Virus record (IMG/VR): IMGVR_UViG_3300010970_000150
Location: 24,288-88,287 of that record
From: a virus
Strand: one strand, 5' to 3'
Length of the DNA: 64,000 nt
Under the pieces are notes generated by a model. It searched no databases. It saw only the letters and a program-made list of their open reading frames with translations, and was not told the DNA's origin. Positions 1 through 64,000 of this stretch are shown piece after piece. The translations under genes and the position numbers were made by a program. Positions within the stretch are counted from its first letter, which is position 1, and each line of letters starts with the position of its first letter.

Positions 1-233
1 GGAACCTTACGAACGGCTACCACGCTTACCCTTCTTCTTGCCCAGATTACTTCTAGTTTTTCGTCTGTTAGATACTCGGTTAGTTTTCTTTGGCAGACTC
101 TGTGGTTCATTCCGAACTTTTTCGCAATGTCTCTGGATGTATAATACTGGGATGGAATAGATTCCTCCGACACTCGCTTGTACCTTGTGTGGTCGCTCGC
201 CAGTGCGTTCAAGAATTGAATCGTGTTCTTCAT
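1..233 (-). CDS. Small HTH-like protein, truncated by window edge; homolog of 40906..41145
   Basis: Manual translation MKNTIQF...IPSQYYTSRDIAKKFG...LEVIWARRR...RKVP; start overlaps phosphoesterase stop. Confidence 0.65.
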   Translation of the reverse strand, partial: MKNTIQFLNALASDHTRYKRVSEESIPSQYYTSRDIAKKFGMNHRVCQRKLTEYLTDEKLEVIWARRRVSVVAVRKV

Positions 234-985
234 TCTTGGTGGTGGCTGAAGATGAACTTTTCTCCGACTCGGTGTGCTTGCCAAACCTTCCAGTTTTTAT
301 TGTGTACAAATCCGTACATCCATCCAGTACCCCACTTAGAAGTTGCCAATCGATTTTTTGCATAACGCATTTCACGCTTCTTACAGAGACACCCTCCTGA
401 AAAACCAACAGTACCTCTGTATCGCTTTGCATTAGTCTGCTGAATGGAATGGATGTGTCCCATAAGCACTGCCCCTTCCTCAAGTCCGTAGTGGATTGCG
501 TGTTCTTCAACTGCTCTGATTCCACAAGTGTAGCCGTGTACTGTTCGGACAAGACCCAAGGTGTGAACCCCCTCTTCAGCGTGATAGGGGTAGATTTTTT
601 TACACCCAACCTTCTTAAGATTGGAGACAATTTCGTCATCAAGGTCTTGGCAAAAGTCCTTAACGATTCCATTAGTCGATGAGTGAATGAAGTGGCTGAT
701 TCGGTCTTCGTGGTTTCCATAGTGAAAAACTGTGGGTTTTAGTTCATTGATAAATTGCAAGCCAGCCTCGACATCATCGTGCAAGGATTCGGCTTCCTCC
801 TTGCCGCTGGCTCCAGACCTGAGACTACGAAAATCGAAGCAGTCTCCCAAATGGATGACCTCGTCAGGCTGGTAGTCCTGAATGAAATCAAACAGTTGTT
901 TTGCGGCTTCGGTATCTACCATATCTCCGTGGTTATCACCAACGGCAACGAACTTTATTTTTTTGCTTTTGTTTTTTTGGGACAT
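230..985 (-). CDS. Calcineurin-like metallophosphoesterase
   Basis: GDNHG, HLGDCFD, GNHED, HG and GHIH motifs. Confidence 0.9.
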   Translation of the reverse strand: MSQKNKSKKIKFVAVGDNHGDMVDTEAAKQLFDFIQDYQPDEVIHLGDCFDFRSLRSGASGKEEAESLHDDVEAGLQFINELKPTVFHYGNHEDRISHFIHSSTNGIVKDFCQDLDDEIVSNLKKVGCKKIYPYHAEEGVHTLGLVRTVHGYTCGIRAVEEHAIHYGLEEGAVLMGHIHSIQQTNAKRYRGTVGFSGGCLCKKREMRYAKNRLATSKWGTGWMYGFVHNKNWKVWQAHRVGEKFIFSHHQE

Positions 986-1235
986 AAGGGTTGTTCAGGC
1001 TCCTGAGGTTTAGAGGTTTCGTATTGTAGCAACTTGTACCTTAGTTCAGCGACTTCGTTGGTAAGGTACAGCATTGCTTGAACCATCTCTTCATACTTTA
1101 CTGTTTTCGGAGTCATCTGGGATTTCAAAATTGTGACCGCTGACAGTCTTGATTGGCTTTTCTTTGGTGGCTCGCTTTAGAGCATCAATCAGTTCTTCAA
1201 CGCTGATTCCTAGCATAAATGCACAAGCCTTAAGA

Positions 1236-1421
1236 CTATTTTGCTTCGTGTGATTCATATTTGTTCAGTGAGAAAAGATAAGCCCATCGAGCCTTGGCAT
1301 CGTTAAAGTATCGCTTGGTTGCAATAAATTCTGATGTGGTTTGGTTCTTTAACCCAGCCACAAGATGACCGCCTTCGTGGGCTGGTCGCTTCCAAGTACG
1401 CTTGCGTTTCTTGGTGCTCAC
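1236..1421 (-). CDS. Hypothetical protein, homolog of 43366..43599
   Basis: Shared AGxK...RWAxLF...NK pattern. Confidence 0.55.
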   Translation of the reverse strand: MSTKKRKRTWKRPAHEGGHLVAGLKNQTTSEFIATKRYFNDAKARWAYLFSLNKYESHEAK

Positions 1422-1834
1422 AGGATGCCTCTGGCACGATTAAGTGCAGGGTAATCAAGGTTGGTATTTAGTTTACGCTTAAAGGCTCCAGTAACGCCCA
1501 TACAATAGCACATATAGACACGCATAGGAGTAGGCTTGATGCCATTAGATTGAAGAGTCTTTACAATCCATTCGCAGTGCCATTGGGCTACCTGCCGTGC
1601 AATTGGATAATTGAATGCGTTAGACTTGTTGTAAGGCCAGTTGGCTAAGTTACGCTTACAAGCATCCTCCCAAGCGGAGCGGTGCAATTGATAGGCTCCA
1701 AGAGCCTGACCTTTATCTGAGACGGCAGTGCAGTGATTGCTAGACTCGATGACGGCTAATTTATTCAAAAAGTCGTCCGTAATTTCCATCGCCTGTGCTT
1801 TGAGACACAGGAGAAGTAGCGTTGCGTATTTCAT
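1418..1834 (-). CDS. Lysozyme-like/lytic transglycosylase with N-terminal signal peptide (candidate endolysin)
   Basis: IES...AVSDKGQALGAYQL catalytic region; MKYATLLLLCLKAQA leader. Confidence 0.75.
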   Translation of the reverse strand: MKYATLLLLCLKAQAMEITDDFLNKLAVIESSNHCTAVSDKGQALGAYQLHRSAWEDACKRNLANWPYNKSNAFNYPIARQVAQWHCEWIVKTLQSNGIKPTPMRVYMCYCMGVTGAFKRKLNTNLDYPALNRARGIL

Positions 1835-1843
1835 TGGTGAAAA

Positions 1844-1915
1844 TGTCCCTGCTAGGAATCGAACCTAGATAATTCGCTTAGAAGGCGAATGTTCTATCCA
1901 TTGAACTACAGGGAC
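1844..1915 (-). tRNA. tRNA-Arg(UCU)
   Basis: Cloverleaf GTCCCTG/CAGGGAC, anticodon loop CTTCTAA, T loop TTCGATT. Confidence 0.93.
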
Positions 1916-1923
1916 AAGGTCAG

Positions 1924-2646
1924 TTAGAAGGGAACTTCGTCTTGGGATTCAGATTCAGGTTCACCATTCTGCTTCAACGCCCAGAGAGCCTGTGCAGACT
2001 TCTTGAGCGACTGGTCTTTAGCACCGACCTTACCAGTCTTTTCCCACGGCTTAGGCTCCCACTTGTTGGCCCAATAGTCGAGGTCGCTATCAGGAAGGGC
2101 AGACAAGGCAGTACCCTTGTTCTTGCCAAACGGAACAGCGAGTTCGAAATCGATTCCAACGCTACCAGTGTGGGGTGCGACAAATGTAGCGATAGGAGCC
2201 GACTTCTTTACAGCCACAGGAGCAGAGGCAGTCTTAACTACTCGGTCTGCTTCACAGTCATCATCAGTAGTAGCCAGACCCCCAATAGAAGCCAAGCAAT
2301 AGCGTCTCAGGTAGGTCAGGATAGCACCAGCCTGTTGACCAGTAGCCTGTTCACCAACAGGAACAATGCAGGAGGATTCGATGCTCGTGCCATTCTTATG
2401 GGCGATGATGGTCTTGATGCCGATGCCATTGTCGTGGTACTCAGAGGTTGGCAGTTGAATCACAGTAAGGCCGTGCTTGTGGAACAGGGGCTTAAGGTAA
2501 GACAAATGAGCCGACAGGCTGGCAAATTTCGACTTAAAATGCGGATTGAAGTCATCCGCAACAATGTCCTTCGTCTCAGAATGCACATTTCCTAGTGCGA
2601 TGTACAACTCAGACAGGTTAGGCTTAGGAATAGTATCGTCTTGCAT
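1924..2646 (-). CDS. erf: ERF-family single-strand annealing protein
   Basis: NPHFKSKFASL, GAILTYLRRYCL, DDDCE motifs; acidic DEVPF tail; start moved to MQDDT. Confidence 0.88.
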   Translation of the reverse strand: MQDDTIPKPNLSELYIALGNVHSETKDIVADDFNPHFKSKFASLSAHLSYLKPLFHKHGLTVIQLPTSEYHDNGIGIKTIIAHKNGTSIESSCIVPVGEQATGQQAGAILTYLRRYCLASIGGLATTDDDCEADRVVKTASAPVAVKKSAPIATFVAPHTGSVGIDFELAVPFGKNKGTALSALPDSDLDYWANKWEPKPWEKTGKVGAKDQSLKKSAQALWALKQNGEPESESQDEVPF

Positions 2647-2668
2647 ATCGATTCGTTTCCAGAGTTCG

Positions 2669-2884
2669 TTACTTCTTGCTAACCACTTCATCGTTAACCT
2701 TTCGGCTATTGGATGCATTGATTCGAACAGCATTGCCTTGGTCGTTGATGAACGAATAGTACAGATAGTGCTTAACCTTTACAGGCTTCAGCAATCGTGC
2801 CATTCGACCATCTGGGAGTACGATGTACTTCCGTGCGTTATTGACCTCAATGATAGAGGTCGTTTCGTTATTTTGGGTTTCCAT
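2669..2884 (-). CDS. Small hypothetical protein, homolog of 44501..44695
   Basis: YIVLPDGRMARLLKP vs YIVLSDGRVARLLKP. Confidence 0.7.
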   Translation of the reverse strand: METQNNETTSIIEVNNARKYIVLPDGRMARLLKPVKVKHYLYYSFINDQGNAVRINASNSRKVNDEVVSKK

Positions 2885-2900
2885 ATGTTTGGGTGGGAAA

Positions 2901-3587
2901 TTACTGAGCGGCTCCGTAGATTCGGAAGTAGTCCTTAAGTCTGCGAATGATTGCAGAGCCTGTCTCTCCGTTTGAGAATCTGTCGGATAGTCCGCTTCCG
3001 TTGTAGTTGGTTGTGATGATGGTTGAGCGTTTATTGGAAGTCCGCTCGTCAATGATTGCAAACAAATCGCTCTCCATACGCTGAGTCAAGCGTTCTTTAC
3101 CTAAATCGTCAATGACCAGCAGAGAGCAAGCCACGAGGCGTTCAATCACCTCTCCGTGGTTCTGGTTTGCGAAACCTTCCTCAATTTGCTGTTCCAGTTT
3201 CCGCATCGTCAGGAAATTGCTGTGCTTCGGGTAGAAGTGGAGCCAGCCCTTGTTGAACATAGCCCAAGCAGTGCGTGTCTTGCCAGTTCCAGTGACTCCG
3301 TGCAACAGGACGCTATGCTCAGGATGGTACTCCTTCAGTGCGGTCTGCATCTGCGGAGCCAACTTGCTTTCCACAGTGTCGAGAAAGCCAATCGGAGTGG
3401 AAGGATGGGTTGATTTGAAGCACCAGTTGTGCTTGTCAAAAACATCCTTGTAGATGTACGGATACTCGTGATGCTCCTTGGTCGGGAAGCAGTTCAAGCA
3501 CACGGACACGAATGGTTTGAACTTCTGGCTGTTAGCGTCCCACACAGGGGTCGCATCAGACTTGCAGTGAATGCACTTAGAAGCCAT
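2901..3587 (-). CDS. DnaC/IstB-like AAA+ helicase loader
   Basis: N-terminal CxxC pairs, Walker A GVTGTGKT, Walker B IDDLGKE, TTNY. Confidence 0.9.
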   Translation of the reverse strand: MASKCIHCKSDATPVWDANSQKFKPFVSVCLNCFPTKEHHEYPYIYKDVFDKHNWCFKSTHPSTPIGFLDTVESKLAPQMQTALKEYHPEHSVLLHGVTGTGKTRTAWAMFNKGWLHFYPKHSNFLTMRKLEQQIEEGFANQNHGEVIERLVACSLLVIDDLGKERLTQRMESDLFAIIDERTSNKRSTIITTNYNGSGLSDRFSNGETGSAIIRRLKDYFRIYGAAQ

Positions 3588-4206
3588 TGGCGTGGTCGTT
3601 ATTGGTTAGCGTTTTGGTTTTGTTGGCGGTTACTACAAAAAGACCCTGCCAGCCGAAAGCAATGCTTTTGTTGATTGAAGCAATTGCGTTTATTTCGTTT
3701 GCCCAAGAACCAAGCATTGTCAACTGCTCCTGTTGCGTCATCGCTGACAAGGGCTTCTTGATTTGCTTTCGATAATCAATCCATTTGTCCCAAGCCGTCT
3801 TGAATGCTTCTGCGTAAGGAAGGGTTAGGGTAGGTTTATCCTCTTTTTTATCTGCTGTTCTATCTGTAGGAAGTCTACTTCCCCCCCTGCGGGAAATAGG
3901 TTTCCCCCTCCCTAGGAAATCTGTAGCACCCACCAAGGCTTGCTTCTCCACTGTCCGTAGGATGCGTTTGCCGTTCACTTCGATGCGGACTACCAACTGG
4001 AAGTCGATAAGGGTTTTGAGGACATTCTTGACCTGTCTGTCGCTCAGTTGCAGGGTCTGTGCAAGGTAGCCGTTAGAGGCGTAACAGCCCTCTTCATTGT
4101 CGAGGGCGTTCACGATTCCGTACACCACCTTCTCGGTGATGGTAAGGGTTTCCATCTGGAAGACCTCTACAGGAATCCAGACACCAGTGAATGATGGCTT
4201 GCTCAC
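3577..4206 (-). CDS. Replication initiator (winged HTH, lambda O-like)
   Basis: GCYASNGYLA HTH, WxxYRK and GWQGLF C-domain, directly upstream of DnaC-like gene. Confidence 0.8.
   Translation of the reverse strand: MSKPSFTGVWIPVEVFQMETLTITEKVVYGIVNALDNEEGCYASNGYLAQTLQLSDRQVKNVLKTLIDFQLVVRIEVNGKRILRTVEKQALVGATDFLGRGKPISRRGGSRLPTDRTADKKEDKPTLTLPYAEAFKTAWDKWIDYRKQIKKPLSAMTQQEQLTMLGSWANEINAIASINKSIAFGWQGLFVVTANKTKTLTNNDHANGF
3869..3931. repeat. Iteron-like repeats inside initiator gene (candidate origin, unit A)
   Basis: GGAAGTCTACTTCCCCC, GGAAATAGGTTTCCCCC, GGAAATCTGTAGCACCC at ~23-bp period. Confidence 0.55.
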
Positions 4207-4997
4207 AGGCTTCCGTAATTGATGTTCAGGTCACCAAGGACACCGCCCTGTGGGCCTTCCCAGAAGTCGCTCTGCTTGCTATCACCATAGTCGTGCAACT
4301 TCATCTTAACTGCGTTCATCCACTTGAACAGTTCTGTAGGCTCAATCTCCCAAAACGCACAGGTGCTAGGCTCAGAAGTTTCAACTGCAATAAATTCAAA
4401 CCTGAACGGCCTACGATATACTTCTTCAGCCAGTAGACAATAAAAGCCAGCCTGTACCCAGTACATTCTGTCCTTCACTGTGTACCTAAACTTTTCACCA
4501 GATACATCATCACAACTTTTGATGTCCCTGATGATGCCGTTTTCAATGTCAATGATATCAAGACGAGCCTTGCAATCGTGACCGAACAACTTGCCAAGCA
4601 GGACAACCTCAGTGCGGACATCAGCCTGTGCCGCCATCCTCTGCCAGTCAGAATTCTGCTTGATGGCGTTGATAGCCCGAAGCACCACGGCCTCTGAATC
4701 GGCCTTCAGGATGGTCTTGCCAGCCGCACCCTCCTCAAAGGCTTGCTTGATGGCCTTACCCTCCTTGGTACGACCATCCACATCGGGATAGTAGGCGATG
4801 GTCTTGAGGTAATCCTGAGGCTGGAGCATAGCCGTGTGGATGGCAGTGCCAATCCTCATAGCCTCGGTTGTCTCAACCTCCTTCTGGTTACGGAAGTGAT
4901 AGGGTGAGCGGAAGAACGCCTTGAAGCGGGAAGCATTCAGGGCGGGAAGAGAGCGGTATTCGCTCTCCGACATAGTGCTGACTAGTGCGTTATTCAT
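4203..4997 (-). CDS. PD-(D/E)XK exonuclease, RecE/exonuclease VIII-like (DUF3799-type)
   Basis: AMRIGTAIH, KARLD, DIKS, QAGFY, FIAVE motifs. Confidence 0.85.
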   Translation of the reverse strand: MNNALVSTMSESEYRSLPALNASRFKAFFRSPYHFRNQKEVETTEAMRIGTAIHTAMLQPQDYLKTIAYYPDVDGRTKEGKAIKQAFEEGAAGKTILKADSEAVVLRAINAIKQNSDWQRMAAQADVRTEVVLLGKLFGHDCKARLDIIDIENGIIRDIKSCDDVSGEKFRYTVKDRMYWVQAGFYCLLAEEVYRRPFRFEFIAVETSEPSTCAFWEIEPTELFKWMNAVKMKLHDYGDSKQSDFWEGPQGGVLGDLNINYGSL

Positions 4998-5440
4998 TGG
5001 TTGTTTTGGTCGAAGTACATTTGCACAGATGGCTCCGTGCTCCAGTACTTCTCAATCTGTATGCTCCAGATTTGGGCATCGTCAAGCCAGTATCCGATTC
5101 TGGTAAATTCATCCAGAATGACCTTGACAACATTGTCCACATCTGGTTTGGTGGTTTTTACAAGTGTTTTACACTTGCTAATTTTTGGTAAAAGATACTT
5201 TGGGGGGCTATAGTACAGCCTGATGTAGACCCTAAGTGGCCCCTCGCAGGGCTTATCAGGCTTTCCAGCCACCATATACGGCCTAGCAAGGTCTACCCAA
5301 GCGGATACCTTGTTGTTTTTCATCTTGCCTACAAACATTTTGCCGCTCTTAGACCTAAGAACCCTCAAATTGGCCTGATGAGTGCTTTTGGGCGGCTCGA
5401 TGGGCATAACTAACCAACATTGACTTGTAGGCAAATTCAT
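4994..5440 (-). CDS. rusA: RusA-family Holliday junction resolvase
   Basis: KPDVDNVVKVILD...DDAQI signature. Confidence 0.88.
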   Translation of the reverse strand: MNLPTSQCWLVMPIEPPKSTHQANLRVLRSKSGKMFVGKMKNNKVSAWVDLARPYMVAGKPDKPCEGPLRVYIRLYYSPPKYLLPKISKCKTLVKTTKPDVDNVVKVILDEFTRIGYWLDDAQIWSIQIEKYWSTEPSVQMYFDQNNQ

Positions 5441-5456
5441 AATATCGTTGTTTTAT

Positions 5457-5912
5457 ATGGAATCTGAATCCAAATACGAAAGAGTCAAGAATGATAAAAA
5501 ATCAACAACTCTTGAAAAACTTGACGCTAAAAAGAAGGAAGAAATTGTGTGGATGACCGAACAGGGCCATACACAGAAGGAAATTGAGGAAAAAGTTGAG
5601 GTTTCCAGTCACACTGTGGTCGCTGTACGCCAAGATATGGGCAGTCAGGAGTCCTTAGACCTAAAGACTTACAAGGCCAAGACTTCTGACCTGTTCAAGT
5701 CCATCATTATGAAGGGTGCTCTCAGGCTTGATACTGAGATTGATAAACTGCCTATCAGCCAGATGCCTTTGGCCCTAGCAATTCTCATCGATAAGGTACA
5801 GACCCTTAATGACCAGCCTGTCGTGGTCACTGAGCATCGCCTTAGAATCAAGCACGAAGATATTAATAAAATGATTTCGGGCGAGATTGTTGACCTTCCA
5901 GATTCAAAGTAA
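5457..5912 (+). CDS. HTH protein, candidate terminase small subunit; homolog of 49329..49805
   Basis: N-terminal HTH then PLALAILIDKVQ...EHRLRIxHEDIN. Confidence 0.5.
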   Translation: MESESKYERVKNDKKSTTLEKLDAKKKEEIVWMTEQGHTQKEIEEKVEVSSHTVVAVRQDMGSQESLDLKTYKAKTSDLFKSIIMKGALRLDTEIDKLPISQMPLALAILIDKVQTLNDQPVVVTEHRLRIKHEDINKMISGEIVDLPDSK

Positions 5913-6023
5913 GGCAATTTTATCCCAAAACGATTTTGTCAAAAATCTTATAGGGTTAGGTCTTAACAGGGTAACAGAAGGAAGGTTTGGTGTCGGTTTG
6001 GCTCGTGCGTTGCAGATTTTTGA

Positions 6024-6056
6024 TTTCTCGACAGCGGTTATCGGGTATAATGGATG
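6024..6056 (+). promoter_or_regulatory. Early promoter with TATAAT -10; near-identical copy at 11064..11096
   Basis: TTTCTCGACAgcggttATCGGgTATAATGgATGT. Confidence 0.6.
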
Positions 6057-6192
6057 TAAGCAAGTAGTGTAGGTCGCACCGATTCGGGTTCGGGTTCCAC
6101 GATGGGACTCACCGAAACATCTGCGTCACTCGTTAACCCAAATCAAAACGAGTGAGTGGAAGGTGCGTACTGAAACGAAAGCGATATACGAT

Positions 6193-6717
6193 ATGGAAAC
6201 TAAAACTAACCTGATGGAACTGCTGGCGAAGATTCAGTGCGTGGAAGTGTTCACCTTCCACCCCTTCAACTACTCCGCTCCGATTATGGGCGAAGACAAG
6301 TACGAGGGCGAAGGCAAGTTCCTCAAAGCGTTCAACGCTATCCTGCGGACGAGCGGTCAGCCGTTCATCTACATCACCGAAAAAGATGAGAGCGGCTGGT
6401 GCTATCGCCGCTCCATCACTGCATATAAGTTCGTGCAGTTGCTCGGCCTTGAAATCCTCAGCACTGGTCTGAAAGGTTTCACCGCACGGATGTTCGCCAA
6501 CGAAAACGGAATGGGCAAAGATGCCGAAGCCGTCATCGCTGACAACACCAAGGAAGTCTACGCTTCCTTCGAAGATGGCGAACGCTACTGGAAGAACCTC
6601 GTGGCTCAGGAACAGGAAATCGCTGATGCCAAGGCTCGCAAGGATGCGATGGAAGCCGCCATCAAGAAGTATAACGAGACGAAGGGTGGCGAAGAGAACA
6701 TCGCTCTGGACGCTTAA
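6193..6717 (+). CDS. Hypothetical early protein
   Basis: ORF after promoter and before terminator; start moved to METKTN. Confidence 0.7.
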   Translation: METKTNLMELLAKIQCVEVFTFHPFNYSAPIMGEDKYEGEGKFLKAFNAILRTSGQPFIYITEKDESGWCYRRSITAYKFVQLLGLEILSTGLKGFTARMFANENGMGKDAEAVIADNTKEVYASFEDGERYWKNLVAQEQEIADAKARKDAMEAAIKKYNETKGGEENIALDA

Positions 6718-6741
6718 CACGAACCAGTAACACCGACTGTG

Positions 6742-6784
6742 GAGAGGAGAGGCGAGCAATCGCTTCTCCTCTCTGCTTTTATTT
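6742..6784 (+). terminator. Intrinsic terminator
   Basis: GAGAGGAGAGGCGA-GCAA-TCGCTTCTCCTCTC followed by T-rich tail. Confidence 0.7.
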
Positions 6785-6805
6785 CCTCCCAAACACATAC
6801 CATAT

Positions 6806-7582
6806 ATGGACGACACAGACTGGAAGAAGACCAAACAATTGTTCAACTTCGACAACGCAAAGACGAAGAAGGGCAATCACCTCGGATACAGCACTGCTAT
6901 CCTCTACCTCGCATCATCCGACTTGTCGGGTGTTGTGAATGTATGCAAACACGCCACGAAGGAATGTCGTGAAGACTGTCTCGTGTTCGCTGGCCTCGCA
7001 GGAATCTTTCCGAAGATTAATGCGGCTCGTGTTCACAAGACCAAGTGGATGCATATGTACCCAGATACTTTCTGGGCGAAGGTTGACCGAGAGATTCTCA
7101 ATCACGAGAACCTCTGCTATCGCAACACGAAGCGATTGAAGCGTAAGTTGAAGCCTTGCGTTCGTATCAACGGCACATCGGATATCTGGAACGAGCATAT
7201 GCAAACGCTTATGCATCGTTACCCTGATGTGCAGTTCTACGATTACAGTAAGGACTTCAATCGCATCGTTGACTGGACGATGGACAAACTGCCGCTCAAC
7301 TATCATCTCACCTATTCGTATGGTGGTGGAAACACCAACAACGCAAAGTGGTGTCTCGATAACGGAGTGAATGTTGCTGTCGTCTTTGATGTGAAGCGTG
7401 GCAAGCCGTTGCCAGTAACGCATTGGGGATACGATGTAGTCGATGGTGACACGCACGACCTTCGCTTCCTCAACAGGCCGTATGCTGGTCAAGGCTCAGT
7501 CATCGGACTCCGTGCGAAAGGCAAAGCATCTGGCAAAGAAGGACGAAGCAATTCGTTCATCCAGAAAGGCGTTGCCTCGTGA
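6806..7582 (+). CDS. GP88-family protein (Cys-cluster, radical-SAM-like)
   Basis: CKHATKECREDCL, RINGTSD, QFYDYSK, VDGDTHDLRF, GLRAKG motifs. Confidence 0.75.
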   Translation: MDDTDWKKTKQLFNFDNAKTKKGNHLGYSTAILYLASSDLSGVVNVCKHATKECREDCLVFAGLAGIFPKINAARVHKTKWMHMYPDTFWAKVDREILNHENLCYRNTKRLKRKLKPCVRINGTSDIWNEHMQTLMHRYPDVQFYDYSKDFNRIVDWTMDKLPLNYHLTYSYGGGNTNNAKWCLDNGVNVAVVFDVKRGKPLPVTHWGYDVVDGDTHDLRFLNRPYAGQGSVIGLRAKGKASGKEGRSNSFIQKGVAS

Positions 7583-7749
7583 GCGACTGCAACTGCGGCA
7601 GTAAGAAGCCAGCGTACTGGCTCAACGATGGTCACGGAATTCCTCTCTGCAAAGTCTGCGAAGACTGCGAAGAGAAGAAACTCAAACGCTATCGCCCCGA
7701 TATCCTCGACTCTTATGAAGCGGAAGAACCTATCGACTCCGATTGGTAA
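7579..7749 (+). CDS. Small Cys-rich (zinc-finger-like) protein not in ORF track
   Basis: GTG start overlapping upstream TGA; MSDCNCGS...GIPLCKVCEDC...YRPDIL, 56 aa. Confidence 0.65.
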   Translation: MSDCNCGSKKPAYWLNDGHGIPLCKVCEDCEEKKLKRYRPDILDSYEAEEPIDSDW

Positions 7750-7764
7750 GAACAGGATTTCTCA

Positions 7765-7806
7765 GTGGGAGGAAGAACACGAAGTTCTTCTTTCCACTTT
7801 TCTTTC
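7765..7806 (+). terminator. Intrinsic terminator-like hairpin
   Basis: AGTGGGAGGAAGAAC/GTTCTTCTTTCCACT stem followed by TTTCTTT. Confidence 0.6.
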
Positions 7807-7922
7807 TCAGGCAACTGAGGAAACCCAAACCTCCAACAGCGTGAACCCCGCCCAACCTAACAGGGAAGTATCGCTGACGGAGCAAACCGAAACGAAACAT
7901 AACTAACAAACACACAACGCAT

Positions 7923-8723
7923 ATGAAAAACCTGATTGGTAAAGCCCTCGCTTGGTTCCTCCCTGCGAGCAAAACGGAACACACGCTTCTCGACTTAGAG
8001 ATGCGTATTATGGGACTGGAACAGGATGTTCATCACCTCAAAGGTTTGCTTCAAACCGACAGCATCTCGCTGGCTGGTATGAGCAAGCAGAGTCACGATG
8101 AGCACTTCCAGACCATCGTTCGCAAGTCCGTTGAAGAGTCGTTCGACTTCGATACGCTTGTCGAAGAGGCGATTGAGAATCACGACTTCACCGATAGCGT
8201 CAGCGATGCACTCGATGATGCCATCAGCAATCGTGATTGGGATTACGAACTGCGTGAGGCTATCGACTGGGACAAGGTTGCTGACAAAGTCGTAGGCAAG
8301 ATTGATTGGTCTGATGTTATCAGCGACAACTCGTTGCTGACCTCTGACGATATCGACCTCAATGACCTGATGCTCCAGTCGGAGCAGATGTCCGATGACG
8401 ATGTGATGAAGCGTAGCGACCTGAGCGATGAAGTCGTAAACGAGTTGAAGCGTGACTGGTTCACGCAGATGCTCAAAGACGAAGTCAAGGCTCACTTCAA
8501 GTCCACGCTGTCTGAGGCTCGTGAGACTGAGGACGCAAATGTCCGCAACTGCATCGATGACGAAATCGAAATCAAACTCGATACGCTTATCCGTGAGCAG
8601 ATGACCAGCAAGTTCGGTGAGCAGTGGGACAACTGGTACAACGAGAACACTCGTCATTGCGTGAAGGTTATCCTCGGTGAGTTCCTCGCCGCCGCTTACG
8701 AACAGACCAAGGAGACTAAGTAA
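7923..8723 (+). CDS. Highly acidic early protein
   Basis: D/E-rich helical repeats; ACGCATATG leader. Confidence 0.75.
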   Translation: MKNLIGKALAWFLPASKTEHTLLDLEMRIMGLEQDVHHLKGLLQTDSISLAGMSKQSHDEHFQTIVRKSVEESFDFDTLVEEAIENHDFTDSVSDALDDAISNRDWDYELREAIDWDKVADKVVGKIDWSDVISDNSLLTSDDIDLNDLMLQSEQMSDDDVMKRSDLSDEVVNELKRDWFTQMLKDEVKAHFKSTLSEARETEDANVRNCIDDEIEIKLDTLIREQMTSKFGEQWDNWYNENTRHCVKVILGEFLAAAYEQTKETK

Positions 8724-8724
8724 T

Positions 8725-8976
8725 ATGTCCAAGGTATCTGAAAAGCGGCTCGCAGAACTCGTCTCTATGTTGGAGATTCCCGAAACCATTCAGCGTGAGG
8801 ATTATCCTCCTGCATCGCTGAGCGGTAGCGGAAACATCTTCATCGACATCGCCGCCGCTTCACGAGCGTGGCGTAAGGTCGATGTTGGCGTATCCAACAG
8901 GATTATGAGCGTCATCAACGGCAACTGCGAATCCGAACACGAGGTAGACGCTCTCCTCAACCACATTACCCTTTAA
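8725..8976 (+). CDS. Hypothetical protein
   Basis: ATG immediately after upstream stop. Confidence 0.55.
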   Translation: MSKVSEKRLAELVSMLEIPETIQREDYPPASLSGSGNIFIDIAAASRAWRKVDVGVSNRIMSVINGNCESEHEVDALLNHITL

Positions 8977-9078
8977 CCCAGAGTAATTTATTCCGTCCAA
9001 CAATTTGTGCGAAAAGCGAAGGGATTGCGTCAGGTTCCAACGCCTAGTAGCACGAAACCAAAAAACACAACCAAAACT

Positions 9079-10020
9079 ATGCTACACAGCATCCAGACAG
9101 CCGCTGACCTGTCTCTAATCCGTCAGCAATACGAGCGTGAAGTAGAAATGCATCACGCCAACAGCCCGAAGGTTACTTCGGGTTCCAACGCCCACAACTA
9201 TTCCGTTCGCTCTGTGCCGCTCTACACGGCCAGTGGCGTTCCTGCGAATTGCTGGGGCAATCAGCGGTGCGACAATGGTGTCATCATCGGGAAGACTTCC
9301 GATAAGTACGGCATCATTCAGAACGATGTGTTCGAACGCACCATCCGCACTGGCTTCGAACAGAATGGTCTGTCGCCTACTGCGTTCCAGTCCATCGTGA
9401 CTCGCCGTGGTGCTCGCACTCATATGCAGTTCGACTTCGCCACTGAGAAGGCCGACATCACTCGCAAGGGTGATATCGTTGCGTTGCGAATCACCGCTAA
9501 GAACTCGTTTGACGGCACTAGCCGCTCTTCGATTTCTGTCGGTGCTCTGCGACTTGTCTGCACGAATGGTATGACATCCTTCCGTGAGGATATGATGTTC
9601 TCTGTGCGTCACACTTCCAATGTGAACTACGAGTTTGTCAACGATGTCGTGATTCAGGCGATGAGCGAATGGTCTTCGCTTCGCACTGTCTGGCAGAACC
9701 TAGCCAACATCCCGCTCACGCAACAGCAGGGTTGGAACGCTATCGAGAATATGGTGAACCGAGGTTACCTTGGTGCATCTGTTCGCAAGCGTGTCCACGA
9801 TGTGTGGTCTGTTCCTAATTACGATGCCGACAAGGCTCGTAACTTGTGGAACTTGTACAACGCTCACACGCAGGTGCTCACCCACCAGTTCAGCGAGCAG
9901 AAGTACGAGATGACGAACCGCACTTCGTCTCAGGTTCTCCACGCACTGCACCACGCCACCACGAGTCACGATGAGTTCATCAACCTCATCGCCTCTCCTG
10001 ACGAGGTTCGTAGCAACTGA
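9079..10020 (+). CDS. DUF932/DUF945-family phage/plasmid protein
   Basis: NSFDGTS...RLVCTNGM, RHT, NLWNLYNAHTQ motifs. Confidence 0.85.
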   Translation: MLHSIQTAADLSLIRQQYEREVEMHHANSPKVTSGSNAHNYSVRSVPLYTASGVPANCWGNQRCDNGVIIGKTSDKYGIIQNDVFERTIRTGFEQNGLSPTAFQSIVTRRGARTHMQFDFATEKADITRKGDIVALRITAKNSFDGTSRSSISVGALRLVCTNGMTSFREDMMFSVRHTSNVNYEFVNDVVIQAMSEWSSLRTVWQNLANIPLTQQQGWNAIENMVNRGYLGASVRKRVHDVWSVPNYDADKARNLWNLYNAHTQVLTHQFSEQKYEMTNRTSSQVLHALHHATTSHDEFINLIASPDEVRSN

Positions 10021-10067
10021 TAACGCAGGGACTCATCATCGCAAGGTGGTGAGTCCCACCTATCATT

Positions 10068-10268
10068 ATGATTACGATTAACGCAGTGACGCTGACCAAC
10101 GCACAGTTGGAAGCACTAATCAAGTTGGTGAATCGTGGCTGGGTATTGGACTACTCATCCATCGTCAAACTTCCCGCAGAGGAGTGCATTATGATTGCTG
10201 TCTCTGGCCCTAACACTGGTGCGAAGATGTTCTTCGGCATCGAAGCAGACGGATACACGCACTCGTGA
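10068..10268 (+). CDS. Hypothetical protein
   Basis: Compact ORF ending GIEADGYTHS, coupled to next gene. Confidence 0.6.
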   Translation: MITINAVTLTNAQLEALIKLVNRGWVLDYSSIVKLPAEECIMIAVSGPNTGAKMFFGIEADGYTHS

Positions 10269-10717
10269 GCCTCAACTTCGAATTCGCTGAGGGCATTGAC
10301 CGCAAGTTGATTGAGTACACGCAAGCCGATGGTTCGCTCCATTGGCTTCCTCGTGCTCAGTCGTTTGTGTTCTACCAGATGGGATTGCAGTTCGACATCG
10401 ATGGTGAGATGACCGATGCCAAACTTATTGAGTGTGCGAGGCGTATCGCACTGCTCGATATGATGGCTCATCACGCTCACTATTGGGAAGTTGTTGATGG
10501 TGTCACCATTGGTTACCGCCACTCACTCGCTGATGTGGTAACTTACTGGGGACTTACCACCAATGTTTCTCACAAGACGAGAACGCAGTGGGACGCATAC
10601 TTCCAGAAGTGTTGGATTAACGCTAACAACAGGCGTTTCGATTCCGATGTGAAGGAAGTAATCGCTCGATTGTCCAAGCGTGTGCCATTCAGCACACATA
10701 AGAACACCGAGTCGTGA
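10265..10717 (+). CDS. Hypothetical protein
   Basis: GTGA-coupled ORF in early operon. Confidence 0.65.
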   Translation: MSLNFEFAEGIDRKLIEYTQADGSLHWLPRAQSFVFYQMGLQFDIDGEMTDAKLIECARRIALLDMMAHHAHYWEVVDGVTIGYRHSLADVVTYWGLTTNVSHKTRTQWDAYFQKCWINANNRRFDSDVKEVIARLSKRVPFSTHKNTES

Positions 10718-10902
10718 GCGTATTCCCTCGCAAGCCAAGAGCCAAGGCTGGGTACAGATGCTGTGCTATGTGTCGCAAGACTAAGAAGAACGAATCGTTC
10801 CATCTTCTTAGCACTAAGACCAAGTACCTGTCATCATACTGCAAGCCTTGTATGTCCATCTATATGCGTAGCAGGTATCTCTATCATAAGAAGAATGCCT
10901 AA
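10714..10902 (+). CDS. Small zinc-finger protein
   Basis: CAMC...F...SSYCKPC. Confidence 0.5.
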   Translation: MSVFPRKPRAKAGYRCCAMCRKTKKNESFHLLSTKTKYLSSYCKPCMSIYMRSRYLYHKKNA

Positions 10903-11063
10903 CGCAGTAGAGGTCGCAGTAGTTACGCTGTGGCTTATCGCTATGATTCGAATCTCACGCAAGTGAGTTTCAATTAAGGCAAAAATCTTGCGTGCCATCA
11001 GGTTTTACTAAGCACACAAGCAGTGGGTAGCAGAACATCAAACACTCTGCTATCCACTTTCAC

Positions 11064-11096
11064 TTTCTCGACAACAATCATCGGATATAATGAATG
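11064..11096 (+). promoter_or_regulatory. Early promoter, copy 2
   Basis: TTTCTCGACAacaatcATCGGaTATAATGaATGT. Confidence 0.6.
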
Positions 11097-11175
11097 TGTA
11101 CCCGCTACGGCACTGACGCACGAGCGAGTACCCGCACGAACCAACAACAAGTGCGGTGACAGTAACGACACGCAT

Positions 11176-11583
11176 ATGAAACAGAAAACCAAGAAGCAAA
11201 TCGAAACGCTCAACGCTCAGGCGTTCATCACCACCATCAACTCGCTCGCCGCTATCGCGGTGAAGTCGAAGGTGAAGGAGAAGACGAAGGGCGGCAAGGT
11301 GAAGCACATCATCAAGCCCACGCTTGATGAAGCGAAGGCGTGGCTGATGGTGAGCGAGTCACTGCTCGCAAGCGTCATCGCCACTGCGGCCAAAGCGAAA
11401 GCCGATGCGAAGGACGCTGATGAAGGCCACGCATTCAAGGGCGAAGTCGGAGTCACCTGCGGCAAGGTGAAGTCGCTCAGCGTTAACGACAAGAAACTGA
11501 TGGCGATTGCATCGGCTCAGATGAAGCGTGCCGTGAATCTCAAATCATTCGCTCCGCTCTTCGCCGCTCACATTTCCAAGTGA
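11176..11583 (+). CDS. Lys/Ala-rich basic protein
   Basis: CACGCATATG leader, own promoter. Confidence 0.7.
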   Translation: MKQKTKKQIETLNAQAFITTINSLAAIAVKSKVKEKTKGGKVKHIIKPTLDEAKAWLMVSESLLASVIATAAKAKADAKDADEGHAFKGEVGVTCGKVKSLSVNDKKLMAIASAQMKRAVNLKSFAPLFAAHISK

Positions 11584-11996
11584 GTGTTATCGCACTGGCA
11601 TTGCTGCTGATTGTGATGCGTTGCTTAGACAGTAAGTGATGCGTTGATACAGTCACGGCATTGTGAGAAAGAACTCTCGCTCTCCACTCAGGTGGGGGGC
11701 GGGGGTTCTCCTCACTTTTTGTCCACCCTCCTTTACGGATTACAACACACACATTATATTTGCAAAAGACATATAAGTCTGTGTAGGAAGGGGGTTATTA
11801 GGGGGATAGTGGGTTATGTATGTCAAGCGTTATCTGTTAGTTTAGCGTTTTGGGTAGGGGGAAATGTATTTCATAGGGGGGTGAAGTGTATTTCCTAGGG
11901 GGGGTGCTATGGATTTCCTACATATAGAATAGTCTCATAGAATAGTACATCGATACAATAGGGTTGACATAAGCATTCATTGAGTAATCTGAGGGA

Positions 11997-12482
11997 ATGA
12001 ACATCAAAGAAAGCGACCTGATTGCGAAGAATGGCTGGCTGAAGTCCGATTTGAAGGCGGTTCGCCACGATGCCATCGAGTTTGAGGGTATGCGGCTCTG
12101 GTTTCGTGAGGAATCCAAGAAGCCTAAGCATCTCCAGACCATTTGGTGGACTGATGTTGGCGTTATGTATCTGACTGAGTACTTCAGAGTTAAGAAAGAA
12201 ATGGAAACTCCGACTCCTATGGAGGAAAATAGGGTTATGTCCAAGGAAGAGTTTGCTAAATCGGTAAATAACTCTAAGTGGGTAGGCCGTATTGTTAGAA
12301 ATGGCTACAAAAACTTCAACACAGTTATGGTCGAACACGACTCTGGGTTTATGCTTCTAGTTAATTGTCGTAACAATAAAACTCTTCCGAAGAACTCGTA
12401 TGTTGAAGTTGACACCAAGAACAATCGTCACACCATTCGCAAATCCGCATTTAAATCCTATGAAAAAGCCAAGCAAGCCTAA
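11997..12482 (+). CDS. Hypothetical protein, homolog of 58023..58421
   Basis: KExxL...LKxVR...EG...KPxxL...WT pattern shared by both units. Confidence 0.7.
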   Translation: MNIKESDLIAKNGWLKSDLKAVRHDAIEFEGMRLWFREESKKPKHLQTIWWTDVGVMYLTEYFRVKKEMETPTPMEENRVMSKEEFAKSVNNSKWVGRIVRNGYKNFNTVMVEHDSGFMLLVNCRNNKTLPKNSYVEVDTKNNRHTIRKSAFKSYEKAKQA

Positions 12483-12651
12483 CAAGCCTAAGTTTAAACA
12501 GCCCGATGCTATGCACGAGGCTCTTGATATTCCTAAGTACAGCAAGATGGAGGCCGATGATGGCTCTGAAAGCGAAGGTATGAAGCACGAAAAGTCCGAA
12601 TCGAAGAAGAAAGAGTGCAAGGAGTGCAAAAAGAAGCCCTGTAGATGCTAA
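12460..12651 (+). CDS. Small charged protein
   Basis: ORF ending CKECKKKPCRC. Confidence 0.45.
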   Translation: MKKPSKPNKPKFKQPDAMHEALDIPKYSKMEADDGSESEGMKHEKSESKKKECKECKKKPCRC

Positions 12652-12754
12652 ATGAGCCAGATGATGAAGACGAAGAGGAGTCCACAGACCCTCTAGACTT
12701 TATCTGGCTTGAAAAAATTGACCCGATGCGTTGCTTCGCAACGCACAGATAACA

Positions 12755-13297
12755 ATGGCTCAACCTTTTAATCTTCCTCCTTTGCCTCAATGGCGTGGCT
12801 ATACAGCCGCTAACAATGCTGACCCTGCTATGTACTCGATGGATGGTCGTTGGTACAAGGAAGGCCAGACCATCAATAACGGCTATACAATTGGCCCTCG
12901 TGACCCTAAGACTGGTCAACTGAGTCTCCTGTATCAGGGAGGTGCTTTGCCTATCTCTATGGCTGGTTCTTCTCCGTTGCCGATGCCTGAAGTGCCTGAG
13001 TTTAAGAGAGTGTTTACGATGGGAGGAATTCCGTATACCGAGGCAGACCTTGCTAGGATGCAAGAGTTGAACAAAGATGGAGAACTGGATATGGATATTG
13101 AAAGGGCTAAAAAATCGGCAATTAGATACCAAGTAGACCCTACTCTTCAAATGATGTTTGGAAAGTACAACGAAATGCAAAACAAAAGAATGTTCGAAGA
13201 AATGCAAAAAGAAGTGCTTCGTAAAGAACTAGCACAACAAGGGTTTAATCTTGAAAGTTCTGTCATTACTCCAAACGAAGATATTGATTACCAGTAA
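12755..13297 (+). CDS. Hypothetical protein
   Basis: ~180-aa ORF, stop abuts tRNA. Confidence 0.6.
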   Translation: MAQPFNLPPLPQWRGYTAANNADPAMYSMDGRWYKEGQTINNGYTIGPRDPKTGQLSLLYQGGALPISMAGSSPLPMPEVPEFKRVFTMGGIPYTEADLARMQELNKDGELDMDIERAKKSAIRYQVDPTLQMMFGKYNEMQNKRMFEEMQKEVLRKELAQQGFNLESSVITPNEDIDYQ

Positions 13298-13372
13298 GCC
13301 ACAGTAGCACAATGGTTGTGCAACAGTTTTGTAAACTGTAGGTTGTCGGTTCAAGTCCGACCTGCGGCCCCA
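13298..13372 (+). tRNA. tRNA-Thr(UGU), CCA encoded
   Basis: Cloverleaf with loop TTTGTAA, T loop TTCAAGT, one A-C mismatch in acceptor stem. Confidence 0.9.
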
Positions 13373-13376
13373 CTTT

Positions 13377-13757
13377 ATGGAAGAAGAATGGAAGCCAGTA
13401 CCAATTGAGCAATTTAAGGGCTTGTACGAGATTTCAAGCCTAGGGAGGCTCAGGGCTTGCCCTAAGACCACAAGTGACGGCAGAAGGCTTCCTGAGCGGC
13501 TTGTTAAGCCTACTGTAATCAACAGTGGGTATCTTCAGTTCAAGTTGCACAACAATAAGTTTAGGTTTAATGTAAACGCACATAAACTTGTTGCAATTAC
13601 TTTTGGACTTATATACTGGAACGAACATTCCAATTCTAATTTACAAATTAACCACATTGACGGCAATAAGCACAACAATGCGGTTTCTAACCTTGAAGCG
13701 TGTACACCTAGTGAAAACCTTCAACACGCTTGGAGAACTGGACTAAGAAAAAACTAA
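13377..13757 (+). CDS. NUMOD4-HNH homing endonuclease
   Basis: WKPV...GLYEISSLGR and INHIDGNKHNNAVSNLE...EN. Confidence 0.9.
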   Translation: MEEEWKPVPIEQFKGLYEISSLGRLRACPKTTSDGRRLPERLVKPTVINSGYLQFKLHNNKFRFNVNAHKLVAITFGLIYWNEHSNSNLQINHIDGNKHNNAVSNLEACTPSENLQHAWRTGLRKN

Positions 13758-13758
13758 T

Positions 13759-15036
13759 ATGGCTGAACCTATTGACCTTGACGAAATCTTTTCACCTTAT
13801 GCCCTAGGACAATCTAGGGAAAAAATGAAAGGAAGAGACAATTCCTCTGTAATTGATATTGTAAAAGATGCATTTAAAGAAGGCAGAGGGGGCTATTTGC
13901 TTGGAGGAGCAGGTGTGGCTACAGTAGGCGTTGGTGTCAAAAAGGCTTGGGATAAATCTCTTAAATCCAGTTTGGCGATGGTTCAGGATGCGGCTAAGGC
14001 TGAAGCCGAAGCAGTTGCAAAAGCCAAAGATGCTGGATTCAGAGTAAGACCTGTTACCTTGAATAAACCATTGGTTGGCACTATGTCTGGTGCTACTTCT
14101 CAAGGTGTTGGTCTTCCTGTTGCTGAAGCAGAACAACTTGCATTAGCAAAAGATATTACAAGAAGTAAATGGCTTCGTCCGTTTGGCCTTGGTCAATATG
14201 CTGATTCTGCACTGACTCCTAAACTTGAAATCAATCCTAGGGTGCTTAGAATTGCTGGACAGGGTGAACAAACTCTTGGCCTTACCCAAATGACAATGGC
14301 AGATGCTCCAAGGTCGTTTGTTGTTCCAGCCAGCAAGATTCCTGAAATTGTTGAAGGAACTACTAAAGAAAATGTCCCTGCTACATCGCCGTCTGTAGGT
14401 CGCACTATGGCGGCTGATATGCCTGCCCCTAGGTCTGGCCTTCCCTACAACAATTACCAAAGAGGTGCTAGAGCATTGTATAATATGCAGTATGGAAATG
14501 CTGGTATTCCTCTTAACTCTGCTTCAAATATTGGAAAGGCTTTGTTTAAAAGCGGTGCTGGATTACAGGCTATTATGGAAGGTACAACTGCCGCATATGA
14601 TACTTGGCCTGAATTTCTTGGAGGCAGTGGAAATAATGTTTACGGAAGAACTGTTGAAGAACTAAGAAGGGGTGTTAACCCTGAACTAGACCCATTTGCT
14701 TATAATGTAGTTGCTCCTTTTGGTGGAGGTCTTGCCACTACAAAGCGTTGGGGATATGGTGCGGCTAATGCGGCACTTGCTGGAGCACCAATGATGTACA
14801 ACATCATTCAGGAAAACAGAGAAATGGATGCAAAAACTCAAGCAAGCCTTGAAAAAGCATTTGCTGAAAAGCCAGAACAATTTAATCCAGACGAACTTGA
14901 AAGACAAAGACTTAGAAGAATTGAACTGGGCGTTGCTACTTCTAGTGATGAATTTAGATTAAATACACCAGAAGCACATCAAGCATATAAAGCAAAAGTA
15001 AAAGAACTTGAAGAAAAGAAAAAGTCTAAGAAGTGA
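13759..15036 (+). CDS. Hypothetical Ala/Gly-rich protein
   Basis: 425-aa ORF coupled to terL. Confidence 0.7.
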   Translation: MAEPIDLDEIFSPYALGQSREKMKGRDNSSVIDIVKDAFKEGRGGYLLGGAGVATVGVGVKKAWDKSLKSSLAMVQDAAKAEAEAVAKAKDAGFRVRPVTLNKPLVGTMSGATSQGVGLPVAEAEQLALAKDITRSKWLRPFGLGQYADSALTPKLEINPRVLRIAGQGEQTLGLTQMTMADAPRSFVVPASKIPEIVEGTTKENVPATSPSVGRTMAADMPAPRSGLPYNNYQRGARALYNMQYGNAGIPLNSASNIGKALFKSGAGLQAIMEGTTAAYDTWPEFLGGSGNNVYGRTVEELRRGVNPELDPFAYNVVAPFGGGLATTKRWGYGAANAALAGAPMMYNIIQENREMDAKTQASLEKAFAEKPEQFNPDELERQRLRRIELGVATSSDEFRLNTPEAHQAYKAKVKELEEKKKSKK

Positions 15037-16640
15037 TTGATTCTGAATTCAAGCCAACGCCTCATCCAGTCATCAAGATGCCAGACATCAAGATGTTGGT
15101 TGAGCGTTTTGGTATTGAAAAAACAGCCCAAATTCTTGAACTAAGAGAAGACAAAATTCTTGCAGAGCAGGTAGACCCTTATCGTCACGGATTTGAGCCT
15201 GACCACTGGAAAGACGCTGACAAAATTATCAAAGATAAACAGGAACTGCTTGTTCTTGGTGGAAATCGTGCTGGCAAGACTGAATGGATGGCTAAAAGAG
15301 TCATTCAAACGCTTATCAACAAGGAAAAGTCAATGGTTTGGTGTCTACATACGACTCAAAAATCCAGCATTCAGATGCAACAGAATGTTGTCTGGAAGTA
15401 TATGCCTCCAGAATTAAAAAATTGCAAAAAGACCAAGGTAACAAACATCGCATACAGCCAAAAAAACGGATTTTCTGAAGAATCTTTCATTCTTCCCAAT
15501 GGTTCTCAGTGCGTGTTTATGAATTATGCTCAGAAACGAGATGTCATTGAAGGTGGCGAGTGTGATTTGGTATGGTGCGATGAACTTGTGCCTATGGATT
15601 GGGTCGAAACCCTCCGCTATCGACTGGTTACACGAAGAGGAAAACTGGTAATCACTTTTACGCCTGTTGCTGGGTACTCACAAGTCGTTAAGGAATTTGT
15701 GTCTGGTTCTAAATTTACAAAAACGCTTCCTGCTACTGTCCTAGACCAGAATGTTGTTCATTGTAATGGTGCTCCAAGAGGGCATATGCCATATACTGCT
15801 GAAAGCCATCGTGGAAATGCTGGGGTTATGTGGTTTCACTCTCAACTTAACCCCTATAACCCATTTGATGAACTGATTAAGACTTTGCAAGGTAAAAACC
15901 TGTATGAGAAGAAAATCAGAGCCTATGGATGGGCAGATAATACTGTAGGCAACCAATTTCCAAGATTTGGAGAGCATAACATCATCAAAGATAGCGATGT
16001 ACCCTCTGAAGGGACTAACTATATGGTAACCGACCCTGCTGGAGCCAGAAACTGGTTTATGCTATGGATGCGGGTCGGAACTGATGGTAATTATTACATT
16101 TACAGGGAGTTCCCAGACATCAGTTATGGCGAATGGGCCTTGCCGTGTGAGAAACCAGATGGCAAGGAAGGTATGGCTCAGCGTAATGGTGCTGGTATGG
16201 GTATTGACGATTACAAGCGTCTTATCCGTTCCCTAGAGGGGTCAGAGGAGATATTGGAAAGGTATATCGACCCTCGTGCAGGTGCAACACAGGCGGTTGG
16301 TCGTGACGGAGGAACATCAGTCATTGAACTACTAGACTCAGGCGATGACCCAATGTATTTTGCACCTGCGGCTGGTGTGGCTATCGAACAAGGGGTTGCT
16401 ATGATTAATGACCTCCTTGCATATGACATCTGTCAACCGATATCTCCGCTCAACCAGCCAAAACTTTTCGTAACAGACAGTTGCAAGAACCTTATATACT
16501 CACTCAAGGAGTGGACTAACGCAGACGGAGATAAAGGGGCTTCAAAAGACCCTGTTGACTGTTTGCGGTATTTAGTTGTTATGTCTCCTATTCATATTGA
16601 CCATTCTAAGAATCCAGTGAATCAACCCTTTTCATACTAA
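15033..16640 (+). CDS. terL: Terminase large subunit
   Basis: Walker A GGNRAGKT, Walker B WCDE, TFTP coupling motif, nuclease DP and KDPVDCLRY. Confidence 0.92.
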   Translation: MIDSEFKPTPHPVIKMPDIKMLVERFGIEKTAQILELREDKILAEQVDPYRHGFEPDHWKDADKIIKDKQELLVLGGNRAGKTEWMAKRVIQTLINKEKSMVWCLHTTQKSSIQMQQNVVWKYMPPELKNCKKTKVTNIAYSQKNGFSEESFILPNGSQCVFMNYAQKRDVIEGGECDLVWCDELVPMDWVETLRYRLVTRRGKLVITFTPVAGYSQVVKEFVSGSKFTKTLPATVLDQNVVHCNGAPRGHMPYTAESHRGNAGVMWFHSQLNPYNPFDELIKTLQGKNLYEKKIRAYGWADNTVGNQFPRFGEHNIIKDSDVPSEGTNYMVTDPAGARNWFMLWMRVGTDGNYYIYREFPDISYGEWALPCEKPDGKEGMAQRNGAGMGIDDYKRLIRSLEGSEEILERYIDPRAGATQAVGRDGGTSVIELLDSGDDPMYFAPAAGVAIEQGVAMINDLLAYDICQPISPLNQPKLFVTDSCKNLIYSLKEWTNADGDKGASKDPVDCLRYLVVMSPIHIDHSKNPVNQPFSY

Positions 16641-18859
16641 TGCAATCTACTAATTATAACGATGAAACAGCAGACCAACTGCTTTATGCGTCCAAAGAGC
16701 CAAATATTCAGGCTCTTCACGCTGAGTTGGCTCGTTCTTACCTTTTTGGTGCTAATGTCACAGAACTCAATCTGAATGATGACCTTAGATTTTGCAGATG
16801 GAATGGTCAGACTTCTGACGGCAAAAAATTTAGCAAAAACCGAGACGAAGATGACCCCGCTTTGCCTTGGGAAGGCTCTTCTGATGTAAGAGTCAGACTT
16901 ATTGATAGAGTCATTAACGAACAGGTTTCCCTGTGGATGAACTCTCTTAAGAATGCAAAACTTGGCGTTACAGGAAGAACTTCTGAAGACGCTCAGTCTG
17001 CTGGTGCTATGTCAACGCTTCTTGAGTATGTTGGTGCTGGAAGAAATAAGCAGGAAATGAGAAGAGAAGCCGAACTGCTTGCTCAGTACACAAATCAGTA
17101 TGGTTGGTCTGTTATGCATATTGGGTGGGAACAGGAAATTGGTATGCGTGAGCAAAAGTTTACCATCACGGATTTGGTCAATATGGCCCAACAAGCCGCA
17201 GTTAATAATCCGCAGTCTCCGTTGGCTTCTCTTCCGTCTATGGTGATGAACAAGGAGCAGGAAGAACTTGCCGTTGCTGTTGCTCAGTCAGCCCTGCCTA
17301 CTTACGAAGAAAAGGAAATTAGACGGATGGTTAAAGAACTTAGGGAAGAAGGTTTTACCAGCATTTTTGAGGAAGCGATTATGAAGAACCTTCCTATTGT
17401 TACGGCCCTTAAGCCGTATGATGAGATTACATTCCCTCCTGAAACAATTGACCTTCAGAAAGCCAGAATTATTTTCAGAAGAGTCTATATGACCGAAGTA
17501 GAGGTTCGTGCAATGATTAACACGGACGGATGGAGTGAAGAAGGAATTGAAGAGGCTGTTAAGACAAAGGGACAGTTCTTCTGGTATCGTGACCCTAACA
17601 TTGTTCCTATTAATAGACTTAATCAGGATTATCGTCTTAGAACAAACAACCTTATTGAAGTCTGTTACGCATACTACAAGCAGTTGAATGAGAACGGAAA
17701 TCCCTGTGTTTATTACACAATTTTTTCTCCTAACGCTGGAACAGAAGTTTGCCTTAAGCACGACAAACTTGGTTATGCTCACGGAAAGTATCCTTTTGTA
17801 GTTCTTCGCAGAGAACACATCAGAAAAGCAGTTTATGAAAGCAGAGGAATCACTGACATTCTCCAAACCGACCAGTCTGAACTTAAGGCTCAGCAGGACT
17901 CCCTTAGAGATAGAACCGCTATCGAAACAGTCCCTCCTATTATGGTTAAGCGTAGGGGTGTTGGTGGTATCGGCAGAATTGGCCCAGCGATGCAAATCCC
18001 TGTCACTGGCCCTGATGACTTTAAGTTTATGGAGCCACCCAAGGGTACTCCTACTATTGCGGAGTTTGTAATTGCTAATGTTGAAAAGAGCACGGCTACA
18101 TACTTTGGGCTTAACCACCTAGAGACACCGCCTCCTTTGGCTCAGATGCTTCAGCAATCTTCCGTTGATAACTGGCTTACTGCTTGGTCTGAAATCTATA
18201 CCCAGATGCTTCAACTTTGCCTCCAGTATATGGATAGTGAAGAATTGGCTCGTATTGCTGGCGTAGATATCCCAAAAGGCATTGATGATATTGCCAAACA
18301 ATACGACTTCGAAGTACGCTTTGACATCAGAAATCTCTATAGCGACCTTGTTATGGAGAAACTTCAGGCGATTAGTCAGTTCGTTATTCCGCTTGATTCT
18401 GCTGGTGTTATTGACCGCTCCAAGTTGGTTCAAAAGGCAGTTGAAGCAATTAGTCCTGATGCCGCTAAAGAACTTGTTATCAATCAGCAGTCTGCTTCTC
18501 AAAAGATGTATCGTGATGTTCAGACGGATATTGGAATGATGATGCTTGGTAATGAAGCCAACTATGTGGAAAATGACCCCACGGCTCAGACCAAGATGCA
18601 GTACCTTCAGGACATTATGCAGAAGAATCCTAAGGCTCAACAGGCGGCTCAGTCTGACCAAATCTTCCAGATGCTTATCCAGAACTACCAGAAGAATCTT
18701 CAGATGTCTGTGATGCAACAGCAGAACAAGCAGATTGGAAGAATTGGCGTGTCTCCTATGGCTGACAAGATGCAGGAAATGGTTCAGCAGTCTCAGGTTA
18801 ACCTTAATAACGCCAAAACCCAGCAGATTAACCAAGGTCAGCAGGGAGGCGGTTACTAA
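16640..18859 (+). CDS. Portal protein
   Basis: 739 aa directly after terL, YPFV motif, Gln-rich C-terminal barrel. Confidence 0.85.
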   Translation: MQSTNYNDETADQLLYASKEPNIQALHAELARSYLFGANVTELNLNDDLRFCRWNGQTSDGKKFSKNRDEDDPALPWEGSSDVRVRLIDRVINEQVSLWMNSLKNAKLGVTGRTSEDAQSAGAMSTLLEYVGAGRNKQEMRREAELLAQYTNQYGWSVMHIGWEQEIGMREQKFTITDLVNMAQQAAVNNPQSPLASLPSMVMNKEQEELAVAVAQSALPTYEEKEIRRMVKELREEGFTSIFEEAIMKNLPIVTALKPYDEITFPPETIDLQKARIIFRRVYMTEVEVRAMINTDGWSEEGIEEAVKTKGQFFWYRDPNIVPINRLNQDYRLRTNNLIEVCYAYYKQLNENGNPCVYYTIFSPNAGTEVCLKHDKLGYAHGKYPFVVLRREHIRKAVYESRGITDILQTDQSELKAQQDSLRDRTAIETVPPIMVKRRGVGGIGRIGPAMQIPVTGPDDFKFMEPPKGTPTIAEFVIANVEKSTATYFGLNHLETPPPLAQMLQQSSVDNWLTAWSEIYTQMLQLCLQYMDSEELARIAGVDIPKGIDDIAKQYDFEVRFDIRNLYSDLVMEKLQAISQFVIPLDSAGVIDRSKLVQKAVEAISPDAAKELVINQQSASQKMYRDVQTDIGMMMLGNEANYVENDPTAQTKMQYLQDIMQKNPKAQQAAQSDQIFQMLIQNYQKNLQMSVMQQQNKQIGRIGVSPMADKMQEMVQQSQVNLNNAKTQQINQGQQGGGY

Positions 18860-19104
18860 TGAAAGATTCTGAATACAGGGTTTCTGTTTTTGGTTTTACG
18901 CAACCAAATGAACTCTGGGAGCATATTTTGTATATTATTGACATAAACGCAGAAGCAGAATCATCGGTTGCTACTGGGGTTGATGTTTCTGGTGAACAGC
19001 GTATCCACGCTTGCGGAAGAGCACAGGCTTGGAAAGACATCAAAACCCTTCTTCTTGAAGAGCGTAAAAAAGGGCTTGATGCTAACGGAATAAATAATTC
19101 GTAA
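18859..19104 (+). CDS. Small conserved post-portal protein; homolog of 62600..62872
   Basis: LW...ID...ESE/ESS...GE.R...GRA shared. Confidence 0.7.
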   Translation: MKDSEYRVSVFGFTQPNELWEHILYIIDINAEAESSVATGVDVSGEQRIHACGRAQAWKDIKTLLLEERKKGLDANGINNS

Positions 19105-19205
19105 ATTTATTTGACAGTTGTAAAAAGAGTGTCAAATTAACCCCAACAGTTTCTGGGAGTCTGCAAAAACCCTGCCCTAAAAATAGGCACTTTAGACCTT
19201 ATCTA

Positions 19206-20192
19206 ATGACCACAGAAAATAATAATCAGGGAGAAATGAACGAATCCCAGTCGCAAGACACAAACAGTTCAAACGAGCAGAATGGTGCTCGCACTGCCCA
19301 CGACCTTAACAGTCGCTTGGCAGAACTACTTGGAGACGACCCACTTATCGCCCAAGCGGAAGCAGACGAAGCCGATAGTAATCAGTCTGAAGACCAAGAA
19401 TCAGAAGGTGAGCCAGAAACGGACACCAATACTGAGGATGGCGAAGAGGTTCATTCACAGTCCGAGGATAATGAAGATGAAAATGTCTCTCGTGGAGTAC
19501 AGAAGAGAATTGATAAACTGACTGCTAAGCGTAAGGATGCGGAAACGCAACTGGAAGCCCTGCGGAAAGAAGTCGATGACCTGAAGGCTCAACAGAGTGC
19601 TCCTAGTAAGAGTACAATTCTTCCTGATGTTCCTCATTCCAATCTGGATTCCGTTGCAGAAATCGAGGCAGAGATTGCCCAAGCACGAAATGTTAGAAAT
19701 TGGGCTGAGGCTAACGCAGAAGGATTTACACAGACTAACGAGGACGGCACTGAAACATATTATGACCCTGCCCAAATCAGGCAGATTAAGGTTAATGCGA
19801 TGAAGGCTCTTGAAGAGTCCCTTCCTCAGCGATACCAGTATATTCAGGCCAGAGACAGTATCGACCCTGTTGCTAATAAGGAGTACCCTTGGTGGAAGGA
19901 TAAGTCCAGTGCTGAACGGCAGATTGCCGAGAAGTTCCTGAACGCATTCCCGCAAATCAAGAAGTTTCCTGATTACAAGATGGTGATTGGCGACTATATT
20001 CGTGGTGTCAAAGCACGGGAAAACAACCTTAAGTCTAATAAGGCAATTCCGAAGGCTCCTACATTCCCTCGTTCAAGCGGTTCAGTGCCAACTATGAATA
20101 AACAGGACATTCAGAAAGGCAATGCAATGGCTCGTTTCCAGAAGACTGGAAAAGTTGATGACCTTAATTCAGTGATAGAAGATTACCTGTAA
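19206..20192 (+). CDS. Capsid scaffolding protein
   Basis: Acidic N-terminus, GVQKRIDKL coiled coil, upstream of capsid gene. Confidence 0.8.
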   Translation: MTTENNNQGEMNESQSQDTNSSNEQNGARTAHDLNSRLAELLGDDPLIAQAEADEADSNQSEDQESEGEPETDTNTEDGEEVHSQSEDNEDENVSRGVQKRIDKLTAKRKDAETQLEALRKEVDDLKAQQSAPSKSTILPDVPHSNLDSVAEIEAEIAQARNVRNWAEANAEGFTQTNEDGTETYYDPAQIRQIKVNAMKALEESLPQRYQYIQARDSIDPVANKEYPWWKDKSSAERQIAEKFLNAFPQIKKFPDYKMVIGDYIRGVKARENNLKSNKAIPKAPTFPRSSGSVPTMNKQDIQKGNAMARFQKTGKVDDLNSVIEDYL

Positions 20193-20212
20193 ACCCTAAT
20201 TATTATACTACT

Positions 20213-21241
20213 ATGGCTTCTCTAACAGAAAGAAATATTGTGAGCGGTAAGCGTGAGGCTCTTGCGGACATCATCTCGATGATTGACGCTAAGTCCACAC
20301 CCTTCACCTCTATGGCCCCGAAGGTTGCTAAACCTGGCAACACTCTCTTCCGCTGGCAGGTTGACTCCCTCCCGACTGTGACCGCTGAACAGGCTGGCAT
20401 TGTCGATGGTACGGATGTCTCCCCGACTGCTGATACTAAGAACTATGTCAAGGATGGCTCCAGCCAGTACCGCTATGAACTGTCCAATCATATCCAGATT
20501 TTCCGTGAAGCCGTCCGTGTGTCCCCGCTGACACTCGACATCGCTGTCGTGGCTGGTGTGAAGTCTGAACTTGCTAACAATGTGTCTAAGGGCATCGAAG
20601 TTACCAAGCGTAAGATTGAAAAGACCCTCTGCTCTGCTAACCTTCCGTTTGCCGATAACGGCTCGACTCAGGGTTACGCTACTCGTGGTCTGGACTCGTG
20701 GGTCAAGAATGACTTCACTGGCGACACTTACCTTACTGTCCCCTCGTCCTTCCGTACTCCTACTACCTCTATCTCGACTGTTGGCACTGCTAACCTTGAT
20801 GAGACGGCTGTTCAGGACATCCTTGCCTCCGTCTTTAACCAGACTGGTCGTATGCAGGAATTCGATGGTATCGTTGGCTACAAGTTGAAGCAAGCGTTCA
20901 CCAACCTGACCTACACGACTAAGCAGGGTACAGGCACTGCCCCGATGCAGGCTATCCGCACCCTCAATCGTGAGCAGGGTCAGAACTCCTACATCTCTGG
21001 TATCGATGTCTTCGAAGGTGACTTCGGCTCGATTCGCCTCCACACCTCGCTCTTCCTCAAGAACAACTTCTGCGGTTACCTGCTGAATATGGACTTGGTT
21101 GGCGTTGGCTACGGCGGCAATATCGCTCAGGTCAAGGAACTGACTGACAATGGTGGTGGCCCTGCTCGTCTTATCGAAGCCGTGGCTACTTGCATCGTCA
21201 AGAATCCGCTTGGCCTCGCTAAGTTCGACTTCTCTGCCTAA
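20213..21241 (+). CDS. Major capsid protein (DUF5309/SU10-like)
   Basis: REALADII...TPFTSM, WQVDSL, NHIQIF, DFG motifs. Confidence 0.85.
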   Translation: MASLTERNIVSGKREALADIISMIDAKSTPFTSMAPKVAKPGNTLFRWQVDSLPTVTAEQAGIVDGTDVSPTADTKNYVKDGSSQYRYELSNHIQIFREAVRVSPLTLDIAVVAGVKSELANNVSKGIEVTKRKIEKTLCSANLPFADNGSTQGYATRGLDSWVKNDFTGDTYLTVPSSFRTPTTSISTVGTANLDETAVQDILASVFNQTGRMQEFDGIVGYKLKQAFTNLTYTTKQGTGTAPMQAIRTLNREQGQNSYISGIDVFEGDFGSIRLHTSLFLKNNFCGYLLNMDLVGVGYGGNIAQVKELTDNGGGPARLIEAVATCIVKNPLGLAKFDFSA

Positions 21242-21243
21242 GG

Positions 21244-21612
21244 TTGATGGCTGACGACATCGTCCAGTCGTTGGTTGAAGTCATCCCTCCTCATCTTCAA
21301 AAAGAGATGGAGAGGGAACTCATCAACGGCTGGAGGATGCGTGAGTCAGTTGCTAAGGCTGAATCGATTCAACACGGACACTTCGATAGGTTTAATGAAG
21401 CCAGAGAAGTGGCTGGTCTTGGTAGGAAAGTAGCCCAAATCCCCGCTGATGCGTACCACTATTGGGGCCAGCGTCTGGGCTATGAATGCTGGAAAGATAA
21501 GCAATTTATGAAGGAATTTCTTCGTGACAACGAGCAGTGTGCTGTTCGTAATTATGTCAAGAAGACAGTCGTTCAAGGCACTGTATTCGGTGCAGATGGC
21601 TTCGCAGTATGA
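21244..21612 (+). CDS. Hypothetical head-associated protein
   Basis: Post-capsid ORF with IP..YHYW...W.DK.F..EF..DN. Confidence 0.65.
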   Translation: MMADDIVQSLVEVIPPHLQKEMERELINGWRMRESVAKAESIQHGHFDRFNEAREVAGLGRKVAQIPADAYHYWGQRLGYECWKDKQFMKEFLRDNEQCAVRNYVKKTVVQGTVFGADGFAV

Positions 21613-22379
21613 GACTTACCAATTTTTCACAAATCCTTTTCGATGCCCTGCAATTCAGTGGCAACGATAGGTACAACATTAGCAAGGAGACTTTTGGTCA
21701 ATTCCGAGACTTCTGCAATTCCCGCCTAAGAGAGGCTTGGGAAGGGCAAGAGTGGTCTGACCTTTGTCGTGTCGAGCAGTTCACAACTGTCTATGATTCT
21801 GCTGGTGTTGGTTACTTTATTCCAGCCACTGACTGTGGCGAGGTTCTTGGTGTATTTAACCTAAACCCCCTGCTTTCGAGCAGGGCTGTTGGTATGACAT
21901 ATCAGTTGTACGATACTGGCACAGAACAGCGTATTGTGCTTGAAAAGACTACTATCCTTGAAGGTTGGTATTATTACAGAACTAAAGTTCCTGTTTTGAC
22001 TGGAGAACTTTACGATTCTAGCATTCCGTACTACCTTGATTCTCAGATGTATTTTGATTCTGGTTCTGCTACTGGCACATATATGCCTGTAGACGGAAAG
22101 CCTCATACTGCTAATTTTTATACTTGTATTGATAATACATCTTCTGGTCAGACTCCGTTGACAAATCCAGAAAAATGGAAACTTGAAAAGATTCCTTATA
22201 TTTTTGCTCAATTTATGGCTTGGGGTGCTTGTGCTAATTGGCTTGTGTCTGAATCTTTATTCCAAGAGGCTCTTGCTATTGATGCTAAGGCTAGACAGGT
22301 TCTTGACGAAGAAATCGACAAGATTGTCAGACAGCAAAACCAGACACCTAAACTTAAATTTACAAACCCATACAGATAA
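21609..22379 (+). CDS. Head-tail adaptor-like protein
   Basis: Position and size in podoviral gene order. Confidence 0.5.
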   Translation: MRLTNFSQILFDALQFSGNDRYNISKETFGQFRDFCNSRLREAWEGQEWSDLCRVEQFTTVYDSAGVGYFIPATDCGEVLGVFNLNPLLSSRAVGMTYQLYDTGTEQRIVLEKTTILEGWYYYRTKVPVLTGELYDSSIPYYLDSQMYFDSGSATGTYMPVDGKPHTANFYTCIDNTSSGQTPLTNPEKWKLEKIPYIFAQFMAWGACANWLVSESLFQEALAIDAKARQVLDEEIDKIVRQQNQTPKLKFTNPYR

Positions 22380-22684
22380 TGTCCGCTTCTAATATCCAAA
22401 TCTCTTCTCCGTTTCTTAGGAAATTTACTCACGCTACTTTTAGCGTTGATACTACTGCTTCTACTGTGCTTGATGCGGCTATTACACCCATTCGTAGAAT
22501 TTCTGTAATTGTTCAGAATCAACACGCATCTGCTATCATTAAAGTTCGTTTTTCTGAGTCTGGCACTGAGGGTTTTCTTGTTAAGCCGTTTGAAAGCATT
22601 TCGCTAGATAACTACAACGGACATATTAGAATTAGTTCTGACACTGCCGCTACTCCTGTTCATATCGCCTACGCTACGGCTTAA
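22379..22684 (+). CDS. Small beta-rich virion protein
   Basis: RRISVIVQN motif, coupled ORF. Confidence 0.55.
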   Translation: MSASNIQISSPFLRKFTHATFSVDTTASTVLDAAITPIRRISVIVQNQHASAIIKVRFSESGTEGFLVKPFESISLDNYNGHIRISSDTAATPVHIAYATA

Positions 22685-23538
22685 TGGGAGTTAATTTAAA
22701 TTGGATTGGTAAAACCATTGCCTCTGGGCCTAGCCACAGTGGGTTTGGTTATATTGTATCTAATCCTAGTGGTATTTCGTACCCTGCTTACGGAACTGAA
22801 ATCTCTAGGACTTATTACACGCCCTATTCTGTTGGGTCTGTAATGGTTGTCGTGAATGGGGTAAATTACTACAGCCAGTTTGCTGATTTTGTTACATATG
22901 CTGATGGTGCTGGAGGCACATTTACGGCTTGGGAAAACATCAACACTTACGGATATAGTGGTGTTCCGTTTGCGACATATAATTACACTCCTCCGTATCC
23001 GCAGACATCATATTACGACTTTGGTGGATATATTGGAGGTCAATATACTCAATATTACACTTCTACAGGATATCTTTACGATGGTTCTGGAAGTTATACT
23101 ACAGAGAATGCTGGAGTTAGTTATTACTCTTACGGAACATATATTGCACAAAGTTCTACCGCAGAAACGATGTATTATAACGGAACTTCTGGCCCAGTTC
23201 CGACAGGCAGAAACGAATTAGTTGATTACAAGTGGGATGGTAGCGGTGGTTACTTCACGGCGTTTGCTGGCTACTCTGGAAGTTATTACTCCTACGGCAC
23301 AGTTGTTGAATACGGCTATACGAATATGTATAATTCCCAATATATTAATGGGAGTTATTATGACGATGGAACTTATACCAATACTGATGCTTGGATTCAT
23401 AACGGAAGCGGCAGTATCATCCAAGGAAGCGTTTCTGGGCTAGGTTCTTATTATGCTTACGGAACATACATCACATCTGATGGTATGTATAATTACTATT
23501 GGAATGGCTCTGGTGGATATTATACTGAAAATATCTGA
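22684..23538 (+). CDS. Tyr/Gly-rich repeat virion protein
   Basis: Five (D/N)G(S/A)G(G/S) repeats. Confidence 0.7.
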   Translation: MGVNLNWIGKTIASGPSHSGFGYIVSNPSGISYPAYGTEISRTYYTPYSVGSVMVVVNGVNYYSQFADFVTYADGAGGTFTAWENINTYGYSGVPFATYNYTPPYPQTSYYDFGGYIGGQYTQYYTSTGYLYDGSGSYTTENAGVSYYSYGTYIAQSSTAETMYYNGTSGPVPTGRNELVDYKWDGSGGYFTAFAGYSGSYYSYGTVVEYGYTNMYNSQYINGSYYDDGTYTNTDAWIHNGSGSIIQGSVSGLGSYYAYGTYITSDGMYNYYWNGSGGYYTENI

Positions 23539-23553
23539 CAACTCATAAACTTT

Positions 23554-23736
23554 ATGGCTTCTGAAACTATCATTCAAAAAGGCTGGACTGCTTTCGTCAA
23601 AGACGATAAGTGCTTTGGCTATCAAGAGTTCACAAGAGAGGGCAAGTACTATGGCGTTCTTACGCTTATCAATAAGCCCACCGAGTCTCAACTGAAGGCT
23701 GAACTCAAGCGTCTCAAAATTTCTCTACCTAAATGA
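23554..23736 (+). CDS. Hypothetical protein
   Basis: 60-aa ORF. Confidence 0.5.
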   Translation: MASETIIQKGWTAFVKDDKCFGYQEFTREGKYYGVLTLINKPTESQLKAELKRLKISLPK

Positions 23737-23840
23737 TTACCCTTATCCTTTCTACAATCACCTTTCTTGGTGGCGTTTATGTTGGTGCTCGCTGGGCTGA
23801 CAAACTCAAGGATATCTACTATTCCATCGTATCTAGATAA
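23733..23840 (+). CDS. 35-aa single-TM membrane peptide not in ORF track
   Basis: MITLILSTITFLGGVYVGARWADKLKDIYYSIVSR; ATGA and TAATG coupling on both sides. Confidence 0.55.
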   Translation: MITLILSTITFLGGVYVGARWADKLKDIYYSIVSR

Positions 23841-26143
23841 TGCCTAATGAATTCCTAAAGGACGGAGATATCAGTTTTGTCGGGCTTAACAGCCGTGACA
23901 ATCCTGCATCTTTGTCTGCTGGAATTGTTAGCAGGTCTCAGAATTTCAGAATGGATAGGGGTGTTGCAACCGCAAGAAAAGGTCTGCAACGCAAGACTAT
24001 TGGCTCTTTGGTTGGGCAAACCATCTACGGCACAGGCACATACATCCTTTCTTCTGGACAAGAAGTTATTGTTATTGTTGTTGCAGATGGTCTATACAGT
24101 TACAACCCGCAGACAGAAATTCTTTCCTCAAAGGTCTATTTCCCTAGCAGGGTAACAGGGAAGACGCTTTCATCTTCTGATTCGCTTACTGTTACAGTTA
24201 CATCAGCCGCCCACGGACTGCTGGCTGGTGCAAGTGTGTATGTAGAATGCAGTAGCGTAGGGTATACTGGATTGTTTGTTGTTTCATCTGTTGCAACAAA
24301 CACATTCACCTACACAATGCCCTCTGTTGCAAGTGCAGGGGCTGTGTCTGGTGTTGCCTGTAGTTATAGTGCCGCACAGTTAGTTACTACCCCAGACGGC
24401 TGTGATGTCTGTAATGCGTTTGACAAGGTTTTTATCAGTCGTGGCTTTGATAAGCGTCCGTTGATGTGGGACTTAAATGTAACCATAACTGCCCTTCCTG
24501 TTTCTCCTTCTTCTGGTCACCAGTTCCCTAACTGCTCTGGTCTGATGTTCTATGCAAATAGACTTATTGCCCTAGGAAAGCACCACAACGAGCCAACTGC
24601 ACTCAGAAACTACGACACAGTTTCCGTAAGCAACTTCCTAGATTATGAAATGTGGGATGCCCTTGATGCGTTCACCATCAACAATGGCGGCAACGACCAA
24701 ATAGTTAGCATCTCTCCGTGGACTCTTAATGAGTTCTTGGTGTTTATGCGTAACAGCATCTTCTATATTGGCGTTGGAACTAGTAGGTATATATCTGGAG
24801 ATGCTCTTTCGGCAGACTCGTATGTTAGAACCCTTGCTACGGACATCGGCTGTTCGGCACGAAAGTCAGTCGTACAGGCTGGCGGTGGCGTGTTCTTCCT
24901 ATCTGACAGCGGTGTTTACTTCCTCCAGCCTCAACCCGCTTCTGCGGAGTCGATGAAGTTGCTGACTATGGCTGACCCAATCTCAGCCCCGATTGACAAT
25001 GTTATCCAGCGTATCAACAAAAACTATGCCTACCGAGCCGTTGCTACTTATTGGAACAATCGCTATTACCTTGCAGTTCCGCTTGACGATAGTACTGTCA
25101 ATAATACTGTACTTGTATACAATTTTATTCTGAGGCAATGGGAGTCGGTTGATACATATCCTACGCTGGTAACTACAAAAAATCCCCTTACGGCTGATGT
25201 TTGGCAGTTTGGTGGCACTTATCCAAATTATATAAATAACGGGGATATATATATTCAAATTACTAAAAATTCTGCACTTCCTAATCACGGACTTGCTGTT
25301 AATGATTATGTAACTGTAAATTTTGCCAATGATTCTTATTCTGGAGCAACACTTGTTGTCGGGAAGCATCCACCTAACGGAACATACAAAGTATTAAGTG
25401 GACAGCCGTTTTCTGATGTATATTTTACAATTAAGATTCCATTAGACTCATTTGAGTCTCTTCCGTTTACTGGAAGTTACACGACTCCAAGTTATATTTA
25501 CACCTCTGGACTTAATCCTACCTTTTCAAAGGCAGAGTCTGTTTCGCTTAAAGATTTCATTGTTGCTAAGAAAAACAATCAAAGACGGATGTTCTTAATT
25601 GATAATGTGCAAGGCGTATTCTTGACAGAAGAACTAGATTATGATGAGTTCGGAGATTCTATTGGAAACCCAGTTCTTCCAAATCCTATAACTGGCGTTG
25701 ACACTTTAGCAAACATTGCACTTGGGTTATACGGAAACCTTATTTTGGTTTCATCCCTTACGGAAAGCGGTGCTCCTAACCCTAATGTAATTATTCTTGA
25801 GGCTTTGGCGTTTAGCAAAAATGCTATTAACGCAGTTCTTGAAACAAGGCAGTATTCATTTAATGGAATAAACGACAAGCGTTTCAGTTCCTACGAGGCA
25901 AACCTTCTAACCTCTGGCGGTGAATACATTGAAACATATGTAAATGTTCTTAACCCAGATATTTCCGTAAAGGTAGACGCACTAGGCTCTTCTTCACTTG
26001 AAGACCACAACAGAAGTAATCCTATTAGGAAAACAGGTTCTCACGCATCCATTAAGTTCATCTCTTACTCTAAGAGACCCTCTATTCGCTCTGCCTTTAT
26101 TTACGCCAAGCAACAAAACAAAAACAATTTAAACAAACAATAA
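23840..26143 (+). CDS. Tail nozzle/stabilisation protein (beta-propeller)
   Basis: FVGLNSRD...NFRMDRG, IGCSARKSV, FFLSDSGVY, NRYYLAVP motifs. Confidence 0.75.
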   Translation: MPNEFLKDGDISFVGLNSRDNPASLSAGIVSRSQNFRMDRGVATARKGLQRKTIGSLVGQTIYGTGTYILSSGQEVIVIVVADGLYSYNPQTEILSSKVYFPSRVTGKTLSSSDSLTVTVTSAAHGLLAGASVYVECSSVGYTGLFVVSSVATNTFTYTMPSVASAGAVSGVACSYSAAQLVTTPDGCDVCNAFDKVFISRGFDKRPLMWDLNVTITALPVSPSSGHQFPNCSGLMFYANRLIALGKHHNEPTALRNYDTVSVSNFLDYEMWDALDAFTINNGGNDQIVSISPWTLNEFLVFMRNSIFYIGVGTSRYISGDALSADSYVRTLATDIGCSARKSVVQAGGGVFFLSDSGVYFLQPQPASAESMKLLTMADPISAPIDNVIQRINKNYAYRAVATYWNNRYYLAVPLDDSTVNNTVLVYNFILRQWESVDTYPTLVTTKNPLTADVWQFGGTYPNYINNGDIYIQITKNSALPNHGLAVNDYVTVNFANDSYSGATLVVGKHPPNGTYKVLSGQPFSDVYFTIKIPLDSFESLPFTGSYTTPSYIYTSGLNPTFSKAESVSLKDFIVAKKNNQRRMFLIDNVQGVFLTEELDYDEFGDSIGNPVLPNPITGVDTLANIALGLYGNLILVSSLTESGAPNPNVIILEALAFSKNAINAVLETRQYSFNGINDKRFSSYEANLLTSGGEYIETYVNVLNPDISVKVDALGSSSLEDHNRSNPIRKTGSHASIKFISYSKRPSIRSAFIYAKQQNKNNLNKQ

Positions 26144-26144
26144 T

Positions 26145-27383
26145 ATGTCCCAACTTTCTAAAGGAGATACATTTGCTGACGGACAGCAACTCACAGCCGC
26201 CAGACTTAACCAACTCGTTGACTCTGGTCAAGTTCTTGTCGGTGCTATTACAGAGCAGACGGCTGTCACCGCTAACACCCTAGAGGCTACCGATGCAATC
26301 CTTGTGAGCGATGCTGGTGTGCTTAAAAAGGCTACTATTGGAGATGTAATTGGCTCTGGGCTTCCTATTACGGCTTCTTCTGTTACAACATCTGCTATCA
26401 ATGGTGCTCCTAATGCTGATGTAATTCTTACGCCAAACGATGCTGTTGTTGCTACAAGCAAGGTATTTACATCTGCTGATGGAATTACTGCTGTTGTTAC
26501 CTCTGTTGCTCACGCTCTTGAAACAGGACAAGTTGTTAACATCACAGCCAGCATTGCGGATTACAGCGGATTATATGCTATCACAGTTCTAACAGTAGAC
26601 ACTTTTAGTTACAAGATTAGACAAACTACACCTGTTGCCGCTAGCGGAACTTGTTCTTATACAAGAAAAGGAACTGAATTGGTTAAAGGAAGTAAGTCTT
26701 CTTTGTATAATTCTTATGTTGGTGGTTCTAGTACAATTGAAGGTTCTCAAATTGTTAGAGGAAATGAAAGCATTGATGGAAATCTAGATGTCGTTGGAAC
26801 GATGTCGGTCAAGGGGCAATCTACATTTACGCTTGCCCCTATGCTTGGGACTACTGCGATTAATCCACGCCTTGACTACTTTGTTCAAACCAGAACACAG
26901 GGACAATTTACTTCTGGATGGGGTGGTCTTCAGAATCTTGCTAATATATATGGCACTAAAATTACGCCACTTAACATTACATTTACTCCACAAAAGGCTG
27001 GAAACAAGGTTCTCCTTACTTGGACTATTTTTGGAGAATGTCAATATGGTTCATTTAATGTATTTCTTGTGACTAGAACTCCTAATTCTGGCGTTGGTGC
27101 TGGTGTTGCTGTTGCACTCCCAGACTCTGTTGACTCATCTAATAATACTTGGTCAGGCGTTTCTACATATTATGATGGAAGCGATGACCAGACACCACAA
27201 GTTATTACTGTAAAAATTATTGATAATAACACCCTAGATGTTGATTGCACTTATGCTGTTCATTTTAGGGCTTCGGCTAACGGAACTAATACTTTCTTTT
27301 TAAATAGAACCGTTACTAGTACTGGCAGTTTTAGTCACAACTCTGGTATGTCCCTAGGACACGCTCACGAAATCTATATTTAA
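26145..27383 (+). CDS. Tail fibre/needle-like protein
   Basis: TFADGQQLTAARLNQL N-terminus, beta-rich tip with ITFTPQKAGNKVL. Confidence 0.7.
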   Translation: MSQLSKGDTFADGQQLTAARLNQLVDSGQVLVGAITEQTAVTANTLEATDAILVSDAGVLKKATIGDVIGSGLPITASSVTTSAINGAPNADVILTPNDAVVATSKVFTSADGITAVVTSVAHALETGQVVNITASIADYSGLYAITVLTVDTFSYKIRQTTPVAASGTCSYTRKGTELVKGSKSSLYNSYVGGSSTIEGSQIVRGNESIDGNLDVVGTMSVKGQSTFTLAPMLGTTAINPRLDYFVQTRTQGQFTSGWGGLQNLANIYGTKITPLNITFTPQKAGNKVLLTWTIFGECQYGSFNVFLVTRTPNSGVGAGVAVALPDSVDSSNNTWSGVSTYYDGSDDQTPQVITVKIIDNNTLDVDCTYAVHFRASANGTNTFFLNRTVTSTGSFSHNSGMSLGHAHEIYI

Positions 27384-27808
27384 TGACACTTGGTGACCTC
27401 ATCGACTACATCAAGACGAACCGCAACAAGGGTCGTGGGGAAGCCTTTGGCTGGTCGGACGATGAGTTGATTACCTACCTACATTGGGCTGACACCTTCC
27501 AGTACCTGTTTGTTGTATCGGATGAAAATGGCTTTGCTGGGTGTTCTATAATGTACCCAGTAGCCGTCCCTGCCGAGGGCGAGCAAGCAGAACTAATGAC
27601 TTTTAAGGCAAATATCCCTCTTTCTGAGGAAGGTACTGCCGCCCTATGTATAATGGACTTTGTGGCATCCACACCTGAGGCAAAGAAAAGCCTTGTAACC
27701 CAACTTAAAGAACGCTACCCAAACTGGGAAAAGCAGGAAAAGTTGGCTTTGAGGTTTGGTGTAGTAAAGAAACTCTCTAACAAATACATAAACCTTTTAA
27801 CTACTTAA
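27383..27808 (+). CDS. Hypothetical protein (possibly GNAT-fold virion assembly factor)
   Basis: Position before internal virion genes. Confidence 0.5.
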   Translation: MTLGDLIDYIKTNRNKGRGEAFGWSDDELITYLHWADTFQYLFVVSDENGFAGCSIMYPVAVPAEGEQAELMTFKANIPLSEEGTAALCIMDFVASTPEAKKSLVTQLKERYPNWEKQEKLALRFGVVKKLSNKYINLLTT

Positions 27809-27812
27809 TATA

Positions 27813-28889
27813 ATGGGAAGCAAAAAAATCTCCGCACCCCCTCCTCGTAACTACGCTCAGGAAATGAAGGATGCCATCAACGCTCAAATCGAAATCCAGC
27901 CTAAGTTGCTGGCTAGCGAGAGAGAGTACCAGCCGCAGTACCAGAAACTCCAGCAGGAGATGATGGACAACCAACTGAAGTTCCAAGCGGAATCCTACGG
28001 CAAGTTCATCCCTCAGGCGGCTGAACTGAGCAGTCAGTACGCTACGGCTATGTCCCCTGTGTACGGACAGATTGGCGAGTCTGCTATGGGGGCTTACAGG
28101 CGTGGTATGGGGGCTGAGACTATGGGTCTGTACGATACGATGGCTCAGCAGGCTCAAGAAGGTCTTCAGGCTGGTTCTGGGCTTACTGCTCAAATGACTC
28201 AGCAGTCCCAGCAGGCGGCTAGGGCGGCAATGGCGGCTAGGGGTCTCACAGGCAATCAAGCAGTCGCTCAAGAGGTTCTAGGTAGTTACAATATGGGTGT
28301 GGCTCGTGAGGATAGGGCTAGACAGTACGCTCAAAGCACCTACGGACTAGGAGCACAGAATGCTCAGCAGGCTATGGGCAGTTACGGCAGTCAAATGCTT
28401 ACTCAGGCTAATGCTTACTCCCCTGCTAATATGTACGGCTCTGCCTACAATATGTCTCAGGGACTTGGTGCTCAAATCTTTCAACCTGAATCCCAATACA
28501 ACTCTGCTCTTATTGGTGCTAACCGCCAAGAGGCTATGCAAGTCAAGATGGCTAACCAACAGGCTAGCAATTCCTTTACCTCTGGTCTTATGGGTATGGG
28601 CGGTGCTATCATTGGCGGTATGGCTACTGGCGGTACTGGATTCTTTGCTAAGCCTCCCGTTCCTTGTTGGGTTGCTAGAGAAGTCTATGGAGAAGAAAAC
28701 CCCAAATGGCTCTTCTTCCGTGAATGGCTTGAGACATCTGCTCCTAAGTGGTTTCATCAACTGTACCTTGAAGAAGGCGAGCAGTTCGCTGAATACATTA
28801 AGAACAAGCCTTTCCTCAAGGCTATCATCAGGCTTTGTATGGATGCGGTTATCAAGTTGAACTACAACTCTAATCAAATCCCTGCCTAA
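27813..28889 (+). CDS. Internal virion (ejection) protein with C-terminal CWVAREVYG domain
   Basis: MGSKK...APPPR start, Q/A/G/M-rich body, GG-rich hydrophobic segment. Confidence 0.7.
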   Translation: MGSKKISAPPPRNYAQEMKDAINAQIEIQPKLLASEREYQPQYQKLQQEMMDNQLKFQAESYGKFIPQAAELSSQYATAMSPVYGQIGESAMGAYRRGMGAETMGLYDTMAQQAQEGLQAGSGLTAQMTQQSQQAARAAMAARGLTGNQAVAQEVLGSYNMGVAREDRARQYAQSTYGLGAQNAQQAMGSYGSQMLTQANAYSPANMYGSAYNMSQGLGAQIFQPESQYNSALIGANRQEAMQVKMANQQASNSFTSGLMGMGGAIIGGMATGGTGFFAKPPVPCWVAREVYGEENPKWLFFREWLETSAPKWFHQLYLEEGEQFAEYIKNKPFLKAIIRLCMDAVIKLNYNSNQIPA

Positions 28890-28894
28890 TTTTT

Positions 28895-31456
28895 ATGGCT
28901 AAAACTTTTGGACAGTATACTGGTGGCATCCAACCCATCCAAGGCATCAGCGAATTCGGTGCTCAGCAAGCGGCTAGCATAGAGCGTACTATGGGCGGTC
29001 TTGCTAATACCATTACTAAGACCTATGATACACTCAACCAGCAGGAAGAAGAGAACTCCGCTAACAAGGAACTGATTAAAGGTCAGTCTGGAAACCTTGC
29101 CGCTATCAAGAAGTTGATGGATGCCAATCCTGACACCAAGGATAGTCCTTTGTCTCAGAGCATCACCGAAATGATTGCCAAGTTGGATTCCGCTGGTGAC
29201 CTCAATCGTGGACAACTCAAGGGACTCCTGAAGTCCTCTGAAGTCTTCACATCCCAGTTGCCCCTTACGATGCAGTTGCAGGATAAGGCGTTCTTGGCTC
29301 AGACTACTGCTGGCGTTCAGAAGGCTCTTGCGGCTCTCAAGAATCAGACAGTCAAGGATAGCAAAGGCTACGACATTCCTGTTCCTAGTTTTGCTGGTGG
29401 AAGCCCTGAGAAGTACCAGAAAGACCTACAGACCTTTTTTGAACAACACAAGAAGGACAACCCTGAGGTTCAACTTGATGTTGGCAAGGCTGTCAGAGAT
29501 TCCGTTCAACTTCAAATCCAGCGGTTCACTAATGACCCTGACCTGACCAAGGCTGACCCCACTTACAAGCAACACCTAATCAGAGGCTTTGAAGCCCTCA
29601 GCAAGCGTGATGCACTTACCGACAAACTTGCAACTCAGTCCTCTGAAGAGTATGGTACTGGTGAAAATATTATGGGGCAAGTTGGTGATATTGCAACACA
29701 GGACAAACTTGCTACTTCAGCCCCTGCTGACATCCGCAGGGGAGAACTTGCGGCTGACGCTTTAGAGGCTCAGCGTAAGGCTGGAAATCTTCCCCCTGTT
29801 GCTGGCGTTACACCTGAAACTGTTAATGTTGGTGAGCCGCTATCTGCCGTTCAAAAGGCTATAAACGCAGGAAAGCCTGTTTTTGAAGAACTTAATAAAG
29901 CAAAAGCAGACCTTGAAAAGTCTGATGATAAGATTACTCGTGATTTCACATACAAGAATGGAGAGTATGTTGACAAGAATGGAAAGGCTGGAGGTTACGC
30001 TGATGCAAAAGCAAAAAGAGATGCACTAAGAGAAAAAGTCGGCACTCTCACAAAGAAATACAATGACATTAAAATTGGAGATTTCCAAGACGATGTTCCT
30101 ACTAGGGCTGAAGAAGAAATCCTTGCCGCAAATCAACTTACAGAAGAAGGAAAGTTTAAGGCTATGGTTGGAGTTAAGGCTGATAAATTTGAAAAGAAAT
30201 ACCTTGAAGAGTTGTTGCTTGATGTAAAGAAAGGTGGCTATGTTGGCTTTGGAGATAGAATGGCTCAAAATGCCGTTGGCAATGAACGACTAACAAACGA
30301 AGTTTTTAGAGACCCTGATGTTGAAAGATTTGCTGGCAGGCGTTCGTCAATAGAGGCAATGGATGAAGTCACAAAAAAGAGACAAGATTTATTTAAATGG
30401 GTTGGAGAACTTAGAGACAAGCAAGGACTTGGACTGACGGAAGGTGGCAAGGATATTCGTCCTGCTCAAAAACTTGCCGTTCTTAGCGAACTTGAAAAAA
30501 GGATTTCAGACATTGATAAGCGTCTTGCAAATCCTGTTCCCGCTAAAATTGTGACTCCTGCCGATGCAAGAGCACAAGCCGCTGGCATTGTTGCTGGAGG
30601 GGAAGCCCCAGCCGCTGAAGCACCCAAGCCTGACATCTATGCGATGGGCTTTGATTATAAGATGACAATTCCGGGGGTCTTTGTTAATGAAAGACCTCTC
30701 ACCTACGATGAAGAGAGAGAAGGAGTTCGCAAGTGGTTTGAAGAAAATCACAATGGCGTTGTTCCTACTACTATTGATTCTATCTATAAGACTATCAGAC
30801 CTGAAGCGGCTCTCAAATTTGCAAAAGGTCCGAATGGAGAAAATCTAATGCACACAGATAAGGGTTGGACGCAGATGACCCAATTGACTCAGCCTAAGGG
30901 TATGACCAGCGAAGAGCAAAGTGACGAAACTCTCTTTAAGTTTGGTCAAGTTGTTAATGGAAGAAGAGAACCTATGGAGGCTGTTAAGGGTTCTGGCATT
31001 ATGGTAGTTGGAAACTTTGGTGGAGGAAAGAAAAGAGCCGAAGCGTTTGCACAGAACCTTCAGGATGTAGCCACCCTTCAGGAATCCATTCCTGCACTTA
31101 TAGAAATGTTTAAGAAACCCGGTCACTCAATCAGTATATTGAATCAAAAAGAACACGGCATTGCTATGTCTCACTTGGCAAAGATTCGTGCCGCCATTCG
31201 TGTTGAAACTGTCGGAACTGGACCAGTTGCTCTTCCTGAACACGAAATGATTAACAAACGCCTTGGTGACCCCAATGCCACCCTTACCTTTGACACAACT
31301 GAAATTGCTAAATTGCAAGAGATTCTTAATACAGGCAAAAGCAATTTACAGAGACAGGGCGTTGGGCTTAATGTTACCTTTAGACCTCCCTCTAAAAACG
31401 GACAAAATCCTGTACAGCAAAATAGAGTTGCCAATGCCATCAGCAGAGGTAACTAA
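28895..31456 (+). CDS. Internal virion (ejection) protein
   Basis: 853 aa, helical, between small and giant internal proteins. Confidence 0.65.
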   Translation: MAKTFGQYTGGIQPIQGISEFGAQQAASIERTMGGLANTITKTYDTLNQQEEENSANKELIKGQSGNLAAIKKLMDANPDTKDSPLSQSITEMIAKLDSAGDLNRGQLKGLLKSSEVFTSQLPLTMQLQDKAFLAQTTAGVQKALAALKNQTVKDSKGYDIPVPSFAGGSPEKYQKDLQTFFEQHKKDNPEVQLDVGKAVRDSVQLQIQRFTNDPDLTKADPTYKQHLIRGFEALSKRDALTDKLATQSSEEYGTGENIMGQVGDIATQDKLATSAPADIRRGELAADALEAQRKAGNLPPVAGVTPETVNVGEPLSAVQKAINAGKPVFEELNKAKADLEKSDDKITRDFTYKNGEYVDKNGKAGGYADAKAKRDALREKVGTLTKKYNDIKIGDFQDDVPTRAEEEILAANQLTEEGKFKAMVGVKADKFEKKYLEELLLDVKKGGYVGFGDRMAQNAVGNERLTNEVFRDPDVERFAGRRSSIEAMDEVTKKRQDLFKWVGELRDKQGLGLTEGGKDIRPAQKLAVLSELEKRISDIDKRLANPVPAKIVTPADARAQAAGIVAGGEAPAAEAPKPDIYAMGFDYKMTIPGVFVNERPLTYDEEREGVRKWFEENHNGVVPTTIDSIYKTIRPEAALKFAKGPNGENLMHTDKGWTQMTQLTQPKGMTSEEQSDETLFKFGQVVNGRREPMEAVKGSGIMVVGNFGGGKKRAEAFAQNLQDVATLQESIPALIEMFKKPGHSISILNQKEHGIAMSHLAKIRAAIRVETVGTGPVALPEHEMINKRLGDPNATLTFDTTEIAKLQEILNTGKSNLQRQGVGLNVTFRPPSKNGQNPVQQNRVANAISRGN

Positions 31457-31464
31457 TAATTTAT

Positions 31465-34400
31465 ATGCCTGAAGAACTCTACAATACTCCTTCTAACAAC
31501 AGCGGCGTGGCAAGTGGCTGGCTGGCTGTTAATGGAGTTGGACAACAAGACCAAGCCCTTCAGGGAATGAATGAAGATACAAAGGCTTACATTGAGACGC
31601 TTCCTCCCTCAGAAAGACAAAAGGCTATTGATGAGTTCAATGCCCCCCTTTCAGGTATGGAGGTTTACGAAGCCCTGAAGCAAAGCCCTGATTTCAAGCC
31701 CACGCACGAGGAGTACACCAAGTACCTCGCTTACGACAAGGAACATAAAACTTCCGTCCTTGAAGGTCTTGGTATGCTCGGTGAGGGTATGAGTGCCGTT
31801 ATGGGTGACTTAGGTAAGGCGGCTGGTGCTGTCATTGACCATCCTATGTCTGGGCTGGCAAAAGCCCCTGCATCCCTCATTGAGGCGTTTGCACAGGGTA
31901 CTCGCAACCTCTATGGTATGGTGGCTCAGTCTGCTAGCCCTGATAGCGTGTTGTTCAAGATGAAGAACGCTCTTGCTGGCGATGGTACTGTTGACGGCTA
32001 CAATCAATTCCTAGAGGCTCGTAAGTTCAATAAACATTCTGCGGCTCTTGCTGAAGGCAAGGAGACCCTAGTTATGGACAAGGATGTCATTGACCACGAC
32101 CTCACTTTGGCGATGTCTTATATCGCTGACCCTACACTATTTATTCCGTTTGGCAATGCGGCTTCTGCGGCTATGAAGGCTGTTGGTATGGGCGAGAAGA
32201 TTGCCCTTATGGGTGGCAGAGCCGCTTCTATTAAGGCGGCTGTCATTGGTGGCGGCTTGAAGTGGGGCGTTGGTGCTCCCATTGAAGCACTTGCTAGTGT
32301 CACCAGAGGTACAATTGAAAGAGGTGCGGCTCTTGGTGGTGCTGTCTTAGAAACCACTACAGGCATCTCTGCGGCTGAACTCAAGGCTACGGCTAAACTT
32401 TCTGCCGCTGGTACGACCACGGCTTCTGCTCTTGGTGGTCATATTCCTATTATCTCTGATATCAGCAACACCTATGTTGCGGCTGGTGCGGCTAGAGGCT
32501 TTGGTGAAGCCATTGGTGCTGTTGGTGAACAGATTCAGAAACAAGGCTTTAATCGTGGATACAACTCTTTTGCTCGTGAGGCTTTTGAGCAGACAAAAGG
32601 TCTTTCTCCCCACGCCAAGGGACTCCTGAAAGTACTTGATGCCGTTGACCCTATGTTCTCATATGGCTATGGTACGGCTGTTGGTGCTGGACACGGAGCA
32701 CTCATTGGTGGCACTCTTGGATACCTGAACGCTGGAGAAGAAGGTATGTACCACGGAATGGGTGCTGGTATTGCCCTTGGTGCTACTGGTGCTGTGGGTG
32801 GCAGGATGTTTGCTGATGTTGCTGGTGGCACTAAGATGGCTAGAGCAGAAATTCAAGGAGGCTTTGTCATTGAAAATATGAGGGCTGACAAGCACATCAA
32901 CTTAGAGGCTACTGAACTCTACCTTGAACTGGCTACTCGCAATGGAGACAGGGCTGGTGCTTTGCAAGTCATTGGAGGTCTAGACAGAGTTGCTCCTGAT
33001 ATGAGACTCATCCTTGGAAATGTAGAAAGCCAAAAGAAACTTCTTCAATCCAAAGGACTTAACGAACACGGACATAAGGTTGACCCTAAGACTGGAAAGG
33101 TTGAAATGCGTAATGGAAAGCCTATTGAATACGAAGCCCCCCTTGCTGGCTTCTATGGTGGTGAAGGTTTTGTTATGCACACCGACAGAGATGGCAACGG
33201 CAAACAACAGGTCACAGTTGTGATTAACACAGACGCTCTTGCTAGTGGCAAAAAGAATGTGATGCACCACGAACTTTTCCACGCTGTCTTCAAGACAACG
33301 ATTATGGAGAAGATGTTCAGAGACAACTTTGCTGAGGCTATCCTTGGAAAGTTTGATGCTAATGGCATTAAAGTCAAGGACTCTGAAATTAACCCCAAGG
33401 AGTTCAAGGCATTTGTTACACGAGAACTTGCTAACACAGTAGACCCTGCTACGAATAAGAAACTTGCTCCTGCTGAACTGACTAGAAGACTTAAAGAGTT
33501 CGATTATCACCTTGCTGAATATCAGAAGGCTGGAACTACGGCTAAGATGAATCCTGACTCTGCCAAGGCTCTTAACTATCTTGTTGAAGAATTTGGTGCT
33601 CACTACGCTACACAATTTATGAAGGGTAAGCCTGTTGACTATCTGTTCAGAGGAGCAGAGTACACAGGTATGCAAGGCGTTATGGACAGACTCCACAACG
33701 GATTCCTAGACTTCTGGCAGGGTCAGACTGGTAGGCAGAACCCAACCTTTGGAGACTTTACAGCCAAGGGCTTTGATGAATCGTTTGCACCCAATAAAGG
33801 CAAGCGTACACTCGACCAAAGAAGCCCTGCTCTTGACTATATGGTGCAAGACCTCCTGCGTTCGGTTGCTGGTAAACGCAAGGGAAGCACGAATTCTTTT
33901 GATGTTAGAACGATGTCTCCTGAGGCTCGTAACGCTTACTTCAACAGTTCTGGTATGGATGGAGTCAGGGCTTACTACGACAAGGACGGCAAACTCCGTA
34001 ATGTCACAGAGGCTCAGGTAACGGCTGAACGACTTGAAGTCGGTAAGGCTATCCACGAATCCCTGTCTAAACTTGACCCTAAGGAAACCGCAGGTCTTGC
34101 TGACTCTGACGGAAATTTTGGTTCTTCCTCTACGCTTGGCACTAAGTTTAACGACACAGTACTGGCTCACCTTGTTAAAGAAGGTCACATCAGCCAGCAA
34201 CTCGCTGAGCGTATTAAGACTGTTCAGGACATTGTCAGCGGTCAGGGTTCTAATCGTGTCTCTTATCTCTACAAAGGAGCGTCACACGAAACAGAAGTTG
34301 GTCCAAATTCCCCTCGTCTTTACGGCAAGGATGTTCCTATCACAGCCAGAGAAACAATTGTTGTTGGTTACAAGATTACAATTAAAAAGGACGGCACTAT

Positions 34401-37400
34401 GTCTCTCGTGATGAAGGGGCTAGATGCTAAGGTGATGGACGAAAGAGGAAACATTCAATGGGCTAAGCCTGAAGTCAGAGCACTCTGGCAGGGCGATAGA
34501 AACGCCTTTGACCAGTCGTTTATGGAGTACCTCAGCAACGCTAGTAAGGCTAGCACGGACAGGACTCGTGTTGAGTCTTCCCTGCTTCCTTCTCTTGCTA
34601 TGGGTGACGGACTTGGTGCTGAGCGTAGAAATGTGATGCACCAGTTCCTTGGTATGGCTAAGCGTAAGGACGCAGGGTACTTCAACACTCCCATTGCTGA
34701 GATTCCTAGAGGCAAGACATCTGTCGTTACTAACTTCACAATGGACACTATGAGTCCTATGCGAAGCGACTCTCCTATTCGTTACGACTTCAACCTCGAC
34801 AACGCCCACAGCGACCTCAGCAGAAACTTCAAGGTGTCCGATATGGACTACGAGAAGACACCTCAGGGTGATGTGTTTACTCACGCATCTAAGTACAAGA
34901 TTGTTGCGGTCAAAGACCAGCAGGCTCACCTGTACGATGCTAACGGAAAATCCCTTGGTGCGTTTAAGGACAAAGACCTCGCTGGAGTTGCTATGGAAAA
35001 GGCTTATGCGGCTGAGCGTGCTGAAACAGAAGTTCGCATTGAACGCATTAAGGAAGACCAACAGAAGCAACAGCAGAACTTCAAGGTGTGGGATGAAGGA
35101 ACTATGGAAGAAGGTAGAAGGCTTGGAGACATCTTTGAGACAGAGCAAGGCAAGGCATTCGTTCACGGCACTACTCTTATCCGTCAGACTCGTGAAGAGT
35201 TCTACAGCGACAATTTCTCTAAACTCCGTCAGGCTGACCCTGACACAGTTATGGCAGTCACGGAGCAAATTGCTCAGCGTGGCTATGCCCTCAGAGACCT
35301 CAGAACTAAGGCTTACGACAGACTTCAGGCTGAACTAGCCAAGGGCAAAGGTAAGGAATACAAGTTGGCTCGTGACCAGTACGATGTAATCGTCTCTCAC
35401 GCTGACCGCTACAATGACATCTTGCTTGCCTACGAAAGAGCCACCAGAGCCAAGACCAATGGTCAAGGCATCCTAGACTACATCAACACCCACAGACGCA
35501 CCTCCACAGGCTATGACAATATGGCTAAGGTGTTCTTTGGAGACCACTACGACTCCCAGTTCCAGACAGGTAAACCTGTCACTACAGTCGCTACACACGG
35601 CACAAGCAGTCACGAACTGCTGACCTCCAGAGAGTTCGACCCTAAACAGTCTGGCTCTAAGCACGGAGCAGAGCACGACAAGGTTGGCATCTTCCTTTCT
35701 GGAGAGACCAAGACCTCACACGGCTACGCTGACCCTAAGGAAAAAGACTTTGGCTATCGTCAAGTCAGAGCCGCTATCAAGTTCAATAATCCTCTGGTCG
35801 TTGACGCTCAGTTTAAATGCTATAGCCCTGATGTCTACGAAGGCTATATGAAGAAGGTCAGAGATGGTGGTCACGATGGCGTTATCATCAAGAATGTTTA
35901 CGATGGTGGTAGTGCTGATACTGTCTTCATCGTCAATAACGACTCTGTTAAGGCGAACACGGCTATCATCGACACGCACATCGGTATGGAGCGAGTCAAG
36001 AGACAGTCTGAAAGCATCAGCGATATCTCCGCAGACAGCGACCAAGGCTCTGTCAGATACCCGATTCAGGAGTCTATGCCTCGTGGCAAGGATGTCCGTG
36101 TTGGTTCTCAACTAGGTTTATCTTGGAAGGTAGATGATGCAAATGCTCCTAAGGAATCCGCACAGGACTACAGCCGTCTCAAACTCATTAGAGAAACCCT
36201 TCCGATGCTTATCCCTGAGATTTGGGAAAAACTTAAGAAGACAGGTAGAATCATCAAGAACTACGACCCAAGAGAAATCCTTGGCGAAGTTTTCGTCATC
36301 AATCCTGACGCTATGATTGCAGGCAATGTAAAGATGGGTGACACTACCCTTATCGGAGAAGCCCTAGGTGGACCGAACTTTACTATGGGCGAAGGTGCGA
36401 GGGCTGGCAATGAAGTTTGGGCTAACACCAAGACTGCGGCTGGTACATACGAGAAACAAATTGCTGACATCGTTGACCGAAAGATTAACGACTTAAACAA
36501 AGAAGCAAGAAGACAGAAGTGGTCTAAAGAAAGAATTGATGCGGAGATTGCCAACATCACTACGCATATGGTTATCACAAAAGGAACGAACCAGAAGCCC
36601 CTGAGCAACCCTACGGCATTCAAGGGTGCGTCTGATATCATCAAGACATTCGTTAAAGAAAGTATGCTTAGCGAGGCTGATGTAAAAGCGATGTTCCAGA
36701 AAGAATCTGAGAGCACAGTTCCTAAAGGAAAGGACAAGAAAACTGGCAAGTTCCCTGTGGACGAGAAAGGCGTTAGACTCCGTGAGAGATACCACGCTGA
36801 TGTAATCGACTTCAAGGACATTATGGAACTCCCTCTGGGCGAGTTCTTGGCTGAGGTTGGAAGACGAGCAGAGAAATCGTTTGAGACTAGAGGTGACCTG
36901 ATGAAGGACACCCTAAAGCAACTGGCTCAACTTCCTTCTATGAAGAAAGACGCTAAGAGTCTTGCAAAGATGAGAGCGATGTTTGATGACCCAAACTTCA
37001 AACTTAATAGAGCCGAGAACCTAGGAGAAGCAATCGCCACTAAGTTTTCCGAGCCTTACACGGATGGACTTAAGACATCTGAAGCCTACGCTTCTGTTTC
37101 CTTCAAGGGCAAGGCTAAGGTCGTGAAGGGTTCTCACCCTGACTATCCTTACTCAATTGTCCCAGCAGGAATGGGAGAGCCTACTTTCCACCTATGGTCT
37201 GACGCTATTGCCATTCAGAAACTTGTAGATAAAACAGTTGTTCCTTTTGAAGCCCCGTCTGGTTCTCCTGCTAAATATCTCGATATGTCTAAACTAACGC
37301 CTGCTGAGGCTGGCAATCAACTTGGGTCTAACTCTGTGGGCTATACTAAGGCTAAGATGAAACCGCTTAAAGACATCCCTGCAAGACCTGAGGGCGAAGG

Positions 37401-39225
37401 ACGCATCGGTATGAACTATAAGGTTGATGACATCGCTGGTGCTCCTCGTGAGGGCGGTGCTAAGACTTATACTGAAGGCAACGCTGAGTGGAAGGGTCAG
37501 TTCGTTGGACGCATTGCTGAGCAAAATCCAGACAAGGTAAAAGGGTTGCAAATTAAATACATCGAAAACAAGACAATGTTTAAGGACAAGAACCTTGTTA
37601 CTGTCGTTCTTCATAACGAAGACGGACAACAGGTTGGTATTCTTAACGCTGATGTCTACAAAGATGGCACGGCTAAGATTGTTGACACTCAAGTGGCTGA
37701 GCAATTTGGCAACAGAGGCTATAGCAAACTAATGCTTTCTGAACTTGGCGAGCGTATCAGAAGCCAAGGAGTCAAAGAAGTATACGGAGAGGTTGTTGAT
37801 AAACTGGACAGACCTACCAAAGCCAGAAAGTCTGCTTGGGGTAACGCTGAACTAGACCCTGAATCTATTTCCAATATGTCTGAAAGCGGTCAAGTTACTG
37901 TATCTAAACTTAATCCTGACGCACACTACAAGGTGTCTGACGCAGAGATTGCACAAGTACAAGAAAAGGTTGATATGTTAAAGTCTATAGTAGATAGATA
38001 TGAAAGATTTAAAGATGCTAAGGGCAGAGAAAACTCTGACAATAAGCGTAGATACTGGGATGCTAAGCGAGAGTACAACAAACTTAATGACTATACGCTG
38101 AAGCCTATGCTTGCTGAGATGCAAAAGCAAACTCCTGATACTACGCCTAACCTAAAGCCTTTTGAAGGCAACTTCAAGGTGAGCGATGCGGTTAAGACAG
38201 GCGTTGTTAAACTCGATGAAATCATTGGACGGCTTACTAAGACAGACAACATCTCGCCCTCTCTCAGAGATGCAATGAAGGCGTTGAAGGACGCTGTGCG
38301 TAAGCAGGATGCTACAGACGAGGTGCTTATCCCTGAACTTAGAGAAGCCTACGATGCAATGGTAAGAAGCATTGATGACCAGATGGCTGGTGCATCGCTA
38401 ACTCCTATTGATTCCCTCAAGGAAATCAACAAGGCTCTCAAGCCTCTTGATAAGAAGATTCAAAAGAACTCTGAGCGTATCCAGAAGAACGCTAGAGATG
38501 CACAGGAGGCTGATATGGCTGAAGGTGCTGATGTCGAAAGTCAGGGCATCCAAGAAAGACAAGCGGCTAATCGCAGAGATATGGAAGAAGGTGCTAGCCT
38601 TGAGTCCGACCAATCAACCGCTGAGATAGACCGCAGGCGTGGTGATGCCAGACTTGATATGGAAGAGGGTGCTAACCTTGATTCTGACCAAGTCCATCAA
38701 CAGATTGGCGAGTATAATGCAGACCAGAACGAAGCGGCTAATGTTGAAGCGGCTCAGCCTCGTAACCAGAACCTGCCTCCCCAGTTCCCTAACCCTGCCC
38801 CGACTGTTCCTGCTGGTCTCCCTAGTTACAAGCCGTCAGGTACGCCTGCCTTCCCTAGACCCCCTGCCACGCCTGCCCTGCCTCAGGTCAAGCCTAGCGG
38901 GGCTGTTCCGTTCCCCAGACCTCCCGCTACCCCTGCACTCCCAAGAGGCTCTATAGCCCCTCCTCCCCCCCAAGGAACGCCTGCTCCGAACCCTCTAGCA
39001 CCCAGCCTTACAGCCGCTAAGCCTCTTCCCAAGTTGTCGGCTTGGAGAGGTTGGACGCTTGAAAAGGGTCTTAACGGAGGCTTCTGGAAGAACGCTGTCG
39101 GCTGGATGATTGTAGTCCAAGCGGATAAGTTCAAGGTGTACAACCCTCAAAAGGCTATGCTGGGAATCTATCAAGACCTAGAACAAGCCAAGCGGAGAGT
39201 CCAAAGGGCTGAGCCTAAGCAATGA
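31465..39225 (+). CDS. Giant polyvalent internal virion protein (HEXXH zincin, ART-like and GNAT modules)
   Basis: HELFH...EEFGA; HGT...GIFLS...NNPL...GHDGVIIKNVYD; VAEQFGNRGYSKLML. Confidence 0.8.
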   Translation: MPEELYNTPSNNSGVASGWLAVNGVGQQDQALQGMNEDTKAYIETLPPSERQKAIDEFNAPLSGMEVYEALKQSPDFKPTHEEYTKYLAYDKEHKTSVLEGLGMLGEGMSAVMGDLGKAAGAVIDHPMSGLAKAPASLIEAFAQGTRNLYGMVAQSASPDSVLFKMKNALAGDGTVDGYNQFLEARKFNKHSAALAEGKETLVMDKDVIDHDLTLAMSYIADPTLFIPFGNAASAAMKAVGMGEKIALMGGRAASIKAAVIGGGLKWGVGAPIEALASVTRGTIERGAALGGAVLETTTGISAAELKATAKLSAAGTTTASALGGHIPIISDISNTYVAAGAARGFGEAIGAVGEQIQKQGFNRGYNSFAREAFEQTKGLSPHAKGLLKVLDAVDPMFSYGYGTAVGAGHGALIGGTLGYLNAGEEGMYHGMGAGIALGATGAVGGRMFADVAGGTKMARAEIQGGFVIENMRADKHINLEATELYLELATRNGDRAGALQVIGGLDRVAPDMRLILGNVESQKKLLQSKGLNEHGHKVDPKTGKVEMRNGKPIEYEAPLAGFYGGEGFVMHTDRDGNGKQQVTVVINTDALASGKKNVMHHELFHAVFKTTIMEKMFRDNFAEAILGKFDANGIKVKDSEINPKEFKAFVTRELANTVDPATNKKLAPAELTRRLKEFDYHLAEYQKAGTTAKMNPDSAKALNYLVEEFGAHYATQFMKGKPVDYLFRGAEYTGMQGVMDRLHNGFLDFWQGQTGRQNPTFGDFTAKGFDESFAPNKGKRTLDQRSPALDYMVQDLLRSVAGKRKGSTNSFDVRTMSPEARNAYFNSSGMDGVRAYYDKDGKLRNVTEAQVTAERLEVGKAIHESLSKLDPKETAGLADSDGNFGSSSTLGTKFNDTVLAHLVKEGHISQQLAERIKTVQDIVSGQGSNRVSYLYKGASHETEVGPNSPRLYGKDVPITARETIVVGYKITIKKDGTMSLVMKGLDAKVMDERGNIQWAKPEVRALWQGDRNAFDQSFMEYLSNASKASTDRTRVESSLLPSLAMGDGLGAERRNVMHQFLGMAKRKDAGYFNTPIAEIPRGKTSVVTNFTMDTMSPMRSDSPIRYDFNLDNAHSDLSRNFKVSDMDYEKTPQGDVFTHASKYKIVAVKDQQAHLYDANGKSLGAFKDKDLAGVAMEKAYAAERAETEVRIERIKEDQQKQQQNFKVWDEGTMEEGRRLGDIFETEQGKAFVHGTTLIRQTREEFYSDNFSKLRQADPDTVMAVTEQIAQRGYALRDLRTKAYDRLQAELAKGKGKEYKLARDQYDVIVSHADRYNDILLAYERATRAKTNGQGILDYINTHRRTSTGYDNMAKVFFGDHYDSQFQTGKPVTTVATHGTSSHELLTSREFDPKQSGSKHGAEHDKVGIFLSGETKTSHGYADPKEKDFGYRQVRAAIKFNNPLVVDAQFKCYSPDVYEGYMKKVRDGGHDGVIIKNVYDGGSADTVFIVNNDSVKANTAIIDTHIGMERVKRQSESISDISADSDQGSVRYPIQESMPRGKDVRVGSQLGLSWKVDDANAPKESAQDYSRLKLIRETLPMLIPEIWEKLKKTGRIIKNYDPREILGEVFVINPDAMIAGNVKMGDTTLIGEALGGPNFTMGEGARAGNEVWANTKTAAGTYEKQIADIVDRKINDLNKEARRQKWSKERIDAEIANITTHMVITKGTNQKPLSNPTAFKGASDIIKTFVKESMLSEADVKAMFQKESESTVPKGKDKKTGKFPVDEKGVRLRERYHADVIDFKDIMELPLGEFLAEVGRRAEKSFETRGDLMKDTLKQLAQLPSMKKDAKSLAKMRAMFDDPNFKLNRAENLGEAIATKFSEPYTDGLKTSEAYASVSFKGKAKVVKGSHPDYPYSIVPAGMGEPTFHLWSDAIAIQKLVDKTVVPFEAPSGSPAKYLDMSKLTPAEAGNQLGSNSVGYTKAKMKPLKDIPARPEGEGRIGMNYKVDDIAGAPREGGAKTYTEGNAEWKGQFVGRIAEQNPDKVKGLQIKYIENKTMFKDKNLVTVVLHNEDGQQVGILNADVYKDGTAKIVDTQVAEQFGNRGYSKLMLSELGERIRSQGVKEVYGEVVDKLDRPTKARKSAWGNAELDPESISNMSESGQVTVSKLNPDAHYKVSDAEIAQVQEKVDMLKSIVDRYERFKDAKGRENSDNKRRYWDAKREYNKLNDYTLKPMLAEMQKQTPDTTPNLKPFEGNFKVSDAVKTGVVKLDEIIGRLTKTDNISPSLRDAMKALKDAVRKQDATDEVLIPELREAYDAMVRSIDDQMAGASLTPIDSLKEINKALKPLDKKIQKNSERIQKNARDAQEADMAEGADVESQGIQERQAANRRDMEEGASLESDQSTAEIDRRRGDARLDMEEGANLDSDQVHQQIGEYNADQNEAANVEAAQPRNQNLPPQFPNPAPTVPAGLPSYKPSGTPAFPRPPATPALPQVKPSGAVPFPRPPATPALPRGSIAPPPPQGTPAPNPLAPSLTAAKPLPKLSAWRGWTLEKGLNGGFWKNAVGWMIVVQADKFKVYNPQKAMLGIYQDLEQAKRRVQRAEPKQ

Positions 39226-39527
39226 GCCAAGACCCTCAATCCTTTGACGCTCTAATTGAAGAGTTCAAAAAGACTGGATGGCTCTTTGCTGTCCTTGGTG
39301 GGCTTGGTATGCTGGCTAGGCTTATACTTACGGACGAAAAGTACGAGGTTATGAGATGGTCACGAATGATACTTGCGGGTACTATTGTTGGAATCATCTG
39401 TTATTTCTCCCTAGGCAACACGGACATCGACCCTTTCTATAAGAGCGTTCTGTGCAGTATCTCTGGCTCTATCGCTCCAGAGTTGTTTAACTGGGCGAGA
39501 CGCAAGTTTCTCCAGAAGACCAAATGA
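39222..39527 (+). CDS. Holin-like membrane protein
   Basis: 101 aa, about three hydrophobic segments, basic C-terminus. Confidence 0.65.
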   Translation: MSQDPQSFDALIEEFKKTGWLFAVLGGLGMLARLILTDEKYEVMRWSRMILAGTIVGIICYFSLGNTDIDPFYKSVLCSISGSIAPELFNWARRKFLQKTK

Positions 39528-40234
39528 GTTTACAAAGCCTGACAATGCTATTTGTGTTTGCAACCTTAGTGGGTTGCACGACAGCCCCTACAGATAAGCC
39601 TGTCATCATCATTAACAAAGACAAGGACACCTACATTGACAAAGTCGAAGCCATCGTTTCTGAAGCGGGTTCTGCCCTTACTGCTGTCGCTCCTACCCTT
39701 CCTGTTGGAGTTGGTAGAGAACTCGTTGAAGGGCAAATCGTCAGGCTCAGCGGAATCAGCAAGCCGTCAGTCGAGAAGGTCGAATCCTTTAGAGCAATGG
39801 TTAAATCAAACGACCACAAGGCGGTCAAGGAAGACAAAGAAAAAGCGTCTAAGGTAGATGCTGAGACTAATGCGTTGTGGGCAATAGTAGAGGAGCAGGA
39901 GAGTGCAATCGCCATCGCCAATGAGATTGCAAATAATGCGGAGAAAGAAAAGCAAAGGGAAATGAAGAACAAGGTTCTCTGGATGTGCAGTTGTATAGGT
40001 GGTGCTATCTTTACTGCGGGTGTCTTGCTCCTAGCGTTCTCACCACGCAAAGCCTCTGGGGTTATTATGATGCTAGCAGGTGGGCTAGCAATTGGCTCTG
40101 CGTGGATTTTCGACTCACCTTGGTTTCCTTGGATTGCAGGTGCAGGCGTGGGGTTCGCTCTGCTTGATGTCTTAGTTATCGGAATCACCAAGACCTACAA
40201 CTACCTGCGACCCTCAAAGAGTTCGGTCACCTAA
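39524..40234 (+). CDS. Lipoprotein with C-terminal TM helices (unimolecular spanin-like)
   Basis: Lipobox LVGC, coiled coil, C-terminal hydrophobic helices. Confidence 0.55.
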   Translation: MSLQSLTMLFVFATLVGCTTAPTDKPVIIINKDKDTYIDKVEAIVSEAGSALTAVAPTLPVGVGRELVEGQIVRLSGISKPSVEKVESFRAMVKSNDHKAVKEDKEKASKVDAETNALWAIVEEQESAIAIANEIANNAEKEKQREMKNKVLWMCSCIGGAIFTAGVLLLAFSPRKASGVIMMLAGGLAIGSAWIFDSPWFPWIAGAGVGFALLDVLVIGITKTYNYLRPSKSSVT

Positions 40235-40525
40235 CTCAGTCGTGTCATCCTTCCAGAACTCATCTGGGACGATGTCAACAAACAGGGGAGCATTGCCTTC
40301 ATAATCCTTTGAGAGGATGTTGTTGTACATATGCTCTTCAGCCTCATCAAAGCCCATCATATCTTCTTCCATTATGTTGGAGATGATACGCTCCGTGGAG
40401 TACACGGCACGATAGCCCTCAGGCGTATTGGACACACCAATGAAGGCGTGTTCACAGCCCTCAGCGATGACGATGTTCTCGTCAAAGTTCGTGAGGAATT
40501 CTTTAAGTTTATCTGCGTTGGTCAT
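40214..40525 (-). CDS. Conserved acidic phage hypothetical protein
   Basis: G.E.AFIG...AVYS..II...EAEE...NI pattern. Confidence 0.7.
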   Translation of the reverse strand: MTNADKLKEFLTNFDENIVIAEGCEHAFIGVSNTPEGYRAVYSTERIISNIMEEDMMGFDEAEEHMYNNILSKDYEGNAPLFVDIVPDEFWKDDTTELGDRTL

Positions 40526-40902
40526 AGAATTTCTTTAGATGCTTTAAGGATTTCAAGGACAGCCTTGCCAATCTTACGCTCATTAGAGAAGTTGTAACTT
40601 TCTTTATTAAGGCTGGAAGTCAACCTTTCGTTCTCACGCTCAAAACGCTGTGCAGTCTTGCAGAGATTGTTTAGCATATCACGGAATTCCTTAGCCTCTT
40701 CATACACCTTGGTGCTAAGCCAAGACTTTCCGTATCCATCTTTCACTTCATACCCATAAGGGGATACATATTCGTAGGCACTAGTGCCGTAGTATTTATG
40801 GTATTCACAACTGCATCCTGTCTTTGGTTCAGAAGAAACAATAGAGAACGAGGTTCTGAAGTAGATAACACTAATGTGGTTTTTGATTGTGTCGTTGTTC
40901 AT
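40522..40902 (-). CDS. Hypothetical protein
   Basis: Coupled ORF. Confidence 0.6.
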   Translation of the reverse strand: MNNDTIKNHISVIYFRTSFSIVSSEPKTGCSCEYHKYYGTSAYEYVSPYGYEVKDGYGKSWLSTKVYEEAKEFRDMLNNLCKTAQRFERENERLTSSLNKESYNFSNERKIGKAVLEILKASKEIL

Positions 40903-40905
40903 AGG

Positions 40906-41145
40906 TTACTTAGATAGGATTTTGTAATGAGGGACAGGTCGAGTGACCATACCAGACTTCACTCGGTACATACGGACTTCAAGAAGATTATCTTTGAGTG
41001 CATCATTAATTTTCTTAGTGATGACTGGTTCAGAACAATTCAGCATCTTCTGGATTTCCCTGCGAGTGTAGAAACCTTTTTCAGGAGTCTCAATAGAGAC
41101 TTTCCCGAAAAGTTTTTGCATAGCAATGAGGTCTTTGTTTTTCAT
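40906..41145 (-). CDS. Small HTH-like protein, homolog of 1..233
   Basis: GFYTRREIQK...LEVRMYR...RPVP. Confidence 0.65.
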   Translation of the reverse strand: MKNKDLIAMQKLFGKVSIETPEKGFYTRREIQKMLNCSEPVITKKINDALKDNLLEVRMYRVKSGMVTRPVPHYKILSK

Positions 41146-41300
41146 CGGATGAAGATAAGTTTGAGAGCCGTGATTACAGTAGCAAACCAAGCAACGACAA
41201 GCAGAATATTAACAACAATTCGTTCCTTGCGATAGTATCTAGCCTGTCTGTCAAGTTCCCTGTAGTGTTCGGGAGGCGTGAAATCAATAGGGTTTCTCAT
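41142..41300 (-). CDS. Small membrane protein
   Basis: MRNPIDF... with one C-terminal TM segment, ATGA coupling. Confidence 0.5.
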   Translation of the reverse strand: MRNPIDFTPPEHYRELDRQARYYRKERIVVNILLVVAWFATVITALKLIFIR

Positions 41301-41668
41301 ACGCTCGGCTTGCCCTCCTTGGCGGTATGCCATTGGTCAATGCTGTCAGCAACATCGTGAAAAGAACCATTATCGTGGACTCCGTTTTCTCCGATTGTTT
41401 TTGCCATCGCATCCCCAGCCTTGCGGAGCATCTCGTTCTCTTCCATCACTTGATTAAACAAGTCTCGCTTAAATTGAGCGTGAAGAAATTCGGCTTCTGC
41501 TTTCATTGAGGCAAGTTCTTCGGCTGTGAATGAATGCGTCTTCAGCCGCTCGACCTCGGCTTGTAGGGCGGCGTAGTCCTCCCACTTGACCCAAGGGCCA
41601 TCGTCCAACTCATAAGAGCCGTGTGAGCATCCATATCCGCACTCGGTATCGTATCTCTTGATGTTCAC
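41297..41668 (-). CDS. Hypothetical protein (LRKAGD/AKEG module family)
   Basis: Shared C-terminal module. Confidence 0.65.
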   Translation of the reverse strand: MNIKRYDTECGYGCSHGSYELDDGPWVKWEDYAALQAEVERLKTHSFTAEELASMKAEAEFLHAQFKRDLFNQVMEENEMLRKAGDAMAKTIGENGVHDNGSFHDVADSIDQWHTAKEGKPSV

Positions 41669-41964
41669 GACTGCTTGCCCTCCTTGGCGGTGTTCCAGCG
41701 GTCAATCCTGCATTGGTAATCAATCGGGCCTTCTTCAAGTGCCTCACGCATCCAATCCCCAGCCTTGCGGAGACGCTCGTTCTCGGCTTTAAGGCGGGCG
41801 ATTTCCAAGTCTCCGTGCTTGCAGAGTTTGTCGGTGTTAGCGGTCAGCCGCTCGTACTCGGCCTTGAGGCGGGTATATTCGGCAATTGACACCCATTCAG
41901 TCTTGCCAGTATTGCCCCCGCCCAACTCTTTCCAAGTAACTGTCATTCGCTTTGGGTTGCTCAT
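41665..41964 (-). CDS. Hypothetical protein (LRKAGD/AKEG module family)
   Basis: Start moved to MSNPKR. Confidence 0.65.
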   Translation of the reverse strand: MSNPKRMTVTWKELGGGNTGKTEWVSIAEYTRLKAEYERLTANTDKLCKHGDLEIARLKAENERLRKAGDWMREALEEGPIDYQCRIDRWNTAKEGKQS

Positions 41965-42701
41965 AGACCTTTGACAGAGTAGATGAATCGCTTTCCCACT
42001 CGGTGAGCCTGCCACACCTTCCAATCCGACCCTTGGACGAACCCATAAGTCCAGCCTGACCCCCACTTGCTGGTCGCTAGGTGATTCTTGGCGTAGTCCA
42101 TCGCTTCCTTCTTGCATAGGCAACCGCCAGAGAATCCTACTGCCCCTTTGTGCTTCTTGGCGTTGACCTGCTGGATGGAATGCAGGTGACCCATAATGAC
42201 AGCACCTCCAGTATCAGCGAAATGAATGGCGTGGTCTTCGACAGCCGTGCGACTGCATCCGTAGCCGTGTACGAACTTGACCTTCCCAAGCGTATGAACG
42301 CCAAGGTCTGCGTGATAAGGGTAAATCTTCTTGCATCCGTTTTTCTTGAGGTGGTTACGAATGTCGTTCTTGAGGTTGTGGCAATAGTCAACCATCATTC
42401 CGTGCGTAGAGCCGTTGATGATTTGGTCAAGGCGGTCATCGTGGTTTCCGTTTAAGAAAATAGTAGGTTGCACTCGGCTGATGAATTTTTTGCCAGCCTT
42501 CACATCAGCCACAAGCGACTCGTCTTCTTCTTTACGCCCAGCACCCCTGCGGATACTGCGGAAATCAAAATTATCTCCTAGGTGAACAATCTCGTCTGGG
42601 TCGAACCATTTAAGAAACTTGTAGAACTCGGATGCAACATCCTTGTCCACCATATCTCCGTGGTTGTCTCCCACGGCTACGAACTTAATTAGTTTGCTCA
42701 T
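41961..42701 (-). CDS. Calcineurin-like metallophosphoesterase (unit B copy)
   Basis: GDNHG, HLGDNFD, GNHDD, GHLH. Confidence 0.9.
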   Translation of the reverse strand: MSKLIKFVAVGDNHGDMVDKDVASEFYKFLKWFDPDEIVHLGDNFDFRSIRRGAGRKEEDESLVADVKAGKKFISRVQPTIFLNGNHDDRLDQIINGSTHGMMVDYCHNLKNDIRNHLKKNGCKKIYPYHADLGVHTLGKVKFVHGYGCSRTAVEDHAIHFADTGGAVIMGHLHSIQQVNAKKHKGAVGFSGGCLCKKEAMDYAKNHLATSKWGSGWTYGFVQGSDWKVWQAHRVGKRFIYSVKGL

Positions 42702-42891
42702 TGGTGATATCGAAAGTGGGATTCTGTAGAACCTTGAATTGGTCAGTACGCATATGACGAATGACTCCATCCTTCTCCAACACAACAGCAAAAATATCGT
42801 TGCTGAAAGTTCCTCCGTCACGCACATACATCAGCCAACCATAGCCAATATCAGTACTAACAGGGATAGGGTTGCGGAACTCGTGAATCAT
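42685..42891 (-). CDS. Hypothetical protein
   Basis: Tightly packed ORF. Confidence 0.6.
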   Translation of the reverse strand: MIHEFRNPIPVSTDIGYGWLMYVRDGGTFSNDIFAVVLEKDGVIRHMRTDQFKVLQNPTFDITNEQTN

Positions 42892-43094
42892 TCGATGTAG
42901 ACTGATGCGTCAGGGTTAACTGCACCACCAGAAATGATTAGGTTGTTCAGACGCTCAACCTCTTCCTTGAGGCGTGTGTTCTCTTGTGACAAGGCACGAC
43001 ACTCGTTGCCTAGGTTAAGAACATTCTTTACAAGACTCGTTTTAATAGAGTCGTTGAAGTCGTGTTCGTAAAAGATTATAGATGGGGTGTCCAT
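42888..43094 (-). CDS. Small coiled-coil protein
   Basis: Tightly packed ORF. Confidence 0.55.
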   Translation of the reverse strand: MDTPSIIFYEHDFNDSIKTSLVKNVLNLGNECRALSQENTRLKEEVERLNNLIISGGAVNPDASVYIE

Positions 43095-43384
43095 TATGGC
43101 AAAGGATTTTCAAATGGTGTTGAGTCTGTGGTCTGCTCGGTGGCTTCCTCTGCTTCATTGACCCAAGCCTGATGCTCAAGGTCGAGCAGGGCATAAGCCG
43201 CCTCTAGGTCTCTGATGCGAGCCTCAAGCAACTTAGATTGTTCAACGAGCATATCGTTAGCCTGAGACTGAGCCTTGGCTACATCACGCATACGCAAGAA
43301 CCTGTCCTGCGTGACCATACATAGCACCTTGCCGTCATTGAAGGTGATGTCAATCTTAGTTATGCTTAAGGGATTTTCTTCCAT
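43094..43384 (-). CDS. Hypothetical protein
   Basis: Tightly packed ORF. Confidence 0.55.
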   Translation of the reverse strand: MEENPLSITKIDITFNDGKVLCMVTQDRFLRMRDVAKAQSQANDMLVEQSKLLEARIRDLEAAYALLDLEHQAWVNEAEEATEQTTDSTPFENPLP

Positions 43385-43599
43385 TTGTTCAAAGGTTCAG
43401 CAAAAAGTTCAGCCCAGCGGTTCTTGTGGAAAGTAAGTTTTGAAGAGGTAACAGAAGCCTCCCAGACTGTCTGCTTCTTTCCAGCCAGTACGCTACCTGT
43501 TCGCTTTGGTCTTCCAGCGTGTTTCCTTGCTGTCCCTTCTGCGAGTTTTGGATTGTTTCGTTTGAGTAAAAGTTTTGCATACTCGTTTACTTCAGACAT
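43366..43599 (-). CDS. Hypothetical protein, homolog of 1236..1421
   Basis: KNRWAELF. Confidence 0.55.
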   Translation of the reverse strand: MSEVNEYAKLLLKRNNPKLAEGTARKHAGRPKRTGSVLAGKKQTVWEASVTSSKLTFHKNRWAELFAEPLNKWKKIP

Positions 43600-43892
43600 A
43601 GGTTACGCTTCTTGAGAAGCAAATTAAGTACCCGTACTTCACGCTCAGATTGGCTATGCTTAGGGTTTAGTTCAGTACGCTTCATAGTGTCAGCATAAGA
43701 AACAAGTTGGCTATCGCTTAGGCTTGCTAACTTGGCTTCATACTTTGCATCCCACTCGCAGTTAAGCGTGGGAAGGCCATAACGAGTCTTGCACTTAGCG
43801 ATGCTCTTGTGGTCGAGGTTGAACTTCACGCCTGCTTGTCGTGCGGTTAGTCCCTCGACAAGGGCTAGGCGGTAGGCGTGGAGTAGGTTCAT
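43587..43892 (-). CDS. HTH-like hypothetical protein
   Basis: GLTARQAGVKFNL. Confidence 0.55.
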   Translation of the reverse strand: MNLLHAYRLALVEGLTARQAGVKFNLDHKSIAKCKTRYGLPTLNCEWDAKYEAKLASLSDSQLVSYADTMKRTELNPKHSQSEREVRVLNLLLKKRNLCLK

Positions 43893-44131
43893 AGGATTTC
43901 GTATCCTTCCTTGTCAAGGTCGAGAGGTAGGTCGAGGAAGTCCTTAACCTTTCCGTACTTGTCGGCAGGAAAATACATCGTCTCTGAGGGAATGGTAGAC
44001 TCAACGATGTACTCGTGTCCTTGGAAGGGCGGGGACATCTTAAAGAGGAATGCCTCACCTCGGCACTTCTTTAGATTCTTATAGACAGTAGGGCTGTCCA
44101 TAATGGTGGCTGTCTTGACGAGGTTGTCCAT
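43889..44131 (-). CDS. Hypothetical protein
   Basis: Tightly packed ORF. Confidence 0.55.
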   Translation of the reverse strand: MDNLVKTATIMDSPTVYKNLKKCRGEAFLFKMSPPFQGHEYIVESTIPSETMYFPADKYGKVKDFLDLPLDLDKEGYEIL

Positions 44132-44517
44132 TAGAGTTTCTTAGCGTGTACCCAGTCCTTAATAGCACCGAAGTCGCTATCCCCTGCGATTTGAGCAAGG
44201 CGGTCTCCAGTACGCTGAAGAGCGTGGATTTTGTTCTTAGCCTCAGCCAAGTCGCTGAGCAACTGGGCAAGGTTAGGGCTGTTAAGTTTCTCGCAGAGTT
44301 CCTTAGCGGGGACACACAGCATCAGAGAAGCCGCCCTAACAGAGTTCTGAGTAGCCACGAACTTTCCTTGAACTGACTTAAAGTCAGCAGACTGGGTGAT
44401 GATTTCCTCTGCTTGTTTCATAGGTATGGTTACTGTTTTGCTGTTAGGGCGTTTCTTGCAGGCGATGATTGCGTGTCTTAGGCACTCAATTCCTTTGGAC
44501 TTAGGCTCGTAGTCCAT
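44131..44517 (-). CDS. Hypothetical protein
   Basis: Tightly packed ORF. Confidence 0.6.
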   Translation of the reverse strand: MDYEPKSKGIECLRHAIIACKKRPNSKTVTIPMKQAEEIITQSADFKSVQGKFVATQNSVRAASLMLCVPAKELCEKLNSPNLAQLLSDLAEAKNKIHALQRTGDRLAQIAGDSDFGAIKDWVHAKKL

Positions 44518-44695
44518 CCTCAGGGAACAGAACCTGCATCAGCGTGGTGGTGTTCACACGCTTCATCTTCTTGTCGATGATGAGATTGATGTAGGTCTGG
44601 TTGTGAATCTTAGTCGGCTTCAGGAGACGAGCGACTCGACCATCGCTGAGAACGATGTACTGCGAGTTGTTGTAGGGCTTAGCGGTGAGGGTCAT
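44501..44695 (-). CDS. Small hypothetical protein, homolog of 2669..2884
   Basis: YIVLSDGRVARLLKP. Confidence 0.7.
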   Translation of the reverse strand: MTLTAKPYNNSQYIVLSDGRVARLLKPTKIHNQTYINLIIDKKMKRVNTTTLMQVLFPEDGLRA

Positions 44696-44713
44696 AGGTA
44701 TGATGGGTAAGGG

Positions 44714-45460
44714 TTAGAAGGGGATGGCATCCTCGCTCACAGGGGCGGCAGAGGGGTTCTGGGACTCGTTCCAGAGACGGACAGCCTCAGCCTTAGTGTT
44801 GGCATCCTTGGCAGAGACAGTCGTGTTGTCACCAAAGGGCTTGGGAGTCCAGCGAGTAGCGAAGTAACTGAGGTCACCAAACTTCACCTCACGATTGGCT
44901 TCAGTCAGGGGCAGGTCGCTAAGAGGAGTACCCTTGCGGTCACCGAAGGGAGCGACAGCCACGAAGCCAGCAGGGGCAGGCTTAGAAGGGCTAGCGGTCA
45001 CGGACGGAGCAACACGAGCCACAGGCTTTGCAACATAGGCACTCGGCTTAGAGCCAGACTTAGCCAGACGATTAGTCTCTGCATCGCAGTCTTCAGTAGC
45101 CACGCCTGCCACAGAAGCCAAAGCGTACCTGCGAAGATAAGAATAGATAGACCCAGCGTCCTGACCAGACATTTCCTTGTCAGCAGGAATAAGAGCATCC
45201 GCTTCAACAGAGCCACCAGAGGCGTGGATGAGGATGGTGCGAACTCCAACAGCACCCTCGCTTCCGATAGGGAACTGGAGGACTGCAAGTCCGTGCTTCT
45301 TAAAGATAGGCTTGAGGGTTTCAAGATGCTTAGAGAGGCTGGCATAGGAATTCTTATGGAAGGGATTAGTCGAGTCGGCAATGATGTCCTGCGTCTCAGA
45401 GAGAGCATTGACCAGAGCGATGTTGAGTTCAGTTTGCTGTTCAGGCGTATTGCGGTTCAT
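44714..45460 (-). CDS. erf: ERF-family single-strand annealing protein (unit B)
   Basis: NPFHKNSYASL, GSIYSYLRRYAL, EDCD; DAIPF tail. Confidence 0.88.
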   Translation of the reverse strand: MNRNTPEQQTELNIALVNALSETQDIIADSTNPFHKNSYASLSKHLETLKPIFKKHGLAVLQFPIGSEGAVGVRTILIHASGGSVEADALIPADKEMSGQDAGSIYSYLRRYALASVAGVATEDCDAETNRLAKSGSKPSAYVAKPVARVAPSVTASPSKPAPAGFVAVAPFGDRKGTPLSDLPLTEANREVKFGDLSYFATRWTPKPFGDNTTVSAKDANTKAEAVRLWNESQNPSAAPVSEDAIPF

Positions 45461-45526
45461 AGAGGTAGGATTAAAAAGGGAGTCGGAAAAAGTAGTATAG
45501 GAGTGGTCGGACATAGGAGTAAGGTA

Positions 45527-45700
45527 TTACGAGAGGGGATGGGTGTCAACTTCTTTCTGCAAAATAGTTCTAACAAAAGTAGAGCGAGTCATCGCAATGT
45601 TTTTTGCAATCTTTGTGATTGACTTGAGCAGTTTGTTAGGCAGGCGAACTGTGAGCATTTCTTCTGAGGTTCTAGAGAGTCGTTTGATTTTAGTTTTCAT
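45527..45700 (-). CDS. Ribbon-helix-helix (CopG/Arc-like) regulator
   Basis: LTVRLPNKLL...IA....TRSTFVR. Confidence 0.7.
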   Translation of the reverse strand: MKTKIKRLSRTSEEMLTVRLPNKLLKSITKIAKNIAMTRSTFVRTILQKEVDTHPLS

Positions 45701-46197
45701 CGGGAAAGAATAACATTGGCTCGCTTGAGAATACACACACGAGCGTCAGAAAGGGTAGGGGAGTTCGGGTCAAAGTTCGCTTTAGACGCACCGCCAAAGC
45801 CCATATTGTAAGCCATATAGAGTTGGATGTCGGTAGGCTTAATGCCACGCTTTTGGAAGCGGTAGTTTAAAAGCAGGAAGTAATTCTTTGCAACGATGCG
45901 GGAGATGACAGGGTCTTTGGCTCGTGCCTTCCATTGGTTAGTGATGTGACCAACCAGCCAAGAGAAACTTTCTTGGAATTGACCATTGTCATTATGCTCC
46001 ATCCACTTGCAGGCATCGACCCAAGCGTCCTCGTGTAGTTGGTAAGCCCCCAGAGCCTTTCCCTTGTCCCCTACGGCATTAGGATTAAAGTTTGACTCAA
46101 TCATTGCGACAGAGTCCAAGAACTTTTCGGTGATGCGTTCCGCAGGCTTAGCGGAGGCAAAGGAACAGAGAGCCAGCAGACTGAGTAGGTGCTTCAT
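45697..46197 (-). CDS. Lysozyme-like/lytic transglycosylase with signal peptide (unit B)
   Basis: IESNFNPNAVGDKGKALGAYQL, YNMG; MKHLLSLLALCSFASA leader. Confidence 0.8.
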   Translation of the reverse strand: MKHLLSLLALCSFASAKPAERITEKFLDSVAMIESNFNPNAVGDKGKALGAYQLHEDAWVDACKWMEHNDNGQFQESFSWLVGHITNQWKARAKDPVISRIVAKNYFLLLNYRFQKRGIKPTDIQLYMAYNMGFGGASKANFDPNSPTLSDARVCILKRANVILSR

Positions 46198-46251
46198 AGA
46201 GTTGGATGAAATGGGAATGGTAATACGATGCAAGCGGAAAAGAGAAATAGT

Positions 46252-46932
46252 TCAAACTTTCTTTTCAGCCATTCCAGCCATCTGGTAGTAGTCCTTGAGC
46301 CTGCGGATTAGAGCCTTCCCAGTCTCGATGTCACGGCTGTCGAATCGCTCCAGCAAAGTCGTGCCGTTATAATTCGTGGAGATAATTGTAGGACGCTTGG
46401 CGGTAGAACGCTCGTCAATGATGGCGAACAGGTCGGAAGCCATACGCTGGGTCAGACGCTCCTTGCCAAAGTCATCAATGATAAGGAACGGCAGTTCAAT
46501 CAGCCCCTCCAGCATCCGTGCGTGTTGGCGGTCATCAAAGCCCTTCTCAATCATACCCTCAATCTTACGCATAGTAAGGAACTGGTAAGCCAACTGGCGG
46601 TCACGCTTAGCCTGCTCTACCCATTGCCTGCGGATAATTTCCCAGATGGCTCGTGTCTTTCCGATACCAGTCGTGCCGTGGAGCAGGAGACCACTCTTGT
46701 CACCCTCTGGCTTCCACTCTACAGCCTTTTGAATGCTTGGGTGAAGCCTTGATACCTCCGTGTCCCTGAAGAGGGCAGGCATCGCAGGGGGGACAGTAGA
46801 GTCCACCAGCCCCTCAGCCGTCACACGCTCTTGGTCGAGGTGTTCACGGCAACGATGGTAACGGACAAGGGAGTGGTCATCCTTAGCGAACAAAGCACCA
46901 CGCTTACCACAATGACAGGCGATGTCGCTCAT
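46252..46932 (-). CDS. DnaC/IstB-like helicase loader (unit B)
   Basis: GTTGIGKT, IDDFGKE, STNY. Confidence 0.9.
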   Translation of the reverse strand: MSDIACHCGKRGALFAKDDHSLVRYHRCREHLDQERVTAEGLVDSTVPPAMPALFRDTEVSRLHPSIQKAVEWKPEGDKSGLLLHGTTGIGKTRAIWEIIRRQWVEQAKRDRQLAYQFLTMRKIEGMIEKGFDDRQHARMLEGLIELPFLIIDDFGKERLTQRMASDLFAIIDERSTAKRPTIISTNYNGTTLLERFDSRDIETGKALIRRLKDYYQMAGMAEKKV

Positions 46933-47126
46933 TTGTTTTCGCCCTCCTTGGCGGCTTGCCACGCTTGCAGAACCTTCTGCCTTCCTTCAGACGAAGGAGC
47001 ATTGCAGGCGATGCAGAACACATCATCCCCTGCCTTGCGGAGGCGTTTGTTTTCGTCAAGAGCCTCGTGCCAGAGGTCTTGATAGTGACGAGCCTTTTCG
47101 ATTAGGTCTTCAATGCGGTTTGTCAT
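46929..47126 (-). CDS. Small protein (LRKAGD/AKEG module family)
   Basis: RLRKAGD...WQAAKEG. Confidence 0.6.
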   Translation of the reverse strand: MTNRIEDLIEKARHYQDLWHEALDENKRLRKAGDDVFCIACNAPSSEGRQKVLQAWQAAKEGENK

Positions 47127-47132
47127 AGGTGA

Positions 47133-47831
47133 TTAGAATGCGTTGTGGTCTTCAGATGTCAATGCCTTTGATGTCTTAGCACCAAACTTTTTGTTGGGTT
47201 CAAATAATCCCTGCCAGCCTTGCTTGATGGACTGCTCAATCGCCTCGGTGGACTTCTGTTCACCCCAGAGAGCGAACTCCTTGAACTGAGCCTGTACGCT
47301 AGAGTCCGTGAGTTTCTTCTTCATCTCCTTACGATAAGTCACCCAAGACTTCCAAGAAGCAATGAAAGCATCAGAACCAAAGGGCAAACAAACAATCCAA
47401 CCTAGTTCTTTGCCTGTATCTTTATCTCCTTTATTATCTTCTTTGTTATATGTATGTAGTTTCTTACATCCCCCCCCTGTAGTTTTCTGCATACCCCCCT
47501 GCAATTTCTTACACCCCTCGGAGCGAGTCACTTGCCCATCAGCCAAAGCCTTTGTCACAGCAACACGCTCAATGGTGCGGATGATTCTACGACCATTAGG
47601 GTCTTCTGAGCGTTTGATGAGTCCAGCGACCTCAAGGTCAGCGAGAATCAACTGCACCGAACGCACCTCAAGCCCAAGGTGCTTGGACAGGTAGGCGTTA
47701 GAGGCAAAGCATCCTCCCTCATTGTCGAGGCTCTCCAGTACACCATACACCACCTTAGCGGTGATGCTGATGGTGGTGGTCTGGAAGATGGCGGCAGGAA
47801 TCCACACGCCTGTGAACTTAGGGTCGCTCAT
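47133..47831 (-). CDS. Replication initiator (unit B)
   Basis: FTGVWIP, GCFASNAYL, GWQGLF. Confidence 0.8.
   Translation of the reverse strand: MSDPKFTGVWIPAAIFQTTTISITAKVVYGVLESLDNEGGCFASNAYLSKHLGLEVRSVQLILADLEVAGLIKRSEDPNGRRIIRTIERVAVTKALADGQVTRSEGCKKLQGGMQKTTGGGCKKLHTYNKEDNKGDKDTGKELGWIVCLPFGSDAFIASWKSWVTYRKEMKKKLTDSSVQAQFKEFALWGEQKSTEAIEQSIKQGWQGLFEPNKKFGAKTSKALTSEDHNAF
47455..47518. repeat. Iteron-like repeats inside initiator gene (candidate origin, unit B)
   Basis: TGTAGTTTCTTACATCCCC, TGTAGTTTTCTGCATACCCC, TGCAATTTCTTACACCCC. Confidence 0.6.
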
Positions 47832-48058
47832 TTGGTGAAGTCCTTGTTGCCAGTCCACTTGAAGGTCTGGATATTTGGCATAGCATATTGAAGACTACTA
47901 GGAGAGATTACGCACCCGTAATTCTTCTTGATAGCCTCGACTTCAATCATCTTATCAAAGCCGATAGGCGAGAAAGAACGAATCAGGAACTCATCTGGGA
48001 TTCGGAACTCGTGATTGCCAGCAGTTAAGCCGTGATTGATGTATTTAGTCTTGTTCAC
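47828..48058 (-). CDS. Hypothetical protein
   Basis: Coupled on both sides. Confidence 0.5.
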   Translation of the reverse strand: MNKTKYINHGLTAGNHEFRIPDEFLIRSFSPIGFDKMIEVEAIKKNYGCVISPSSLQYAMPNIQTFKWTGNKDFTK

Positions 48059-48867
48059 AGGTTCACCTCAACAGAGGAGTCGGAGTAAGCAGGGTACTTG
48101 CCAGAGGACTGACAGACAGCGAAGTCGTGGATAGAGTTCTCCCAAAGTTGAAAGGTCTTATCTCGGCTGTGCTTGCTGATGGTGTACACGCCCACGGCAA
48201 AAGGAGGGACTTTTTCTACTAGGATAAAATAGAAATTGTTGCAGACCTTTCCGTTCGCATCAAGCAACCAGCGGTACTGGACTTCCTGAATGTCGTAGCG
48301 TCTATCCCAGATTGCCTTCCTAGCACCAGCAGGCGAGGCATCCTCAGCACTCTTGTAGTCCAGAGCAAAGCCCTCGGTAGCAGAGTAGCCGTCAATCATT
48401 CCCTTCAGGCGAACCTCACCGCCAGCAGGACGGCTCGTACCGAACACAGCGACCTCCTTATGCGTCAGAGCCTTGTGCAGGCTAGAGGCAAGAGGGTGAG
48501 CCATCACGCTTGCCTTCATCGCTTGAATGGTTGCGTACTCGTCTGCGTCAATGATAGCCTTACCTGCGTTCTCAATGGCGAACTCTTCATTGTACGCACG
48601 ACCTTCCTTGGTGCGACCATCCATCTTCAGTTTCACAGAGAAGAACTTAGTCGGGTCATCCTGAAGCATCAGGGCGTGGAAAGCCGTGCCAAGAATCATA
48701 GCCTTGGTCGGTTCTTTCTTAACCTCCGTGCTGGCGAGGTAGTGAGCAGGACTGACGAGGAACTCCTTGAGAGAACTTTGAGCCAGACCAGTTGCGTTGC
48801 GGTAGTCAGCGTCAGCAATCCCAGCGAGGAACGCTGGGTCTGAGCCGTTGTGGGATGTAGTAATCAT
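48055..48867 (-). CDS. PD-(D/E)XK exonuclease VIII-like (unit B)
   Basis: AMILGTAFH, KGMID, DYKS, ILVEKVPP. Confidence 0.85.
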   Translation of the reverse strand: MITTSHNGSDPAFLAGIADADYRNATGLAQSSLKEFLVSPAHYLASTEVKKEPTKAMILGTAFHALMLQDDPTKFFSVKLKMDGRTKEGRAYNEEFAIENAGKAIIDADEYATIQAMKASVMAHPLASSLHKALTHKEVAVFGTSRPAGGEVRLKGMIDGYSATEGFALDYKSAEDASPAGARKAIWDRRYDIQEVQYRWLLDANGKVCNNFYFILVEKVPPFAVGVYTISKHSRDKTFQLWENSIHDFAVCQSSGKYPAYSDSSVEVNL

Positions 48868-48898
48868 CAGGGCTAGTAAGACCCTGTATCACAAAGTG

Positions 48899-49264
48899 TC
48901 AACCCTTCTTTCGTCTTTCTTTTGCTTTTTTATTCCGTCTCAATCTCTTCTCATCTGGAGTCCTGTGGGTCGGGTGCGTCTCTTCTCTTGGTGCTTCAGC
49001 AAAGCAATCCCAGTAAGCGAGGACGCTGGCTACGAACTCAGCCTTGGTACGCTGACGCTTGGCTCTACGGGCGAGGTTACTTATCTTTCCTTCAATGCCA
49101 TTGCAATTCTGGCATAGCACCCCACGGATAAGTCCTGTCTCGTGGTCGTGGTCAAGGCAGGCGGTCACGCACCTGAGGTCTATCTTGCACAGCCAGCAGT
49201 TTCCGTTCTGGGACACGGCAATCTTATCACGCAGGTCAGGAATATCTTTTACTTTTAGTTTCAT
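48899..49264 (-). CDS. T4 endonuclease VII-family resolvase
   Basis: QNGNCWLC...LDHDHETGLIRGVLCQNCN..EGK, HPTH. Confidence 0.88.
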   Translation of the reverse strand: MKLKVKDIPDLRDKIAVSQNGNCWLCKIDLRCVTACLDHDHETGLIRGVLCQNCNGIEGKISNLARRAKRQRTKAEFVASVLAYWDCFAEAPREETHPTHRTPDEKRLRRNKKAKERRKKG

Positions 49265-49328
49265 TCTTGTATATATCTTTTACTTTTATTAATGCTTGCT
49301 ATACAAGTCAAGTTGAATAGGGTGCGGT

Positions 49329-49805
49329 ATGGAATATGAGTCGAGTAAGGAACGCCTGAGTACTAACCCTAGCATTCAGGTCACAGGCAAGAAGATTGCC
49401 AAGGAAAAGCGTGAGAAGGTCATTGAACTTCTTAAGGACGGGCAAGGCACGACTGCCGTGGTCGAGGCCACAGGCGTGTCTAAGCCTGCTGTCATTGCTA
49501 TTAAGAAAGATACTGAGGACAATAAGGGATTTGAATTGGGTACTTGGAAGAAGCAAACGGCTACCCTGCTCTCTCAGATTGTTACCCGTGGCTCTACTAG
49601 GCTTCTGGATGAGATTGAGAACATCCCCGCAGGCCAACTCCCCCTAGCCATAGCCATTATGGTAGACAAGGTTCAAGCCCTTCAGGATGCCCCTACAGTC
49701 ATAGTAGAGCATCGTCTAAGGGTCAGCCACGAGGACATCAACTCTATGCTCAAGGGGGATATAATAGATATCAAACCGCTTGAACAAAAAGACTTGACTC
49801 AGTAA
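49329..49805 (+). CDS. HTH protein, candidate terminase small subunit (unit B)
   Basis: Homolog of 5457..5912. Confidence 0.5.
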   Translation: MEYESSKERLSTNPSIQVTGKKIAKEKREKVIELLKDGQGTTAVVEATGVSKPAVIAIKKDTEDNKGFELGTWKKQTATLLSQIVTRGSTRLLDEIENIPAGQLPLAIAIMVDKVQALQDAPTVIVEHRLRVSHEDINSMLKGDIIDIKPLEQKDLTQ

Positions 49806-49831
49806 CACACCTGTGAATATTGCCTGTCGTT

Positions 49832-50092
49832 ATGTACTCCTACAGATTTAAAAATCTGAACATCAGGCACGAGGGTCTTGACTTCCTCGTTAATGGTCTC
49901 GCTCACTATGTTATCGAGGACTATGAGGAAGACGGCAAGCAGGCTGGCTTTGAGACCGCTGAGGTCTATGATGCCTTGGGTGCTGGAGGTTATGTTATCT
50001 CCAAGGAAGTCCTTGCTCATCTCGCTGACACGGCTGTTGCGACCCTCAATCAGGATTCGCACCTGACTCGTGTCCTCGGAAACAAACTTTGA
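49832..50092 (+). CDS. Hypothetical protein, paralog of 50149..50478
   Basis: SYxxxNLxI...G...VxGxAxY.xE pattern. Confidence 0.6.
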   Translation: MYSYRFKNLNIRHEGLDFLVNGLAHYVIEDYEEDGKQAGFETAEVYDALGAGGYVISKEVLAHLADTAVATLNQDSHLTRVLGNKL

Positions 50093-50148
50093 TTTTATTT
50101 CAAAAAGACGCTTGACCTAAACGCAAATCGTATTACATTACTAATCCT

Positions 50149-50478
50149 ATGCCTCGCAACACACCAGAACATTCCTACCCTATCGAAAACCTCGAAATCG
50201 AGGTCAACGGCAGGGAACTCAAAGTCAGCGGTTACGCTAAGTACGAACTGGAGGAGCAATCCTCTGGCGAGACTGGTGACCCCTCTTCTCTTTTTGCCTG
50301 CTTCACTCGCCTGAAGATTACGGACTGGACTACCATCGTAGCCTCCGACAAGGACGCTCAGGGCTTGACCAAGGCTGACCTGAAGGCTCTGGAGGACTCC
50401 ATCCTCGACAACTTGAACGAGAACTTTGAACTCTGCGAGTACCTTGCTAATATTCCTGAAGAGGGTGAAGATTTCTGA
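50149..50478 (+). CDS. Acidic hypothetical protein
   Basis: Own TTGACC-N16-TACATT promoter. Confidence 0.7.
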   Translation: MPRNTPEHSYPIENLEIEVNGRELKVSGYAKYELEEQSSGETGDPSSLFACFTRLKITDWTTIVASDKDAQGLTKADLKALEDSILDNLNENFELCEYLANIPEEGEDF

Positions 50479-50536
50479 AAATAGTTCTTGCATCAAACCT
50501 CAACTGTCATACATTTACTTTCTCACCCACACGCAT

Positions 50537-50845
50537 ATGAAACTCGAAAAATACTTCGTTGTGTCTTCTTATGTCTCTTACGAGGCAAAGACCAGCGTCA
50601 CCACCAGCCCTGTCTTTGACACGGCTATTGAAACCCTGATTTGGCTCAACAAGACCAAGGCAGAAGTTTCTCCATACTCCAGCGAGAAGTCGTACTCGTT
50701 CTATGAAATCTGCAACTGGGTGAATATCGACTCGACTAAGTTGTTCTCTAAGTCTGAGTTCGATATGCAGATGCTCGCTCGTAAGGAGTCTGAAGCCCTC
50801 CTTCCTGTCCTTGTGCCGCCTGTTGAAGTCACTCCCATCGTCTAA
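50537..50845 (+). CDS. Hypothetical early protein
   Basis: CACGCATATG leader and TTGCAT-N16-TACATT promoter. Confidence 0.65.
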   Translation: MKLEKYFVVSSYVSYEAKTSVTTSPVFDTAIETLIWLNKTKAEVSPYSSEKSYSFYEICNWVNIDSTKLFSKSEFDMQMLARKESEALLPVLVPPVEVTPIV

Positions 50846-50849
50846 GACT

Positions 50850-51089
50850 ATGGACGCACACAAGGTCACCCTGTTCGACAAGTCCATCCTCTACACGGCT
50901 AAGTCCGTGTTCAGGGTGGAGGAGTCCCGCAATGCCAAGGCTTGCTATGAAGGTCAGTTCGCTTCTAACGACCCAGTCAAGGCTATCCGCTGGTATCAGA
51001 ACACCACCAAGGACGCTGGCTCAGGCTGGCGGGTACGGCTGGTCAAGGATGGAGATGAGTTCATCATCATCACCAAGAAGACCTTCTGA
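50850..51089 (+). CDS. Hypothetical protein
   Basis: Follows previous ORF; terminator downstream. Confidence 0.55.
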   Translation: MDAHKVTLFDKSILYTAKSVFRVEESRNAKACYEGQFASNDPVKAIRWYQNTTKDAGSGWRVRLVKDGDEFIIITKKTF

Positions 51090-51220
51090 TGGATTCCTTT
51101 CTCAAGTTCCTAGACAGGCTCAGCCTGCTCCTGAGGGTCTACAAACGCCTACGCTGACTTTCACAGGGGGTAACCCCTGCGTTGCGTGGCTAGTAAAGAA
51201 GCCGTGGTAGGCTTCTATGG

Positions 51221-51257
51221 GGGGAGAGACTAAGAAACTCTCCCCTCTTTTTGTGCC
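51221..51257 (+). terminator. Intrinsic terminator
   Basis: GGGGAGAG/CTCTCCCC stem then TCTTTTTGTGCC. Confidence 0.7.
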
Positions 51258-51493
51258 AGAATAAAGTTGACAGATTACATATAACTGGATTCTATAGCCG
51301 AACAATAGGGAAGGTTAATGCGTCAAGGATGGCGTGTTAGCCTGCCTGTAGGACTTAATGCGTCACTTATGGCGTGTCTAGGATTGGTTCTAAGCCCTCC
51401 TGATTCCAGCCCTAGTCCTTGGTCAGGCTGGGAATCCAAGAGCCTCCTAGGGCATCCTCAGGTCATCTAGACGGCACTCAGCCTAGGCATCTA

Positions 51494-51530
51494 GGCACAA
51501 AGAAGGGCAGACCCCGTAGAGCCTGCCCTG
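51494..51530 (-). terminator. Intrinsic terminator after histone-like gene
   Basis: AGGGCAG/CTGCCCT stem then TCTTTGTGCC on minus strand. Confidence 0.65.
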
Positions 51531-51539
51531 ATTGTACTT

Positions 51540-51734
51540 TTACTTATTGCCAAGAATGTATCCTGCCAGAGCGATGTCCATCCTGACCTTGCCGCCATTA
51601 TGCTCATTAATCGCCTGAAGGAGTTTCTTTTCGAGGTGGCGTTCAAGTGCCTCAAGGAAATCCTTGCTCACCTGCTTGCCGTGACTCTTGCAGAACTTCT
51701 TAACATTAGCCGTCTTGATGTAGTATTGCTTCAT
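51540..51734 (-). CDS. Histone-fold-like protein (prokaryotic/phage histone candidate)
   Basis: alpha1 ANVKKFCKSHG, loop KQVS, alpha2 KDFLEALERHLEKKLLQA, loop GGKVRMD, short alpha3; CCCACCACGCATATG leader. Confidence 0.65.
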   Translation of the reverse strand: MKQYYIKTANVKKFCKSHGKQVSKDFLEALERHLEKKLLQAINEHNGGKVRMDIALAGYILGNK

Positions 51735-51865
51735 ATGCGTGGTGGGAAATTGAATAGCCTGTCAGCCCCACGAAGGTCACAAATAAACCCTTGAGCATCG
51801 TTGCCTACGCTCAGACTGACAGGCTAAAATGTAAAGGAACGGAAAGGGCATTCTACTTTATATAC

Positions 51866-51889
51866 AAAAAGGGGTTAGTGACTTCCCCC
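51866..51889 (-). terminator. Intrinsic terminator; near-identical copy at 52383..52414
   Basis: GGGGGAAGTCACTAACCCCTTTTT on minus strand. Confidence 0.55.
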
Positions 51890-51895
51890 TGCATC

Positions 51896-52267
51896 TTAGA
51901 CGAACTTGCTCCTACGCCACGCCAGATAGGTCTTGAGGTCACGAGAGCATTGTCCTGACTTGTACTGCTCGTGGTCTGGGATAGGGTCACTCCAAGCGGG
52001 ACTGCGGGTGTTGTCATAATGGTGGTGGATAGACCAGAGGACGATGCCGTCCCAGTCCATTTGCTCCACACCATCAGTACGCCCACCACAGTTGAACTTA
52101 GTGTTGAACCCTGCGTGAATCCACGCTGAGACCTCATTAGCCTTTTCTTCTGAGTCGTAATAAGCCGTTCCCCAGTTGCCGCCTCCTAGGTGGCAGACCG
52201 CCTTATGAGGGCAGTCTGGGTTCTTAGGGATGGCTTTGGCTGGTTTGGGCGAGGTCTTCTTAGGCAT
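51896..52267 (-). CDS. Hypothetical early protein
   Basis: Start MPKKTS after AAAACGCA leader; TTGACA-N17-CACATT upstream. Confidence 0.6.
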   Translation of the reverse strand: MPKKTSPKPAKAIPKNPDCPHKAVCHLGGGNWGTAYYDSEEKANEVSAWIHAGFNTKFNCGGRTDGVEQMDWDGIVLWSIHHHYDNTRSPAWSDPIPDHEQYKSGQCSRDLKTYLAWRRSKFV

Positions 52268-52420
52268 TGCGTTTTGGTTTGTATATTCCCTCCCCCAGTA
52301 TTGGGGGTTTAGGAAAGTAGAATGAGAAGGAACAGAAAGTAATGTGCCTTGATAACTCGTACCTGTCAAACGCATTTATCGTAAAAAGAAAGAAGGGGTT
52401 AGTAACCTCCCCCCGTTTCC

Positions 52421-52855
52421 TTACTTGGCTTCAGCCAACTTCTTAACCATCTCCTCCAAGACCACCTTGATGAGTTCCTTGAGTTCCTCGTTAGAGGGGC
52501 GATTGCACTCAATCACCTCATTCTCAAGGGAGTCCTTGACCAACTCTTCAACCTTGTCGCTGAGTTCGTCAGCGTGTTCATTGATGAGTTCGTTGACCTT
52601 ATCTTCATTGCAGAAGTCGGAGTTCGACATCCACATATCAATTTGGTCATCGAGGTCATTGCTCCTGACAAAGTCATCAGGGTCGATGTCGTTACACTTC
52701 TCTTCCACATCATCCAGACGGCTTTCGACATCCGACAAGTCGGTTGCCTCCAGTTCGTCCACCTGAGTGGAGAGTTTGTCATAGTCCTTGCGGACAGTAG
52801 TGACAGTTAAGGCGAGGGCGTTGATGCCCAGCCAGTTCTTAATCCAGTTCTTCAC
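52421..52855 (-). CDS. Highly acidic early protein, probable relative of 7923..8723
   Basis: MKNWIKNWLG N-terminus then D/E-rich repeats. Confidence 0.7.
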   Translation of the reverse strand: MKNWIKNWLGINALALTVTTVRKDYDKLSTQVDELEATDLSDVESRLDDVEEKCNDIDPDDFVRSNDLDDQIDMWMSNSDFCNEDKVNELINEHADELSDKVEELVKDSLENEVIECNRPSNEELKELIKVVLEEMVKKLAEAK

Positions 52856-53037
52856 GATGTTATTATGCGTTTTGCGGGTATCAGCCTCCAGCGAGATTGC
52901 TGGTTTAGCCGAGAGTTTTCAAAGAGCGAGTAGGTGAACTTCCCCCTACTCCACTAAGATACTAGGTCTGGGGTACGATGCAAGCCCATATGCAAAGAAT
53001 CTTCACTTATTTTAAAGGGCTGGTTTAGCCCCCTAAT

Positions 53038-53237
53038 AGCCCCCTAAAACACCCCCTAAAAGGCTCTAGGATGCCCTACAAGCCCCTTGCAAGGTAGCCT
53101 TGGTGTCTACCCTCGCCAGCCTCGATACCCCCCTTAGAAGGCAAATGTGAAGGGCATTGATAATACCCAATGTTTACAGGGGTTTCCTGCGTGTCACGAG
53201 GCGTGTCAAGGAATACTTCACTTCAAGCACTAAATAG
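53038..53237. repeat. Dispersed ~200-bp repeat, copy 1
   Basis: ATGCCCT ... CCAATGTTTACAGGGGTTT ... CGTGTCAAGG.ATACTTCA..TCAAGCACTAAATAG. Confidence 0.8.
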
Positions 53238-53582
53238 TCTTGGTCGCTTGCTATAAGGAATCCTAATGGGGTCATTAGCCGTCCTAATGGGCGTTCGATT
53301 CTAAGGGGGGTATGTATCTGCCCTTACCACGCTATGGACTACCCCTTGTAAACGCCTCCTAGGGGCATTTGTGCAAGGCACTTGATACACTTCTGTAAGT
53401 ACCTGATAACCAAGGAGTAGAGGTGCGTTGTCAAGGGCTTGCCCGTGAGTGTTAAAAAATTGTAAAAACAAGAACTATTTACACCTGCACACGATTGTAA
53501 CAATTGACACACAACTGTAACAATTAAGTTCTTGAACTTGGCAAGGAACTTTACACCTTTCCAGTCGCACCACGCACCTACT

Positions 53583-53927
53583 ATGTACACGCCCCCCATC
53601 AGCAACCTCGCCTTCACGCTCTCCTCGCTTGAGACCGCCCTCGCTTTCGCCATACAGGAGGAGGAACGCCTCTGGCGTATGGCTGAGGAGGTTTATGACG
53701 CTGGCTCTTCCCCTACCGAACAGAGTGAACGCTATAAGGCAATCTGTGACGCTTGGAGACCTCAGGTGGAAGCCTGCGAAACCATCGCCAAGGTCATCCA
53801 GAGCCTCAATTCTGAGTACGCTGACGAGCGTTTCAACACAGCCTTCAATCGTAACGAAATCACAACGCTCAAGCGTTACACTCAGCGAAAGGCTGAGAAA
53901 ACCCTCAGTTTCCCCTATAACAAATAA
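53583..53927 (+). CDS. Hypothetical early protein
   Basis: Start moved to MYTPP after CACCACGCAC leader. Confidence 0.6.
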   Translation: MYTPPISNLAFTLSSLETALAFAIQEEERLWRMAEEVYDAGSSPTEQSERYKAICDAWRPQVEACETIAKVIQSLNSEYADERFNTAFNRNEITTLKRYTQRKAEKTLSFPYNK

Positions 53928-53931
53928 GTGC

Positions 53932-53992
53932 AAATAGATTTGACACACAGCAAACCCTCTGATTCATTACTCATCTACCCACCACGCATATG
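53932..53992 (+). promoter_or_regulatory. Promoter-leader cassette, copy 1
   Basis: AAATAGATTTGACA-N17-TTCATT...CCCACCACGCATATG; 52/61 identical to 54243..54303. Confidence 0.8.
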
Positions 53993-54244
53993 AATAAAAC
54001 CATCGCCGCCCAAATCAGAACTCACGAAACGCAAGGTCAGAAGTACCTGCGTCTCGCAAGCGACAACTTCGCTGTCGCTAACTCAGAGAAGGGGCTGACT
54101 CGTGAGTCCCTTGAACGCCACAAGGAGTACCTAGGCTACGCTGAAGACTACAGCCTGCTCGCCCATAAGGAACTTGGTTGCGCCTACAGCCTCCTCTCTA
54201 ACGAGATGCACAAGGCTGACCTGCCTGTGAATAAGTCAGAGTAA
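53990..54244 (+). CDS. Hypothetical early protein
   Basis: Between promoter cassettes. Confidence 0.7.
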   Translation: MNKTIAAQIRTHETQGQKYLRLASDNFAVANSEKGLTRESLERHKEYLGYAEDYSLLAHKELGCAYSLLSNEMHKADLPVNKSE

Positions 54245-54303
54245 ATAGATTTGACACCACGCCCAGCCTCTGATTCATTACCTACCTACCCACCACGCAT
54301 ATG
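54243..54303 (+). promoter_or_regulatory. Promoter-leader cassette, copy 2
   Basis: Same architecture as copy 1. Confidence 0.8.
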
Positions 54304-54513
54304 CTCTCCATCGCCCAACTGAAAGTCCGTGATGCTATCTATAACCTCATCCAAAGCGAGTACGCTCGTCTAGATGCCCCTATCCCTCTGGAGTCCTGCT
54401 CGCCTGAGGATATAGCAGACCACCAGAAGGAGGTCGAGTTTCGCAGGGCTAAGTGCATTAAGCGGACTGACGAGATGCTCAAGATGCTGGCAACCCTTGG
54501 ACTCAAGAAGTGA
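54301..54513 (+). CDS. Hypothetical early protein
   Basis: Cassette leader. Confidence 0.7.
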   Translation: MLSIAQLKVRDAIYNLIQSEYARLDAPIPLESCSPEDIADHQKEVEFRRAKCIKRTDEMLKMLATLGLKK

Positions 54514-54606
54514 GCAAGGCTGTAACAATTGACACACGATTGTAACAATTATCCTCTCGACATATCTGTAAATAGCCTTACATTCCTATCTGTACCCACC
54601 ACGCAT

Positions 54607-55452
54607 ATGACCACTACCACTAAAGTCTCGGTTGCCGACATCCTCGCTGAACGCTTCATCCTCTCCCTTGAGGCTGGCACTATTCCTTGGCAGAAGCCTT
54701 GGAAGTTCGTTCGCCCCCAGAACGCTATCAGCCGCAAGGCTTACTCTGGGGTCAACGCCTTCATCATTGGCTGGTACGGGCAGGACAACTACTACCTGAC
54801 CTTCAACCAGATTAAGGCTCTGGGCGGCTCGCTGGAGAAGGGCACTCGCTCCCTCCCTGTGCAGTTCTTCTCCAAGGTCGAGGCTTCCAAGTCCAAGGAC
54901 GGCAAGGAGTTCCTCTTCCGCCGCTACTATAATGTCTTCCCCCTGAACAAGGTCACCCTGCCTGAGGGCAAGGAATACAAGCGAGCCGACAAGCAGATTG
55001 ACTTCCAGCCTGACGCTGAGGCTGAGCGTCTCGCCTCCCTCTCCACCTGCCCCGTGCGTCAGGGCAAGGAAGGTCGAGCCTGCTACAGTCCCACCTTCCA
55101 TCGCATTGAGATGCCTGCCAAGGACTCCTTCAAGTCGGTTGCTCACTATTACGCAACCCTCTTCCACGAGATTGGTCACTCCCTCAAGGAAAAGGGTACG
55201 CACTCCACGGGCTTTGGCTCTGAGCCTTACGCTAAGGAGGAACTGGTCGCTGAACTGTTCTCCAGCCTCTGCCTCGGTCATTGCGGACTGGACGCTAGCG
55301 AGACCTTCACCAACGCCTCTGCCTATGTCGAGAACTGGCTGACCGCCCTGAAGGGTGACAAGACCCTCATCCTCTCTGCCGCCTCTGAAGCCTTCAAGCG
55401 CTTCACGGCTCTGACCAAGGTCGCTGAGGTCGCTGAGGAGGTCGAGGCGTAA
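54607..55452 (+). CDS. ardC: ArdC-family antirestriction protein (ssDNA-binding + zincin domain)
   Basis: IPWQKPW, YSGVN, LTFNQ, YNVF, HEIGH, YAKEELVAE, YVENWL. Confidence 0.9.
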   Translation: MTTTTKVSVADILAERFILSLEAGTIPWQKPWKFVRPQNAISRKAYSGVNAFIIGWYGQDNYYLTFNQIKALGGSLEKGTRSLPVQFFSKVEASKSKDGKEFLFRRYYNVFPLNKVTLPEGKEYKRADKQIDFQPDAEAERLASLSTCPVRQGKEGRACYSPTFHRIEMPAKDSFKSVAHYYATLFHEIGHSLKEKGTHSTGFGSEPYAKEELVAELFSSLCLGHCGLDASETFTNASAYVENWLTALKGDKTLILSAASEAFKRFTALTKVAEVAEEVEA

Positions 55453-55475
55453 GCCTCAGCCCCTAGGCTGGTCTC

Positions 55476-55497
55476 GCCCCCTAGCAGGGGCTTTTTT
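55476..55497 (+). terminator. Intrinsic terminator
   Basis: GCCCC/GGGGC stem then TTTTTT. Confidence 0.75.
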
Positions 55498-55507
55498 GTG
55501 CCTATCC

Positions 55508-55706
55508 AGCCCCCTAGACACCCCCTAGAAGGCTCACAAATGCCCTCAGAGGGTGGCTTCTACCCGCCTTGGTACTTACCCTCACCCCATATGACAAGAG
55601 CCTTGTAGGGCAAATACAGAGGACACGCATTCCGACCAATGTTTACAGGGGTTTGCTCCACCTCGTGAGCCGTGTCAAGGGATACTTCAAATCAAGCACT
55701 AAATAG
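55508..55706. repeat. Dispersed ~200-bp repeat, copy 2
   Basis: Colinear with 53038..53237. Confidence 0.8.
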
Positions 55707-55780
55707 CACGAGGCATCAGAAAGTTATTCACACCCCTCAGGGTGAACAGCCGTACAGGTGAACAGGTGTTCACTAGTGTG

Positions 55781-55901
55781 CTAGGATGCCCTCAGAGGGT
55801 GGCTTGTATTGACCCTATGCAGGGTATGGACTGACCCTAGAAAGAGCCTTGTAGGGCATTTGTGGAGGTACAGCGGTTTCAGCCAATGTTTACAGGGGTT
55901 T
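55781..55901. repeat. Dispersed repeat, copy 3 (~120-bp core)
   Basis: CTAGGATGCCCTCAGAGGGTGGCTT ... GAGCCTTGTAGGGCA ... CCAATGTTTACAGGGGTTT. Confidence 0.8.
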
Positions 55902-56135
55902 TATAACTTTCCGCACCACATCAAGAACATTCTGCACCAGCCTGTAAATTGCCTATATTTAGACAGTAAATAACTAAACAAAACTATATACAGGAACGAA
56001 AAACTCTGGTATAATGGAGATTTGTTGTTTTAGTCGGAAATAAGGTCAGACGATTTACAACTTTTTTACACTCTCTGGGCTTGACCTAATCCTATACATC
56101 CTCACTCTCCTACCTGTACCCACCACACCACGCAT

Positions 56136-56420
56136 ATGACCCACCCTCACAACGCCAACCCTGAATCCTACGCTCTCGCCCTTCGTGCGACCTTCGCCCT
56201 CCTGATGGAGAGCCAGAAGGCAAGCGACTACGCCACCTACCTCTGCCTTGAGACCATTGAGGCTTCTGACGCTCGCAGGGAGGCAATCGCAGTCCATCAG
56301 AAGGCTCAGGCAGTCCGAGACGCTGTCGAGTCCCTCCTGCTCGCCTGCCGCACGGCTCAGAACAACGCAGAGCATCGCACCCGCCAACTGGTCGAGATTG
56401 AATACAACGCCAAGAACTGA
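56136..56420 (+). CDS. Hypothetical early protein
   Basis: CACCACGCATATG leader, terminator downstream. Confidence 0.7.
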   Translation: MTHPHNANPESYALALRATFALLMESQKASDYATYLCLETIEASDARREAIAVHQKAQAVRDAVESLLLACRTAQNNAEHRTRQLVEIEYNAKN

Positions 56421-56447
56421 ACAGGCGTTCACCAGTCAGCCAAACCT

Positions 56448-56469
56448 GCCCTCGAAAGAGGGCTTTTTT
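56448..56469 (+). terminator. Intrinsic terminator
   Basis: GCCCTC-GAAA-GAGGGC then TTTTTT. Confidence 0.8.
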
Positions 56470-57167
56470 GTGCCCTTTTCCGACCCTCTAGGATGCCCTC
56501 AGAAGCCCTAGCAAGGGTCTGCCCATACCCTAGCCTACCCCGATAGAAGCCCACCTCCTAGAGCCTCCATAATCCGGCCTTATCCAGTCCATCAGTTCCT
56601 CTAATACCCACTCACTAGCGTAAATAGATTTGCTTTTTACATTCTTTTTACACTCACCCTTTCCAATTGATTCAGGCGTATTCTCAATGCGTTCTCATCT
56701 TCTACTAGATAGGATATAGACTGGGTGAATCCGTTTCACCACTCAGCCCTTTACATTCTATAAGAAGCCTACTATACGGGGGGCGGGGGTCTGTCTTTCT
56801 TTTCGGTGGCTAGTATGGGACGGGTCTGTCCAGACACTTTTTTTAGTCCAATAAGCAATAGCGAGTACGAAGCATCAGTACGAGCGAGGAGAGGGGTTAT
56901 TAGGGGAGGTTAAAAGGGCTTGTGTCAAGCACTCATTTAATGTATAGAAGATAAAAGCCGATTCTGCTTGACGCATCGCCTGAGAATCCCCCTATGTACC
57001 CCCTGTTGTTCACCCCCTCAGTCCCCCAATTCTGGGGGAAGGGATTTAAAGTTTCTAGTTGACTCTATAAGTTCTTCTAGGAATATAAGGTTGTTCTTAG
57101 AAGAAATCCCAGCGAGTCTCAACGAGCGAAGGTTCTATTCTAGGTTGTTCTTTCACTTGCCTTAATT

Positions 57168-57229
57168 GGCTACCAACTAATCCGTGAGGCTTATAACCTC
57201 GTAATCTGGTGCAAGTCCAGAGATAGACA
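57168..57229 (+). pseudogene. Degenerate/D-armless tRNA-Ile(UAU)-like element
   Basis: TGAGG-CTTATAA-CCTCG anticodon arm, TCTGG-TGCAAGT-CCAGA T arm, weak acceptor stem. Confidence 0.45.
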
Positions 57230-57435
57230 AGGAGGGTACATAATGCAGAGTCGATGAAGCGTACAGTATGTTACGGCTGAACAGGCTTGCGGCTCTATGC
57301 CGTGGGTACGCAGAGACGATGCAAGGATAACAACAGACTTTGATATCAAGTCCTAGTTCCTTGGATGCCCCAAGTGCGTCCGTATCAACCTAAATCTATA
57401 CAGACCTGAAGTAAACGAAGGAACGGAATCATTTC

Positions 57436-57507
57436 GCCTTGTTAGCACAGCGGTAGTGCGACTGTTTTGTAAACAGTAGGTCGTAGGTTCAATTCCTACA
57501 CAAGGCT
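57436..57507 (+). tRNA. tRNA-Thr(UGU)
   Basis: GCCTTGT/ACAAGGC, loop TTTGTAA. Confidence 0.93.
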
Positions 57508-57562
57508 CTTTTATAACGGCTTCCTCCTCTGCGTGACAGGTAACAAGAGGGAGTCATCCTTT

Positions 57563-57676
57563 GGGTGCTGTAGATAACTACAGGATGTGAGTAAATGTTA
57601 ATACAGGTCATAATGGCATAATAGCGTAAACTGATTAACCAATATCCATCGGTGGGGCTAGAATCCCACCCACCCT
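57563..57676 (+). ncRNA. tRNA-like RNA with extended anticodon-position helix
   Basis: GGGTG/CACCC, CTGTAG/CTACAG, long GATGT/ATATC and GTTAAT/ATTAAC arm, GGTGGG-GCTAGAAT-CCCACC. Confidence 0.45.
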
Positions 57677-57684
57677 CTACTTTA

Positions 57685-57756
57685 CGACCCTTAGTTCAAC
57701 GGATAGAACACCCGCCTTCTAAGCGGGTCATCCAAGTTCGATTCTTGGAGGGTCGA
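57685..57756 (+). tRNA. tRNA-Arg(UCU)
   Basis: CGACCCT/AGGGTCG, loop CTTCTAA. Confidence 0.93.
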
Positions 57757-57810
57757 GTTTCAGTACTGTCCTGCCCTCTTGACAATGGTTTCTCTAGGAC
57801 AGTCGTTTTC

Positions 57811-57881
57811 AGACTCGTGGTGTAATGGTAGCACAGGAGTTTTTGGTACTCCTTGTCGGGGTTCAAGTCCCTGCGGGTCTT
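57811..57881 (+). tRNA. tRNA-Gln(UUG)
   Basis: AGACTCG/CGGGTCT, loop TTTTGGT. Confidence 0.9.
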
Positions 57882-57888
57882 CTTTGAT

Positions 57889-57962
57889 GGGGGCGTAACT
57901 TAGCGGTTAAAGTGAAGTCTTTATAAGGCTTATATCGGTGGGTTCGACTCCCCCCGCCCCTA
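57889..57962 (+). tRNA. tRNA-Ile(UAU)
   Basis: GGGGGCG/CGCCCCT, loop TTTATAA, T loop TTCGACT. Confidence 0.8.
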
Positions 57963-58022
57963 TATTACGATTTGTAGAGAAACGGCTTGACAGTCCAGAG
58001 CATAAGCATTCCTAATGACCCT

Positions 58023-58421
58023 ATGAAGGAAAAGGAACTCTCTGTCGCTGTCGGTCTCTCTCGTGATATCCTCAAGGGTGTCCGCACCCTCTTTGAGGAA
58101 GGTAAGTGCTGGAAGAAGATTCCCTCGCTCAAGCCTGAGAACCTCTGGCAGATTGAATGGACTCCTGAAGGTATCCTGCTACTGCGAGAACATCTAGGTC
58201 TCAAGCCCACGGAGGCAGTCGAGCCGCCCAAGCAGGTCTCTGGTACAGTATCCGCTAAGCACCGCAACCCTCGTGTCATCAGCGTCCTCATCGAGGGCAA
58301 GGAACACAGCGTACTCTGCCGTGACTCCTCTAAGTTCGGTCTTGGTATGCCTGTCGATGTACGATGGGATGGAGCACGATGGGTGGTCGTGCGACACCCT
58401 CGGTTCAACGGAAAGTACTAA
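58023..58421 (+). CDS. Hypothetical protein, homolog of 11997..12482
   Basis: MKEKEL...LKGVR...EG...KPENLWQIEWT. Confidence 0.7.
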   Translation: MKEKELSVAVGLSRDILKGVRTLFEEGKCWKKIPSLKPENLWQIEWTPEGILLLREHLGLKPTEAVEPPKQVSGTVSAKHRNPRVISVLIEGKEHSVLCRDSSKFGLGMPVDVRWDGARWVVVRHPRFNGKY

Positions 58422-58646
58422 ACTAAAAATTTTTTAAACCAGACTATGAAAAACGAATCCAGACACGAAAAGGGCGAAGGCAAGCAGATGCGTAAGATGG
58501 AGCGAGAGAGAGTCTCCTACAAGGCTGGCTCTAAACCGATGAAGCCTTGCAAGTACAAAACCAAGGGCAAGAAGTGACAATACTATGGGAGACCCAAACG
58601 ACATCGAAGAAGATGATGACGATGATATCCCATTCCAAGAACTGAT

Positions 58647-60254
58647 ATGGCTTTCACTCCTACCCCTCACCCTATTCTTGTCACTCCGACTCAGGAGGAG
58701 ATTAGGAGTTTGGCTGAAAAGGTAGGGGCTGAAAGGACTGCTGAAATCCTGACCCTGCGAGAGGATAAGATACTTGCAGAGAAGTTAGACCCTTACCGCC
58801 ACGGCTTTGACCTCCCGCATTGGAAGGAAGCCGACCAGTTGCTCAAGGAGAACAACGAGGTGCTTATCCTAGGCGGCAACAGAGCGTCCAAAACTGAGTG
58901 GGCGGCTAAGCGGGTTGTCCAAACGCTTATCAATATCAAGGATGCCAGAGTATGGTGTTTGCATACTACGAATCAGTCGAGTATCCAGATGCAACAGAAT
59001 GTCATCTATAAGTACCTGCCGTCTGAGTTCAAGGAACTCCGAAAGAACAAGGTGCAGAATGTTCAGTACACTCAGAAGAACGGCTTCTCCGATAACACCT
59101 TCATTCTGCCTAACAAGAGCCAATGCTTCTTTATGAACTACGCCCAGAAGCGAGATGTCATTGAAGGTGGCGAGGTTGATTTTATCTGGTGCGATGAACT
59201 TGTGCCGCTGGACTGGGTTGAGACGCTACGCTATCGTGCAGTCACTCGTATGGGTAAGATGGTTGTCACATTCACACCTATCTCTGGCTACAGTTCTGTG
59301 GTTAAGGAGTATGTAAGCGGTGCGAAGATTACGGAGACACTTGCCTCCCCCTTGCTACCAGACTCCCAGAATGTGATGGGATGCCCTAGGGGTCATATGC
59401 CGTACAAGGCTAAATCTTTTAATCGCTCTTCAGCGGTGATGTGGTTTCATAGCCAACTCAATCCGTACAATCCTTTTGAGAACCTCAAGAAGACCCTTGC
59501 TGGCAAGAAGTCCTACGAGATTAAGATTCGTGCGTATGGCTGGGCTGACAATATCAGCGGTAGTCAGTTCCCACGATTCAACCCAGAGGTAAATGTCGTT
59601 AAGGCTGAAAACATCCCCAAGGAAGGCACGAACTATTTTATCACCGACCCTGCTGGAGCAAGAAACTGGTTTATGCTCTGGGCTAGGGTTGACAAGGAAG
59701 GGAATATATATGTCTATAGAGAGTTCCCAGACACTTCAGACGGAGAGTGGGCGTTACCCTCTGGAGACCCTGACGGAAAGGCAGGGACAGCCCAAAGAAA
59801 CGGAGCAGGGAGGTCTCTGGCTGACTACAAGCAGATGATTCTTGACCTAGAGCAGGGCGAGTCCATCTGGGAGCGATATATCGACCCTCGTGCTGGCGGC
59901 TCTAAGGCTGTGACTGACGAAGGCGGCACAACGCTCATCGAGATGCTTGATGGTGGCGAGAACCCTATGAACTTCCAGCCAGCCGCTGGTATCCGTATCG
60001 AACAGGGCGTAGCAATGATTAATGATGGATTTGCTTACGACTACAACCAAGAGATAAGCCCCTTGAACAAACCAAAACTTTATATCAGCGATGCCTGTGA
60101 AAACCTAATCTATTGCCTAAAGGAATGGACAGGACAGGACGGAGACAAGGGTGCAACCAAAGACCCTATCGACTGCTTACGATACCTTATGACAATGAAT
60201 CCACAATTTCAGGGAAATGACTCTATGAAGGGTTACGGAGGCGGTGGATACTAA
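58647..60254 (+). CDS. terL: Terminase large subunit (unit B)
   Basis: GGNRASKT, WCDE, TFTP, KDPIDCLRY; same length (535 aa) as unit A copy. Confidence 0.92.
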   Translation: MAFTPTPHPILVTPTQEEIRSLAEKVGAERTAEILTLREDKILAEKLDPYRHGFDLPHWKEADQLLKENNEVLILGGNRASKTEWAAKRVVQTLINIKDARVWCLHTTNQSSIQMQQNVIYKYLPSEFKELRKNKVQNVQYTQKNGFSDNTFILPNKSQCFFMNYAQKRDVIEGGEVDFIWCDELVPLDWVETLRYRAVTRMGKMVVTFTPISGYSSVVKEYVSGAKITETLASPLLPDSQNVMGCPRGHMPYKAKSFNRSSAVMWFHSQLNPYNPFENLKKTLAGKKSYEIKIRAYGWADNISGSQFPRFNPEVNVVKAENIPKEGTNYFITDPAGARNWFMLWARVDKEGNIYVYREFPDTSDGEWALPSGDPDGKAGTAQRNGAGRSLADYKQMILDLEQGESIWERYIDPRAGGSKAVTDEGGTTLIEMLDGGENPMNFQPAAGIRIEQGVAMINDGFAYDYNQEISPLNKPKLYISDACENLIYCLKEWTGQDGDKGATKDPIDCLRYLMTMNPQFQGNDSMKGYGGGGY

Positions 60255-60439
60255 TGGAAATCTACTACCCGACACTCTTGTCTCGTCAGAAAGCGATGCT
60301 ATTCGCTAATATTGGACGGATAAGGCTTGAATCGCTTGCCAGAAATGGTCAAGTGAGGACTTTCACCACCAAAGGTGGTCACAAGAGGTACTTCCGTGAT
60401 GACCTCACAAAATATTTAAATGAAATCTTACAAAAATAA
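60254..60439 (+). CDS. Excisionase/MerR-like small HTH protein
   Basis: LLSRQKA...G.VRTFTTKGGHKRYFRDDL. Confidence 0.7.
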   Translation: MEIYYPTLLSRQKAMLFANIGRIRLESLARNGQVRTFTTKGGHKRYFRDDLTKYLNEILQK

Positions 60440-62600
60440 CCAAGACGAACTGGTTTTTGCCAGCGAAACGCCTAATATCCCTTATCTTTACAAGGAATAC
60501 CAGCGTTCTACCCAAAATGGCGGCAACACCGCTAACATCAATGAAAATGATGACATTCGTCTGGCTCGATGGGAAGGTCAAACCCACGATGGCAAAAAGC
60601 ACAGCGAAAATCTCCCCGATGGTCAGCCTGCATTCCCTTTTGAGGGTGCTTCTGATGTCCGTGCTCGTCTAGTTGACCGCACAATTAACGACCTAGTCGC
60701 TATGTGCGTCACGACCTTTGACCGCTGTCAGGTTAAGGTCAAGGGTACTGAGTTCAGCGATTCTGAATCCGCTTCCGTTGCTAATGTGCTGATGTCGTGG
60801 CTTCTTGAGTCTCGTCTGCGTTCTGAACTCCGCAAGGAAGCGGAACTCCTGTGCCAGTACACCCAGCAATACGGCTGGTCTGCCCTTAATGTTATCTGGG
60901 AGCAGGAAATGGGTACACGCTTCCAGAAGATTCGTATGGATGAACTGATGCAGATTGTGCAAGAGGCTGTTCAGCAAAATCCTCAAACAACGCTTAAAGA
61001 CCTCCCTGCCGCTATCCAGAACCCAGAACAAGAGGACTACGCTGTAGACCTTATCTGTATGTATCTCCAGTCGGTTGACCCTAAGGATGTTAAGAAGGCT
61101 ATTAAGGAACTGCGTGAAAAGGGTGTCTGCGAAATCCCTGAACAGTTCGTCTGCAAAAACCAGCCGCTTGTGGTTGCCCTTAAGCCGTATGATGAAATCT
61201 CATTTCCTCCTGAGACTATTGAAATTCAGAAGGCTCGTGTTATCTTCCGCAGAACCTACATCACAGAAGTTGAACTGCGTTCTATGGCGGCTCAAGAAGG
61301 CTGGTCTGAATCTTTTGTCGAACAGGCTGTTAATGTGATGGGAATGCAATCACAGTTTAACGACCCGAATCTCCTGCCTGCCGCCGCCCTGATTAACTAT
61401 CAGGTTGCTCGCAATGACAACCTCATTGAACTCGTGTACGCCTACAGCCGTAACATCAACGAAAATGGCGTTCAGGGCATCTATCAAACTATCTTTTGTC
61501 CTCAGGCTGGTAGCGAAGATTACGCCTCGCACGGACTGCTTGGCTACGCTCACAATAAGTATCCCTTTGTCATTTACCGCAGAGAACGCACCCGCAGAGC
61601 CATTATGGAATCTCGTGGCGTTCCTGAGATTGCGATGACTGACCAAGAAGAAATCAAGGCTCAGCACGATGCTATCCGTGACCGCACAGCGTTCACAACG
61701 ATGCCTCCTATCCTTGTTAAGAAGCGTCTTGGTGGTATCAATAAGATTGCCCCCGGAATTCACCTGCCTGTCACATCAATGGATGACTACAAGTTTATGC
61801 CTGCTCCTACTGACCAGAATCAGCAGGTGGCATTTATGCTCATCGACAGAGTTGAACTGAATCACGCTTCCTACTTTGGTCTGCCTCACCCGCAGATTAT
61901 GCCGCAGAAGACTCAGACCACTCAGCAGTTCGTCATCAACAACTGGCTTGATGTGTGGAGCGAAGCGTTCTCTATGACATTCTCCCTGATGCTCCAGTAT
62001 ATGGAGTCCTCTGAGATTGAGCAGATTACTGGCAACGCCCTCCCGCAAAATATGTCAAGCGTGAGCAATATGTACGACTTCCAAGTTAAGTACGATGTGC
62101 GAGAACTCGACACGAACTTTGTCATTGAGAAACTCAAGGCTATCACGCAGTTCGTCCTTCCTTTGGATGGCGGTGGCGTTATCGACAAGAACAAATTGGT
62201 CAAGGCGGCTATTGAGGCTATTGACCCTGACAAGGCTAAGGAACTTATCATTAACCAGACCTCCGCTTCTCAGCAGATGTATAAGGACATCCAGTCCGAC
62301 ATCGGACTGATGATGCTTGGTAACGAGGCGAACTATGTCGAGAACGACCCTGCCGCCCCCACCAAGTTGCAGTATATGCAAGACATTATGAGCAAGAATC
62401 CTAAGGCTCAAGGTATGATGCAACAAGACCCGCACTTCCGTGCTCTTGTGGAGAATATGATGAAGAACCTTCAGATGTCCGCTATGCAACAGCAGAACAA
62501 GCAAATTGGTCGTACTGGGGTCACCCCTGTCGGTCAGCAAGCCGCTGATGGTATGAAGCAACAGATTGACCAAGCCAACCAACAACAACCTCAGGAATAA
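60420..62600 (+). CDS. Portal protein (unit B)
   Basis: Homolog of 16640..18859. Confidence 0.85.
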   Translation: MKSYKNNQDELVFASETPNIPYLYKEYQRSTQNGGNTANINENDDIRLARWEGQTHDGKKHSENLPDGQPAFPFEGASDVRARLVDRTINDLVAMCVTTFDRCQVKVKGTEFSDSESASVANVLMSWLLESRLRSELRKEAELLCQYTQQYGWSALNVIWEQEMGTRFQKIRMDELMQIVQEAVQQNPQTTLKDLPAAIQNPEQEDYAVDLICMYLQSVDPKDVKKAIKELREKGVCEIPEQFVCKNQPLVVALKPYDEISFPPETIEIQKARVIFRRTYITEVELRSMAAQEGWSESFVEQAVNVMGMQSQFNDPNLLPAAALINYQVARNDNLIELVYAYSRNINENGVQGIYQTIFCPQAGSEDYASHGLLGYAHNKYPFVIYRRERTRRAIMESRGVPEIAMTDQEEIKAQHDAIRDRTAFTTMPPILVKKRLGGINKIAPGIHLPVTSMDDYKFMPAPTDQNQQVAFMLIDRVELNHASYFGLPHPQIMPQKTQTTQQFVINNWLDVWSEAFSMTFSLMLQYMESSEIEQITGNALPQNMSSVSNMYDFQVKYDVRELDTNFVIEKLKAITQFVLPLDGGGVIDKNKLVKAAIEAIDPDKAKELIINQTSASQQMYKDIQSDIGLMMLGNEANYVENDPAAPTKLQYMQDIMSKNPKAQGMMQQDPHFRALVENMMKNLQMSAMQQQNKQIGRTGVTPVGQQAADGMKQQIDQANQQQPQE

Positions 62601-62872
62601 TGCGTTACCCTAACCAAATCATTACAGGTCTGTCGTTTGAAAAGAACAATGACCTCTGGAAGGCTGTTCATATGCTCATAGACGCTTCTATTGAATCTGA
62701 GGTGGCTACAGCCATCTCCAGAGAGGTTAAGGGCGAGGATAGGGCTTGGTTTGCTGGTAGGGCTGAGGCTCTGACGGCTTTTAAGTCTATCCTCATCCAG
62801 ACACGAGAAGAAGTGCTGGCTGACCAAGGAAGACCCTCTGAGGCACATAGTTCGTCAGAAAGCGGTATGTAA
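62600..62872 (+). CDS. Small conserved post-portal protein (unit B)
   Basis: Homolog of 18859..19104. Confidence 0.7.
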   Translation: MRYPNQIITGLSFEKNNDLWKAVHMLIDASIESEVATAISREVKGEDRAWFAGRAEALTAFKSILIQTREEVLADQGRPSEAHSSSESGM

Positions 62873-62975
62873 TGGTTATAGTACTTGCTTAGTATAATTT
62901 TAAGCCGTAACTGGCTACTAGTTCTGGAACTATTACAACATCCTGCATATAAAAACGGACTTTAGACCTTATCTA

Positions 62976-63986
62976 ATGAATACAGAAAATCAAGCCGACC
63001 TTAGCACGGCTCAAAACAACGCTACGAAAAACGAAAGCACCCCGCAGGCTTTTGATATCAGTAAACTCGCTGACATAGTTAGCGAATCCTTCCTAGGCGG
63101 TAAGGAAAATAGTGAGTCTTCAGTCTCGCAGGAGCAAACTGAAGCGGAAGTTCAAGCGACTTCCGAGAATAGTGAGGTTCTTTCTCAAGATAACGATACA
63201 GCCACCGAACAGGACGAGTCTACAGATTCCGAGGAAACCGAAGAAACCAAATCTGAAGATAACGAACTTGATAGGGGCTTGCCCAAAGGTGTTAAGAAAC
63301 GCATCGACAAACTCTCTGCCAAACGCAGGGAGGCTGAAGCAGAAGTGGAACGACTCCGTTCTGAGGTGGATAGACTGTCGCAAGAGGCTAACAAGCCAGC
63401 ACAGATTCCGACTCAGGACAATCCTTACGCTCACCTGTCTACGCTAGAAGAGGTTAATCGAGAGATTGACCAAGCCAAGCAAATCAGACGCTGGTGCGAA
63501 ATGAACCCCGATGGTGCAGTAGTAACAGGTAAGGATGGAAACGAAGTGGAATACTCCGCTGAAGAAGTGCGAAACATCAAAATCAAGTCTCTTGATGCGA
63601 TGGAAGACCACCTCCCCAAGCGTATGCAGTACCTCCAGAACTTCAATCAGATGGAAACCATTGCCGCTAAGGAATACCCTTGGTGGAAGGATAAGGCATC
63701 ACGAGACAGACAAATCGCTGAGACTTTCCTGAAGGCTTTCCCTGAAATCCAGAAATTCCCTGACTACAAGATGGTGATTGGTGATTACATCTCTGGCGTA
63801 AAAGCGAGAGAATCCAAAGGCAAGTCCTCTGGAGTTATCAACAAAGCACCCAACCAGCCTAGACCTTCCTCAGCCCCGAACTCCATTCCTTCCAAGGATA
63901 TGAAGTCTCAGCAAGCCCAGAAGCGTTTTTCTGCATCGAACTCTAGAGATGACCTTCAAACTATAATCGCTAACCGATTCCTGTAA
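62976..63986 (+). CDS. Capsid scaffolding protein (unit B)
   Basis: GVKKRIDKL, KEYPWWKDK, FPDYKMVIGDYI shared with unit A. Confidence 0.82.
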   Translation: MNTENQADLSTAQNNATKNESTPQAFDISKLADIVSESFLGGKENSESSVSQEQTEAEVQATSENSEVLSQDNDTATEQDESTDSEETEETKSEDNELDRGLPKGVKKRIDKLSAKRREAEAEVERLRSEVDRLSQEANKPAQIPTQDNPYAHLSTLEEVNREIDQAKQIRRWCEMNPDGAVVTGKDGNEVEYSAEEVRNIKIKSLDAMEDHLPKRMQYLQNFNQMETIAAKEYPWWKDKASRDRQIAETFLKAFPEIQKFPDYKMVIGDYISGVKARESKGKSSGVINKAPNQPRPSSAPNSIPSKDMKSQQAQKRFSASNSRDDLQTIIANRFL

Positions 63987-64000
63987 TCATTCAAAACCCC

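Follow-up and report, generated by a model that had tools for sequence, protein, structure and literature searches.

An 88-kb circular viral contig that is very probably a mis-join of two freshwater podophage genomes at a shared repeat

Circular viral contigs recovered from metagenomes have been discussed in two settings close to the case described here. In its treatment of DTR contigs, the CheckV study regards DTR lengths such as 55, 77 and 99 as likely assembler k-mer lengths, and considers DTR contigs of about twice the expected length in IMG/VR to be probable metagenomic assembly artefacts (Nayfach et al. 2020, PMC8116208). The Phables study, where it deals with co-occurring phages, describes how modules shared between them lead to fragmented or chimeric contigs, and proposes coverage-based flow decomposition as a way of separating such genomes (Mallawaarachchi et al. 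2023, PMC10563150). The IMG/VR record IMGVR_UViG_3300010970_000150 is publicly listed as DTR, 100% complete and 88 kb in length. Our analysis indicates that this "circular" contig is very probably an assembly artefact in which two distinct podophages of ~44 kb were mis-joined at a repeat, here called R. It holds two complete genomes strung into one circle, not one mixed genome.

Layout of the circle and its two genome copies

The window, that is, the whole stretch of 64,000 nucleotides analyzed, is the final 64 kb of the 88,287-bp contig; the first 24,287 bases lie outside it and contain the other copy of R together with the remaining structural genes of genome 2. The contig's two ends have an exact 55-bp repeat in common, which closes the sequence into a circle of 88,232 bp. 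This terminal repeat is a circularization overlap left by the assembler. A search for exact repeats uncovered a single long one, R, which spans 2,311 bp and is present in two copies in direct orientation, at window positions 23167-25477 and contig positions 3031-5341 (blastn, 100% identity over 2,311 bases at two places; string equality and the positions of the codons were checked). The next longest words in common measure only 49 and 43 bp. The order of the circle is thus R-X-R-Y, which resolves to units of 44,423 bp (R+X, genome 1) and 43,809 bp (R+Y, genome 2). The main features, in window coordinates, are as follows.

1..23166, no strand: arc X (genome 1, low depth) within the window; the arc starts outside it, at contig position 5342
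15033..16640, + strand: terL of genome 1 (535 aa; phrog_2, E 1e-12)
20213..21241, + strand: major head protein of genome 1 (phrog_1328, E 2.5e-33)
22783..23166, + strand: left shoulder of the shared module, 82-92% identical to the flank of the other genome, compared with 50-65% as background, in an identity profile of 100-bp steps
23167..25477, + strand: R, copy 2, the switch point from genome 1 to genome 2 in the assembly
25478..63945, no strand: arc Y (genome 2, high depth) within the window; it continues at contig positions 1-3030, outside the window
40214..41235, no strand: supposed copy boundary; native, contiguous genome 2 sequence
58647..60254, + strand: terL of genome 2 (535 aa), which pairs with 15033-16640
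63946..64000, + strand: 55-bp terminal repeat, identical to contig positions 1-55; the relative G002 (below) aligns straight across the join

A sequence-only reading of the window had proposed two diverged copies of one phage genome type in the same orientation, and this is borne out at both the protein and the nucleotide level. The copies are collinear, belong to one podophage genome type and are ~65% identical in nucleotide sequence. Among 118 greedy ORFs from the whole contig, named by family using PHROGs and Pfam, we identified 22 protein pairs (E<=1e-3) with 30-66% amino acid identity. Both members lie in the window for 11 of these: phosphoesterase, SLT/lysozyme-like, Erf, DnaC-like, O-like initiator, exonuclease VIII, a 154/158-aa ORF, terL (66% amino acid identity), portal (51%), an 81/90-aa ORF and scaffold (46%). 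Weaker pairs detected by tblastn involve HTH proteins (34% over 65 aa, E 3e-5) and 161/144-aa proteins at 11997/57987 (30% over 80 aa, E 1e-4). Self-blastn of the window returned collinear matches at offsets of 41.7-44.1 kb, including terL (15145-16570 against 58759-60184, 65.8% nucleotide identity), portal (70%), scaffold (76%) and phosphoesterase (63.6%). Thr-TGT and Arg-TCT tRNAs form two further pairs between the copies.

Each arc, taken together with R, encodes a full gene set comprising replication proteins, terL, portal, scaffold, head proteins, nozzle and a giant virion protein. In the window, arc X carries early and replication genes on the minus strand, tRNA-Arg, tRNA-Thr, HNH, terL, portal, scaffold, the major head protein and head-tail genes. 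The partner of the major head protein in genome 2 lies outside the window (contig 74-1105, 54% amino acid identity). On arc Y lie the C-terminus of the nozzle protein and the genes for the tail and the interior of the virion, among them a 2,586-aa ORF; the arc also has early genes on the minus strand, an ArdC-like gene and four tRNAs, together with terL, portal and scaffold. The giant ORFs (2,586 and 3,511 aa) could be assigned to no family in PHROG or Pfam, and no sequence in the PDB matched them at E<=0.01.

The natural size of such genomes is directly visible in relatives, which are single units. There are 387 relatives in IMG/VR, and the longest contig among the best 80 measures 46,700 bp. 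Ten long, near-complete relatives (42.7-46.7 kb) have one terL each, and two of these are DTR-closed, at 44,179 and 45,767 bp; with its 88,232 bp, the circle is about twice the 42.7-46.7 kb of these relatives. Among 50,697 records of deposited phages, terL matched only five by tblastn, the best at 35% amino acid identity (Phage C75C1, 39.5 kb), and these phages (terL <=35%) were set aside as too distant to bear on the junction.

Two independent contigs each correspond to one arc. G001 (43,235 bp, CheckV 95%) follows X alone in collinear order, at 82-92% nucleotide identity over contig positions 7238-47085, and a single HSP spans window position 1. Its terL is 99% identical to that of genome 1, which in turn has 66% amino acid identity to the second terL of the contig. 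G002 (43,901 bp, CheckV 100%) likewise follows Y alone in collinear order, at 66-89% nucleotide identity, and crosses the join between contig end and start, its path leading from contig position 73999 to 52058, through the R region, from 2385 to 1, and then from 88287 to 73848. The genome 2 terL is 94.6-95.1% identical in amino acids to the terLs of three other IMG/VR contigs (those behind L078, L067 and L068).

These alignments place the joins. The flanking sequence changes genome at both copies of R, which is observed directly: G001 matches only the arc that leads from copy 1 to copy 2, and G002 only the arc from copy 2 back to copy 1. A switch had been predicted somewhere between 20.2 and 40.9 kb, and it is found at window positions 23167-25477; the mechanism then ranked as most likely, a chimera formed through a shared near-identical stretch, agrees with the exact 2,311-bp R present twice in the contig. 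The copy boundaries that had been placed at window positions ~1 and ~40906 do not hold. Single-unit relatives run across them, as does a 15,878-bp Logan contig (window 25448-41325 by its record coordinates), and around the second boundary G002 is aligned in order to contig positions 64538-64814 and 65180-65432. The joins are therefore the two R copies, not the points at which gene order restarts. The absence of a broken gene or scar, noted in the earlier reading, is confirmed and explained: the join runs inside identical sequence and each ORF crosses one edge of R only, so that no ORF is broken and no scar is visible. The GC contents of X (45.2%), Y (48.2%) and R (43.1%) do not identify the origin of R.

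Fibre-like and nozzle genes in the shared repeat

The repeat takes in codons 162-284 of a Gly/Tyr-rich ORF, an ORF of 60 aa and, from the tail nozzle gene, codons 1-546. The two genes that cross the edges of its second copy are listed below.

22684..23538, + strand: 284-aa low-complexity protein rich in Gly, Tyr, Ser and Thr; N-terminus from genome 1, C-terminus within R
23840..26143, + strand: tail nozzle protein of genome 2 (767 aa), residues 1-546 in R

The 284-aa protein is probably a fibrous virion appendage. It has 88% amino acid identity to the other copy, and by tblastn its conservation in relatives is limited to the first ~44-100 residues; no family was found for it in PHROG or Pfam. 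From its position before the nozzle gene, an adaptor of the T7 gp11 or P22 gp4 type would be expected, an assignment dropped for this low-complexity protein with only its N-terminus conserved.

The 767-aa protein belongs to PHROG 3287 ("virion structural protein", E 4e-12). Its AlphaFold2 model, built from 29 sequences (pLDDT 75.1, pTM 0.72), gave its best Foldseek matches, at E 1e-22 to 1e-12, to podophage tail and portal-tail complex chains from Pa223, A4, SU10, VP1, T7 and P22 (gp10). One of the T7 entries is titled nozzle gp12, and the top 30 rows are all podophage tail or portal-tail chains. With a protein of predicted nozzle fold downstream of the head genes, these phages fit the description of podoviruses with a tail of the T7/P22 type. 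The predicted fold matches those of podophage nozzles (T7 gp12, P22 gp10 and the SU10, Pa223, A4 and VP1 chains), whereas sequence identity to them is merely 8-11%. The protein also differs in having three insertions (residues 103-177, 443-566 and 620-651), present in only 4 of the 29 homologues. The two terL clades each include this long form, with L068 (terL 95% identical to genome 2) and L024 (terL 82% identical to genome 1) as its carriers.

The sole biology of note in this contig is the shared fibre-plus-nozzle module, R, identical in phages whose proteins otherwise have 30-66% amino acid identity. Among 80 related loci, the best match to R has 75% nucleotide identity, and we infer that R is a recently exchanged module. 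There are two slight hints that the genome 2 lineage may have been the donor: the identity of G001 to genome 1 falls from 91% to 69-75% at R, and a third study (run X3, below) joins an R region ~96% alike to Y. Provided that R is truly present in full in the rare genome, the exchange of this tail module would be very recent, and it would imply that both phages meet in one host. An exact search of IMG/VR viral contigs with 60 bases taken from mid-R gave no match, a result of little weight given that the window's own record may be outside that search.

Sequencing depth and competing explanations

The earlier reading had proposed a step in coverage as a test, and such a step is present at R in contig-level depths from Logan assemblies (one mean k-mer figure per contig, together covering 20 kb of the window). 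For perfectly matching contigs of X1, the likely source run, depths are 18.1 to the left of R and 243.3 to the right (~13-fold), and in a second run (X2) the corresponding values are 7.2-8.95 and 90.2 (~10- to 12.5-fold); the two runs may be related samples and are thus not fully independent. To the left, a 14,222-bp Logan contig from X1 covers window positions 13167-22938 with 0 differences at depth 18.1. To the right, the 15,878-bp Logan contig covers 25448-33166 with 0 differences, at depths of 243.3 (X1) and 90.2 (X2), and extends to window position ~41325 by record coordinates. The unequal depth of the arcs is a direct observation, and it departs from the 1:1 ratio expected from one molecule. 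X3 contains the Y arc (4,993 bp with 5 differences, at depth 8.4) together with an R region ~96% alike, and essentially none of the X arc. Run X5 gave one bin at 0.94 for window positions 22505-27173, and its lack of cover carries no weight.

Depths within R are more complex. Three pieces in X1 have depths of 214.7 (left), 194.9 (middle) and 257.6 (right). The right piece nearly equals the depths of the two arcs added together (257.6 vs 261.4 in X1; ~100 vs ~98 in X2, by arithmetic from bin means). On the other hand, the middle piece falls below Y (194.9 vs 243.3 in X1, 75.4 vs 90.2 in X2), as does the left piece, and the Logan unitigs of both runs break within R at ~23637-23666 and ~25160-25189. 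Other alleles of the R region are present in these samples. Given the lower depth of the middle piece and the unitig breaks, the rare genome is only a putative carrier of the middle 1.5 kb of R. In the left shoulder, where exact words in common are only 49, 43 and 20 bp long, the Logan contig of both runs carries the flank of the other genome, with 33 differences, all to the left of 23167, at depths of 214.7 (X1) and 89 (X2). Genome 1's own flank (window 22958-23166) is absent from the Logan contigs of X1 and X2, perhaps through removal of a low-depth bubble branch, so that its link to R comes from the public contig. None of seven loose-end consensus strings from the runs had a match in the contig when as many as 4 mismatches were allowed; they come from further related phages of these samples, not from either arc.

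In the mechanism that we favor, two podophages with DNA ~65% identical, of 44,423 bp (genome 1) and 43,809 bp (genome 2), occur in the same freshwater (lake) samples and would both carry the 2.3-kb R. Two circles with one common repeat would form a figure-8 in the de Bruijn graph; the assembler may then have walked the loops in turn (R, X, R, Y) along a closed path, a route we reconstruct from the product, and closure would have left the k-sized overlap of 55 bp at the ends. One point against it is that an assembler using coverage should have been able to separate arcs 13-fold apart. A wrong join could also arise if the rare genome had its own diverged nozzle region, as G001 does, and short common words or lower-k contigs reused at k=55 led into the abundant R. 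The flank words of 49 and 43 bp would suffice to link the graphs at k=21 or 33, and G001, 91% like X elsewhere, resembles R at only 69-75%. The depth of the middle of R, which lacks a contribution from the rare genome, and the unitig branches inside R point the same way. However, the rare genome's variants persist in the contig until a single base before R (33 differences from the abundant flank), which places the join elsewhere than at the 49-bp word, and the right piece of R has about the depth of both arcs summed (in X1, and by arithmetic in X2). We consider this route very unlikely, and the verdict of an artefact would be the same under it.

The contig might instead be the correct assembly of a real heterodimeric circle, formed by homologous recombination at R in a co-infected cell to give a cointegrate R-X-R-Y. 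Each phage has genes for an annealing protein of the Erf type, a nuclease resembling exonuclease VIII and a junction resolvase (RusA for genome 1 and endonuclease VII for genome 2); the two also have 2.3 kb of identical DNA in common and occur in the same runs, and a figure-8 and a true dimer are indistinguishable in short-read data. Yet with arc depths ~13-fold (X1) and ~10- to 12.5-fold (X2) apart, dimers could account for at most ~7% of genome 2 copies. DTR-closed relatives measure 44.2 and 45.8 kb, and no contig among the best 80 of the 387 is longer than 46.7 kb; an 88-kb molecule would presumably not fit such a capsid. Moreover, X3 has Y without X, and no data demand a dimer. We therefore judge such a circle very unlikely to be what was assembled, and a real heterodimer or tandem element as the main form, one of the options offered earlier, is unsupported with arcs more than 10-fold apart and relatives that are single units. 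That a small fraction of molecules are real R-X-R-Y circles, from recombination at the fibre-nozzle module during co-infection, seems similarly improbable; if true, the contig would be the trace of a physical intermediate in the swapping of modules by phages with a third of their bases different. Least credible of all, and close to dismissed, are tandem related prophages in a bacterial chromosome or an element with an old internal whole-genome duplication. Copies that are collinear, diverged and in the same orientation would fit either, but the contig closes on itself with host flank absent, and no integrase family was found among the 118 ORFs (PHROGs, E<=1e-5). The depth difference of more than 10-fold between the halves already contradicts this reading, and the halves are nearer to single-unit contigs from other samples (up to 91-92% and 89% nucleotide identity) than to each other (~65%).

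Comparison with described assembly artefacts

As an artefact of assembly, the tandem arrangement is without biological meaning, since it is not a real genome. As it stands, the record may distort references for genome size, clustering and completeness. Split at R, it would instead provide two complete ~44-kb genomes from a poorly known group of freshwater podophages.

The likeness to the concatenated contigs treated in the CheckV study (PMC8116208) lies in a DTR contig of about twice the genome length with a terminal repeat of a typical k (55). In the cases described there, the same genome is repeated and k-mer frequency exceeds 1, whereas here the copies are different phages with ~65% nucleotide identity, and the k-mer frequency of the contig is 1.028 at k=20, unlike that of one genome repeated. 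The record is thus a heterologous variant of the CheckV concatenated-contig class, and because its copies are different phages (k-mer frequency 1.03), the usual test for concatemers cannot flag it. With respect to Phables (PMC10563150), the variants whose resolution is described there have >95% ANI, whereas here distant genomes have one module in common; and in place of the fragments described in that study, the outcome would be a graph of two clean loops and a circle closed in error.

Two genome copies and the repeat between them

Self-blastn of the window returned same-strand, collinear matches at offsets of 41.7-44.1 kb, with nucleotide identities between the copies of 65.8% for terL, 70% for portal, 76% for scaffold and 63.6% for phosphoesterase. 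Among 118 ORFs from the whole contig, called with a greedy ORF picker (a few short ones are spurious, some overlapping tRNAs), 22 pairs link the copies at E<=1e-3, and both members lie inside the window for 11 of them. Amino acid identities are mostly 30-66%, with one pair at 74% and three pairs at the joining repeat at 88-100%; an HTH pair (E 3e-5) and a 161/144-aa pair (E 1e-4), both weaker, came from tblastn. Families named by PHROGs and Pfam are metallophosphoesterase, Erf, DnaC-like loader, O-like initiator, exonuclease VIII, SLT transglycosylase, terL, portal and major head protein. Thus, the list of duplicated genes drawn up in the sequence-only reading holds. Genes for tRNA-Thr(TGT) and tRNA-Arg(TCT) were found in each copy and explain the short self-blastn matches of 82-84%.

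The halves are joined by a single exact direct repeat of 2,311 bp (R; contig 3031-5341 and contig 47454-49764, the latter being window 23167-25477), after which the longest words common to both are 49, 43 and 24 bp. Identity between the copies is 50-65% in the background and reaches 82-92% in the 384 bp left of R; it is 100% inside R and, rightwards, 82% for 100 bp and then 55-70%. The window covers bases 24288-88287 of one 88,287-bp viral record, and the first copy of R lies outside it. The first 55 bases of this record match its last 55 exactly, which makes it a circle of 88,232 bp closed by the assembler. Because R is present at two sites with diverged flanks, the order of the circle is R-X-R-Y, with X and Y the arcs between the repeats, and it splits into R+X (genome 1, 44,423 bp) and R+Y (genome 2, 43,809 bp). 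The join leaves no visible scar because the sequence it passes through is identical and no ORF crosses both edges of R:

window 22684-23538, + strand: 284-aa ORF, native gene of genome 1
window 23840-26143, + strand: 767-aa ORF (nozzle), native gene of genome 2

Depth in public runs and single-unit relatives

Public runs containing window 18167-28166 were identified, and depth was taken from Logan contigs of four runs (X1, X2, X3 and X5) over window 13167-33166, with one figure per contig.

X1 (possibly the source sample), X arc: 14,222-bp contig, 0 differences, covering window 13167-22938, depth 18.1
X1, Y arc: 15,878-bp contig, 0 differences, beginning at window 25448, depth 243.3
X2 (from a different sample and study): X arc at depth 7.2-8.95, Y arc at depth 90.2
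X3 (third study): X arc essentially absent; Y arc 4,993 bp, 5 differences, depth 8.4; R region ~96% alike
X5: relatives present left of R, and right of R at a different depth; almost nothing placed in the R region

A coverage step had been proposed as a test from the sequence, and in X1 and X2 the depth does step at R. The 10- to 13-fold gap in abundance between the arcs is not compatible with one molecule carrying a single copy of each. A further X1 contig (758 bp, depth 214.7) runs into R from the left with 33 differences, all before window 23167, which coincide with the sites where contig 2773-3030 departs from the window; this piece thus represents the native flank of genome 2.

Relatives identified by terL in IMG/VR number 387, and the longest contig among the best 80 of these is 46,700 bp. 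A single terL was found in each of the ten relatives measuring 42.7-46.7 kb (CheckV 94-100%), two of which are DTR-closed, at 44,179 and 45,767 bp. The independent single-unit contig G001 (43,235 bp, CheckV 95%, terL 99% to copy 1) aligns only to contig 7238-47085, at 82-92% nucleotide identity, and a single 8.8-kb HSP spans window position 1. Its counterpart for the other arc, G002 (43,901 bp, CheckV 100%, terL 94.6% to copy 2), follows the order contig 73999->52058, R region, 2385->1, 88287->73848 at 66-89% identity, and so spans both the contig end-start join and the window 40.2-41.2 kb region. Since these two contigs span the restarts in gene order (window 1 and 40906), the sequence there is native; the contig switches from one genome to the other at the two R copies and nowhere else.

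We consider it very likely that the tandem pair of phage genomes is not a real feature. The exact repeat, the depth step and the single-unit relatives bear out a metagenomic chimera through a shared stretch, the explanation preferred in the sequence-only reading.

Depth inside R is more complex. Logan unitigs break at about 23637-23666 and 25160-25189, in X1 and X2 alike. The last piece has a depth close to the sum of both arcs (257.6 vs 261.4 in X1; about 100 vs about 98 in X2, by arithmetic from bin means), and the middle piece is less deep than the Y arc by itself (194.9 in X1, 75.4 in X2). These breaks and the low middle depth indicate that other alleles of the R region exist in the samples. 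Sharing of the middle 1.5 kb of R by the rare genome is thus putative, and that genome's own 209-bp flank is absent from the Logan contigs of the runs examined. Neither point affects the artefact verdict; both limit statements on the true nozzle region of genome 1.

Over window 15173-15935, X1 and X2 also gave a 7,981-bp contig (depth 17) whose matches are limited to short, divergent stretches of terL. Loose-end sequences of X1 and X2 contigs had no match in the 88-kb contig. The samples of X1 and X2 contain at least one more related phage.

Gene content of R and of the two genomes

R spans codons 162-284 of the 284-aa protein, which is Gly/Tyr/Ser/Thr-rich and conserved in relatives only at its N-terminus, a 60-aa ORF, and codons 1-546 of the 767-aa protein. 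For the latter, the AlphaFold2 model (29 homologues; pLDDT 75.1, pTM 0.72) matches, at E 1e-22 to 1e-12, podophage tail-complex chains of Pa223, A4, SU10, VP1, P22 (gp10) and T7, one T7 entry bearing the title nozzle gp12; these fold matches identify the protein as the tail nozzle. Three insertions (residues 103-177, 443-566 and 620-651) are present in only 4 of the 29 homologues, and the first has a sub-threshold match to an endosialidase beta-barrel (E 5e-4, 20.4 bits vs a cut-off of 35). Both terL clades include long as well as short nozzle forms, a pattern suggestive of repeated exchange of the gene within the group. An R-like region was found in 24 of 80 related loci, the best just 75% identical to R at the nucleotide level. 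The 100% identity of R is thus striking for two phages whose terLs are 66% identical, and it would mark a very recent exchange should it hold over the full length of R.

Other features of the two genomes are as follows:

window 31465-39225, + strand: giant ORF, 2,586 aa
L003:4443-14978 (contig 10443-20978): giant ORF, 3,511 aa, roughly one quarter of a 44-kb genome
window 54529-55452, + strand: 307-aa protein, genome 2 only; ArdC N-terminal domain (E 7e-20), zincin-like metallopeptidase (E 3.5e-27)
window 1843-1916 (- strand) and 13298-13372 (+ strand): tRNAs Arg(TCT) and Thr(TGT) of genome 1, far apart
window 57436-57963, + strand: tRNA cluster Thr(TGT), Arg(TCT), Gln(TTG), Ile(TAT) of genome 2, before the packaging genes
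window 4994-5440, - strand: RusA-like resolvase, genome 1, replication module
window 48899-49264, - strand: endonuclease VII, genome 2, same replication-module position
window 13377-13757, + strand: HNH endonuclease, genome 1, immediately preceding a 425-aa ORF and terL
window 53167-53237/55636-55706, 53919-53992/54230-54303 and 55540-55654/55786-55901: direct repeats, genome 2 early region

One giant ORF lies downstream of the nozzle in each phage. The two share only 23% identity, over 766 aa, and neither could be assigned to a PHROG or Pfam family or matched to a PDB sequence; judging by position, our guess is that both probably serve as ejection or internal virion proteins. The ArdC-like protein, labeled 'anti-restriction protein' in PHROGs, has no partner in genome 1 in the ORF pair comparison, and no counterpart of the HNH endonuclease was found in genome 2 by PHROGs and sequence comparison. 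RusA and endonuclease VII represent a non-orthologous replacement. The direct repeats scattered in the genome 2 early region (71-123 bp, 72-85% identical by self-blastn) may be repeated regulatory elements.

Comparison with known assembly artefacts

IMG/VR classes the public record as having direct terminal repeats (DTR), with a CheckV completeness of 100%, though two genomes are inside. According to the CheckV paper (PMC8116208), a DTR of, for example, 55, 77 or 99 bases likely reflects the k-mer length of the assembler, and contigs with multiple genome copies are probably metagenomic assembly artefacts. The present record falls in the artefact class described there, but in a heterologous form composed of two different genomes; its k-mer frequency is 1.03, and the same-genome repeat test would therefore raise no duplication warning. 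Mosaic phages that share unitigs are presented as a general problem in the Phables paper (PMC10563150), where a coverage-based resolution is described.
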